Positions 1 to 64,000 of a stretch of DNA of 64,000 nt are shown here, piece after piece. The DNA comes from Chiloscyllium plagiosum (Eukaryota), in the NCBI RefSeq assembly GCF_004010195.1, contig NC_057719.1, positions 12,785,872-12,849,871 of the forward strand, in the 5' to 3' direction. The number at the start of each line of letters is the position of its first letter. Position 1 is the stretch's first letter. A program made the position numbers and the translations under genes. Under the pieces are notes generated by a model, which was not told where the DNA came from, made no database searches, and was given only the letters and a program-made list of their open reading frames with translations.

Positions 1-379
1 GTGGGGTAATTCATAATGGCAAAATATATATTAACATGGGCGTCTACCTTCTATCAAAGCATTCTCATTACATTTTAAAACTGGTTTAGTAGATCTAGAG
101 ATAGGTTCAGATTATGAGATCAAGTTGAATCCTATGAGCTTTTGCAAAGAGACTGCAGGTCTGGTCTTGAGCTGTTGACACTGCCATCCATGTGGGTGCA
201 CAATTTTTATTCTGTTGGATCCTCTGGAATTTTCTTCTTCTAATCGTGAGGATCCAAGGCACAAAGCTTCACAAACCTTGCTACAGTTAAGGGGAGCAGA
301 GATGAGGTGTATTAATAATGTGTGTGATGGCTAAGTGGATTAGGGTCCAAGTTATAGAAACCTTAGAAAGGACTGAAAC

Positions 380-1010
380 TCTGGTTGCCCAGTTATAGGA
401 AGGATACAGGAAGTCTCCAGGTTACAAATGAGTCCCGTTTTTAACGCTATTCATAAGCTGAATTTGTACGTAAGTCGGAACAGATACAGGCTAATTAGTC
501 CACCCATTCGTTAGGACGAAACATTGTCAGATCAGTTCACAAGTACGGGACGTTTGTAAGTCGGGCACTTGCAACCCGGGGACTTCCTGTATTATTAAGT
601 TGGAGAGGGTTCGGATGTTGCTGGGTATGGAAGGTTTGCGTTATAAAGAATAGCTGCATAGACTGGGGAGCATTGGAGGTTGAGAGGTGATCTTATAGAA
701 GTTTATAAAATCAGAGCGGTGGAGATAGGGTTAATGGTAGGTATATCTTCCCTGGGATGGGGGGGCGGGTCAAAGACTGGGGGCAAAGTTTTAAGATGAC
801 AGGAGAGAGATTTTGAAAAGATCATGAGTGGTACAAATTTTTACACAGGGTGGTTTGTAAATAGAATGAACTTCCTGAGGAAGTCATGGATATGGGTACA
901 GTTACAACGTTTAACAAACATTTGGATAAGTACATGAATAGGAAAAGTTTGGAGGGATATGGGCACTGATTGGACCGAAGGTCTGTTTGCTTGCTGTATG
1001 ACCTATAATT
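380..1010 (+). mobile_element. CR1 LINE 3' fragment
   Basis: Degenerate RT C-terminal coding (LRGDLIEVYKI-like) and CR1 3' tail, similar to other copies in the window. Confidence 0.8.
407..589. mobile_element. Tigger/pogo-like (Tc1-mariner) MITE, 183 bp, inserted in a CR1 fragment
   Basis: TIRs caggaagtctccaggttacaa / ttgcaacccggggacttcctg, TA duplication at 405-406 and 590-591. Confidence 0.85.
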
Positions 1011-1471
1011 CTGTGGCATGGATTCCAGTCAGAAGGAAGCCATTCTCCTCCATTACATCAGCAGGAGGTGATAAGTTCTGAGCATAGACATTGCTCTGTA
1101 AATACATTCAAAATTTAAGTATCTTAACATAGGGTTAAAAATAGGAGCAAGTCAACTATTCAGCTGCTCAAACCTGCTCCATCATTCAATACAATTACAG
1201 CTGATCAACAGCCTCAACTGCACTTTGTCACCCATTTCTCAAATTCCTCAATTTTCCAACTCTCTCAGCCTTAAGTGTATTTAAAGATAAAGCATTTGGG
1301 ATAGTGAATTTGCAAAGATTCACAAGGCTTTGAGTGAAGAAACTTCTCCTCATCTCAGCCATACATGATTGGTCCCTTATCCTGAGCCTTTGTCCGCAAT
1401 GAAAATAACCTCCCCACTGTGTGCATTCAGTATCTTGAATGTTCCAGTATAACCTCCTCTCAACTTTCTAT

Positions 1472-1770
1472 GGGCAGCACGGTGGCACAGTGGTTAGCAC
1501 TGCTGCCTCATAGCGCCAGGTTCAATTCCCGCCTCAGGCGACTCTCTGTGTGGAGTTTGCACATTCTCCCCGTGTCTGTGGGTTTGCTCCGGTTTCCTCC
1601 CACAATCCAAAAATGTGCAGGTTAGGTGGATTGGCCATGCTAAATTGCCTGTAGTGTTAGGTGGAGGGGTAAATGTCGGGGAATGGGTCTGGGTGGGTTG
1701 CGCTTCGGCTGGTCGGTATGGCCTTGTTGGGCCGAAGGGCCTGTTTCCACACTGTAAATAATCTAATCTA
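1472..1770 (+). mobile_element. HE1-like tRNA-derived V-SINE
   Basis: tRNA-like head (ggtggcacagtggttagc...ggttcaattcc), V-domain tgtggagtttgcacattctccccgtgtc, (taatc)n tail. Confidence 0.85.
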
Positions 1771-2349
1771 AATGCACGAGAATCTAAAGCACAATTTACT
1801 GAGACTCCCATCATAGGAAAAGCCTCTTCCTAGGTATCTAGTAAACCCTTTCTGCCCTGCCTCAAATCCAAGTATGATGTATCCTTCCTTAACCGTAGAG
1901 ACCAAAACTGCACTTGATATTTCAAGATAGCCTGACCATAGCCCAGTGGAATTGTAGCTAGACTTTCTTATTTCGGTCTTCCAGTCTCTTGTAATAAAAG
2001 TTAACATGCCATTTGTCTTCCTAATTACTTGTTGTCATGTTGCAAATGCCCCTTGTCCCTATTCTCTGTTCTTTTCCCATTAACCAATCTTTGATCTAAC
2101 ATAATACCAGCAATTTATGCACCCTTATCTTGTGTGTGAACCTTTTCTGTTGGCAACTTATCAAATGCCTTTTGGAAATCCAAATATGCTACATTTATTG
2201 GCTTTCCTTTTACCTTTTCTTGTAAAACTCTTATCAATTTTGTCAAACACAAATTTCCCTTTCATAAAACAGACTTGATCTGATACATTGATTTTCTCAG
2301 TGCATTAAGACATCCTCAATGGGAGATTCAGCTGTTAGGCTAATTTCAA

Positions 2350-2517
2350 TTAGATTAGATTACATTACATTACAGACTGTGGGAGGAAACCGGAGCACCC
2401 GGAGGAATCCCACGCAGACACGGGGAGAATGTGCAAACTCCACACAGTCAGTCGCCTGAGGGGGGAATTGAACCCAGGTCTCTGGCGCTGTGAGGCAGTA
2501 GTGCCACCGTGCCACCC
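2350..2517 (-). mobile_element. HE1-like SINE, internally deleted
   Basis: Reverse complement of head and tail of the 1472 copy. Confidence 0.8.
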
Positions 2518-2669
2518 AATTCTAGTGGTCTATTCCAAAACTTCCTTCTTGAACCCGGTTTCTTTGAGGTGAACAGGATGTTACTATTATGCAGAACCTG
2601 TGTCCATTTGTCTACTTTTATTTAATGCCTCCCACAAATTTGATTTTGCACAGATCATTGATACATAAT

Positions 2670-2940
2670 GACACCTGTGGCTATGAGTCAGAAGATTTCA
2701 GTACATGTCCACTCCAGGGCTTGAGGACAAAAACCAAGAACTGAACTCTAGTGCAGTGCTGAGGAAGTGTAGTACTGAATTGAGATGCTGCCTTTGGGTG
2801 TGATATTAAACAGAGGCCCTGTCTGCTCATTCAGGAGGATGTAAATGTTCCCAGGCACTACTTCAAAGCAAAACAGGAGGACCATCCGTCAGAAACGTCA
2901 CAAAAAGATAGATCATGTGCGGTAGCGTATTGCCATAAAA
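2670..2940 (+). mobile_element. DeuSINE (SacSINE1/AmnSINE1-like) remnant; related copies near 32640-32960, 45190-45500 and 62910-63300 (-)
   Basis: Shared motif cagtgctgaggaagt...ttaaacagaggccctgtctgc...cccaggcact recurring in the window. Confidence 0.6.
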
Positions 2941-3934
2941 AAAGAAACATAGAAGCAAGAGCAGGAGTAGGCCATTCAGCCCCTTGAGTCTGCTCCACCA
3001 TTCAATGTGATCCTGGCTGATCATCCAACTCAATACCAGGTCTCTGCTTTCTCCCCAAACTCTTTGATTCCTTTAGCCCTAAGAACTATGTTTAACTCCT
3101 TTTTGATAACATTCAATGTTTTGGTCTCAAACTGTGGCAGAGAATTCCACAGTCTCACTGCTCTCTGGGTGAAGATATTTCTCCTCATCTCAGTCTCAAA
3201 TGGTCTACTTGCATCCTTAGAGTGTGACCCCTGATTCATACATTCTAACATCACGCCAGAGCCTACACTCCAGAACTACATTTCATGTGAAGTACTTTGG
3301 ATATTCTGAGGTTGTGAAAGGGATTACATAAATGAAAGTTTTTTAGATTTAAATGTAGCAACCTGAATCACTCATTTCAATCATTCACTGGAAATCCCAT
3401 GGGTTTACTGAGTTACAGTCTATGCACGATGTTGAAATACTTCTGCACAGTTATTTCCTCACCCCTTTCCCCAGGCGAGACTGATCATCACAGAAAATGC
3501 AGGTTCAATACTGGTTCACATCGAAGCATTAATAGTGAAGGAAGATATAGGGCCAGTCAGCCGAGATGGTGTCCAGAGGAAGAGAAAGGTTCAATATTAT
3601 TGATGACAATACAAATAGCTTACTTTTGAGTTTTAAGTGGTCATGCATGAATTGGTCCACATTAGTTAAAGAGAATGCAGCTGTTCATTCATTTTTAGTC
3701 AAATGTTTTAAAAGGGGTTTCCTTGGGGATAGTTAGCCCTTTTTACATCTTCCCATTAGATACCTTGACTTGATCATTTAAACAATTTTGATTTGGCAAT
3801 GAATGAGTGCTTAGCAGTTCAGAATGGCTATTGCAATAACATATTAGGCTAACAAAATAGTTTATCTGAGAAACAGATTTTTATGAAGTTATCAATTAGC
3901 AGTAATTCTATAGAGCTATCTGTAAAACACATTC

Positions 3935-4110
3935 TACATATAGAATAATGGAGACTTGGGAATGAGTAACAGCCTGGAATCTAATCAAGGATATTTCATA
4001 GGTTATATGCAGAATGATAAATATTTGCAACTGAGTTATAGACTGGAATCTAAAAATGGAATACACATTATATTGAGAATAAAGTATAGAATTTCAGATC
4101 TATTTCGGAA
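3935..4110 (+). repeat. Two to three degenerate copies of the ~68-bp minisatellite unit seen at 27.3-27.7 kb
   Basis: tatagaataatggagacttgggaatgagtaacagcctggaatctaatc matches the 27.3-kb unit. Confidence 0.7.
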
Positions 4111-4449
4111 GCTCTAGTATTAGACACAGCTCTAATATAAATCTAGAATATATGTTTTGTTATTACCTAGACTGTTAAGCATCTCACATTCTTTTAACAC
4201 TCATTGGATTATAGTCTTTGCCAACAACACCCATTCATTTAGGTACTATTCAATGGTACTAATTTGGTGAAACATTTGACAATGCACTTCATGCAGTGGT
4301 TGCATGCTATGATTAACTATCATACTGAAAAATAAGGACAAGTTTACTGAAAAATAGTTTTCAATTTGGTTATTCAAAAGTAATGTAATACTGTGTATAA
4401 TTGAACAGTATGTTGATAAAGTATTAACTTGCCTTCAAGTTCTATTTAC

Positions 4450-5385
4450 ATAGAGTCATAGAGATGTACAGCACAGAAACAGACCCTTCTGTCCAACTCA
4501 TCCATGCTGACCAGATATCCGAAATTAATCTAGTCCCATTTTCCAGCATTTAGCCCATATCCCTCTAAACCCTACTATTCATACACCAGATGCCTTTTGA
4601 ATGCTACAGTTGTACCAGCCTCCATCACTTCATCTGGCAGCTCATTCCACGTATGCACCATCCTCTGCAGAAAAAGGTTGCCCCTTAAATCCCTTTTAAA
4701 TCTTTCCCCTCTCACCTTAAACCTTTGGCTTCTAGTTTGGACTCCCTCACCCTGGCTAAAAGACCTTATCTATTCACCTTATATATACTCCTCATGATTT
4801 TATAAACCTCTATAAGGACACCCCTCAGTCTTTGACACTCCAGGGAAAATAGCCCTAGCCTATGCAACCTCTCCCTATAACTCAAATCAGAGAGACCAGA
4901 ATCGCTTGCAGTATTCCAGTAGTGTACAGCTGCAACATTACCCCCCCAACTCCTATACTCAATGCACTGCCCAGTAAAGGCAAGCATACTATATGTCTTT
5001 TCCACTATCCTATTTACCTGCGACTCTACTTCCAAGGAAATACCAACTTGTACTCCAAGGTGTCTGTGTTCAGCGACACTTCCCAGGTCCTTACCATTAA
5101 GTGTATAAGCCCTGACCTGATTTGCCTTTCCAAAATGCAACACCTTGCATTTATCTAAATTAAGCTCCGGCTGCCACTCTTGAGCCCATTAGCTCATCTG
5201 ATCAAGATCCTGTGTACACTGAGGTAATCGTTTTCGCTATCCACTACATCACCAATTTTGGTATCATCTGCAAACTTACTAACCATGCCTGCTATATTCA
5301 CATCCAAATCATTTATATGATCCTTATGGCACACCACTGGTCACAGGCCTCCAGTCTGAAAAGCAATCCTCCACCACCACTCTAC
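4450..5385 (-). mobile_element. CR1 LINE 3' fragment
   Basis: ORF 4766..5143 is RT C-terminal-like (LHFGK..DLGVQV..LGLFSLE..LRG.LIEVYKIM). Confidence 0.9.
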
Positions 5386-6128
5386 TTCTGTTGTTACACA
5401 CTTTTATTCCAAAAACAGTGTTGAGCTTTCTAAATTATTTGAACTCATTAGAGATATCCCCCTTCCAATATTTTGACTGTAGGATTTTCATATTGACCAG
5501 ATCTGACCAGTTGAGTAAACATAATTTTGTCATTACAAGTGTAGGTAAAGGTACTATAGTCCCAGTCTCTCATCAGAAAGAGACAACTGATTGTTGAGAG
5601 GTATAGGGAAGGAATTTTGGAGTTTAAGGACCAGGTAACTGAAGGCAAGACCTCCCAGCAGGTCTGGTACCATCTGTTGAGTGCTGACTAAGAGTCACTG
5701 GACTCAAAGCTTTGACTTTGTTTTACTCTTCACAGATGCCAGACCTGCTGGATTTCTCCTGTACTGGTTTTCTTAATCATTTCATCATTGGGAGGTCTTG
5801 CCTTCAGTTACCTGGTCCTTAAACTCCAAAATTCCTTCCCTATACCTCTCAACAATCAGTTGTCTCTTTCTGATGAGAGACTGGGACTATAGTACCTTTA
5901 CCTACACTTGTAATGACAAAAATATGTTTACTCAACTGGTCAGATCTGGTCAATATGAAAATCCTACAGTCAAAATATTGGAAGGGGGATATCTCTAATG
6001 AGTTCAAATAATTTAGAAAGCTCAACACTGTTTTTGGAATAAAAGTGTGTAACAACAGAAGTAGAGTGGTGGTGGAGGATTGCTTTTCAGACTGGAGGCC
6101 TGTGACCAGTGGTGTGCCATAAGGATCA
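5318..6128. repeat. 340-bp inverted duplication (5318-5657 / 5789-6128), 131-bp spacer
   Basis: Arms are reverse complements with one mismatch seen. Mirrored ORFs 5448..5648 (-) and 5798..5998 (+) differ by one residue. Confidence 0.95.
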
Positions 6129-8109
6129 CCTGCTCTGTTTCCCCAACACATTCTGTTTTGTTTCAGATTTCCACAGTTCTATGGAATGATTAAAATGGAA
6201 GATGCACATGGGTCCAGATTAAAAGGACTGCACCCCACTGTTGTAGGGGTGGAGCAGATTGTGGTGATAGCGAGTGATGAGGTCTTGAAGGTATTTGTAA
6301 ACAAGGCTTTTAAAGCTGGACGGGGAACAGCGACATTGCAGTGATTTTATTACATGGCTTTCTGGATCCTGTACACCTTCAGATCACTGAAGCCTTGGGT
6401 GACTTGAATGCTGCCAGTAAAATTCTCAAGAATGTGCGCATTTCCAAATTAGATTAGATTTTATGAAACAAATGTATCTGGCAGTTCGGAAAGGCGTGCA
6501 GAAGTTTTAATTTTTATGCTATTTCAGCAACAGTATGGTGTCACACTCTAATGGTTCCAAGACCATGCACAAAGTTGTTGAATATTTCTCCACATTGATT
6601 CATTGTTCGAAGGAACATAGAAACATAAGACCAGTAACACCCCACTCAGCCCTTGAACTTGTTTCATGTGTATTTGCTGAACCAATGGAGTATTTAGCTA
6701 AATATTGGATAACTAGGTGTATTTGGCATATTTTGGTGAGCTTTCTATGTTTTGTCATGATTCATTGCATTTTATTTTCACACCAATGCTAGGATGAGTG
6801 GATCAGGTGACTGTTTGCATTGGGTGGGCTTTGATCTTGCATTTGATTGAGTTTTGTGGTGTATGTAAACAGGAGTTAGAATGTTTGAATGGGTTTGGCT
6901 GTTGATAACGTTGAGTTAATTCCATGACATTGATGTTATATTCGATTGAGATTGACACATTTTTTTTGGATTCAGGCCGGGTTAAGTAAATTAATTGCGA
7001 AGGGTTATTGTGTAGATTGATTGGAAAATTGAGTGGGTTAATGAAGTATGTGGTAATATGGAATTGATGGCACAAATTAAGTGGGCTTTATTATTGGTCA
7101 ACTCATTCAAGTGGACATCATAGGTATATATGTGGATTTTGGAGGTATTTTGTCTAGATTTACAGCTGCTTTACTCCCAAATGTTGATGTTTTTGTCAGA
7201 TTTGACATATTTTGTGGATTTTCCTTCATATTTTGAATCTAATGGTCTCAATGGGTTAATTTGATTAAATTCAGTGCATGTTGGAATTGGTTAGCTAAAT
7301 GTGACAGTGTATCAGCTGGTGTATTAAGTCCATAAAACATAGGAGCTGAAGTAGGCCACTCATTTCATCAAGACTGCTCTGCCATTCAATGAGATCATGG
7401 CTGATCCGATAATCCCCACTTTCCGCCTTTTCCTTATAACCCTTGAATCTCTCACTGATTAAAAATCTGTCTGTCTCAGCCTTGAATATACTTAATGGCC
7501 ATCACTATGCATTAAACAACTCCATAGATTCACTACTCTTTGAGAGAAGAAATTCCTCCTCATCTCTGTCCTGACTGGGCGATCCCTTACTCTGAGATTA
7601 CCTCCTGTTATTCTAGGCTCTTCTACAAGGGGAAACAACCTGTCTGCTTCAACCCTGTCAAAGCCTTTAAGAATTTTATATATTCAACAAGGTCACCTCC
7701 CACTGGGTGCAGGCCTGAAGTACTGAGCCTTTCCTCATAAGAAAATCTCTCCATCCTCAGAATCAGCATTGGGAACCTTCTCCAATGGCTGGATATCCTT
7801 CCTTATATGAGAGAACATAAACTGTTCACAGTACTCCATTTTGTCACATACGTGGACACATATTTTGCTTTCTGGTCAATGATCTAGATCTGTAGGATTA
7901 TTTTGGTGTCCTTCCTTGAGTATTTTGAGTCAGTTTACTGCTGTATTTCGTGTACCCAGATAGGTGTGATGATGGCATTGGATAAATTTGACTAAAATCA
8001 TTAAATCATTAAATAAAGCAGTATAACTGGAGACCATTTAGACTATTGTAGCTGTTTCAACTCTTTGAAAGGACTGACCAGTAAGCTATGCAAGTACATT
8101 CCTTTCAAG

Positions 8110-8480
8110 AATATATAAACACATGCATCCACTCCCTCCAGCACTGATGCTCAGCAGCAGCAGTGTGTACTATCTACAAGATGCACTGCAGAAATTCACC
8201 AATGATCCTCAGACAGCACCTTCCAAACCCATGACCACGTCCACCTAGAAGGACAAGGGCACCAGATACATGGGAACAGCACTAACTTCAAGTTCCTCTC
8301 CAAGTCACTCACCATCCTGCTATTCCTACACTGTCGCTGGGTCAAAATCCTGGAATTCCCTCCATTAGGGCAGGTAGACTGCAGTGGTTCAAGAAGGCAG
8401 CTCACCACCACCTTCTCAAGGGTAGCTAGGGATGGACAATAAATGCTGGTATGCTCACATCTCATAAATGAATATAGAAA
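8110..8480 (+). mobile_element. 3' end of a second LINE family (L2/CR1-group); related copies near 31855-32305, 52650-53420, 20860-21240 (-)
   Basis: Recurrent cagtgtgtactatctacaagatgcactgcag...cagcaccttccaaacc...ctagggatgg(g)caataaatgctgg. Confidence 0.7.
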
Positions 8481-8669
8481 AAAATATTATGGTTGATGCA
8501 CAGTGGTGTACTGTATTTGAGGGCATTAGAAATTTAGGAATGGTGTCCTGGTGCATTTGTCAGTTCTTGTTGGATCTGGAGGAACATTATAAATTGGTTT
8601 GCTGACATGCTGTTGGGCAGACTTTGAGAATGCTACAGTATATGGTTACATTTGTGGGAAAGTGGGAAT

Positions 8670-8875
8670 TGGTTTAGCTCAATTGGCTGGATTGTTGGTT
8701 TACAGCGCAGCATGATTCCAACAGTGCAGGTTCAATTCCCATCACCGGTTTGAGGTTACCATAAAGGACTCTCCCCTTCCCTCACCTGAGGTCTGGTGGC
8801 CCTCAGGTTAAATCACCACCAGTTGCTTCTCTCTCTAATGAATGAGCAGCCTCTATGGTCTGGTAAGACTATAGT
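8670..8875 (+). mobile_element. tRNA-derived SINE, third family; copies near 36200-36385 and 62650-62860
   Basis: tttagctcaattggctgg...ggttcaattcc head and shared cctgaggtctggtg..ctcaggttaaa body. Confidence 0.65.
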
Positions 8876-10176
8876 GATGACAACAATGTGGGAATGTCAA
8901 AATAGGTTTGATGGTACATATGGGTAGGGTGGCTGTAGCATTTTGTGAGGGTTTTCAGGACAATCTTTTTTTTATAGAACTGAAGTATCGAACTAGTCTA
9001 ATGCATTGGGTGTGGCTTAAGGGGGCCAATGACATAGCAGTGATATCACTGAGCTAGTAATCCATGAACCCCCCATGCTAATGGCCTGGGTTCAAATCTC
9101 ACTATGACAGATAACAACATTTGTAGTGGAAGTAAAGGTTAGCTTCATGGCAACCATGGAACCATTGCTAATTGTTGTCAAAACCCACCCAGTTCACTAA
9201 TGCTCTTTAGAGAATGAAATCTGCCATCCTTACCTGGTCTGGCCTACATGTGACTCTGGACCCACACCAATGTGGTTGCCTCTTAACTGCCCTCCGGGCA
9301 TTAAATGTTGACATGGACAGTGACACCCACATCCTGTGAATAAATTATAGATAGGGGATTTGTTCCATAAATCCATACAGCGAGGAAACAGGCCATTTCG
9401 CCTAACAAGTCCCATCCAAACCCATCCCCGTATCTTTTCCCTATAACCCTGCATTTTCCATGGCTAATGCACCTAACCTACACATCCCTAAACGCTATGG
9501 GTAATTTAGCATGGCCAATCCACCTAACTTGCACATCTTTGGACTGCAGGTTCTAGGATTGGGATGCAGTTAGCTGGGTTTACAGATGCATTTTGAGTGG
9601 GCTTGCTTGTATACTGAGCCAATTTACCCGTGTGGTTCATGTATTTGTGGTTTACCTATTTGTAAATGCAGATGCCATACTTATTATATTTGGATGATTC
9701 TAGAATCACTGGATTGACAAAATTACATCTGGCAATGTTGAATTCCAAAGGAGTCATGCCCACTGCTTCCAAATGAATAAAATTAATAAGCTGTAATGGC
9801 TAACTGCAAACTTTTTCACATATTAAAATGTGGGTGTGAATAAAGATCTACTATACCTCACTGGGTGCCATCAGTGGGATCTTCATTCAGCACCAGTACA
9901 TTGAAAGATCTAGGAATATTTCATGGAGGGTAGGATACCGACAAACAAAATGGATCAGCTCCATTTTATAATAAACTCTGTTCTGGACAAACAGATCATT
10001 TTGGAATATATGATAGAAAATTAAGGGTGGTCAGGGCTGCGCTGCACATATTTAAACACTGTTAGATAACTTCTCTAGATACTGGTGTACACACTCAAAT
10101 ATGTAGACAGACACCTAGAAATCATCAGCAAATACTGGCACTCTCAACGTTTTGCCACCATGTAATCTGGGAGGTG

Positions 10177-10209
<33 letters not shown>

Positions 10210-11515
10210 ATACACACACAGACACAACTCACAGACACACAGAGACAAACATTCACAGTGCAAATGGATTTTAACTTCAAGAGGCATTAAGGTATCATTG
10301 TAAATATACGTCCATTGCGTTATGCTGATAAAACAATGCTGCTGGCTCAATAAAAATCGAATAACACAAATATGAAATCAAGAGGATTCACTCACAGACA
10401 TTCAGTCTGAAAACATTTGTCTTAACAAGCCCTACAATTGTCCCAGTTTCACCCTTCAGTTTAAAGAGAATGATCCTACGGGGTGTTCAGCAACAAGGAA
10501 TTACAAAAGCACCAATAGATTTATACATATATATCTTTCAAAAATAAATCTTTCCACTTGTTTTATTCTCCTAATTTCTCCAGCAATATAGTTACCATTT
10601 TACAATTGACAGTGACCATCTTAATTGAAAGTACTGGAGAATATAAAAAGGAGAGGAATTGCTCTGTGTTACAAAATCAGAAACAGCCCATGTGTTTATA
10701 CCTGATGTTGTTACACAAAATGTCTATAGCCTCCCTGTGAACACGGGTAGAGTTTGAAACTGATACAAACTGAATGATGGTTGAAGCAACACAAAGTGTG
10801 GTTTGTTTTTGAAATAAGATTTCATAGAATAAAGTTATGTTATTATAATTGTAAGATAACAGTTTCTAATAAATCTTTCCTTTAACCTATTGGTTTAAAG
10901 GAGATAACAGACCATAATTTTTAAAATGGGTTTAGGAGAGAGTTAAAGGAGATATCAAAATGTCATGGTGGAAGGGTTAGAGGGAAATTTGGAGGCATTT
11001 AGAGAAGATATTTAAAAGGAATGGCTTATGGAAGTTAGTCAACGCCAGGAGTCAGTCAATATTTTATTCAAGAGTAAAACATTTAATTTAACTGAGATTT
11101 AAAAGTCTTTTGGTTGTCTTGTGTGGAGTTCCTTGTTTAAAAAAAGAGATAGGAATCCCCATTGTGTAACCCCTCCATTTTGGAAGTCAGTTTTCCACAG
11201 TGTTAACACCTGGACACCAGCTTTGTTCCTGTGTGAGTAAAGGGTCAGATGAGATGAATTGGAGTGAAGATTCTCGAGGTGACCAGAATTGGGAGAGACA
11301 GTGTTGGCACCGTTTTGTGGGGTGGACCCGGGCTGGGGTCCATGAGATACTTCTGTAGACTCTCATTCCTGTTGTGCCACCGCTCATTTCTTATTCTTTG
11401 AAGAGCTATTCTGTACTGTAAAAATGATTTTGTTTTCCCAATTTTGGTGGTAAAGTACAATTTTTAACAATGATTTAGTTTTGCATATTAATTTGAGTAG
11501 TTGGCATGATCTATT

Positions 11516-12077
11516 GGGGCAGCACTGTGGCTCAGTAGCATTGCTACTTCACAGCGCCAGGGACCTGGATTCAATTCCAACCTTGGCGACTGTCCGTGTG
11601 GAGTTTGCACATTCTCCCTGTGTCTGCGTGGGTTCCCTCTAGGTGCTCTGGTTTCCTCCCACAATCCAAAGATGTGCGGTTTAGGTGAATTGGACATGCT
11701 AAGCTGCTCATAGTGTTCAGGGATGTGTGGGTTAAGTGCATAGTCAGGGGTAAATATAGGGTAGGGGAATGGGTCTGGCTGAGTTACTCTTCGGAGGGCC
11801 AGTGTGGGCCGAAAGGCCTGTTTCTACAATGTAGGGATTCTATGATTAGATTAGGTTCTAGAAGGGTAACCCACCCAGACCCATTTCCCTCTGACAAATG
11901 CACCTAACACTACAGGTAATTTAGCATGGCCAATCCACATCTTTAGACTGTGGGAGGAAACCAGAGCACACCCACGCATACAGGGAGAATGTACAAACTC
12001 CACACAGACAGTCATCCAAGGCTGGAATTGAACCCAGGTCTGTGGCACTGCAGTGCTAACCACTGGGCCACCGTGCT
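11516..12077. mobile_element. Two HE1-like SINEs tail-to-tail (+ 11516-11850, - 11846-12077)
   Basis: Full + copy directly followed by a reverse-complement copy. Confidence 0.85.
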
Positions 12078-12669
12078 GTGTTAGGTTGAAGCCACTGATT
12101 TTACCTTACATCATAAACATAGACTATGTTTATTTTTCATGTCAGTGCTGGACTTTTACAAATTAAAGACAAAATGAGTGATCACTTCGTTTTATTTCTG
12201 AATGATTAAGAATTATGGAACCAAACAGCATAGAAGAAGGCCATTCAGCCCACTGTGTTCATGCTGCTATAAGGACGGAGCATCTACTCACACTCCTCAC
12301 TCCTGTGTTACTTTGAGCCCAAAATTTTAATCTGCTACTTAGCAAATCCCTTTCCACAAAATCCCAGAATGTTACAGCACAGGACCATTCAATGAGCATC
12401 GTTACCTAATGCCAGTCTCCTGCTTTTGCCCCATACTCATGCCCATTATTTTTGTCCAAATAATCCATCCAGTGCCTTTTTGAATGCCTCACTTGAACCT
12501 GCCTCCATCACCTTTCCAGGCAGTGCTTTTCATGCCCTAAATACTCGCTGTGTGAACTAGATTTTCCTAACTCCACCCTTGCTTCTTTTGCGGATCTCTT
12601 TTAATCTAGCCCTCTTATTCTTGTTCCTTTCATGAGCAGGAACAATTGCTCCCTGTCTTTCCCCTGTTT

Positions 12670-12965
12670 GGGGAGGCAGTGGCCTAGTAGTATAATCACT
12701 GGACTGTTAATCCAGGGACCCAGGTAATGTTCTGGGACCTGGGCTGAATTCCTGCCACAGCACATGGTGAATTTGAATTCAATAAATATCTGGAATGAAG
12801 AGTCGAATGGTGACCAATAAATCGATTATTGGAAAAACCCATCCTAATCTGGTTTGGCCTACATGTGACTCCAGACCCACTGCAATGTGGATGACTCTTA
12901 AATTAGGGATGGGCAATAAATGCTGGCCTAGCCAGTGAACCCCTCATTACATGAAAGAATAAAAC
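12670..12965 (+). mobile_element. tRNA-derived SINE sharing its 3' tail with the 8110-type LINE; copies near 9030-9345, 46300-46640, 47885-48240 (-), 26340-26750 (-)
   Basis: ggcctacatgtgactccagacccac...agggatgggcaataaatgctggcc tail shared with the LINE fragments. Confidence 0.7.
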
Positions 12966-14048
12966 AAACTCTATCCTGCGTGCTGATGATTATGGAAACC
13001 TTTATCAGATCTCCTCTTAGTTTGCTTCTCTCCAAGGAGAACAGTCCCAACTTCTTCAATTTCTCCTGGTAACTGAAGCTCTTTGTCCCTGGAACCACTC
13101 TTCCAAACCACTTCTGCACATTCACCAGGATGTTCACATCATTCCTATAATGTGGTGCTCAGAACTGTGCGCAATATTCAAGCTGAGGTCCAACAGGTAT
13201 CTGATAAAGTTCAACATCACCTCCTTGTTGTTGTACTCTGAACCTCTTTTAATAAACCTGACTTTATTAGTAGAGGGAAAGAGGATGCTTTACTTACTGC
13301 CCGGTCTATCTCTCCTTCTGCTTTCAGTGATCTATGCACATATGCAGCCAGGTCCCTTTTCAAAGCCACCAGGTTCAGTGCCTCCAGATCCTAACAACTC
13401 GCTGCATAAAAAGGAGTATTTCTTTATGTTGCAGTTGCTTCTTCTGTTAATCACCTTAAATATCCTCTAGATCGTAACCTTTCCACCAAAGGGTGTATTT
13501 TCACTCTCTGCTCTGTCTAGTCTCGTCGTGATTTTGAGCCCTTTACCAAATCTCCTCTCTACATTACTTCGAACCACGTAACTGATGTTCCTCATCCCTG
13601 GAACTATCCTCAGAAATCTTTCCTGCACTTTCTCCAAACCTTATAGACTCTTCCCGAAGTGCAATGCCCAGAATTGGATGCAACTGCTTCAGTTGTTTCA
13701 TAACCTGGTGCAGGGAGTCAGTGATGCTAATGCCTGGAACTACAGGCCAGCTCCCACTCCACACGTGCACGATGCCACTAATGCATTGTCATGCCAACAG
13801 CCCCACTCTACAGTCGCCTTACCCTGCTCACAACCCCACTTGCTGCCCTGGTTGTCTCCCTGTTACTGCTCGGCTTTGTGAGTCTAGGCAGAGTAAGATC
13901 ACACAACAGTTACGATTTTGCACATCAGGGAAATGTTTGCAAGAGAACTTGTTTTGATCTGCAGTCGTTAAAGTGGGTTTTAATTGGTCAATGTTCCCAT
14001 CTACCTGCTGCAATCTCTGTTGGCAACTGCGAATGGATGGGTGGTGAG

Positions 14049-14065
14049 AGCGCCCCCTGCAGTTG
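14049..14065 (-). promoter_or_regulatory. Candidate CTCF site about 0.9 kb upstream of exon 2
   Basis: Minus strand caactgcagggggcgct matches the CTCF core. Lies in non-repetitive sequence. Confidence 0.55.
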
Positions 14066-14966
14066 TGTAGACTGGAAAGGCAGCCATTTTATAAAGCTTC
14101 ACCACAACCTCTATTTATAAAGTAAAGGATCCTGAATTGTTCTGCAGGATTGTTTACATCCACATGGCCCCGAACCTCCTCCACGAGCTCCAAATGCTCA
14201 CATTCTTGAGGAACAGTCGTTTATTATAAAGCAACAAGGTTGTGAATTCAAGCCTCACCCAGGGCAACTGATTTTTTTTTGTGTGACGGTGGGACTGACG
14301 CAATTAAGTCATGTAATGCAGGAACAGAAACAGGTCGTTCAGCCCATCGAATCTGCTTCACCATTCAATGGAGTCAAGGTGATCTGATAATCCCCAACTC
14401 CACTTTCCTGCCTTTTCCCGGTAACCCTTGATTCCCTTACATTTTAAAGACCTTTCTTATTTCAGCCTTGAGTATAATTAATGACCCACCATCAATAGCT
14501 CTCGTGGCAAAGAATTCCCCAGATTCAATACACTCTGAGAGAAGATTGCTCTTTGGGGCACCAGTATGGTTTGGATGGCCACACTCAATGCCATAAATAT
14601 CTTTAACAATTAGAAGTGGCATCAAAACAATAACTCAAATCATTCCCAGTTTCTGACGCATTGTTAATGTTAAATCTGAAGGGAACACCTAAACCCACAG
14701 GTCTCACTGTTTCTGCATTTCTTTTAGAATTTATGCCACTTTTAATTAATTAATCGGATGATCAAATTCAATCAATAGGGAAAGCAGTGCACATCAAATT
14801 CCTGATTTGGGTACATTTGAGATGGCAAGCCAACATCATATTGCAGTGTGTTTTATCCTGCTCCATCGCAGATCATGTACAGCCGAATAGTGCACTGTTA
14901 CACACCTTGGAATTGATCTTTCAAAATACATTTTTACGTATGAAAACACTCTCCGTTTTAATTCAG

Positions 14967-15051
14967 ATTCTGAAGACATTTCATCAAGTGACAGAAAGCT
15001 TTCCAAATCCAACCTGAGCCAAACAAAAAAGAGAAAGAAAAGACGTCACAG
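14967..15051 (+). CDS. VSX2: VSX2 coding exon 2 (85 bp), DSEDISSSDRKLSKSNLSQTKKRKKRRHR, basic region leading into the homeodomain
   Basis: ttttaattcag acceptor and AG|gtaaga donor. Translation closely resembles vertebrate VSX2 (DSEDVSSSDRKMSKS..QTKKRKKRRHR). Phase joins exon 3 in frame. Confidence 0.95.
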
Positions 15052-15102
15052 GTAAGAATTTATGTGCACAGTTTGTTTGTAGTCAGATGTGTCTGTTTTA
15101 AC

Positions 15103-15279
15103 TCGGAGAAAGTGAGGACTGCAGATGCTGGAGAGTCAGAGTTGAAAAGTGTGGCGCTGGAAAAGCACAGCCGGTCAGGCAGCATCCGTGGGACAGCAAT
15201 CCTGATGAACGCCTTATACTCGAAACGTTGACTGTCCTGCTCCTTGGATGCTGCCTGACCGGCTACACTTTTCCAGCAC
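15103..15279 (+). mobile_element. Palindromic Penelope-derived mini-element with hammerhead-like motif (15202-15229)
   Basis: Perfect 15-bp TSD tgtgtctgttttaac (15088-15102, 15280-15294), inverted arms gctggaaaag...ggcagcatcc / ggatgctgcc...ttttccagc, CTGATGA...GAAACGTT. Confidence 0.8.
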
Positions 15280-15577
15280 TGTGTCTGTTTTAACAATACC
15301 TCTACTCATTCTGCATCATTGCAATTGCTTATAGTTTGTCTTTGCCTATTTATGGCCTGCTCATCAATTCATGTTATAAGTCACCTTTATGTTAAAACTT
15401 GTACCTGGGATGTCAGCATACCTGTGTAGACCAGCTTTGTTGCCCATTCCTAATTAACCGTGAGAGATGTCTTCTTGAAGTGCTGTAGTCCATGTGGTGT
15501 AGGTAGACCCACAGTGCCATTAGGATTTTGACCCAGCAACAATGAAGGAACACTGCTATATTTCTAAATCAGGACTT

Positions 15578-15896
15578 GTGCGGCACAGTGGCATAATCCT
15601 GCCTCACGGCGCCAGAGACCCAGGTTCAATTCCTTCCTCAGGCAACTGTCTGTGTGGAGTTTGCACATTCTCCCCGTGTCTGTGTGGGTTTCCTCCGGGT
15701 GCTCCGGTTTCCTCCCACAGTCCAAAAATGTGCAGGTTAGGTGGATTGGCCATGCTAAATTGCCCACAGTGTTAGGTGAAGGGGTAAATGTAGGGGAATG
15801 GGCCTGGGTGGGTTGTGCTTCGGTGGGTCGATGTGGACTTGTTGGGCCGAAGGGCCTGTTTCCACACTGTAAGTAATCTAATCTAATCTAATCTAA
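15578..15896 (+). mobile_element. HE1-like SINE (an inverted deleted copy lies at 16412-16625)
   Basis: Same head, V-domain and (taatc)n tail. Confidence 0.85.
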
Positions 15897-16744
15897 ACTG
15901 ACCTTGGTGGTTTTCCCAGTTATCTGTACTGTCTCCAGTTCTGGTTCCACACTTACAGGAAGGATTTATTAAGCTGGAGCAGGTTGAGAAGAGACTTACC
16001 AGGACGTTGCTGGGAATGGAGGGTTTGAGACAAAAGGGTAGGCTGGGACTTTTTTCACTGGAGTGTTGAAAGGTGACCTTATAGAGGTTTATAAAATTAT
16101 GAGGGGTCTGGATAAAGTGAATGGCAAGGGTCTTATCGCTAGGGTGGGGGAATTTAAAGGGGGCATAAGTGAGAGGAGAAGGATTTTAAAAAGGTATGAG
16201 CATCAATTTCTTTACACAGAGTGTGGTTAACGCCGTTTAGATAAATACATGAATAAGAAATATTTAGAGGGATATGGGACAAGTGTAGCAGGTGGGATTG
16301 GTGTAATTTGGGATTATGGTTGGCATGGACTGGTTTGACTGAAGGGTCTGTTTCTGTGCTGTGTGACTATGAATCTATGACTCTGTCTGTTGCACTGGTC
16401 CTTCTAGCTGATTAGATTACTTACAGTGTGGAAACAGGCCCTTCAGCCCAACAAGTCCACACCGACCCACCCTGTGGGAGGAAACCGGAGCACCCGGAGG
16501 AAACCCACGCAGACACGGGGAGAATGTGCAAACTCCACACAGACAGTTGCCTGAGGCGGGAATTGAACCCGGGTCTCTGGCACTGTGAGGCAGCAGTGCT
16601 AATCACTGTGCCACCCTGCTGCCCACTGTGCCACTGTGATTGTGGGAGAGCCATTTGTCTTTCCATACTGTACTCTAGATGTTCACCACCCCATGCTGTA
16701 TATCGTTTGATTTTACCTACCTGTGTCATACATCAGAATGTACC

Positions 16745-17530
16745 TCTACCTGCTGAATTTCAGCTGCACATGCCAGATGGAACCCAGTGTGGGAAAGTGT
16801 GAGATTATGCAGTTTGGTAGGAAGAATAGAAGCATAGCCTATTTTCTAATCAGGGAAAAGGCTTTGGAAACCTAAAGAAACAAAGGGACTTGGGAGTCCT
16901 GGCTCAGGATTCTCTTAAGGTTAACATGCAACTTCAGTTGGCAGTTTGGAAAACAAATGCAATGTTAGCATTCATCTCTGGAGGACTAGAAGGCTAGAGC
17001 AGGGATGTATTGCTGAGGTGGTGTAAGGCTCTGGTCAGACCACGTTTGGAATATTGTGATCAGTTTTGGGCCTCATATTTAAGGAAGGATGTGCTGGTGT
17101 TGCGGGGAGTCCAGAGGAGGTTTACAAGAATGACTCCAGGGATGAAGAGCTTGAAATATGTGGAGTGGTCGAGGATTCTGGGTTTGTATTCAATGGAGTA
17201 TAGAATGGACATGCAGAAGATGGTTCCACTAGTAGGAGAGAGTAGGACCCAAGGGCACAGCCTCAGAGTGAAGGGGCGACCCTTTCGAACTGAGACGAGG
17301 GGGAATTTCTTTAGTCAGAGGGTGGTGAATCTATGGAAATCATTGCCACAGAAGATTTGGAGACAAGTCATTGAGTGTCTTTAAGACAAAGATAGATACT
17401 TTTAAAATTATTAAAGGATCAAAGGTTACAGGGAGAAGGCAGGAGAATGGGGTTGAGAAACACATCAGCCATGATCGAATGGTGGAGCAGAATCAGTGGG
17501 CTATATTCTGCTCCTATATCTTATGGCCTT
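16745..17530 (+). mobile_element. CR1 LINE 3' fragment
   Basis: ORF 17010..17384 (LVRPRLEYC.QFW..VQRRFTRM..FFSQRVVNLW). Confidence 0.9.
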
Positions 17531-18115
17531 ATGCCCTATATTCCAGCTGTTCACCAAACTGTGCTATATCGATGCTGTATTCTAGCTCAATGCCTATTTG
17601 TCCCACATTCCAGCCATATTTCCCTATCAGTGTTGTATTCATCCAAATTTGCTGGTTTCCAGTTGTTTATGTCTTCCTAGCTTCCCTAACCTATCCTTGT
17701 AGCTAAATTCCCTGATTTCCTGGAAATCTCGTAAATCTCCTCTGCACCCTGTCATGGATCCTCCCATCATTCCTGAAGTGTGGTGAACAGAGCTGTGATA
17801 GCATGTGACTCTGCAGGGTTAGGTTAGAGACGATAGGGGGCAGTCTAAGGACACAATAGAAAGATTCAAGATATTTATGGGAATGTTCGCAATCATCTTC
17901 ACTGGGTGACGGGGGAGAGGGGGAGATATAGGATGAAAAAGGAGAATAAACTGCAGTCGGTCCTAAAATGGCTAGCCATGTTGTGACATCTGCTTTTAGA
18001 CACTAATGCTATATGTTAAACAGACTAAGTTAAAATCTATATCATTGGTGCAACTTTTTCCAAACTAAATATTGTGCGTGTTTCACTGCTTATAGTATCT
18101 GGAAGGGCTTTTTGA

Positions 18116-18316
<201 letters not shown>

Positions 18317-18714
18317 TAGACCGAATTACACACACAATGAGAAAGAATGATCGAGAGATACAGCAATGGAGGTCTGAGTGAGAGAGAGAAATGGAGAAGG
18401 AAAGAAGGAGAGACAATCAAAGATGGAGAGAGAGAGAGAGAGAGAAAGCATAATAGATGTGGAGTGTCACAGTATTAAAGTCAGACGAACAGACACAAAG
18501 CGACAGAGACTGAGAGAAATAGCAAGAGAGTCAGACTTGGAAAGAGAGTAACTCAGAAAAAGACACAGGAAAAGAGAAAAATAAGACAAACAGAGAAAGA
18601 GGAGAGGTTCACAGAAAAATGCAGAGAGACATGAGATGAACAAAGAGGTATATCGGGGAAGTGAATATAAATCACATATATAACAATGAGTATTATAGAA
18701 ATTAAGGGAATTTA

Positions 18715-19085
18715 AAGGTGACCTTATAGAGGTTTACAAAATTATGAGGGGCATGTATAGGATAAATAGGCAAAGTCTTTTCCCTGGGGTTGGGGAGTCC
18801 AGAACTAGAGGGCATAGATTTAGGGTGAGAGGGGAAAGATATAAAAGAAACCTAAGGGGCAACTTTTTCACGCAGTGGGTGGTACGTGTATGGAATGAGC
18901 TGCCAGAGGATGTGGTGGAGGCTGATACAATTGCAACATTTAAGAGGCATTTGGATGGGTATATGAATAGGAAGGGTTTGGAGGGATATGGCAGGTTTGG
19001 CAGGTGGGACTAGATTGGGTTGGGATATCTAGTCAGCATGGACCGAAGGGTCTGTTTCAATGCTGTACATCTCTATGACTCTATA
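18715..19085 (+). mobile_element. CR1 LINE 3' end
   Basis: ORF 18744..19013 plus ctctatgactctat tail. Confidence 0.9.
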
Positions 19086-21249
19086 AGAGAATAAAGTCTC
19101 TAGGCATAAATATCTTGAAGTAAAACTCTTGTAATCAATTGATTTCTTGAAACATTACTTGTGAAGCAGGTGGTTTTCTTGCAGTGATTGAATGGGAGTC
19201 TGGTTCCCTTTATCCATTTCACTATTCAGACACTGGGAGTTGAAAACAGCTGGGAGGTGTGGCTCCTATCAATTGCACAAGAGGAGCAGGGCTTGGCATC
19301 GGGGAAGGTACTGATTCAAAATCAATGCAGAAGGAGAATCTCGCACACAAGAGGAGGAAGTTTAACTGGTATTACAGGGATTGGGAGTGGTGGGAGGTGG
19401 AAGTCTCAAATGTATAGGTCATGAGCTTGACAGGATTCTGTCATTCTGATATGACCGGGTTGCGTTTAGAAATTGTGAAGCTCTTGGGTAAATGGTTTAA
19501 AGATTTAAAGATTCAATTAGTTGTGAGTTAAATCCAGGATTCTAGCTGTATTTGGGAGTTCATAGGTTTTCAAAGCTGTGTGAAACTTATTTGGGTCAAC
19601 AAGGTGAGTACAGGGGAAGTTCCTGGAATTCACTCCCTAAGGGCATTATGGGTCAACTTCTAGCAGGTGGACTGTAGTGGTTCAAGAAGGCAGTTCACCA
19701 TCATCTTCTCAAAGGCAACTAGAGATGGGTAATGAGTTCTGGTGAGCCAGCGAGGCCCAGGGCCCACAAATGAATTTAAGATGTAGTTATTAGGCTGAAA
19801 AGCCTCAAACATTGAGACTGCACAGCTATTGTGTTGCCTATGTGAAAGGTTTGTGCTCCAGAAGTGGTTGTGAGTGCGTAATTTCACTGCCTCACGAGCA
19901 ATATCTGACATTTTGGAGTTGGGTACACCTACCTTGGAGTTTACACACCTCGATCTGACTTTCACTGCAGTACGGGGAAAGCTTCTGCAATCTCCATTTC
20001 TGGTGAGGAACAAAAGGATCAGCAACACCATCATCACCAGCTGCCAAAACTGTCTCCCCTTTGCCCACAGGTCAGGGGAGATGGACACCAGGAAATAGCT
20101 CTAAGGAGGGACTTCTGCAGGGACTTCCAAACAGAGAGGGTCAGCCGTCTCTACATCTCTGAGAACCGGTGCCTCACGAGGGTCAGGCTTGTGTGGGGGT
20201 GTTGTTCCTGACGTCTACAACCTTAAGGAATAAGACTTCCTTAACCGTGGACCGGATGGTCAAGCATTACCATTGAAGGACAGCGGAGAGGGCCCTGTTT
20301 CTCTCTCCCTGTGTATGAGAATTAAGAGTGTGGGGTTTGGAGTCTGTATGTGGGATGGCTCTTACCTTTCCTGCTCATATCAGTCATTGGTCACACTAAT
20401 TCCAGGCTGGGCGAAGCACACTTGCTGCCCATTGCCTCAGCCTTGGTTGGAGAAGTTGGCCTCTTCCTCCCATCCACTGGGAATTGCACCTCCCTCTGAA
20501 GCTGCCTGGGGCCTCCTGGGAACAATGGGACGTCCAGGGCCTCTCCATTCCTGTGGTTACTAAAGCCTCCGGTAGCAATGTCAAGTTCAGGTTCTCCGGC
20601 ACCAGTTTAAATAGAAATCCAGGTCTCGTCAGAGTCTGAATCATCGCTCCCACACTCCGTGAGTGGTTGACAAAACTGGAGAGGGGATATTAATGCCAAT
20701 GCTGAGTTTATGAACCAATTGAAAGCCTGTACAGTGAAAGACAGACCTGCTGCCAGCTTTCCCGAGCAAGTCTATTTTAGTAAAATGCCAGCTTGGCTCT
20801 ATGAGGCGATAAACCTGTAATGAATTCGATGATATTGTCATCCTCCCCCATTGCCTGTTTTTTATTCGATACCAGGGATCGATTAGAAGGCCAGCAATTG
20901 TTGCCCCTTTATAATTGCTCTGGAGAAGGTGGTGGTGAGCTGCTTACTTGAACCATGTAGGGACATCCACAATGCAGTCAGGATTTTGACCCAGCGACTC
21001 TGAAGGAACGGCAATACATTTCCAAGTCAGGATGGTGATGAGTTCGGAGAGGAACTTGCAGATAGTGCTGTTTCCTTTGATCTACTGCCCTTGTCCTTTC
21101 TACGTGGTAGAGATCATGTGTTTGGAAGATGCTGTTGTGTTGCCTTGGTGTTGCAGTCGGTACAAATTGCTATCACCGTGCATCGGTGTTGGAGGGAGTG
21201 GATGCTAAAGGTATTAGATGGAATACCAACCACACTTGGTTTGAGATAG

Positions 21250-21349
21250 TGCAGAGATTCTTCAATATTACTGGTGCAGAGATTCTTTAATGTTATTGGT
21301 GCAGAGATTCTTCAACGTTATTGGTGCAGAGATTCTTCAGTATTGTTGG
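21250..21349. repeat. Tandem repeat, 25 bp x 4 (tgcagagattcttcaatattactgg variants)
   Basis: Units start at 21250, 21275, 21300 and 21325. Confidence 0.9.
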
Positions 21350-22079
21350 CGTGACGCTCAACCAGGAATGGGAGAATATCCCATCAGACCCCTGATTTGT
21401 GTAGATTCTTGTAGATTCACTGGATCTGTCTGTACATGCTGCTCCTTTTCCTTTGAGGATTTTTCCATGATGGAGCTGATTTCCTCACTTCCTTGGAACA
21501 GTAATTACCGCTTTTTATAAGTTTCGCATTATTTTTGGAAGATCAAAAACAACGGTACTTTAAACAGGTGGAAAGAGAGAGAGAGCAGGATTCAGAGTTT
21601 CGGGAGAGTGACCACATGGAGAGGTTGGAGAATGGCTCTTGAGATCAACAAGATTACATCAAAAGAATCGAGCAGTGAGCTTTCACAACTGACTGACTGT
21701 GAAATTGCAAACGTCTCTGGAGATAGGTCAAAGTTAAACAAACAGTGCAGTACAGTTTCACAGCTGACCATGGGGGACTGAAGTTCACACTACAGTAGCT
21801 AGGAGGGGTTAGTGATTTCAATGTCTAAGTGTTTGACATTAAGACTTCTAAAACTTGTAAATTTTAATCTGTTATTTTTGAAAATCTATAATAGCGAGTG
21901 GAGTGAAGTTTTTTTTAATGCTTTACTGAGATCTGACTCTTTAACATAAAAGATCAGTATTAAGTTATCCTAGGGAAGTGTTTTTGAGCAGTAAGACTGC
22001 TAATCCTGAGGTTTTGAGAAAGTGTGTTCCGATTGTTCTTTGGGTATATTCTGGGTCTGCGGCTTGTTTAAGGTGCAGA

Positions 22080-25000
22080 TATGGCTTTTGATAGAGTGAT
22101 GTGATGGTCCTGTGGGATGTGGGAGATTAGGGAGAATTTCAATGTTCCTGGAGATTGTGTGTATTGGATTTGTTGAAGCGAGTTAGAGGCAGTGAAGAAT
22201 TTACAGGTACTGGGGGTGTAATGGTTGGCAGTTTCAGGAAGGACAGAAAACCATAGAAACTGTCAGGTAGGTGGATTACCTCGAGGAAAGGTAGGAGAGG
22301 AAGGCAGATAGTGAAGGAGTCTCCTGTGGCTGTCCCCCTCGCAAACAAATATGCCCTCATAGAGGTACAGGACTGGCAACTTAATGTTCCAAGGTATAGA
22401 TGCTATAGGAAGGATAGAAAAGGGGGCAAGAGAGGTTGGGGGCATTTTTGGTTAATGATAACATTACAGTTGATTAGATTCCCCTACAGTGTGGAAACAG
22501 CCCTTCGGTCCAACAAGCCCACACCGACCCTCCAAAGAGTAACCCACCCAGACCCATTTCCCTTTGACTAATGCACCTTACACTATGGGCAATTTAGCAT
22601 GACAAATTCACCTAACCTGCACATCTTTGGACTGTGGGAGGAAACCGGAGCACCCAGAGGAAACCCACGCAGACACAGGGAGAATGTGAAAATTCCACAC
22701 AGACAGTTGCCCGAGGCTGGAATCAAACCTGGGTCCCTGGAGCTGTAAGGCAGCAGTGCTAACCACTGAGCCACTGTGCCACCTGTACTTCAGGAGGATG
22801 TTCCTGGGAGAACGTCCAGTGAAGTTATTTGGGTGGAACTGAGAAATAAGAAAGGAATGATTACCTTATTTGGATTGTACTAACGGCCTCCCAATAATCA
22901 GCGGGAAATTGAGAAGCGAATATGTAAGGAGATCGCAGACATTTGTAAGAATAATAGGATTGTAATGGCAGGGGATTTTAAATTTCCAAACATAGACTGG
23001 GACTGCCATAGTGTTAAGGGCTTGGATGGAGAGGAATTTGTTAAGTGTGTACAAGAAAAGTTTCTTATTCAGTTTGTGATGTACCTACTAGAGGAAGAGC
23101 AATACTTGACCTACTCTTGGGAAATAAGGCAGGGCAAGTGACTGACCTGTCAGTGGGGAACACCTTGGGGCCAATGATCATAGTACTATTAAAATAAAGT
23201 TAAAATCACACAACACCAGGTTATAGTCCAATAGGTTTATTTGGAAGTACAAGCTTTCGAAGCACTGTTCCTTTGTCAGGTAGCTAGTGGGGCAGGATCA
23301 TAGGACACAGAATTTATAATAAAAGATCAGTGTCAAACAACTGATGCGATATATTGAACAAATCTAGATTGCTGTTAAGTCTTTCACCTTTTGGGATGGG
23401 TTGCAGGTTTCAATTCATTAATATGTAAATCTCAGAACTTCTTTCAAGTTTTAAAATAGTTATGGAAAAGGATAGAGCTGATCTAAAAGTTAAAGTTCTA
23501 AATTGGAGTAAGGCCAATTTTGACGGTATTAGACAGGAGTATAAGACAAAAGTTGATTGGGAGAGGCTATTCACAAGCTGTTGTAAAGGGACAGTTGGAA
23601 AGTGGGAGGCCTTTAAAAAGTGAGGTAACATGAGTTCAGAGACAGTTTGTTCCTTTAAGTGTGAAGACCAAGACTTATAGGTGTAGGGAATGCTAGGTGA
23701 CATGAGAAATTGAAGCTCTGGTCAAGAAAAAGAAGGAGGCACATGTGAAGTATAGACAGCTGGGATCGAGAGAATCCCGAGAGGACTATAAGGGCAGTAG
23801 GAAACTTAAGAGGGAAATCAGGAGGGCAAAAATGAGTCATGACATATCTTTGGCAAATAGGGTTAAGGAGAATCCGAAGACATTCTACAAATACATTAAG
23901 TTGAAAAAATACCTAGGCAGAGAATAGATCAACAAGGCAGTCTATGTGTGGAACCAGAGGAGATGGGTGAGGTACTAAAGGAATATTTCGCATCAGTATT
24001 TACTGTGGAGAAGGATATGGAAGCTAGAGAACTTGGGGAATTAAATAGAGATCTGTTGAAAAGTATCCATATTACAGAAGAAGGAGTCCTGGAAGTCTTC
24101 AAACATATAAAGGTGGATAAATCCCCAGGACCTGATCAGGTGTATCCTAGAACTCCACGAGAAGCTAGGGAAGTGATTGCTGGGCTCCTTGCTGAGATAT
24201 CTGTATCATCAACAGTCACAGGTAAGATGCCGGAAGTCTGGAGGTTGGCTAACATGGTACCACTATTTAAGAAATGCGGAAAGGAAAAGCCAAGGGAACT
24301 ATAGATTGGTGAGCTTTATATTGGTGGTAGGCAAGTTGTTGAAGGGGATTCTGAGGGACAGGATTTACATGCATTTGGAAGGGCAAGGACTGATTAGGGA
24401 TAGTCAATATGGCTTTGAGCACAAGAAATCATATCTCACGAACTTGACAGTAATTTGAAGAAATAATGAAGAAGATCGATGAGAGCAGAGCGATGGATGT
24501 TGTCTATATGGACTTCAGTAAGGTGTTCGACGAGGTTCCCATGGGAGACTGGTTAGTAATGTTAGATCACCTGGCATACAGGGGGAGCTAGCCAATTGGA
24601 TACAAATTGGCTTGAAGTAGAAGACACAGGGTGATGGTACAGGGTTGTTTATCGGACTGAAGCCTGTGACCAGTGGTGTGCCACAAGGATCGATGCTGAG
24701 TCTGCTGCTTTTCATCATTTAGACTAGGCTAGATTCCCTACAGCGTGCAAACAGGCCCTTCGGCCCAACCAGTCCACACCAACCCTTTGAAGAGTAACCC
24801 ACCCAGACCCGTCTCCCTCTAACTAATGTAACTAACACTATGGGCAATTTAGCATGGCCAATTCACCTGACCCACACATCTTTGTGACTGAGGGAGGAAA
24901 CCCACGCAGACACAGGAAGAATGTATAAACTCCACACAGACAGTCACCCAAGGCTGGAATCGAACCTGGGACCCTGGTGCTCTGAGGCAACAGTGCTAAC

Positions 25001-25965
25001 CACTGAGCCACCAATGATTTGGATGTGAAAATAGGAGATATGGTTAGTAAGTTTGCAGATGACACCAAAATTGGAGGCGTAGTGGACAATGAAGAAGGTT
25101 GCATTGGGTTACAACGGGATCTTGATCAGATGGGCCAATGGGCTGAGGAGTGGCAGATGGAGTTTAATTTATATAAGTGTGAGGTGCTGCATTTTAGGAA
25201 GTAAAGCTTAGCAGGACTTATACACTTAATAGTAAGGTCCTGGGGAGTGTTGCTGAACAAAGAGATCTTGGAGTGCAGGTTCATAATTTCTTGAAAGTGG
25301 AGTTGCAGGTACACAGGGTGATGAAGAAGGCATTTGACACTCTTGCCTTCATTGGTTAGTGCATTGATTATAGGAGTTAGGAGGTCATGTTGTGGCTGTA
25401 CAGGACATTGATTAGGCCACTTTTGGAATACTGCATTCAATTCTGGTCTCCCTGCTGTAAGAAATATCTTGTTACAGTTGAAAGGGTTGAGAAAAGATTT
25501 GCAAGACTGTTGCTAGGATTTGAGCGTTTGAGCTGAATAGGCTGGGGCATTTGTCCCTGGAGCGTCGGAGTCTGAAAAGTGCCCTTATAGAGGTTTATAA
25601 AAGTATGAGGGGCATAGATAGGGTAAATAGACAAGATCTTTTTCCCTGAGTGTGGAAGTCCAAAACTAGAGGGCATAGCTTTAAGGTGAGAGGGGAAAGA
25701 TTTAAAAGGGACATGAGGGGCAACATTTTCGAGCAGTGGGTCGGGGGGTGCGTGTATGGAATGAGCTACCTGAGGAAATGGTGGAGGCTGGTACAATTAC
25801 ACTATTTAAACAGCATATGAATGGGTACATAAATGGGTACATGAAATGGGTTTAGAGGGATTTGGGCCAAATGCAGGCAATTGGGACTGGATTAATTTAG
25901 GATATCTGGTTGTCATGGACGAGTTGGACTGAGGGGTCGGTTTCCGCGCTGTACAGCTCTATGCT
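22080..25965 (+). mobile_element. Long decayed CR1 LINE (ORF1 remnant, endonuclease and RT fragments), interrupted by two SINEs (22472-22782, 24722-25012) and a Penelope piece (about 23197-23450)
   Basis: ORFs 23948..24304 (KSPGPD..PR..W.LAN.VPLFKK), 24177..24458 (NYR.VS..GKLL), 25019..25204 (KFADDTK). Many stops and frameshifts. 5' UTR may extend to about 21560. Confidence 0.9.
23197..23450 (-). mobile_element. Penelope-like 3' fragment (second family) with decayed hammerhead motif (23279-23251)
   Basis: Minus strand ctgacaa-aggaacagtgcttc-gaaagctt, homologous to 58797-59127. Confidence 0.7.
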
Positions 25966-27291
25966 TAGATGAGGTCATAAAACCCAAGAGCATGATTTTC
26001 CCAGATTGTTACAAACACAACGGACTGTTGGAATACATACCGCGATGAGTACCATGGACAGTGTTCATCTTGCTTTCTTAATTTGTGGATCAGATACAAG
26101 GCACAACAAACATTTGATCCTAGAACCTTAGGAAATGACTTCTGAGGAAAGATTGACTGCTCTGAGTATTTTCTCTCTTGCAAAACGAGACAAGATAAGA
26201 TAGAAGTGATTAAAATTATGAAAGGTTTGGATGAATCACATCCAAGTGAGCTTATTTGCCACATGCAATATTTAGCAACGTAGTTACAAATGAAGGACAA
26301 CAATATTAGTGGGAACTACAGGAAGAATGTTTTTTATTCTTTCGCTGGCAAGATCATCATTTGTTGCCCATTCCTAATTGCCCTTGAATTGCCACTTCAG
26401 AGGGTAGTTATGAGTCAATCCTAAATTGCTATGAGTCTGGAGTCACATGTCAGGAGTTGGTACAGCAGATGTCCCTCCCCAAAGACATTTGTGAACTGGA
26501 CAAATTTTTAACAACAATTTTACTGCCTTCATTACTCAAGACTAGCTTTCAATTTCAGAATATGCCAAAGCTTGTAAGAGAATGCATGGAAATAGGGGTC
26601 TGATGACAAGCGTGTGCATGTTTTTTTTCCTGGAATTTAAATTCCACTAACTGCTGTGATGGGATTTAAACCCCCATTCCCAAGAACATTAGCCTGGGTC
26701 TCAGGATTGCTAATCCATCGACAATGCCACTGAGGCACAATCTCCCCTGTTAATGCCCCATTGCCTTACAGTAAGGTTAATGAACATGAAGAACAATGCA
26801 CCTGCACAGAGGATGGAACAAGAAACAAGAGCGAGGAATGGGCCTGGAGAAGATAACCTGACTCATTCTTTCTTTTAATAAATGAGTTTCAGGGTCATTA
26901 AGAATGCACAAAGGGTGAGATGAGCTGAAAGTCTTCCAGAGAAGTCGATGGATGGGTATTGTCTATGTCTTGGAGGCATGCTTATTAAGAAAGTTTCACT
27001 TCTGTTTATGATGCAAATTTAAATAGCCCTGGTGAATAGATCCACCACCACAGATGGCATTACTGATAATGGATAGACTAGGGATCAATATAGGGATAGA
27101 TACATTACAGCTAAATAGATACACACTTGACAGAGATAAGCAATTTTTGTCACTTAACAAATTCCAAATTAAATCTGGTAAATAAATTTAATATTTAATT
27201 AAAGAGACAAAGCATTACATTTCATCTAATGACCAAACGCAATCTATTATTGGTATCATACATTGTTGACAGAGGGAATATAAGGGAATAC

Positions 27292-27720
27292 AAGTTTCAG
27301 GTGGTTAATATATAGAATAATGTATACCCAGAAATGAGTTACAGGCTGGAATCTAATCAAGGGATTCAGATAATTTATAGAGAGAATAATAGATACCAGG
27401 AGCTTTTTATAGACTGAAATCTAATTCAGGGATTCAGATGGTTTATATAGAGAATAATGGATACCCAGAAAAGTTATGAACTGGAATCTAATTGAGAAAT
27501 TCAGATAGATTATATAGAGAATAATGGACACTGGGAGCTTTTTACAGATTGAAATCTAATTGAGAAATTCAGATGATTTAGATAGAGAACAGTGGATACC
27601 CAGAAATAAGTTCCAGACTGGAATCTACTTGAGGGGCTCAGATGGCTTATACATAGAATAATGGATACTTGGGAATGAGTTATAGACTGGAACCAAATTG
27701 AGGGGTTCAGATGGTTTATA
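27292..27720. repeat. Minisatellite, ~68-bp unit x ~6
   Basis: (c/t)tg(g/a)aatcta anchor at 27346, 27414, 27481, 27549, 27618, 27687. Confidence 0.9.
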
Positions 27721-28329
27721 TGTGTGATCTCCAACATGTGGATCGCAATTCTGTGGTTGATCACAGAGACTGACAATTGATCTCATTGTCCGTCTTCGGT
27801 CACTCGCCATGCGCACGCTTGTCATCATACCCCTATTTCCATGCATTCTCTTACAGGCTTTGGCACCATGTTTCAGTTTGGTCCAGATGGACTGTCACGG
27901 TCACCTAAAATACGTTGTATGGTGGCAATGCAAACAAGTGAATAAGCAATAACCTAGGGACTGATGTGTAAAGCCCATATATATCACTATACCAGAAACA
28001 TAGATTATTTACCCATTGTGTCCATACAGGCTCTCTGCAGGGCAGTCCCATTCTTCTACCTAATCTCTGTGGACATGCAGTAATTTTTCCTTTGTTTGGG
28101 CTGCTTACATAATAAGTCAGTGCAGGATGAATAAAACGCACTGTGTATGCTGTCCTGTCTCACAGCTGATATCTGAGCAACGCAAGTTGACTGGGCTCCT
28201 CAGAGACAAATCATGACCTCAGAAGTGACCTTCCATGCCTGCACACTTGAAAGCAGAGGATGTTCTAGAGGCATAGATTCAGAGTGATATCATGCACTTC
28301 CAAATAAAGCAAAAACTATAAGAGAACCT

Positions 28330-30445
28330 GGTCCATCTAAGAAGAAAGTTTAATATAAAATGGCTAAATGCATTCTTGTTTACAACTGCAAATGATAAGA
28401 GCATTTGCCTTGTATGTCACCAAAGTAAAAAGAGGAATTATTACAACGCCACACAACAATGCTCAGTAACTCTGAGAACAGTTTTCCCTTGAACAGCATG
28501 CTTCAGACAAAATGTTGATGAGCTGCAGGCTGATTTGAAAACAGATTTTTGTTTTGAAAATGAACAGTGAAAGGTAAGGACTGCACTTAAACATCATTTC
28601 ACACTTGCCATCTTCTAACAAAACACAAGTCATTCACAGATGACCAAATAATTGAAGAAGCAATACCTATGGCTGCTAACCCTTTATTCTAAAGACTTTA
28701 AAAACAAAAAAGAAATAACAACAGCAATCCAGTACTTGGTACTTCCAGAGAAGCAAAACTGAGTAGAATCCTTCAGCAACTACAGCAGGTCCTGAAGGAT
28801 TGTGAATGCTTCTTACTGGAGCTCAACGAATCCATCATCATGACCAACACAGCCCAGCTAATTGTTTTTGTGCACATGGTTTTCAAAGACATACAACTAA
28901 ACAGGATCTTCTCACCCTTTTCTCCCTTAAAGAGAGAACAAGAGTTGAGGATATCTACAGCAAATTCAAAAGGTTTATGCTTGAGATAAACATTCCATTT
29001 AAGAAAGTGACTTTCATCACAACTGATGGCACATCAGCCATGCTTGGTGCAAACGCCGGTTTTGTTGCATTTTGCAGAAGTGAGCCTGATTTCCCGTTTT
29101 GTTAGTTACCACTTTATATTCCACCAGCAAGAAAAGTTATGGAATTTTCTCATGTCATACAAGTTATTGTTCACTGGATACTTACAAGAGCTCTTCAAGT
29201 ACTGTTGATCCGGACTGGATTATCTTGACATTGCCTATGCTGAACTAATCCTCCATGCTGAAGTGAGTCGTTAAGTTGAAAGAAGGTCCTGCATAGATTT
29301 TTAGATCTGATACCGAAATTGTCACTTTTCTTAGATTAAAAGTGAAATGCTGTTAGGTGATGTGTGGTTGCCTGACTTTAGGTGCTTTACAGATATAATG
29401 TCAAAACTGAACGAGCTGAACTGTGAACTGCAGGGAAAGGACAGAGATTTAGTTCATATGATCAGTGCTGGGTAGGCACTCAAATTGAAACTGGGTCTGT
29501 AGTTCTCCCAATTAAAAAATGTAAAACGTATTATAATATAATTTAATAGAAATATAGTGAGAGATGTGCAGGTTAGGCAGATTGGTCATACTAAATTGCC
29601 CATAGTGTCCAGGGATGTGTAGGCTCGTTGGATTAGCACAAGGAATGCAGGGTTAGAGGGATAGGGTGGGAGTGGGTGGATGGACAGGTGCGTGACTGGG
29701 TGGGATGCTCTTCAGAGGGTGGTGTGAACTCAATGGGCTGAATGGCCTGATTCCACACTGTAAGGATTCTACGATTCTATGATTTTATAATGTTACAACT
29801 CTTTCTGAATCTGGAGAAAACGTTAGGGAAAAAAAAAATCAAAAACAAAGAAAAATAGTTCCACCCAGAAAGCTGTGCACACTTGAAGAAGTTAACCGAG
29901 GAATTCAACAAATGATTTCAGGATTTAGATGTGATAAAAAAAAACATCAAGTCTATCGCAAATCCGTCAGGTGTTTGCTTTACAAAACAGTGGAGTTAAA
30001 ATGGAGATAAGTACAATGCAAAATGATATTGAGATGGAAATCTGAACAACAGACACAAATTTTTGGAACTGTAAACAGAAACGAGTCTAGATTAGAGTGG
30101 TGCTGGAAAAGCACAGCAGGTCAGGCAGCATCCAAGGAGCAGGAAAATCGACGTTTCAGGCAAAAGCCCTTCATCTAATCTAGACTCTGATTTCCAGCAT
30201 CTGCAGTCCTCCTTTTTTCCTAACAGAAAAAAGTACCCACCTTGTATTTAAAGTGAAAGCTTACTTTGACTGCACATATCTCTGAGACAGTGTTCTTCCA
30301 AGTAAAGATATTCAAATCCAAGTCTCACACCCTTCTCATAGACAGCTATTTGAATGGTCTGTATATACCTAGCAGTCTCAAACTACAAACCAGACTTCAT
30401 TGGCACTGGCAGATAATGTGCAGACAAAATTATAGCACTGACACT
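28330..30445 (+). pseudogene. Decayed hAT (Charlie/SPIN/GTF2IRD2-like) transposase, interrupted by a SINE (29562-29783) and a Penelope mini-element (30082-30221)
   Basis: Motifs across frames: KSICLVC, TAQLIVFV, ITTDGTSAMLG, SYHFIFHQQ, KVLHRF, LNELNCELQGK, CTYL/ETVFFQVKIFKSK (C-terminal dimerisation-like). Multiple stops and frameshifts. Confidence 0.85.
30082..30221 (-). mobile_element. Penelope-derived mini-element with truncated hammerhead
   Basis: TSD aacagaaa (30074-30081, 30222-30229). Minus strand gatgaagggcttttgcctgaaacgtc. Confidence 0.75.
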
Positions 30446-31095
30446 TGGTGAGTAGAAGACAAAGTGAATAAATGTACATACTTGCTTTGAGATTTATTTG
30501 GCATTGCTAAGAAACTTTGTTTTTTTTATTTTCTTTAGGGTAGATTCTGGGTTGCACTTCAAGTCCAACTCCCACCATGGTGTTAGAGGCAAGGTGCTAG
30601 CATGGATAGAAGCTTGGCTGACTGGCAGAAAGCAGACAGTGGGGGATAGGCATTCTGGCTAAGTTTGCAGTCAATACAAAGATAGGCAGAGGGACAGGTA
30701 GCATTGAGGAGGCAGGGAGGCTGCAGAAGGATTTGGATAGATTAGGAGAGTGGACAAAGAAGTGGCAGATGGAGTACAACGTGGGAAAGTGTGAGGTCAT
30801 GCAATTTGGTTGGAAGAATAGAGGCATGGATAGAAGCTTGGCTGACTGGCAGAAAGCAGATAGTGGGGGATAAAAGGGACCTTCTCAGGATGGCAGCTGG
30901 TGACAAGTGGTGTTCTGCAAGGATCAGTGTCGGGACCACAACTTTTTACTTTATACATTAACGATCTGGAGGAAGGAACTGAGGCATTCTGGCTAAACAA
31001 AGTTTCTTAGCAATGCCAAATAAATCTCAAAGCAAGTATGTACATTTATTCACTTTGTCTTCTACTCACCAAGTGTCAGTGCTATAATTTTGTCT
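30422..31095. repeat. 101-bp perfect inverted duplication (30422-30522 / 30995-31095)
   Basis: agacaaaattatagc...gaaactttgttt reappears reverse-complemented inside the neighbouring CR1. Confidence 0.95.
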
Positions 31096-31850
31096 AAATG
31101 GGGAGAAAATTCAGAATTCTGAAGTGCAAAGAGACTAGGGAGTTATAGTCCAGGATTCTCTCAAGGTAAACTTGCAGGTTGAGAAAGTAGTTAGGAAGGC
31201 AAATGTAATGATGGCATTTATTTTGAGAGGACTTGAATATTAAAGCAGGGATGTACTCCTGGGGCTCTAATCTGCTCTCGTCATTCCACATTTAGAGTAT
31301 TGTGTGCAGTTTTGGGCCCGATATCTCAGGAAGGATGTAATGGTCCTGGAACGTGTTCAGAGGAGGTTCATGAGAATGGTCCCAAGAATGAAAAGCTTAA
31401 CATATGAGGGATGTTTGAGGACTATGGGTTCATACTCAATGGAGTTTAGAAGGATGAAGGGCGATCTAATTGAAACTTACAGAACACTGTATGGCCTGGA
31501 CTGAGTAGATGGTGGGAAGATGTTTCCATTGGTAGGAGAGACTAGGCCCTGAAGGCACAGCCTTAGAGTAAAGGGAACACCTTAGAACAGAGATAAGGAG
31601 AAGATTCTTCAGCCAGAGAGTGATCAACCTATGGAATTCACTGCCACAGAAGGCTGTGGAGGCCAGGTCTTTGAGTGTATTTAAGATTAAGATAGATAGG
31701 TTCTTGATTGTTAATGGGAATAAGGGTTATGGGGAGAAGACAGGAGAATGGGGATGAGAAACATATCAGCCATGATTGGATGGAGGAGCAGACTCGATGG
31801 GCTGAACGGCCTAACTTCTGCTCCTATGTCTTATGACTTAATGGTCTTAT
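30570..31850 (+). mobile_element. CR1 LINE 3' fragment with scrambled 5' part
   Basis: ORF 31304..31504 is RT C-terminal-like. Internal duplication of catggatagaagcttggctgactggcagaaagcaga near 30601 and 30826. Confidence 0.9.
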
Positions 31851-34800
31851 GACCTAACAACACTCAAGAAGCTTTACACCATCCGGGACAAAGCAACTCT
31901 GTTTGATTCGTTCCACATCCACAAGCAACCACTCCCTCTACCACTGACGCTCAGCAGCACCAGTGTGTACTATCTACAAGAGGCACTGCAGAAATTCACC
32001 AAAGATCCTGAGACAACACCTTCCAAACCCATGACCACTTCCATCTAGAAGGAGAAAAGCAGCAGATACATGGGACAACCATGACTTGCAAGTTACCCTT
32101 CAAATTTCACACCATCTTGACTTGGAAATATATCACCATTCCCTCAGTGTCACTGGGTCAAAATCCTGGAATTCTCTCCCTAATAGCATTCTGATTCTAT
32201 CTACAGCATATAGACAGCTCACCACTGCCTTCTCAAGGGCAACTAGGGACGTGCCTAAATGTTAGCCCAGCTAGTGACACCCTCATTCCAAGAGTGAATA
32301 AAAACTTATTCTAGAATACAGGATACCCAGAGACTAAAGGAAGCAAGGGAGAACTTGCACTTATATAGTGCAATGGATATTCCCAGAATGCTCCAAGTAG
32401 CTTCATAGATAATAAAGTCACCTTAAAGCAGAATCAGTTTAAGTCAGGCCGATCCCATAGAGGGGTGTGAGATAAACGACCTTTACTTTGTTGTTGGTTT
32501 GGTTGTGACCAGGGTACCAGCAGAATTCTCGCCTCTGAAAATGTGACCGCTGTATCTTCCTGAACAAGGAGACAAGACTTTAGCTGAACCCCTGATCTGA
32601 AATTGAGCAGGGCAGTTCTGCCTCTGTCCAATACTGAAAGGTTGCTGTGGTTCAGTCGGTAGAACTCTTGGCATTGGGTCAACATTTTTCAGGGTGAAAT
32701 CCCCAAAAATGGCTTGTGCTGATGCTCCAGCGCAGTACTGGGGGAAGACAGCACTGTCAGAGTTGCCACTTCTTAGATGAGATTTTAAAGTCCCTTTACA
32801 CAAATATGGAAGATTCCAAGGCAGTATTTCGAAGAGAAGCATCGGAAATTTACTTATGCCCTCAATGAACATCAGTGCGCAAACAGGTTGGTCCTTTCAT
32901 AATCGCATTGCTGTCCGTGGGAGCTTGGCTTTTATTTCGTATTCTCTGACAGTGACTGGGCTGAGTGGAGACAACCTCTGGAGGCAGGGTTTGGGGAGAC
33001 GATGACTGAAGAATATGGATGTAGAGGGCATTGGAAAATTTAGAGCATGCTTATCAGAACATCCCCCCACTCCTCACCAAATGTGTTCCTGTCACCTTGT
33101 ACATTTCCTGGTGGGGGGCTTCAGTGGAATATTGGCTATTAATCCATCTGCAGCATATTTGGAGAAATGCACATGTAGCCTGTAAGCTGCAGCAGTGTTG
33201 TGACCTCTGATGCAGTTGTATTCTGTATAGAGGCAGAGCTTGTTAAAATCATTGCGTGGAACAAGCAGGGAGCAAATGAAGGAGCTAACTGGGTAGATAT
33301 ACATCAGATTTCGGAAGGAATTGGAATCTCGTCAGAGGTTTACGGAATTCCATCTTTGTCAGCAGCACCTCAGAGGACCTGAGGGTGCAGAAGGTACTTG
33401 GAACCTCACGAGACCCATGTGTGGTATTCACTTTGAAGGACCAAACTGGCAATGCTGAGGGCACCCGCCTGCAAATGCATCTGATCCACATGCAGATGGA
33501 TCCATTGGGTCTGAGAGGATCAGCTGCAGATCCCAGCATCCGCCTAGTGCTTCCACCTTGTGCTGCACTCCCTTCCTCATTCAGCCCTGGATCACAGTGT
33601 CTTCAGGCTGGCTCTGCTGGTCAACCTTCACTCTGTCAGGCACTCCGTCTGAGCCACCCGCATACCTGGGGTTTCCCACCCACACCCTCCCATAGGATGG
33701 TGAATGTGAAGGTGGCTGACTAATTGTTCTGTAAGGTGAAGCCAGCGGGCACCATGTGGTGGTGAAATGAAGGCTGGAGAGGGAGTCACAACCAAGAGGT
33801 AGTCCACCTCTTGATTACCTTAATCTAAAACATAGGAAGCCACCTGTAACAAAACAAACCAAACAATCAAAAGAACAAAACTACAAAGGAAACTTATCAA
33901 AATTAAATCAAAACATCGTTATTGCAGGCCATGGTGCCACCAAGCCCATGGTGCCGCCAAGCCCATGGTGCCGGCTGGTCATAAAGACCTCCACTGTGCA
34001 GGTGGATACTCCATGCTCCCTTTCAATGGAGACTTGAGCACGGACATAATCATGGGGTAGGGGCAGACAATCAGACACAATGAACCCCTCCACCAAGATT
34101 ATTTTCTGAACTGGGACAGTCCAGCCCTGCATTTCAAAAAGAGCTTAATTGGCTGTACAACTTTTTGGGACAACTTAAGAGTACTAAAACCAATGATATG
34201 CAACGCGTCTTAAAGATTGAATGGCTTTATTGCAGCTTGAACCTTAAACGTTTTTGATTACAGGAATACTGCTATCACCAAGCTAAATTGGCATTTCAGG
34301 CCATTAATGCAATCGGGTTTTAATGTGAGTGAGTAACACCCTCACCATCATTTAAATGTGATGAGGTAATTCCCTGATGGAGATAGCTGGTCATGCTGAA
34401 TTTCCATTTTCAGTCATGATACCACTATTGCAGTAAAAAGCCTTCGCCACTGAATATACCTTTACAGACACTGTTGCAGACCATTCAACCAAAGGACACA
34501 ATGAAGTTGATTCAGTGCTTCACCCAACATTGATGCCTACACATATTCCAGGAAGACTCACTGGCTAATGCTTGGAGTTATAATTCCCACCTTTGACCCC
34601 AGCCATGGCAGAAGTCAATCGTAGCAATCCTGCTCCATTCTCCATTGAGCTGAAGTTTCGGGTTGGTAAAGTTTATCGGATATAACTGGTTAATTGTAAG
34701 TGCACTTCCTGAATCTACTGCTAATAAATGATCATGATTTCTCTCAACTTTAATGCTCCCCTTACACCTATGTCACCTGGCAGTTTGTGATTAGCAGACA

Positions 34801-35429
34801 GATGTGTAATTTTGTACTTAGACTTTGAGGCATTTGCTGATCACCTTATTTTCCCATCCAAGACATAATGGCAGTTCACATTGCCTTTATGTTTAATCTG
34901 GTACAGATTTCTTTTGAATCTTGTTAATACATCACCTTTGCAAAGCAGGTTAACAGGAAGAGGGGTGGCACGGGCAAGAGAATAGATATGTCTCTGGAGT
35001 TTGTCTATCTCGCGTCCTTGGGCTTGGATAGTATAATTGATTTTCCTCTGAGACCCGCAGGACTCCGGGTGTCCTCATGCATGAAATCCTGAAAGGTTAG
35101 TTTTTAGGTATAGCAAGTAATTAGGAAAGCTAATAGAACGTTATCAGTTATCATGAGGAGAACTGAATACAGAAGTAGGGAGGTTGTGTCTCAGTTAGAC
35201 AGGGCACGGGTGAGACCGCATGTACAATATTAAGGTCCCTATTTAATGAAGGATGAAAATGCATTGGAGGCAGTACACAGTTCAGAGCTGGAGTCATATC
35301 TGAATGATTGTTGGGAATTGTCTTATGAGGCAATCTAGGTTAGTCTTGTATTCATTGGAATTTAAAGAATGTGAAGTGACTTGATTGAAATGTATCAAAT
35401 CCTAAGGGACTTTGCCAGAGAGAGCTTAC

Positions 35430-35740
35430 CCCAGTTCCAAACTTCCAGCTCAGCACCGTCCCCATGACCTGTCCTACCTGCCAATCTCCCTTCCCACCTA
35501 TCCACTCCACTCTCCCCTCTGACCTATCACCTCCATCCCCACCCCCATTCACCCACTGTACTCTTTGCTACCTTCTCCCCAGCCCCATTCCCCACCCCCC
35601 CATGCCCATTTATATTTCCACCCTGGATGCTCCCTGCCTCTATTCCTGATGAAAGGCTTTTGCCCAAAACATCGATTTTCCTGCTCCTCGGATGCTGCCT
35701 GACCTGCTGTGCTTTTGCAGCACCACTCTGATCTAAACAT
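35430..35740 (+). mobile_element. Penelope-like 3' UTR fragment with mutated hammerhead (35646-35673)
   Basis: C-rich tract followed by ctgatgaaaggcttttgcccaaaacatc, homologous to 61980-62230. Confidence 0.75.
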
Positions 35741-37100
35741 TACCAATACACCACCACTATCTCCGAGTAAGTAGTGCTCTCACTCATGAGTCACAAGGTT
35801 GTGAGATTAAGTTCCACTTCAGAGAGTTGAGTAGAAACATTAAACCGAGGTCCTGTTTGTCCCTTCAAGTGAGTCATGGAGTGATAGAGTTGTATAGCAT
35901 GCAAACTGACCGCTTGGACCAATTCATCCATGCCAACCAGATATCCTGAATTAACCTAATCCCATTTGCCATCATTTGGCCCATATCCCTTCATTACTCA
36001 ATTTCAAAGAATCTCAGGGTACGTTTCCCTGGTGTTTTGAACAACATCTGAAACAGCTGATTGAGAGGTTATTTCAGAGTGGTTTGAATGAGCTTGCTGT
36101 GTGCAAATTGGTTGCTGCCTTTCTCACAAAATATTGCATTGTACCCTTCAAAAAATATTTTTCCTGGCTATAAAAGGCTTTGGAAATCCTGAAAGGTTGG
36201 CTTAGCCCCATTGGCTTGGCAGGTGGCTTGCAGTGCAGCGTGATACCAACAGTGCAAGTTCAATTCCTATACCAGCTGGAGTTACCATGAAAGTCCTGTC
36301 TTCTCAGTCTGGCCTAAGGCATGGTGGACCTCAGGATAAGCTGCCTACCAGTTGTAATGGGAGAGCAGTATAAGACTATGTTAACTCACCTCTTACCTTT
36401 ATCGTGAAAGGTGCCATATATATACAGATCCTTCTCTTGCTATCAAGAAATGAGTCCCTACAACGATCAAAGATTTTTTGTATAGAAGATTCATAAAAAT
36501 GAATAGCAGTTCATCAAAACTATAGAAAGTGGAAGGGGCAAGACAGTTCCCTAAGTAGCCACTTTGAGAGGTTGGATGCTCCAATACAGCTGTTGCTCCC
36601 CAATTGCTAACTTTAGCCCAGCCTGCATGTTATAATTGGTTACTCATTCCTTTAGTTTATGTTTTGAGAAGGGATTTATCCATTCCATTACTTGGTACAC
36701 TCCACTCCAGGTGTGCAGAGACGGACTGAGTTAGCAGAACCTGGATTGAGGAAGTTGATGTGGACAGCATTTCCAATCTATTTGAAATGGAAGCATACAC
36801 CTCATTCACTAAAGTTGCATCCAATGTTGGAGGCAAGAGCTGAATTGAACCATTAACACATCGGGTGGAACCTCATAGGGGGTCCAAGTGACATGGCAGA
36901 ATCAAATGTGAAATCTAGTGAAGTCTATCTCAATGTTGGCTCCACCTTTTACACTTTTTATATGTTTCTCTGTCTGGGGATGATTGCCTGCCTTATTTAT
37001 GGCCTAATTAATATTCTGTGGTCTGACCTACTAAACACACCAAAAAGTCAGACCTCAGGAAAACACACTGTGCTAACGAGAGCAGGCACCTGGTAGGTTC

Positions 37101-37128
37101 CTGATGAAGGGCTTTTGCCCGAAACGTC
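37101..37128 (+). ncRNA. Minimal hammerhead ribozyme motif, intact core
   Basis: CUGAUGA-A-GGGC[UUUU]GCCC-GAAA-CG-UC: all core nucleotides, 4-bp helix II, palindromic ACGU in place of helix III. Confidence 0.75.
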
Positions 37129-37190
37129 GATTTTGCCTGTCCTCGGATGCTGCCTGAATTGCTGTGCTCTTCCAGCACCACTAATCCAGA
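37101..37190 (+). mobile_element. 90-bp Penelope-derived insertion starting at the hammerhead core
   Basis: 13-bp TSD acctg(g/t)taggttc at 37088-37100 and 37191-37203. Confidence 0.8.
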
Positions 37191-38179
37191 ACCTGTTAGG
37201 TTCAGCTCACTGCTTGCTCCCAGTGACCTCCATGTTATGTATGATCGAACAGCATCTCAGGACATGATCCTCAGGTACCCATTGCATACATCCTTGCTGA
37301 CAGACATTGGCATCTGACATTTGCCAATCCCTCATGACCATCATGGCACCTCACTCTCCAATAGCAGTGTAAGAATCTCAGGAAGGACAGACTAGCATTA
37401 TGGGCTGCATTGTGGCAGCTAGTATTGAATAGCTTCAGCAGCGACACTTTGCGAATAGGACCAGGTATCCAGCTGATGGATTGGATCAAGCTGCACTGCT
37501 GGGCCGTACACTAGCTCTCTCAGTGCACTCTCACTTAGTCCCCAGCTACATCAATCACATCATTAAATTTTAAACCATGCAAGTTGACTTTGATTGGTCA
37601 AGGGATTGCCCTAAGAAATAGAACAGTGAATGGCTGTCACCTATTTTGTTGAGTTGAAAAATAAACAAAGCTTGGCCGTTATCTGTCAGTGTTATTAGAT
37701 GCATTCTCCATGACAATCCTTCTATCAACCAGTGTCCATTTGCCAATCGTTCTGCAATCTCATTTTATGCAGTATAAATATTGAATTTATCTTCTTGTGA
37801 AACATCCTGATGAGTTGAAGATGAAATTCTTTCAATTTCTGCTTCAATTTAAATGAGAGAGAGAGTGATAGAGAGGGAGAGAGGTGCTTTCCATGCTTTT
37901 TCTGTTTTCAGTCCATATTGCCTTTTTGCTTCTTTGTGTGCTCAAAGCAAGCTGCTGAAATATGGCTCATTTTTATATTCCAAATCTGGCTCCGTTGTCT
38001 TTTTCTAACTGAACACTCTACTGATATATTTTCATCTCCAATATGTCAAGATATCATACAATTGTGGGCAAAAGAAGAGAAATACTTTTCTTGAAACTGA
38101 GTTTCAAGGCTTCTTGAATAAAACGATAATTCTGAGGCAACCTGGCTGTATATTTAATAACAACCAAGGATGTTGTAAA

Positions 38180-38345
38180 ACAGAAACAAAAACAGAAGTT
38201 GCTGGAAAAGCTCAGCAGGTCTGAGCAACTTCTGAGGAAGTTTCTGAGGAAGGGTCGCTGGACCTGAAACGTTAACTCTTATTTATCTTCATGGATGCTG
38301 CATGACATGCTGAGCTTTTCCAACAACTTCTGTTTTTGTTTCTGA
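38180..38345 (+). mobile_element. Palindromic Penelope-derived mini-element with hammerhead motif (38244-38273)
   Basis: Arms cagaaacaaaaacagaagttgctggaaaagctcagca / tgctgagcttttccaacaacttctgtttttgtttctg. Core CUGAGGA-A-GGGUC[GCUG]GACCU-GAAA-CG-UU. Confidence 0.8.
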
Positions 38346-39110
38346 TTATATGTTTTCCATGTTGGTTGCTAGGGCTTGTCAAGTGATCACTACAGCCATT
38401 TTAGGTCAATGGTGTCCATTTTTAATCCACATAAATCTCAGGTACTAAAATCAAATGATGGCTTTTGAATATTGATGTGCATTTTCACTAAGAATGTATC
38501 ACACTGCATTCTCCAATTCCCGCCACACATTAAAAAACCCACAAATACAAGATGTGTTCAACTGGTCCATCTAGTCAGTCCTTCCTGGATGTCATAATAC
38601 ACAGATACAAGTTTCATATGAAACCTAAATTTCATCCTCTTTAATTTTCTGAGGGGCTGGGAGAGAGTAAAACACTTGGACCAATTTTGGTGAGAAAAAT
38701 GAAAAGTTATATTCCGAACTCCAAAGCCAGAAAGTAAACTTATTCATTGTCAATTTGTAGATGTTGAACTAGATAGATAGATTCTTGCAAAGTGGATGTG
38801 AGGAGTGTTGGATCAGCCATGATCCTATTGATCAGTACAGCAGGCTCGAGGGGCCGAACAGCCTACCCCATTCCTATTTCTTGTGGTCTATGGTCTTATG
38901 GACAGCAATTCCAGATGAGTCAGTGTCTTAGGCCTCTTGAGCTTCTCACTCTGCTTCTCCACAATCACACCAGTGAGATGAATAACTTCCAATGTAGGAA
39001 TCAGAGAGGCCTTTCCTCTCCACTTTATAAAATAAAGTAATTTTTTGATCTAAATTATCTGTGCTCCCAGTGGTCAGGCATGAGGATGTATTAGTAATTG
39101 TTTAGTTTGA

Positions 39111-39204
39111 GGAAGGATCACTTGACCCGAAAGGTTAACTCTGATTTCCCTCCACACATGCTGCTGTACACGCTGAGCTTTTCCAGCAACTTCTGTTTTT
39201 GTTT
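39111..39204 (+). mobile_element. Penelope-derived mini-insertion whose 5' junction falls within the hammerhead core
   Basis: 17-bp TSD gtaattg(t/g)ttagtttga at 39094-39110 and 39205-39221. Decayed core tgagga-aggatcacttgaccc-gaaa. Confidence 0.75.
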
Positions 39205-41139
39205 GTAATTGGTTAGTTTGATGCACTGTATAAATTTCCCCACTTGCTTAGACCTACAGTGTGTGGCTCAGTTTAAAGTATATAGAGAATCAAACTTATG
39301 TTTGGCCATGCTCATATTTCTAGGTATTAGACTTCCAACTCTGAACTATTGTGTCCATTCCACTTGACTTCTCCCTGTCTCTCAGTTTTTCACTTACACA
39401 CCCATCGCAGTGATTGATTAGATAGTCTGTTCCTGGCTTTGTTCTCAGTCCATTGCTGAGCAAGGAATGAGACTGATTCAGTGTGTGCAGCCCATCACTT
39501 CATTAATCGTTAAAGAAGGGCATTCCTACTTACATTCAAACAGAGGATGAAGCTATTTCTCTTTCCATTAATGGGGACTTCGAATACAAGATAAAGGAGG
39601 CTAAGCTGAACCGATGCAAGACAATAGTTAGATCTTAGATGGAACACTGTGTACAGTTCTGGATGTCAAACCTCTGGAAGGATGTGAATCCATTTCGGTC
39701 AGTGCAGAAGAGGTTTATGAGAATGATTCCCGGAATGAGACACTTTATTTCTGAGGATAGGTCAGAGAAGTTAGGACTGTTCACCTCGGAGAGAAGGAGG
39801 TTAAAAGGTGATTGAATTAAAATTTTCAAAATCGTGAGACGTTGTGAGAGGAGACAGTGAGAAACCATTCCCAATCATAAACAGATGAAGAGTAAAAAGG
39901 CACAGGTTTAAAATGATTTTTAAAAGAAGTCAATATGATGTGAGAAGAAACATTTGCACACATTAAGTGGATCAGCTCTAGAATGCACTGCCTGGAAGTG
40001 TGGTGGAGGCAAGTTTAATTGAGGCATTCAAGAGGGTAATTTGATGACTATTTAAATACAAATAATGTACAGGGAAAAGCTGGAAGGATAGCACCAAGTC
40101 ATGGTACTTATTCAGAGAGCTTTTGCATGAGATGGCCCATTCTGTATTGCAATCCTGATTAGTCACACTCGATTTGGAGGGCCAATACACTCCGTTCTGA
40201 AGATCAATGCAATCTGTTTGAAGGACCTACACTCTGTGACCAGTGGACAACATACTGCCATTGGAGCACCTTAAAGGACTATCAATGGGAGAAGTAACAT
40301 CGAAGTAACATTGGAGGCCAGAATCATATTTCCTACAGTATGGAAACAGGCCCTTTGACCCAACAAGTCCACACCCACCTTCCGAAGAGTAGCCCACTCA
40401 GACACATTCCCCTACCCTATACTTACCCCTGACTAATGCACCCAACACTACGGGCAATCTAGCATGGCCAATTCACCTGACTTGCACATCAATTATTACA
40501 TTGGACAGAAGCACACTGTCTTCTGGGCCTGCCATCTTTAGGAAGAGATTATGAATTGGTTTTCTAAAAGACATGTTTCCATGTTGTTCTTTCAGTTCTG
40601 AGACCCAGTTGAAAGGTAACCATTGCTGATTTGAAAGTCCATGATATGTAAGAGTCCTTTTGTGGAATTACTTTGATCAGTAGCCACAGAGAGCACACAG
40701 TGCCCAGAGAATTTATTGTCAAAGTTGTTTCAAGTTTCTTTTGTACAGGGGAAATGACAATGCTAATACATGGAGAGACCTTTTTACTGCCTTAGGCAAT
40801 GGTTTCTGAGTTCATATCTGCATAAACATCTGGTGAACATCCGCTGCACTCTCTCCACACTGAGGTAACAGGCCAGGACTGCATACATTACCACAGGTAT
40901 AGGTTAGCTAGTAGTCTGTGCAATTGAAGCAAGGCTTTGCTCATGTACTCAAATCAATACTTTCATAGGACTTTCCTTCCGAATTGCTTGCTGCGTCACC
41001 ATGGTAGCAGGCCGTGACTAATGAACACGGATACCTAGGTTCCTTTGCACATCAAGGCTTTCCAATCTCTCAACATTTAAGAAATGCTGTTCACCTCTGT
41101 TCTGCCTACCAAAATGGATAACCCTTACCCACACATTTT

Positions 41140-43250
41140 TGGAAGAAGTAATGAAGAGGATTGATGAGGGCTGAGAGGTGGACATGATCTATATGGACTC
41201 CAGTAAGGTGTTCAACGAAGTTCCACATGGAAGATTAATTGGCAGGGTTAGATCGCATAGAATACAGGGAGAACTAACCGTCTGGATACAGAACCAGCTC
41301 AAAGGTAGGAGATAGAGAGTGATGGTGGAGGGTTGTTTTTCAGACAGATGGAGGCCTGTGACCAGTGGAGTGCCATAAGGATCAGTGCTGGGTCCATTGC
41401 TTTTCAACATTTACATAAATGATTTGGATGTGAACATGGGAGGCATAGTTTGCAAATGACACCAAAATTGGAGGTGTAGTGGACAGTGAAGAAGGTTATC
41501 TCAGAGTACAACGAGATCTTGATCAGATGGGCCAATGGGCTGAGGAGTGGAAAACACAGACAAATTCATGGGGTTGGATAATAGATGAAAAATATATCAT
41601 GAGTGATTTGGTGTTGGGAAAATATGTTTAGTTATGTTTAAGATAAATGAGAGGTACTATTATTTGGAAAAGCAAATCTTAGCAGGACTAATACACTTAA
41701 TAGTAAGGTCCTGGGGAGTGTTGCTGAACAAAGAGACCTTGGAGTGCAGGTTAGAACATAGAACATAGAACATAGAAGAATACAGCGCAGTACAGGCCCT
41801 TGGGCCCTCGATGTTGCGCCGATCCAAGCCCACCTAAACTACACTAACCCACTATCCTCCATATACCTATCCAATGCCCTCTTAAATGCCCATAAAGAGG
41901 GAGAGCCCACCACTGTTACTGGCAGGGCATTCCATGAACTAACGACTCGCTGAGTGAAGAACCTACCCCTAACATCAGTCCTATATCTACCCCACCTTAA
42001 TTTAAAGCTATGCCCCCTTGTAATACCCGACTCAATACGCGGGAAAAGGTTCATACTGTCGACCCTATCTAACCCCCTAATCATCTTGTACACCTCAATC
42101 AAGTCACCCCTAAACCTTCTTTTCTCTAGTGAAAACAGCCCCAAGTGCCTCAGTCTTCCCTCATACGATTTTCCTTCCATACCAGGCAACATCCTGGTAA
42201 ACCTCCTCTGCACCCGTTCCAATGCCTCCACATCCTTCCTATAGTATAGCGACCAAAACTGCACACAATATTCCAGATGCGGCCGTACCAGAGTCTTATA
42301 CAACTGCATCATGACCTCAGGACTCCCGAACTCAATTCCTCTACCAATAAAAGCCAGTACGCCATATGCCTTCCTCACCGCACTATTTACCTGGGTGGCA
42401 ACTTTCAGAGATCTGTGTACATGGACACCAAGATCCCTCTGCTCATCCACACTACCAAGTATCCGACCATTAGCCCAGTACCCCATCTTTTTGTTATTCT
42501 TCCCAAAGTGAATCACCTCGCACTTAGCTACATTGAATTCCATCTGCCACCTTTCTGCCCAGCTCAGGTTCATAGCTCTTTGAAAGTGGAGTCGTGAGTA
42601 GGTAGGATAGTGAAGAAGGCGTTTGGTATGCTTTTCTTTATTGGTCAGAGCATTGAATGTAAGAGTTTGGAAGTCATATTGTGACTGTACAGGATATTGA
42701 TTGGGCCACTTTTGGAATATTGCGTGCAATTCTGGTCTCCTTCCTATCCGAAGATATGTTGTGAAACTTGAAAGGGTTCAGAAAAGATTTACAAGGATGT
42801 TGCCAGGTTTGGAGGATTTGAGCTATAGGGAGAGGTTGAATAGGTTGGAGCTGTTTACCCTGGAGTATCGAAGGCTGAGGGGTGACCTTATAGAGGTTTG
42901 CAAAATCATGAGGGGCATGGATAGGGTAAATAGACAAAGTCTTTTCCCTGGGGTGAGGGAGTCCAGAACTAGAGGGCATAGGTTTAGGGTGAGAGGAGAA
43001 AGATATAAAAGAGACCTAAGGAGCAACTTTTCCACACAGAGGGTGGTACGTGTATGGAATGAGCTGCCAGAGGAAGTGGTGGAGGCTGGTACGATTGCAA
43101 CATTTAAAAGGCACCTGGATGGGTATGTGAACAGGAGGGATTTAGAGGGATATGGGCCAAGAGCTGGCAAATGGGACTAGATTGGGTTGGGATATCTGGT
43201 CGGCATGGACCGAAGGGTCTGTTTTCATGTTGTACATCTCTATGAGACCA
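41140..43250 (+). mobile_element. CR1 LINE RT/3' fragment, host of a nested CR1
   Basis: ORF 42701..43180 and upstream RT motifs (DSSKVFNEVPH, SGVP.GSVLGP). Confidence 0.9.
41753..42564 (-). mobile_element. Young 5'-truncated CR1 of a different subfamily nested in the opposite orientation
   Basis: TSD caggtt (41747-41752, 42565-42570), stop-free RT C-terminus of about 240 aa (WAERWQMEFN...DSGLV*), (agaacat)3 tail. Confidence 0.92.
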
Positions 43251-43979
43251 TAAGATGTAAGTTTAGAAGTTGGTCATTCAGCCCATTGAGTCTGATCATT
43301 CATTCTGGGATCATGGCTGATTTGACAATCCTTAACTCCACTTTCCTGCCTTTTCCCCATAACCCTTGAATCCCTTGCTAAATAAAAAATTGTCGATAAT
43401 AGCCTTAAGAATACTTAAAAATCCAGCCTCCACAGCCCTCTGCGTGAAAGAATTCCACTGATTCATGACCCAAAAATAAAAATAATTCCTCATCTCCATC
43501 TTAAACATGTGATCTCTTATTCAGACATCATCCTCTCTGGTCCTCAACACTCCCACAAGGCGAAACATTGCACTTACTGTATTTAACTTATCAAGGCCTC
43601 TTGGAACCTTCCATGTTTCAATAAGGTCACTTCTCATTTTTTTCTACATCGTAACGAGGACAGGTCCAATGTACTCAACCTCTCTACACAAGGCTTTGAT
43701 AGTGAAAAGTCAAAATATTGCTAGTGTGAGATACTGAGTGATAATGATCCCTTCAGCCTGCTGTGTTTGACCTGAGGAAGGTAATGCTCTCACAGCGGTC
43801 TCAGAACCACTACGTGAAGAAGAACCTCTAGATGACCCTCAATAAACAGGTGTCAATATCTCCCTTCCCTAAGCTCAGTGGCATATCTGATTAAAATACA
43901 AGCAAGAGGAAAAGGAGAGAGAGAGAGAGAGATGCAATAAATTATACCAAACGATTCCACATCCAACATATCAAGGAGT

Positions 43980-44765
43980 TGAGGACATGAGATGATTTCT
44001 AAAATGATAACAGCCTTAATCAGGCAATCAGGAAGAGAAGATTATGTCCTGACCCATGCCATCAATCTGCCAGCGATTTAATTTCATTTCCATTACAGGG
44101 TAATTCTGAAAATTTCCACCACAAAATTAACACCCAATTTTCCCATTTTAATTAGTTAAATCAGAAGATGTAGCTCTCCCCCGGGAGGCTGCGAGGTGGG
44201 ATCAGTTAAGATGAAAATGATAACTACATGGCTGTAATTAGGACGGGTCAATGCATCCTCTCCCTCGAGTCAGGCTAGTTTAATTTCCCGTGATATTTGA
44301 GCGGCTGTCGCTAAGCTGTCCCATCGATTGATGCAGAAATTAACTTATTTTTCAATCAGATCCTGGCTGCCCCCTGGGTCGCCACTTGCCTGCCTCTTTT
44401 GCAACTGAAGCGATTTTTCATCAGCGGCTGTCTTTGATGGGGAGAGGAGCCGTCATGAATTACAAAAGACCCTTGAATGATTTTGACAATTTTTTTTATC
44501 CTCCCCCCACCAACCGCCTCCCGTCCACCTTCTCCCGCATCATCAGCAACAACAGCTTAACCAGACAGCACTTCATTGGCAGGCATTTAACCGGAATATC
44601 AGAGGAAGATGTCACGGGTGGAGGTGTCTCTGGCAGGAGCAGAATCTCTGGCACTTTAACAACAGCAGATTAGACAGCTTCATCTTGATCTCCTATTAAA
44701 ACTACCTCGAGGGATAGTTTTTATTAAAATTAATTTCGCCTGTTTAAAAACTTAATTATGGTGTT
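43980..44765. promoter_or_regulatory. Candidate conserved intronic enhancer of VSX2
   Basis: No recognisable TE, retains many CpGs, clustered TAAT/TAATTAG sites (44148-44155, 44235-44241), TCF/LEF-type CTTTGAT (44432-44438). Confidence 0.55.
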
Positions 44766-45696
44766 TTCTTTTTAAAGTTGGAGCCTACTAGAATTCCTTA
44801 CCCCAGCCCATCGTAGAATCCCTGTAGTGTGGGCACAGGCCATTTGGCCCATCGAGTTCCATGTCAGTCGGAATTGAAAGCAAGTCTCAATTATTGATGT
44901 TTTAAAACAAACCATTTGGTTCACTCATCTCCTTTAGAGAATTAAATCTGCCATAATTACCCGATCTGGCCTATACATGACTCCAGGCCCACAGCAATGA
45001 ATAATAAGTCTTGATCCCCTCTGAAATGGCCCTAGTAAGTCATGCAGTTCAAGGGCAATTAAGGACAGGCAGCAAATGGTGTGATGTCTATATTTCATTA
45101 AACATACTCTGTTAAAAACCGCCGCGAACTCTGAGCAGGAAGGTTTAATTCCCACGCCAGATCATTGAGAGTAAGATCCAATGGCAGCCCATGTGCAGTA
45201 CTGAGGGAGTGCTGCACTATCAAAGGTGCCACCTTCTGGATGAGATGTCAAACTGAGGTGCTGTCTGCTTTTCCAGTTGGGTGCTATAGCACTATTTTCA
45301 AGAAGCTGAGCTGGCGAAGTTTGACTGGTGTCTTGGCTGAAATCCTGCACCTGAATCCAAGAGTTGATTGGATGTAGCACCATACTGTGAGCAGAAATTG
45401 CTGGTGCTTGCCCTATATCACAGCAATACTGACACTACCTTCTTTTTAAAAAAATGTTTCATAGGTTGTAAAGTCTACTGGAATGTCCTGACGTTGTAAT
45501 GCAAATCCATTTTAAAGCTGCCACAGTACAATATAATTCTGCCTATAATACCCAGCACAAGGCTTTAATTGGTATTAAAATAAATTGGTTCCTGGTGAGT
45601 GAGGAAATCCTGTTCTGCTTCTACTGGTGAAATGGATAAAGTGTGATGATAAGTTTTATAATTAGGTCCATGCTAGGACAAATGACGTTTCTACAT

Positions 45697-46012
45697 GATT
45701 AGATTACATTACATTACAGTGTGGAAACAGGCCCTTCGGCCCAACAAGTCCACACCGACCCGCCGAAGCGCAACCCACCCATACCCCTACATTTACCCCT
45801 TACCTAACACTACGGGCAATTTAGCATGGCCAATTCACCTGACCTGCACATCTTTGGATTGTGGGAGGAAACCGGAGCACCCGGAGGAAACCCACGCAGA
45901 CACGGGGAGAACGTGCAAATTCCACACAGTCAGTCGCCTGAGGCGGGAATTGAACCCGGGTCTCTGGCGCTGTGAGGCAGCAGTGCTAACCACTGTGCCA
46001 CCGTGCCACCCA
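45697..46012 (-). mobile_element. Near-intact HE1-like SINE
   Basis: Complete head, V-domain and tail with CpGs preserved. Confidence 0.9.
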
Positions 46013-48292
46013 TAAATGTCTTGGATATTGGGATGCAGAGAACAAGTTTGCCAATGGTATCAATGTAGTGAGGGTGACACCAGTTGACTGCAACAGAATG
46101 AAGCAAGGCTAGCAGTATGGGCAGACAAGCAGTGAATGGAACTTAATGCAGAGAATGTATAACAAGGGGATGTATAATGGCAAAGGTGATAGAGACAATG
46201 TAGTCTTAATGGCACAGTTCAAGAATGTCTCTGGATAGAGGGACCTGGGAGCAGTTAGCAAAGTAGAGAGGCTTTTGGGCTTCATAAATAAAGATGCTAG
46301 GTAATGGACTGGTCATATTGTTGCTAGACTATCAATCCGGAGACCCAGGTAATGTGTTAGGTTCAAATCCTGCCATAGCAGCTGTTAGAAGTTGAATTCA
46401 ATAACAAGGAAGAATTAGGAGTTTAAAGATGACCATGAATCCATTGCTGATTGTCAGAAAACCCCATCTGATGCACTAATGTCCTTTAGGTAAGGAAACT
46501 GCCATCCTTACTGGTCTGGCTTACATGTGACTCCATACCCACAGCAATGTGGTTGACTCTTAACCGCCTTCTGGCCAATTAGAGATGGGCAATAAATGCT
46601 GGCCTAGTCAGTGATGTCCAAATCCTGTGAATTAATCTTTAAAAATGAGTAGAAAAGCAGCAAATTTATGCTAAACCTTTATACAGTTCTGGTTAATCCA
46701 AAAATAAAATGTTGTGTCCACTTCTGTCGAGTTACCATACCACACAAAGTATGTGTTGATCTTGGATAGTATGCAGTGTTTTTTTTTAACCAGAATGGTC
46801 CCAGAGATGGGTGAGTTTATCTGCAGCATTAGTTTGGAAAAACTGAGATTTCTCTTCAAGCAAAGGAGCTTGAGGAGAGGTTGAATGGAGACATGAAAGC
46901 TTCTGACAGGTTTAGGTAAGATAGGCAAGGGAAAACTGTGTTCCCATCAGCTCATGGTGCAGGGAAACTGGTGTAAGATTGCAAGAGATAGAAGGAAGAA
47001 TGTAAGGAGGTCTTGTTTTTAAATGCTATCCATGCAGGCGCTCTCAGTGGAGCTGAGCAATGATTTCAAAAGGAACTTGAGTCTTTGAGGGAAATAAACT
47101 ACAGGGTTACAAGAATAGAGAGGGGGAAATGGAGCTGACTGGATTGTTCTGCATGAGCCAAATGACCTCCTTCTGTGCTGTAATGACTCTCAGAATGGCA
47201 AGAAGTGCTTGCAGAAGTTTGTATTCTGCTATTCATAAAATATTACATTTACTGTTAATCTAGATCCTCATTTGCTCAGAAGGCTATATTGACCAGCAAC
47301 TTGAGTTAAGTTATTTGAATTGATTGTATGCTATTTAGATACAGTGGGCTACTTCAATACAATGGGCCTGTTTAAATATGATATGCTTTATAAATATGGT
47401 GCTATTTAATTTTATAAAGTGTCAAAGTGGGCGAAGATGATAAATAGGGCAATTCTCCTTTCAGCTATGTCTTGCATTTTGAGCAACACTTGGCTCAAAG
47501 TTATGAATTATGATTGGCACAAAATTCAAAGTGCAAATTCAGTTCAATCTCAACATCCTGTTAAGATTCATTAACTGTTTGGATGGTGTTATCATAGGTT
47601 AGGACAATTTGGCACCCATTTGATTATATTATTTCGCTTCTCCGAACTGTGAGTATATGCAGTAGATTATAGCTGCAGTGCTCGGAAAATAAAACTAATA
47701 CATCTGGCGGAAAAGCTGTAGTTCTTATCCATTTTGCTGTTGAAAGTACAAGTCCCTGACCCTGTGACTTTGTCCCTGGCTTCTCATCCAGCCAGCTGAG
47801 ATTCAACCTTGTGCTAACTGGGTAGATCATTCCTGGGATTAATCCAATCATGTTTGGACAATGAACTTGCTGAATATTTCTTTAATTCATTCATGGGTTA
47901 TGGGTGGTCACTGGCGAGGTGAGTATTTATTACCCTTTTTTAATTCCAGAGGGCAGTAGGGAGTCAACCACAGTGCTGTAGGTCTGGAGTCACATGTAGG
48001 CCAAACAAGGTTAGGATGACAGATTTCCTTTCCCCACAGAACATTTTGTGAACTAGGTATGATTTTTGGTGATGATCATCAATGATTACATGGTTGCTAT
48101 TATGCTAGCTTTTTAATTCCAGAATTTTAACTGAATTCAAATTTCACCATATGCCATTTTGAGTCTTGAAACCATTTTCCCCCAAACATTTTCTTGAACT
48201 TCTAGTCCAGTGACATCATCATTATACCGCTGTCTCCCCAACACATTTTGATGGGGAGATCAAGATGGAAGTTAAAATGGTATTGTTGGAAT

Positions 48293-49575
48293 AGACTGAT
48301 TAGGGATAGTCAACATGGCTTTGTGCATGGGAAATCATGTCTCACAAACTTGATTGAGTTTTTTGAAGAAGTAACAAAGAATATTTATGAGGGCAGAGCA
48401 GTAGATGTGATCTATATGGACTTCAGTAAGGCGTTTGACAAGGTTCCCCATGGGAGACAGATTAACAAGGTTAGATCTCATGGAATACAGGGAGAACGGG
48501 CCATTTGGATATAGAACTGGCTCCAAGGTAGAAGACAGAGGGTGGTGGTGGAGGATTGTTTTTCAGACTGGAGGCCTGTGACCAGCGGAGTGCCACAAGG
48601 ATCGGTGCTGGGTCCTCTACTTTTTGTCATTTACATAAATGATTTGGATGCGAGCATAAGAGGTACAGTTAGTAAGTTTGCAGATGCCACCAAAATTGGA
48701 GGTGTAGTGGACAGCGAAGAGGGTTACCTCAGATTACAACAGGATCTGGACCAGATGGGCCAATGGGCTGAGAAGTGGCAGATGGAGTTTTTTCAGATGA
48801 ATGCGAGTTGCTGCATTTTGGGAAAGCAAATCTTAGCAGGACTTATACACTTAATGGTAAGGTCCTAGAGGTGTTGCTAAACAAAGAGACCTTGGAGTGC
48901 AGGTTTGTAGCTCCTTGAAAGTAGAGTCACAGGTAGATGTGATAGTGGGGAATGCATTTGGTACGCTTTCCTTTATTGGTCAGAGTATTGAGTACAGGAG
49001 TTGGGAGGTCATGTTGTAGCTGTACAGGACATTCATTAAGACAGTTTTGGAATTCTGATTTCCATCCTATTGGAAAGATGTTGTGAAACTTGAATGGATT
49101 CCGAAAAGATTTACTTGGATATTGCCATGGTTGGAGGATTTGAACTATAGAGAGAGGCTGAATAGGTAAGATTGTTTTCTCTGGAGCGTCGGAAGCTGAG
49201 GGGCAACCTCATAGAGGTTTACAAAATTATGAGGGGCATGGATAGGATAAATAGGCAAAGTCTTTTCCCTGGGGTCTGGGAGTCCAGAACTAAAGGGCAT
49301 AGGTTTAGGGTGAGAGGGGAAAGATACAAAAGAGACCTAAGGGGCAACTCTTTCACGCAGAGGATGGTATGTGTATGGAATGAGCTGGCAGAGGAAGTGG
49401 TGGAGGCAAGTATGATTGCAACATTTAAAAGGCATCTGGATGGGTATATGAATAGGAAGGGTTTGGAGGGATATGGGCCAGGTGTTGGCAAATCGGACTA
49501 GATTGGGATATCTGGTCGCCATGGATGAGTTGGACTGAAGGGTCTGTTTCTGTGCTGTACATTTCTATGACTCTA
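48293..49575 (+). mobile_element. CR1 LINE RT/3' fragment
   Basis: ORFs 48248..48514 (QHGF..GKSCLTNLIEFFE..YMDFSKAFDKVPH), 48542..48868 (SGVPQGSVLGP..INDLD), 49172..49501. Confidence 0.93.
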
Positions 49576-50612
49576 TGAGTGGGGAATGGGAAGGAAGCAG
49601 CAAAGGTGAATTAGAGAGAGAATGAAAAAGATTGCATATGGGAGGAAGAGGGAAGGAAATTGGAAGGAGGAGAGAGGCTGCACGAAAAAGAAAGTGAAGG
49701 TTTTTAAATCTACTAACAAAGGAATAATTAGCTAACCAAGAGCCGGGAAAATAGGAAATCACTGCAATAATGAATTCCTTGCAAATGAATGTGGAATCTT
49801 TAGCTTAATGTTGGGTATGTTGAGGAGCTGCTATATGGAACAGGAATGTATTGAATGTTATTGTAATGAACACAATGTCAATTGTTAAATTTAAATATGA
49901 AATTATAACCTGAGATGCAGTAAAAATGCTAGTACCTAGCAACATACGAGATAGGAACAAGGAACAGGGTCGGCCATTTGGACAGTCAGGTTTGTTCTAT
50001 GTAAATTCACAGTTGATTATTTACCTCAGCGCTACTTGCCTGCACCACACCCCCATCCTTTGTTGTCTTTGGTTTTTAGAAAACTACCCATTTCTGTCTT
50101 GAACCTACTCAACCATTGAATCTTCACAGGCCTCTGGGGTCGGGAATTCCAAAGATTCACCACCCTCTGGGTGAAGAAGAGTCCTGATGATCTCCGCTTG
50201 AAATGGCCTACCACTTAGTCTGAGATCCCGTCCCCTGGTTTTCGACTCACCAGCCAGGGGAACCATCTTGTCACCATCCACCCTATAAGAATTTTCTGTA
50301 AGTTCAATGAGGTTAGCCACCCCACCATTCCTCAAAGCCCAAGGGATGACAGGCCCAGTTTCCTCAGTTTCTGCTCACGTCAGTCCCACCATCTCAGGTG
50401 ATAAATCTGGTGAAGCTCTGTGGGGCTTCCTCAATGACAAGTGTATTCTTCCTTAGGTAAGGAGACCACAACTGTTCACTATACTCCAGGTGTGGTCTCA
50501 CCATAGCTATGTACAAATGCAACAAGATATCTTCACTCCTGTGCTCAAATCCCCTTATGATGAAGATCAAGTTACTGTTTGCTTTTCTAATTGCTTGCTG
50601 CACTTGTGCACA

Positions 50613-51281
50613 TGTTATAGACCAGACCAGACCACACCCCCTCAAAATCTTTTTTGAAGGCAGCCTAGACCCTTTTCTTATTCTTAAGGTAAATGTCAGG
50701 ACATGTGTTCCAGGTGCAATTCACTTGGTCAAACTACTCGATGTTACGCAAAATATAATTTATTTAAACACTACAATTAAAATGCAACAAAAGGAGGAAG
50801 AACTTAGAATGACTTAACTCTACTGGAAAACTTAACAGAATGATAGATACAGTAATTATTACTACTCATCAACTGTTCTAGTATATTAACTCCCATAAAC
50901 ACATCCCTTGGCAAAAAGGTAAATTCAGAATAATTGATTTGTCTCAGAAGTCTCACATCCGAGCAGCAGAGAGAAACCCTGGCTTCTAGCAGTAACTGAG
51001 AGAGGGAAAAGATAGTTTCTACTTCATCAAAGCTTCAGCAGCTTCTGCCCTGTTCAGACTCTAACAGCAACTGCTTAAAGCTAAACCTAAATACTGGAAA
51101 TCCTGTTAACAGAGCTGGCCACACCCAGCCAGGCTGCTTCTATTGTCTCAACTTTTAAAAAATCCAAGGCTTCCCAAGCTGTTTACTTTATGGGTTTTTA
51201 CTAGCCAGCTCATAACCTCTATCTTAAAACCTCTCTTAAACAAAGGACAAAATAACCTCTTAATACCACAGCATTGTCACA
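50613..51281 (-). mobile_element. Probable solo LTR inserted in a minus-strand CR1 (about 49940-51330)
   Basis: TG...CA termini (tgttata...tgtcaca), caca-type 4-bp duplication, CR1 sequence resumes on both sides, AATAAA on the minus strand near 50760. Confidence 0.6.
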
Positions 51282-51638
51282 CACTTTTAGGGATTCTTCA
51301 ACAAGAACAAATCTCTTTGGAAACCTTTGCCTCCCAACCTCTCACCACTTAAGTCTTCTGCCTTACTGTAGTTTCTATTGAAGTGAATAGCCTTGCACCT
51401 CATCTCATACCAGCCTGAATCAAAGTGTTTCTCCACTTTTTAAGTCGCCTCTCTTTGGTGCATCTTTTGGATCCTGTCCTAATATCTCCTGCAGTGGTTC
51501 TGAATGAAAATGTTGCCTGTAAAGAAATAGTCAACAAGGACTGTTTTGCTATGTTAAGGGCATTGGATAATTGCATACTATTGTTGTGAGCCTCAGGCAG
51601 GTAGTTTGCGCTTATGGCTGGTTGACGTTACTGTTTAA

Positions 51639-51908
<270 letters not shown>

Positions 51909-53573
51909 TAGAGGGTTAAAAAAAAATCCATGTGTTGGGGGGACTGGGCTTCATGTGTTGACTGGTGGATTTGGCTGCAGCAGATAATGCAAAAAGAGAC
52001 CATTTAGCCCATTACTTCTGTGCTAGCTCTTGTAAACAACTGTCCTGTCAGTCTGTCTCCCCCGCTCTTCCCTCTTCAATTCCTTTTTGAAGGTCACTAT
52101 TAAATTTGCTTCCACCTTCATTTCAGGCAGTGACTCTCAGATCTTCATAACTCATTGTGTACTAAAGTCTCTCCCCCTCTGATTCTTTTCCCAATTATTA
52201 TTTGACATCAAAGTGGCTGAATGTGACATCTGTGACCCCCAGCAAGCCAGGAAGTGAGGGTTGGGGGATTTGGAGGAAGCTCTCCTCTGGTTAGTCATAC
52301 CTGGCACGGAGGGAGATGGTTGTGATTGTTGGAGGTCAGTTGTCTCAGCTGACACCTCTGCAGGGGTTCCCCAGGATAGTGTGCTAAGTCTTCAGTCGCT
52401 TAGACAATGGCGTCTCACAGAACCAGTAAAATAGGAGTAGGCCATTCAGCCCTTTGAACCTGCTGCATTGTTCAATATGATCATGGCTAGTTATCCAACT
52501 CAGTGTGCATACCCTTTGATCTTGTTAGCCCTAAGAACTATATCTAGCTCTTTGAAAACATTCAATGTTTTGACTTCAACCACTTTCCTTGGTAGCACGT
52601 TCCACATTCCTTGCATCTGGTAATTGCACAGTGTTCAGCACCATCTGTACCCCCTCAGATACTGAAGCAGCTTGTGTCCATGCACAAGATCTGGCTTGGG
52701 CTGACAAGTAACAAATAACAAATGGCCATCTCCAACAAGAGAGAATCTAAACATCCCTCCTTGATGTTCAATAGCATTAACGTTGAGGCCATCAACATCC
52801 TGGGGGTTACCATTGACCAGCAACTTAAACAACACCAGCCATATAAATACACCAAGAACAGGGCAGAGGCTAGAAATTCTGTGGGGCAGCCAGCTCACTT
52901 CCTGACTCACAAAGCCTGTCCACCATCTCCAATGCAGCAGTCAAGAGTGTGATGTAATACCCCCACTTGCTTGGATGAGTGTAGCTCCAACAACACTCAA
53001 GAAAGCTTGACACCATCCAGGACTAAGCAGCCAACTTGATTGGCATCCCTCCACCAACATCAAGATTCATTCTCTTTATCACCAAGTTACAGTGGCAGTA
53101 GGGTGTACTACGTACAAGATACACTTCAGAAATTCACTAAGGCCCCTCCAATAGCACCTTCCAAACCTGCGATCTTTACCATCTAGAAGGACTAGGGTGG
53201 CAGTAAATTGGGAACACCATCACCTGCAAGTTCCCTTCCAAGCCCCTCACCATCGTCTCTTGGAGATATATCACTGTTCCTTCAGTGTCACTGGGCCAAA
53301 ATTCTGGAACAACATTGTGGATGTCCTTACACCCAAGGATGGCCATAGTTCAAGACAGCAGCTCACAACCACCTTCTTGTGAGCAAGTGGAGATGGGCAA
53401 TGGTCATAACCCATGAATGAAACACTGTCTTTTGGTTACTGACCCTCCTGATTCTAGAAACAGTTTCTCCTTATTTTATTATAACTCCGCGTACAGCCCG
53501 ATATTTACAGGACAGAGCATGATGTTGATGTCTATGCAAGTTTTGAGGAGATTTGTAGCTCATGTTGAAGTTC

Positions 53574-54054
53574 TGGATGTAGGTTACTCACTGAGCTAAA
53601 GATTCATTTCCAGACATTTAGTCACCCAACTAGGTAACATCTTCGGTGGGCCTCTGGGCGAAGCACTGCTGATAATTCCTGCTATTTATATGTTTGGGTT
53701 TCTTTGGGTTGGTTATGTCATTTCCTGTGGTGATGTCATTTCATGTGGTGATGTCATTTCCTGTTCTTTTACTCAGGGGTGGTAGATGGGTTCTAACTCG
53801 ATGTGTTTGTTGATAGAGTTCTGGTTGGGGTAAACACATCGAGTTAGACCCCATCTGCCACCCCTGAGTAAAAGGAACCGGAAATGGCATCACCACAGGA
53901 AATGATATCACTAACCCAAAGAAACCCAGACATACAAATAGAAAGTAGGAATTATCAGCAGTGCTTCGCCCGGGAGCCCACTGAAGATGTTATCTAGTAG
54001 GGTGACTAAACGTCTGAAAATGAACCTTCCAGTTCAGCGAGCAAATCTACATCC
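53574..54054. mobile_element. Penelope-like inverted terminal-repeat pair forming a ~480-bp hairpin, two mirrored hammerhead motifs
   Basis: About 53574-53808 is the imperfect reverse complement of about 53832-54054. ctgaaga-tgttatctagtagggtgac-taaacgtc at 53981-54014 and its mirror at about 53612-53645. Confidence 0.8.
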
Positions 54055-55619
54055 AATTGATGTCTACTTTTGCTTTGAATGTGAAAATGACTCTCATGTT
54101 TTTGCAATGACCATTTTCTGGGTAACAGAAGGTTATATGTTTTGGCCTCAAGCACTTCTGAATCCAGTTCAAAATTCTGAAAGAATTCAGTGCTAAACTT
54201 ATTTTGAGTTTTCTGTATGGACACATGATGTAGAATTACATTGTCCTAGGTATCTGACTTTTTCATTGTAAGAGACACAAGGCACAAGGTTAACTGTTCC
54301 AAGGTAGAGCTCATTAATAATTTCAAAAGGCAATTGGAGACCTGAGGGAATTGAACTTGCAGGGCTCTGAGGATGGATCAGTGGACTGAAGCTGACTGGA
54401 TTGCTGTACAGAAAGCAGAGGCTGAATGGCCTCGTTTTGTGTTGTAAAGTGAAATTAAGGTTGAGAATGTATTATTCTGTAACCAACCGTGCTTTACTAG
54501 CCCCGGGCAGTTTGCCAGAAAGGAGAATATATAATGTCCTTCCTCTCTCACTGGTGAACACCAGTACACTCTCGCATGGAGGTAAAATAACACTTTCTAC
54601 TATCGCGTTCTTAGCTCTGCTGAAGTCAAACATCTCAGGTTGGGAACACAACAGTTAGAAAATTCATAGTAGGAGTAGGCTATTTGGTCCCTCAACTGTG
54701 CTCAGCCATTCAATAAGGTCATGCCTGATCTGAATTGTGGCTGTGTAGTTCACTTTACTGTCTGCCCCTCCTCTAACTGTTGACTCTCTTACCAAGCAAA
54801 TGATGTCCAGATTCTATCTGAACATATTTAATAACCCAGCCTCCACTACTCTGTATAGAACAGAGTTCCGATTCGTGTCCCTTTGAGGGGTAAAATATTC
54901 TTCTCCTCTCAGTATAAAAATGTCATTAAAGATTTGCCGCCTTGTTAAAGACTCCTCCACAAGGGATAACATCCCCTCCATGTCTGAAATAATAACCTTC
55001 TATCAACTGGGCTGGAGAATTGCTTAAAATACTGAACTTTCAATGAGTTTTCAATTCAATCTGAATGGATAAAATGCAAGGTCCTCTGTCAGGTCCAGTG
55101 AGGAATGGAATCCAAGTCCTAATTAGATGGACTCTGTCAGATTGGGACAAACTGATTCAGTGCTTGATGGAAAATTCGTTAACAGTCCCGCAGCAGTAGG
55201 TTCACCTGTAAAATTCCCTGAGCGTCCTTCCCATTAACCTCCTGCCTGCCCCATCCCCATCACTCTCATCCCCAGTGTAGGCCTTTAAGTAGACGTTCAT
55301 TGCCTACTTTAGGGCCACATTCCAACCCCCTCCTCGCATTCCGACCCCACCACCACCACTTCTCCCAAGCCTCAGTTCTGAGGAATTCAGGGGAAGGGGA
55401 CACATCCAGCAACTCATCCTTTACCAGGCTATGGGCAGGAATAGAAGGGGGGAAAGTGCCATCCTCAAGGGTCTGATATGACAAGTGCTCCCAAACTGTT
55501 TCCCTTGCCCTGTCCTCTCCATTCACTTCCATCACCCTCCAACCCATCCTCTCATGATGTTTTAAGGTGGGGTTGTGTGAATCTGATTGGGACAGAGGGA
55601 CCAGGAATTACTCATAAAG

Positions 55620-56085
55620 TCATAGTCATAGAGTCATACAGCACAGAAACAGACCCTTCGGTCCAACCAGTCCATGTTGACCATAATCCCAAACTAATCT
55701 AGTCCCACCTGCCTGCGCTTGGCCCATATCCCTTCAAATATTTCTTATTCATGTACTTCTCTAAATGTCGTTTAAACATAATTGTGCTGCATCCACCACT
55801 TCCTCTGGAAGTTCATTCCACACAAACAACCTCCTGTGTAAAACAAAAATTGCCTTTCACGTCTTTCTTAAATCTTTCTCCTCTCACCTTAAAAATGTAC
55901 CCCTTAGTCCTGAAATCCCCCACTCTCAGGAAAAGCCATCTGCTATTCACCTTATCTATACCCCTCATGAATTTATGAACCTCTATAAGATCACCTTTCA
56001 ACTTCTTATGCTCCAATGAAATAGATCCCAGTCTATCCAGCCTCTCTTTACAACTCAACCAACCCCTCTATTCCCGGAAACATCG
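55620..56085 (-). mobile_element. CR1 LINE 3' end
   Basis: ORF 55813..56058 and catagagtcatag tail. Confidence 0.85.
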
Positions 56086-57087
56086 TGGTTGTACTGATGT
56101 TGGGTACAATCCAAACAAATGCTCCTCTCTGATCCCTCAGCTTGATGGAGACAGAATTCTTCTCTATTTCCTCCAATAATAAAAATTGCTGTGCATCTTG
56201 TTTGCTTGTTGTGAATGTTTAACAATTAGGAATGAGAGAGTTTTACAAATGCGTTCATTCCAAAAGCATGACATTCCATTTCTGATTTTCTTAGCTTCCT
56301 CTGCACTGCCATTAACCAACCCCCTCCTTCCCGCTCCTGTAGAAACCATCAGAGTTCATCCAAATCACCTTTCTGAGGAGGTTAGCGCTCTTAACCACAG
56401 GAATTTGCCAATTTTTAATGGATTGAGAGCAGACATTCTAACTGTCAGTGGACAATCGACTTGTCCCAGTAGTGAGGATTGCTGAGCATGATGACCATGA
56501 ATGAAATCTGACTAACTTTAGGAATTAAATAACACTTCCCTTTACAAATTAAATATCATTTACTCCTTTGAATTTTAAATGTTATATTACATAGAACTTT
56601 ACTTTCTTCAGGTGTAGTGGTCAATTGGTGTGCTTGTTTGAAATTTGGTATTCTTGCATTTGAGCACAAGACAAAAAGCTCTAATAACAAATCTTTTTCC
56701 AGTGACATTGGGCTTATCAATCTAGACCTAAACCCAATATATTCATGTCTGCAGTTAGTAGGTTCACCTGTTTAAAACCCTGTTTAAATGATTAACCATT
56801 AGTGAATTCTCAACATGGCCTTGGTTAGAGTAAGATGCTTAATTTGGACAATCTTCAAAGTTGGCATTTATATGTCCACCAAACTCTGGTGTATACCACC
56901 TAAATTTGGATGTGGCCTTGGGGATCATGCACCCTTATTATGAGTGAGTTTATTCTCCGATGAAACCTTTGTGTCTTAATGATCTGACCTGTCCTGACCT
57001 GTAGTGTCTGTGTTAAATAAAGCCTTTAGCTCCCAGGTTCCTGCTACAGTTTAATCTTGGCATCTTTCTTTGCTTTACTGTTTTCAG

Positions 57088-57150
57088 TTCAAGATGGCTT
57101 ACCAATGACCAGACGCTTTTCTAAAACCGAGTACCAACAATTCTTTCTAG
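57088..57150 (+). CDS. VSX2: In-frame 63-nt extension of last exon via upstream acceptor (+21 aa, [21 protein letters not shown])
   Basis: Strong tract ctttactgttttcag ending at 57087, open and in frame with exon 4. Resembles the insert isoform known from other vertebrate Vsx2 genes. Confidence 0.8.
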
Positions 57151-57464
57151 GAATGCACAAAAAGTCCCTCGAGGCATCTGAGGTGGTGAGGAAAGTGGAA
57201 GCCGAGCACGGCAGTCAGGCCAGCCAGGAGGACCCGGAGCGAGAAGTCAAGGGCAAGGATTCCAAGGCGGCCATTTCCAAAGAGGAACTGCGGGAGAGCA
57301 GCATAGCAGCCCTCAGGGCGAAAGCACAGGAGCACAGTGCTAAAGTGTTAGGAACGGTGTCCAGTGATGGGCAGAGCAAGATGGCGGAGGAGGAAAGAAC
57401 CGAGGAAATGAAGAGCGAGCAGTCTAAGGCAACGCCTGATGAGCTGTCGACAGAAAAGTTCTAA
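57151..57464 (+). CDS. VSX2: VSX2 last coding exon (short acceptor): GMHKKS...[18 protein letters not shown] (OAR)...STEKF-stop
   Basis: ttctttctag acceptor ending at 57150, end of CVC (GMHKK), OAR motif characteristic of VSX2 rather than VSX1, TAA at 57462-57464. Confidence 0.95.
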
Positions 57465-57940
57465 ACTTTATAAAAAACTGTTAGCTCTTTATATCGCTGC
57501 AGTCTTTTATGATGCAGTACTCTTCAAGACTATTTCACAGCAACAAAAGCAACATGATGTTGGTTCTGACTTAACTGTCAGGCCTCTCTCCCCGTTTTAT
57601 TTTTAATCAGGCTACTCTTGATGGATATGTGTGTGTGTGTGCGTGTGTGTTTTTTTTAACAATTTGTTGTTGTTATATTGACTTGTAATGTAACTATAAC
57701 CTATAATTATTCATTTGGAGTTGCGCCAAAGTGATCACTGGTGGATTTTGGTAGTTTTATTTTTCTTTCTGTTCTTTATTTTTTCAATTGTGTTCAAAAA
57801 TGTACTTGGATGTTCCAGAATTAGTCTTGGTTGCAGCATCCTCGTTAAATCCTCCATCCTCTAACCATTGATTCATTGTTCATAAACCAGACTTACAAGG
57901 GACACCTTATGATCAGAATAAAACACACACAAGGCCATTC
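57465..57940 (+). other. Probable VSX2 3' UTR with candidate polyA signal AATAAA at 57917-57922
   Basis: TE-free U-rich sequence after the stop codon, with a (GT)n tract near 57628-57650. The true transcript end cannot be determined. Confidence 0.45.
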
Positions 57941-58210
57941 AACCCTCCCAGCTCATCAGTGATCCATGTGTAGGCCCAATTCAGAATCTCATCTTTTCTC
58001 CACATTCTCTGCAATTAGAAATGGTCATTTCTTTTCATAAAATGTCAGCTGAGTTCACATTACTGAGTAAAGCAGCACCTAATTCCATAATTCCAACTTA
58101 AGTATGAAGCAGTTGCTGTCGATTTGAGTTTAATTCAATTGAAATATATTCATTCATGCTTCCTGGTTCATTTGACACTTGTGTCATGGCAGCCATCTTA
58201 GCTGGCACAT

Positions 58211-58224
58211 GTTACCATAGCAAC
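58211..58224. promoter_or_regulatory. Canonical RFX X-box GTTACCATAGCAAC
   Basis: Full palindromic-type match to the GTTRCCATRGYAAC consensus in non-repetitive DNA about 750 bp after the VSX2 stop. Confidence 0.55.
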
Positions 58225-58499
58225 AGTAACTAGTGATCGGCCTGACATAAAACAATGGAAGGTTTCAGTTTGCAGGCTCTGGTTGTGAGATGCGTTCACA
58301 AGAGCGGAACTTTTTAATGTCACATAAGTAATATTTTCACAATGCATTGGTTTTTCTCATTTATTCCTAGTTTGCTCACCTCACCTCTATTTTTCTGAAA
58401 GATGATGTTGCCCTCCACTCCCAAAATGGGAGTTCTACAGGGTGCTGATAACCTTCTACTTTCTTCAATGATTTGCTAACCTTCCTGCCATATTTCTTA

Positions 58500-59410
58500 G
58501 ACATTGGTAAGGCCACACTTGGACTACTGTGTACAATTCTGGTCACCCTGCTACAGGAAGTATGCCATTTAAATGGGAAAAGTTGCAAAAAAGACTTATA
58601 GGGATGTTACCAAACTGGAAGGTTTGAGATACACAGAGAGATTGGACAGGCTGAGACTTTCTTTCCTGGAGCGTTGGAGGCTGAGGGGTGACCTTACAGA
58701 GGTTTATAAAATTATGAGGTGCATGGTTAGGATGAATAGCCAAAGTCTTTACCCCAGGATATGATGTGGAAGTGCCCGTGTTGGACTGGGGTGGACAAAG
58801 TTAAAAATCACACAACATCGGGTTATCGTCTAACAGGTTTATTTGGAAGTACGAGCTTATCAGACTCTGACTTGAAAGAAGTTCTGAGATTTACATATTA
58901 ATGAATTGAAACCTGCATCTCCATTCTAAGTGATTAAAGACTTAACAGCAATCTAGGCTTATTCAATACATCGCATCAGTTGTATGACACTTTGATTTTT
59001 TGCGATAAATTCTGTGTCCCATGATCCCGCCCCACTGGCTACCTGATGAAAGAGCAGCACTTCAAAAGCGTGTACTTCCAATTAAACCTGTTGGACTATA
59101 ACCTGGTGTTGTGTGATTTTTCACTTTTCTCCCAGGGTAGGGAAGTCCAAAACTAGAAGGCAAAGGTTTAAGGTGAGAGGGGAAAGATTTAAAAGGAATT
59201 GGAGAGTCAACCTTTTCACTCAGAGGGTAGTGCATGTAGGGGCAAGTACAATTACAACATTTAAAAGACATTTGGACAGTTACATGGACAGGAATGGTTT
59301 AGAGCAATATTGGCCAAATGCAGGAAAATGGGACTAGTTGAGTTTAGGAAACCTAGCTGGCATAGATAAGTTGGGCTGAAGAGCCTGTTTTTGTCCTGTG
59401 TGACTCCATG
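58500..59410 (+). mobile_element. CR1 3' fragment split by a Penelope-like element (about 58763-59127) with inverted ends and decayed hammerhead (59043-59071)
   Basis: ORFs 58573..58764 and 59113..59337 flank the insert. Inverted ends aaagttaaaaatcacacaaca / tgttgtgtgatttttcacttt. Confidence 0.8.
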
Positions 59411-61059
59411 AACTATCAACCTAGCCCTATTTTAATCTGTAAAGGACTTGAGGTATTGGGAAAGAAAGCAGGAAAGGAGCTGAGGCTTATCAGATCACTG
59501 GATCACAAAGCAGACTTGATGGGCTGAATGGCCTGTTTCTATTCCTTTTTTATTGGTCCAACTGATAATTCCCAGGGTCTCTACTTTCTACATATAAATC
59601 AGCTCCACCTCTCAATTAGAATCTGGCGTCTAACTCGCTCCTTTTATTCAGCATATAAATCACCTGAATTCAAGGAGATTTAATGGACCAGAATGATCCG
59701 ATTTCCATGATTCAGTAATTATTCTGCACACTGTGTGCAGAATAAGATGGGGATTAAAAACAGGCAAATAGTGCTCAAAGTCTGTGGTGGCAAAAACTTT
59801 TAGTCGTTTTGAGTGGATTATCTTACTAAGTCTGCCCCTCTGTCACCTCTTAGGTTTGAGAAATTCCTAAACTTGATGTGGAAGGAAGCAGATGAATTGA
59901 AGGGAGCTCACAGTGCCTCTGGTTTCTGGGGGATATCAGAACGTCCATCTGACACAGGTCTCCAAGACGGAGACAGCAACTCCCCAGCTTGAGGTGATTG
60001 GCGTCAGGGGCATTGCCACTGCAAGGTTATCTGCAGTAAGTGCGGTTCTGGAGTGGTCAGCTCTGGTGCCGAAACACCCAAATACTACCCCCAACATTGC
60101 AGAGGCTCACCGAAGAATTTCCCTGGTACAGCCCTTCACTCTGTTGTTCACAATGGCGATCACCCTTGGACTGATTTGGAGTGTCTGTCCCAGAGAGTCC
60201 CTGGCCCATTCTGCAGTGAGTGGGTGGCTCCATGGTGTAATATGTTCAGACTTTCCAAGGAGACTCCCTGGGATATTTCCCATTTGACATGGGGTGAAAG
60301 TGACCTTTTAGGATTTGCCCATAGACGTATGCCCAAACCCCATCTGACACTCAATGCCTCACTGAAAATTATGTTCCCAATGTAAATGGGCTGGAATAAC
60401 AGAATCCTAATGTCGTTACAGTGTAGAAGGAGGCTATTCAGTCCACTATGCCTGCACTGGACTTCCAACAGAGCTGTGCTACAGATCTGAATTCTTGGCC
60501 CTTGTTAAAATTTGCTTTTCCAACTTCCCAGGGTTTAAGGGTCACTGGGGGGGTCAAGCCAATCTCCGAAATGGGAAATGGTCTCAACTGGGCTTGCCCT
60601 GCACCCCAATTTTAAAGTCAATTGGGTGTAAAATGACATTGTTTGGCAATTGATGATTCTTCAATGTTTTGCTAAAATATCATAGTACCACATCTAACCT
60701 GACATCCCTCCGAAATGATGGCACTACCTATGGAATACTATAACTGGGTAGAGATTAGTGACAGGCAGATGTGACCAGGGTATATTTAAATGAAGCATTA
60801 TTGTGCTATTAATGTTTCGTGTGAATCATCTCATGCTCAATGAATGTCCATGGTTTCTGGGAGAAAGGCTTTAATGGGCCAATCATTAAAGTTTTCCTGC
60901 TACCTTAGTCCCATTGCTAAGATAGAAGATATTCCACAAACCTCTTCCACTTTACACCAGCAATATTGGCCAGATTTATATTCTCCAATCTAGAACTGCT
61001 TCCCCCAACTCCCAACCACCCCCCCCCCCCCCCCCCCCCCCCCGTATAAATGCCCAAAC

Positions 61060-61250
61060 GAGCATAGAGAAGATATTGGAAACCCCTCTGTCCAAGGCCC
61101 CGGTATACCTTTCCTCTTCTGCCTCCGAGGTGTTTCCCACATCGGACCAGCCCAGCCTCCAGGTGACACCTAGCTGTATCATCATCAACAAGGGGGAGAT
61201 TACCCCCAGCCTACTCCCATTGGAGCAGTCCTTCCCCCACTTGCCCTGTC
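61060..61250 (-). mobile_element. Possible highly decayed Harbinger (HARBI1-like) transposase remnant
   Basis: Only weak motif similarity (NTSEAEEERY, LDRG) in ORF 60976..61470. A similarly weak piece lies near 33090-33300 (-). Confidence 0.3.
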
Positions 61251-61699
61251 GATCCTCATTCTCCACCCTCCTTACTCGACTTTGGTACTGGTTTCCACAG
61301 ACTACACCGTGTTGAGGACTGGCTGCTATCCCAGACTTTGCCACCCATCCCTGTGGGTGCTGCTGAAGCAAGGGAAATGTTAGCTGTTTGTTTGGTTGAT
61401 TCCAAAGACCAGGCATCCTCTTTGATAGTGGGGGTGTGGGTGTGGTGGTGGGCGCAGTGCAGAAAGCCATTCAACCAGCTTGCATTCTAATGGCCATTAA
61501 AGGCCTGGGGAGTGAGTTGAGCAAAGCCAAGTGAGCTCAGGTCTGACAACAATACCAGAGCAGGGAGGTTGATTCCTAGCTCAACTTCAGCCCACCTTCA
61601 ACCTCCTTAAATGGCACTGGATTAAAATTGCCTCCAGTCCCGACCAGATACAATGCCCACATGACTGACAATTTTAGCACAATCATAACGTTAACCTGT

Positions 61700-62232
61700 G
61701 CCCTGTGCCAGGGAACACCTCTGGGACACCCGCACCAACCAACCCAACCGCCCCGTGGCTGAACACTTTAACTCCCCCTCCCACTCCGCCAAGGACATGC
61801 AGGTCCTTGGCCTCCTCCATTGCCAGACCCTGACCACACGACACCTGGAGGAAGGGCGCCTCATCTTCCGCCTAGGAACCCTCCAACCACATGGGATGAA
61901 TGTAGATTTCTCCAGCTTCCTCATTTCCCCTCCCCCCACCTTATCTCAGTCCCAATCTCCGGATTCAGCACCGCCCTCTTGACCTGCAATCTTCTTCCCG
62001 ACCTCTCCGCCCCCACCCCCTCTCCGGCCTATCACCCTCACCCTCACCTCCTTCCACCTATTGTATTCCCAGTGCCCCTCTCCCAAATTCCCTCCCCCCT
62101 ACCTTTTATCTCAGCCCGCTTGGCACACCAGCCTCATTCCTGAAGAAGGGCTTATGCCCGAAACGTCGATTCTCCTGCTCCTCGGATGCTGCCTGGCCTG
62201 CTGTGTTTTTCCAGCACCACATTTTTCAACTG
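61700..62232 (+). mobile_element. Penelope-like retroelement 3' end: GIY-YIG endonuclease C-terminal fragment, C-rich UTR, hammerhead
   Basis: ORF 61698..61982 (REH...PVAEHFNSPSHS..D..VLGL...R..EE..LIFRLGTLQPHGMN) is typical of the PLE endonuclease tail. Confidence 0.85.
62140..62167 (+). ncRNA. Minimal hammerhead ribozyme motif, intact core
   Basis: CUGAAGA-A-GGGC[UUAU]GCCC-GAAA-CG-UC, downstream of the PLE endonuclease fragment. Confidence 0.75.
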
Positions 62233-64000
62233 TGCCATGATGTGTTGCAAGTAGCTGACCGATGCACTTGGCCAATGTGGTGCTGCTGCTGTGTCGACTC
62301 TAAATCGTTCTCCTTGTCTGATGCTTCCCTGAGGGGCTAGCACAGGGGGCAGAGGTCTGAGAGGTTAAGGCTGTTGATATGTTCCTCAATAGACCACACT
62401 CCCTCTCCAGATGCAATGATACCCCAACCCAACCATACCCTTGTAGTAGTTACATTTCATCATCTTTGGATACTTGGGCAGCCGAGCTGTGGGCTGTCAG
62501 AAAGGGGCAGAAAGGCACATCCACCCTGAGAGGCCAATGTATCCATATTAGGCTGGTGTGACTGGACCCTGATTCTATTGGGTCACTGATGTTACCTGTT
62601 ATAATAGTAAAACCAACCCTCGTACAGGCTTGTATCCATCCGCTGTGTGGGTCAGTTTAGCTCAGTTGGCTGGATAGCTGATTTGTGATGCAGAGTTAAT
62701 GCCAACAATGTGGGTTCAATTTCTGCACTGGCTGAGTCTCTCAGTCATAAAGAATCTCCTTCTCAACCTCCTCCTTTGCCTGAGGTCTGGTGACTCTCAG
62801 GTTAAACCACCTCCTGCTATCTGCCTCTAATGAGCTAGCAGGACTATGGCAAGTTTACTTTGGTCTATATTCCTTGTCCCAACTTAACACCCTAATCCAA
62901 GAGCAGCAATGAAAGACTTGCATTTATATAGTGCTTTTCACAACCTCTGGAGGTCTCAAAGGACCAATGACATTCTGTTCTGTAACACAACAGTCAATTG
63001 TCCCTTAGAATTATAACAAGTAATGTGATAATGCCCAGATAATTTGTTATTTTGTTTGCGATATTGAGAACTAGATGTTGACCAGGGCACCAGGGAGAAA
63101 TCCTCTAGTCTCTTTCAAAATGGTGACAGCTTGTAAATGCATGTGAGCAAACAGATAGTGGCTCTTTTGAAAGATGGCGTCCCTGGCATTGCTGTACTCC
63201 CTCAGCACTGCATGGAGTGTCGGCCTTGGGCTATCGCTGTGGAGAGGGACTTGAATCCCAAAAGTTGTTATCCAGAAGTAAGGCAACTTTTATCTGAGCC
63301 ACAAGCAGCTCTGATAATGAATATTGGTCATACTAGCCAGTGTCACCTCGCCAATGACACCTACACTCTGTGAATGAATATTTTTTTAAAAACACATTAT
63401 TTGGGCACATTTGAATTGTAGGTGAGATACTGCTTTCTTCGGGGTGATTACTATGTTTTAATCCTTAGATATTCCGTATGTGTGAGATTAGATTAGATTA
63501 GATTAGATTGCCCACAGTGTGGAAACAGGCCCTTTGGCCCAACCAGTTCACACCGACCCACCGAAGAGCAATGTTTATCAGAATTGCTTGTGTTCCATAG
63601 GGGGGAATGATCTGTTTGAATATGAGTGCAGAACCGTGTGCAAATGAGTTTCTGGCGTTTCTTCATTTGTAGCTGGGGTTGGTATGTGGAAAAATGCAAC
63701 CTTTATTATCAGGCTCGGCATGGGATAATCCTCATCGATTCTGTCCACACATCTGTATCTTCTTTGCACAGCCCTTTATTAAGTTTACACCCTACCTATA
63801 ACAGGCTGTAGAAATTGCTGCAATCACCAGCCAATTCTTCCTCCTCACATCGTAGGAGAAATCAATGACTCCTTCCTCTTGTGTCACATGGGTCCAGAGA
63901 TACTACACAAATCTGACAACTTGATTCCAAAGTAAGCCTAAAGACACCTTGTTTGACAAATAATTGACCACAATTAGCAGCTAAAGTAATGGCCAGACTT

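Follow-up and report, generated by a model that had tools for sequence, protein, structure and literature searches.

The 64,000-nucleotide stretch of shark DNA analyzed here (the window) carries scattered motifs that resemble hammerhead ribozymes, and a first-pass annotation read them as a non-autonomous, ribozyme-centred retroelement class derived from Penelope-like elements (PLEs). The question that this locus raises is whether the copies form such a class or are products of autonomous PLEs, whose hammerhead has no settled role in transposition (PMC8557442, PMC11167929). We found that the motif-bearing copies belong to a known kind, namely, PLE tail ends, mostly decayed. One feature is unexplained: short copies of one family (family A) tend to start just before the ribozyme, at a point that is possibly the start of the copied RNA.

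Hammerhead motifs in the window

A hammerhead-like or decayed hammerhead-like string is present at all 12 positions given by the first-pass annotation, along with a mirror motif at 53646 on the minus strand. The proposed count of about 12 copies stands in that sense, but a full minimal hammerhead is present at only 3 of the 12, the others being decayed, cut, or, for 37807, doubtful. A strict descriptor, defined by the whole core and a helix II of at least 4 bp, matched three window sites (37101, 38244, and 62140), compared with a mean of 0.075 and a maximum of 1 in 40 shuffles. When one core mismatch was allowed, 10 window sites matched, compared with 4.3 in 12 shuffles; 4 of these 10 (13613, 31358, 42748, and 46870) were absent from the earlier list and were set aside as chance matches or other repeats. 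Motif-like strings at 7760, 14970, 33006, 33335, 41540, 54367, and 57436 were discarded on the same grounds, as was the string at 50184, which belongs to another repeat. An Rfam scan of the window at E values up to 10 returned five weak matches, none from hammerhead families. The doubtful string (37807..37832, + strand) is a lone one with a weak helix II, no palindrome, and no relative in the window, and it passes only a 3-bp-stem descriptor.

The motifs fall into four families, where at least three had been claimed: A (15202, 30175, 35646, 37101, and 62140), B (5684, 38244, and 39107), C (23279 and 59043), and D (53981 and its mirror). The reported covariation of helix II holds insofar as the helix differs between families yet stays paired; the GAGUC/GACUC example, however, is the 5684 motif, which has three core departures. 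Likewise, the palindrome ACGU or AGCU reported at the helix III position is found in 7 of the 13 motifs, all 3 intact ones among them, but is gone in the others. The numbering of the predicted cut sites, C37128 and C62167, was correct.

Linkage to Penelope-like elements

An open frame at 61716..61952 (+ strand) encodes the C-terminal part of a GIY-YIG endonuclease and is contiguous with the 62140 motif. This tail has 80% identity (E value of 1.9e-21) to a named shark protein with reverse transcriptase (RT) and GIY-YIG domains, and its nearest relatives are proteins that combine RT with GIY-YIG, many of which contain a Neptune-type linker, C-x5-CxxC. A Pfam GIY-YIG match was obtained for 10 of 14 relatives scanned; the 79-residue tail alone had no match in Pfam. 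The C-x2-5-CxxC linker precedes the endonuclease in six of the seven close relatives listed, the other (P0001) having only CxxC, and in 13 of 32 among all matches with enough upstream sequence. Homology thus confirms the GIY-YIG tail noted before 62140, and through this tail and its relatives the link between the minimal hammerheads and PLEs is real. The window holds only the ORF end of family A and no full-length element, and no ORF is linked to the motif of family B or C within it. The family D copy ends in a 20-residue piece that may resemble PLE endonuclease ends.

Architecture of the insertions

The 62140 copy of family A is a 519-bp PLE 3' end (61711..62229, + strand) consisting of the end of the endonuclease ORF, a C-rich pLTR, an intact minimal hammerhead, and a 3' module, with no tail and a marginal target site duplication (TSD; 61703-61712 and 62230-62239, 9/10). 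Its core (62140..62167, + strand) has a 4-bp helix II and a palindromic ACGU, with cleavage predicted after C62167. A direct short copy of 93 bp (37098..37190, + strand) has an intact core at 37101-37128, begins 3 nt ahead of it in TTC microhomology, and is flanked by a TSD (37088-37100 and 37191-37203, 12/13). A longer copy of 313 bp (35425..35737, + strand) has a broken core (G12>A), and a search for its TSD found none. The remaining two contain inverted arms: a 177-bp hairpin (15103..15279, + strand) in which an inverted arm with a tail, running from 15103 to ~15199, is joined to a forward arm that begins at the core, with a broken helix II and an exact 15-bp TSD; and a 141-bp insertion (30082..30222, - strand) with a short, tailed inverted arm, a forward arm cut within the core, and a marginal TSD (8/9). 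Over the last 22 nt, the 15202 copy is closest to 62140 (15 versus 11 to 15), 62140 is closest to 15202 (19/22), and 35646 is closest to 30175 (19/22). Short and long copies thus pair up by subfamily, in a small sample of five family A copies.

Family B comprises a hairpin of ~176 bp (38170..38345, + strand) with an intact core at 38244-38273, a G-U closing helix II, and no clear TSD; a direct short copy of ~100 bp (39107..39206, + strand) that begins at the core (C3>T) and has a TSD (16/17) overlapping its start; and an old copy (5654..5775, + strand) with a partial inverted arm and three core departures, lying between the arms of a 340-nt inverted duplication. A family-B-like remnant without a hammerhead is present at 6127-6172. 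The first family C copy, of ~254 bp (23197..23449, - strand), has a changed core (G8>A) and a marginal TSD (9/10); the second, a 363-bp insertion (58763..59125, + strand) within a LINE-like fragment, has an inverted arm with a tail and a broken core (G12>A, U16.1>G), and its forward arm begins at the same point as the first. Family D is a 519-bp head-to-head pair (53540..54058, both strands) with arms of ~230 to 290 bp, G12>T in both cores, a TSD of 10/11, and a tail on the minus arm only.

Sizes and TSDs were compared for 10 loci, that is, all but 5684 and 37807. The description of the copies as TSD-flanked units of 90 to 190 bp fits 5 of the 10 (93 to 177 bp), but the other 5 are 254 to 519 bp, and TSDs are clear in 4, marginal in 4, and absent in 2. 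Forward arms end at a fixed point, and a tail of ~35 nt is confined to inverted arms. All four readable hairpins (families A, C, and D), a count that leaves aside the two of family B, have this one-sided tail on the inverted arm, their forward arms ending earlier; the pattern agrees with PMC3846280, with PMC8557442, and with the pair of sites at which RT starts in PMC11167929. We found no tandem head-to-tail units; every locus in the window holds either one copy or a head-to-head pair. In a search of the window with profiles of the segment past the cut site, the only direct copy without a hammerhead was the remnant at 6127-6172.

The PLE insertion pattern also occurs in 123 unrelated loci from metagenome contigs, which had no blastn matches to the window and therefore serve only as an outside comparison. 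Of 66 copies in the metagenome loci, only 18 have an end within 30 nt of the core. A 32-base family A pattern was not found in metagenome contigs, nor was a looser pattern found in viral contigs.

Integrity of the hammerhead core

The 13 motifs together have 156 core positions, of which 13 differ from the canonical sequence. Five motifs have no core departure, but helix II is broken in two of them (15202 and 37807). G12 is gone in 5 of the 13, and the 30175 motif lacks C3 and U4 because the inversion junction cuts it. Most cores are broken, and most window copies are predicted to be unable to cleave. The first-pass annotation had asked for excess conservation of the core over its flanks, and the window copies have no significant excess (departures at 2/56 core versus 16/250 downstream positions; P = 0.54). 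For CpG sites, the counts were 6/40 versus 21/341. Non-CpG core positions were changed in 0 of 46 cases versus 14 of 235 downstream (P = 0.14), and, given these counts, the core may be under some selection.

Metazoan PLE minimal hammerheads are expected to have a helix I of 4 to 5 bp. Helix I of the 62140 motif consists of 2 bp, a mismatch, and 1 bp, and that of 37101 gains further pairs only via its TSD; the mean in the metagenome loci is 3.7 bp. In cofolding of two identical copies, the dimeric hammerhead was not the lowest-energy fold, a kind of prediction that says little about non-canonical cores.

Origin of the copies

We conclude that the copies are probably dead-on-arrival 3'-end products of autonomous, endonuclease-positive PLEs of at least four families. 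Each copy contains a hammerhead because the motif lies within ~100 nt of the fixed PLE 3' end. The evidence speaks against a distinct class of non-autonomous, ribozyme-centred elements: the same subfamilies contain both short and long copies, 5 of the 10 loci measured are 250 to 520 bp, most cores have decayed and the core is not significantly better kept than its surroundings, tandem units are missing, and the insertions follow the published PLE pattern.

These products could arise as follows. A PLE protein would cut the target DNA and begin reverse transcription internally, at either of two sites ~60 to 100 nt downstream of the hammerhead, a step based on in vitro data for an anole element and, here, on the fixed 3' ends and one-sided tail. 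The cDNA would then cross the hammerhead, in keeping with the observation that nearly every copy contains it. Copying would stop at variable upstream points, which in family A, as seen in contigs, very often lie 3 to 4 nt before the core; chances are about even that this stop is the capped 5' end of a template RNA initiated in the pLTR, with the 90- to 100-bp unit as run-off cDNA. Where both target ends were primed, one per start site, the two cDNAs would join head to head into a hairpin with a one-armed tail; here the architecture is observed, and the mechanism is our reading of it. After insertion the hammerhead would decay, CpG sites first. The ribozyme, if active, would work in the RNA of the parent element, either in dimeric form or together with the protein of that element.

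The 5' boundary of family A copies

In public contigs aligned to family A, 5' ends cluster 3 to 4 nt upstream of the core, which speaks against the short copies being randomly truncated PLE ends, a prospect raised in the first-pass annotation. These data come from three DNA runs (X1, X11, and X13), which share old insertions and are therefore not independent. Among the loose-end rows listed (18 of 2,104), all 11 of the "before" rows lie at 62132-62145, and those at 62136, 62137, and 62145 represent 309 to 741 contigs each, with AT-rich flanks that have 0.3 agreement. Depth in X1 climbs from ~2 million over the ORF tail to 11 to 16 million over the hammerhead module. The two family C copies do not begin next to the core but ~170 nt upstream. 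A splice acceptor was rejected as the source of the boundary, the five listed skips to 62118-62138 having no GT..AG ends and 1 to 2 contigs each. One RNA run (X22) gave no reads on family A from ~6% of the run, a result that bears on neither expression nor start site nor cleavage. Our literature searches turned up no account of mini-copies of shark PLEs or of 5' ends clustering at a hammerhead; the supplements of PMC4209133 or of the 2026 preprint may list shark families.

At 62134..62140 (+ strand) lies a putative initiator; its A+1, 62136, is where short family A copies in these contigs chiefly begin. Both long family A copies have an initiator-like motif with A+1 at the boundary (chance, 1.3% per position), and the 35646 copy also has a TATA-like box at -33/-31; the 62140 copy has no TATA match at one mismatch. 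In all three runs, the base that most often precedes 62136 is G, although the element has C there and G is less common than A or T; in the 62145 rows listed, the letter before ATT is G in X11 and A in X1 and X13. In L1, an extra G marks cap copying (PMC11702581).

Tentatively, we propose that this PLE family of the shark inserts mostly as "strong-stop"-like products. Capped RNA would start 4 nt before the hammerhead, priming would occur ~95 or 130 nt downstream, and cDNA would run off at the cap; one cDNA would give the 93-bp unit, and two from both ends of one break would give the one-tailed hairpins. If this is true, ribozyme cleavage would take off the cap together with the initial 32 nt of the RNA of the element itself, PLE start and priming sites would stand recorded in the genome naturally and on a very large scale, and the 62136/62168 joint would possibly record ribozyme cleavage in vivo. 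A pile-up of 5' ends at a capped RNA start would account for the solo and hairpin mini-copies with no need for a new class of element, place the ribozyme at the extreme 5' end of the transcript, and offer many natural junctions for testing two-ended priming and cleavage in vivo.

It is conceivable, if doubtful, that the boundary reflects DNA repair or RNA structure and not an RNA start. RT would stall once it had unwound the ribozyme, or short of the C-rich pLTR, and microhomology would join the end of the cDNA, with ATT or TT at the target or through helix I self-complementarity in hairpins. The 37101 and 39107 copies do join via microhomology overlapping their TSDs, the anole endonuclease favors ATT, the sequence at 62136-62138, and the opposite-strand joint 62136/62168 recurs on helix I. 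However, microhomology leaves the G at -1 unexplained, many copies pass the C-rich region (ORF-tail depth of 1 to 2.9 million in 10 of 11 bins), and the initiator-like motif falls exactly on the boundary.

Improbable, in our view, is a self-renewing non-autonomous family, SINE-like or made of dispersed retrozyme monomers, whose short copies would have an internal promoter and be copied anew in trans by PLE proteins. Subfamily marks are common to short and long copies, no tandem units occur among the copies, the majority of cores are broken, and direct short copies stop before the tail, whereas the anole protein requires RNA beyond both RT start sites. In favor of such a family are the sharp 5' boundary, the large excess of the short module, and the one 5' end common to two family C copies, as well as precedents: Penelope of Drosophila has an internal promoter (PMC2377424), PLEs are known to have non-autonomous derivatives (PMC8557442; bioRxiv 10.64898/2026.07.22.740005), and retrozymes are reported in the sole chondrichthyan genome of that preprint. 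We give equally little credence to insertions shaped by hammerhead cleavage, in which RT would run off the 5' end of cleaved RNA and one arm would end at the cut site: the inverted arm of 15202 ends 1 to 3 nt from that site, the opposite-strand joint 62136/62168 (the first base past the cut) occurs in all three DNA runs (5, 6, and 3 contigs), and more joints, of a kind not stated, lead from 62167 and 62170 into 62136-62137, but such joints are scarce beside the hundreds of ends that lie upstream of the core, other hairpins end ~7 nt before the cut (59043), 15 to 50 nt after it (38244, 5684, and 30175), or far upstream (family D), no direct insertion in the window has its start at the cut site, and ribozyme mutants of the anole element insert normally in vitro, with no reads ending at the cut.

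Comparison with known systems

The minimal hammerheads described in the pLTRs of metazoan PLEs (PMC4209133, by Cervera and De la Pena, 2014) share with those in the window a type I core, one unpaired base before helix II, G10.1-C11.1, a palindromic 15.2-16.2, and no helix III; several families per genome, mainly single motifs in truncated PLEs, and some opposite-strand pairs are also common to both. Helix II is 4 to 5 bp in families A to C, compared with 7 to 8 bp there, and helix I of family A is 2 bp plus one. The sharp 5' boundary has no counterpart in what that paper describes, and sharks are not named in its text or supplements as far as searched. Insertions of endonuclease-positive PLEs (Penelope/Poseidon, Neptune, and Naiad; PMC3846280, PMC8557442, PMC11167929) likewise have a fixed 3' end, 5' truncation, an adjacent head-to-head inverted copy, a tail of 30 to 40 bp at one end, TSDs of ~8 to 16 bp, and TATA-like and initiator-like motifs in the pLTR. 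In contrast to those insertions, most copies here are the terminal module alone, family A ends cluster at one site, and the window holds no full-length ORF. Animal non-LTR retrozymes (bioRxiv 10.64898/2026.07.22.740005; PMC7229834) are also non-coding, carry a type I hammerhead, are related to PLE pLTRs, and exist as dispersed monomers; they are, however, defined as head-to-tail tandem units with a hammerhead in each, whereas copies in the window occur singly or as head-to-head pairs and have the tails and TSDs of PLEs.

L1 primes on its poly(A) end, whereas PLEs prime internally, so that run-off to the cap can be only ~95 nt. Twin-primed L1 insertions likewise have inverted 5' parts, which arise from priming at both target ends. 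The G that predominates before 62136 has a parallel in the extra G at the 5' junction of L1 insertions, full-length ones included, which comes from cap copying (PMC11702581).

Genomic setting

Homeodomain exons lie on the + strand at ~18170-18295 and 51680-51860, in a gene that we take, from the peptide, to be VSX2; a PDB search with the second exon returned no match. The 37101 copy lies on the sense strand in the intron between the two exons. The intact sense motifs 37101 and 38244 are 1.1 kb apart in one intron of this eye homeobox gene with no sign of purging, which suggests that lone copies have little effect. These findings add a shark, in which the density is very high, to the animals with PLE minimal hammerheads; the high density claimed by the first-pass annotation is borne out by family A, to 600 bases of which 121,220 contigs of one run align. 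Overall, 9 of 11 loci in the window are in sense orientation (P = 0.07).

Hammerhead motifs reside in Penelope-like elements

The first-pass annotation listed about 12 hammerhead copies, named here by motif position. The strings were present at the listed positions, but a full minimal hammerhead was found in only 3 of the 12. A strict minimal-hammerhead descriptor returned three sites in the 64 kb (37101, 38244, and 62140) versus 0.075 in 40 shuffles, and a relaxed descriptor returned 10 versus 4.3 in 12 shuffles; thus, the motif signal is real. Across the 12 motifs and one mirror, 13 of 156 core positions were noncanonical, G12 was gone in 5 of 13 motifs, and the palindrome was kept in 7 of 13. 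An Rfam scan of the window reported no hammerhead family. Motif 37807, for which the window contains no relative, is doubtful.

The motif-bearing copies fall into four sequence families (A to D). Family A copy 62140 does follow a GIY-YIG tail, as claimed: over 430 nt it reaches upstream into an open frame (61716 to 61952) that shares 80% identity, over 76% of the frame's length, with a 359-residue protein labeled Chiloscyllium punctatum. This protein has a YIDD motif resembling that of RTs, and its GIY-YIG match is under the Pfam cutoff. A cluster-representative search with this frame gave 549 matches at E up to 0.001; among 14 scanned relatives of the 150 listed, 10 had a GIY-YIG domain and 2 had RVT_1 as well. 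The C-x5-CxxC linker, a Neptune feature according to PMC8557442, was present in 6 of 7 printed close relatives, a lead that would place family A in the Neptune clade. In two database proteins (P0011 and P0003), the end of a Penelope-like element (PLE) endonuclease is fused to a domain of another kind (7TM receptor; DUF4518); both are probably gene-model read-through into PLE fragments.

Homeodomain exons lie on the plus strand near 18170 to 18295 and 51680 to 51860, in a gene that we take, from the exon peptide, to be VSX2. The ~33-kb intron splitting the homeodomain (18296 to 51680) is packed with LINE-like and SINE-like repeats. One intron holds both 37101 and 38244, intact sense-strand cores 1,143 nt apart, each with the palindrome ACGU; the two could conceivably form a mixed dimer on the pre-mRNA, but their helix I strands are poorly matched. 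In the family D pair (53646 on the minus strand and 53981 on the plus strand; arms ~85% identical), both arms carry G12>T, which is not a CpG transition and may reflect a template core that was already dead or arm-to-arm conversion.

Insertion architecture

Forward arms have a fixed end, 45 to 65 nt past the predicted cut site, and in the four readable hairpins of head-to-head arms (15202, 30175, 59043, and 53981) the inverted arm alone reaches ~30 to 40 nt further. The window copies thereby match the pattern described for PLE insertions (PMC3846280 and PMC8557442), in which a truncated copy lies adjacent in inverted orientation and one end may bear a 30- to 40-bp tail. In an anole element, two internal sites at which the RT starts account for this pattern (PMC11167929). 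Truncated PLEs with single minimal hammerheads have also been reported by the thousand, as have opposite-strand pairs in fish, coelacanth, and frog (PMC4209133). The element kind, ribozyme variant, and insertion architecture are already published.

The copies had been described as 90 to 190 bp long and TSD flanked. With 5684 and 37807 left out, 5 of 10 loci measured 93 to 177 bp, but the other 5 measured 254 to 519 bp. TSDs were clear at four loci (15202, 15 exact; 39107, 16 of 17; 37101, 12 of 13; 53981, 10 of 11), marginal at four (62140, 23279, 30175, and 59043; 8 to 9 matches, 7.5% and 2.5% by chance), and absent at 35646 and 38244.

Two other inverted sequences were observed. A 340-nt inverted duplication with one difference (5318 to 5657 and 5789 to 6128) is either an assembly artifact or a templated inversion of recent date. 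Its left arm continues a LINE-like fragment, its 131-nt spacer holds 5684, an old copy of family B, and it is followed at 6127 to 6172 by another B-like 3' remnant. Within a LINE-like fragment, 101 nt of intron DNA from nearby recur exactly in inverted orientation (30422 to 30522 and 30995 to 31095), resembling a templated repair insertion.

The short copies probably do not form a separate class

The proposal of a separate, ribozyme-centered class was not supported: by subfamily, short copies of family A group with long ones (15202 with 62140 and 30175 with 35646), and there are no head-to-tail units. Identity over the last 22 bases of these pairs was 19/22 with the long copy as the query and weaker in reverse. 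Core changes numbered 2/56, versus 16/250 downstream (P = 0.54), and CpG positions were changed at 6/40, versus 21/341 elsewhere. This conservation test is weak because non-CpG core positions (0/46 changed versus 14/235; P = 0.14) point the other way and count against our reading. Animal retrozymes are head-to-tail by definition, unlike the window copies; the same source reports them in its sole chondrichthyan genome and saw one of nine frog dimers cleave (bioRxiv 10.64898/2026.07.22.740005). Because the tail region is missing from direct short copies and the protein of the anole element requires RNA beyond both start sites (PMC11167929), it is doubtful by analogy that these copies would be re-copied.

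Short family A copies share a sharp 5' boundary

The short copies are not randomly truncated, in agreement with the first-pass annotation: in-window arm starts of families A and B, and contig ends on family A, cluster at the core. Six short forward arms (15202, 30175, 37101, 38244, 39107, and 5684) start between ~4 nt before and 2 to 4 nt inside the core, and downstream-part profiles found no motif-less direct copy in the window except the remnant at 6127 to 6172.

Contigs from two public DNA runs of organism A and one of organism B, which have old insertions in common, were mapped to 61701 to 62300 at 80% likeness, giving 121,220, 88,745, and 114,758 records. In run X1, depth was 1.05 to 2.86 million in 10 of 11 bins over the ORF tail, 0.61 million at 62101 to 62120, 2.1 million at 62121 to 62140, and 11.1 to 15.7 million at 62141 to 62180; this depth does not measure how many copies there are, and the step also owes something to divergence between subfamilies and to inverted arms. 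Among the 18 of 2,104 loose-end rows listed, all 11 upstream rows fell within 62132 to 62145. The listed rows at 62136 (629, 429, and 741 contigs), 62137 (501, 309, and 515), and 62145 (675, 409, and 680; loose letters spell the element back to ~62136) had AT-rich flanks with 0.3 agreement, as unrelated insertion sites would give; the C-rich rows 62132 and 62135 are sister subfamilies running on. In family C, the copies at 23449 (minus strand) and ~58870 (plus strand) have a common starting base (to within 1), ~170 nt before the core; this start is a second fixed 5' boundary.

A proposed run-off model for the boundary

A62136 is A+1 of an initiator-like match (62134 to 62140) in both long family A copies, expected at 1.3% per position by chance. 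A TATA-like match lies at -33/-31 in copy 35646, and 62140 has none at one mismatch; a 17-base slot is expected to contain such a match in 10% of cases. The letter before 62136 is in the majority G in all three runs, whereas the element itself carries C at this position and A and T are the commoner letters of the window. In X1, each of the four distinct joints into 62136 to 62137 with intervening letters also ends in G, be these joints strand changes or steps back. In full-length L1 insertions an extra G marks cap copying (PMC11702581), and PLE transcript starts have been reported within the terminal repeat region, or pLTR (PMC6765202 and PMC2377424). From the motif, the G, and these precedents, we infer, giving it roughly even chances, that the boundary marks cDNA that would run off from an internal priming site to a capped RNA start. 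Against this, the 62145 rows have G before ATT in one run but A in the other two, microhomology joins occur in two window copies, the anole enzyme prefers ATT (PMC11167929), both family C copies begin ~170 nt upstream of the core, and no read from about 6% of one RNA run mapped to the family A stretch.

Hammerhead cleavage leaving a footprint in the insertions is possible but minor: a joint between 62136 and 62168 recurs in all three runs (5, 6, and 3 contigs), and a cut-site end occurs in one of six window hairpins. The run-off model is the part that merits testing. The freely available papers searched yielded nothing on these shark families or the 5' pile-up.

Comparison with metagenome loci

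A 20-base core pattern scan of metagenome contigs gave at least 123 loci with at least 127 motifs; none of the 123 was similar to the window. These loci share the core with the window copies and likewise have a short 3' module, an optional tail, and head-to-head pairs, the last in 12 of 66 copies (clusters of four or more, 100 nt upstream available), and helix I averages 3.7 bp over 126 motifs. Copies ended within 30 nt of the core in 18/66 and beyond 100 nt in 37/66, some pairs being one locus twice. The insertion architecture is general; the sharp 5' boundary may be family specific. At four loci on nonshark contigs (L038, L045, L102, and L113), head-to-head hammerheads lie 25 to 35 nt apart, with a tail on one arm.
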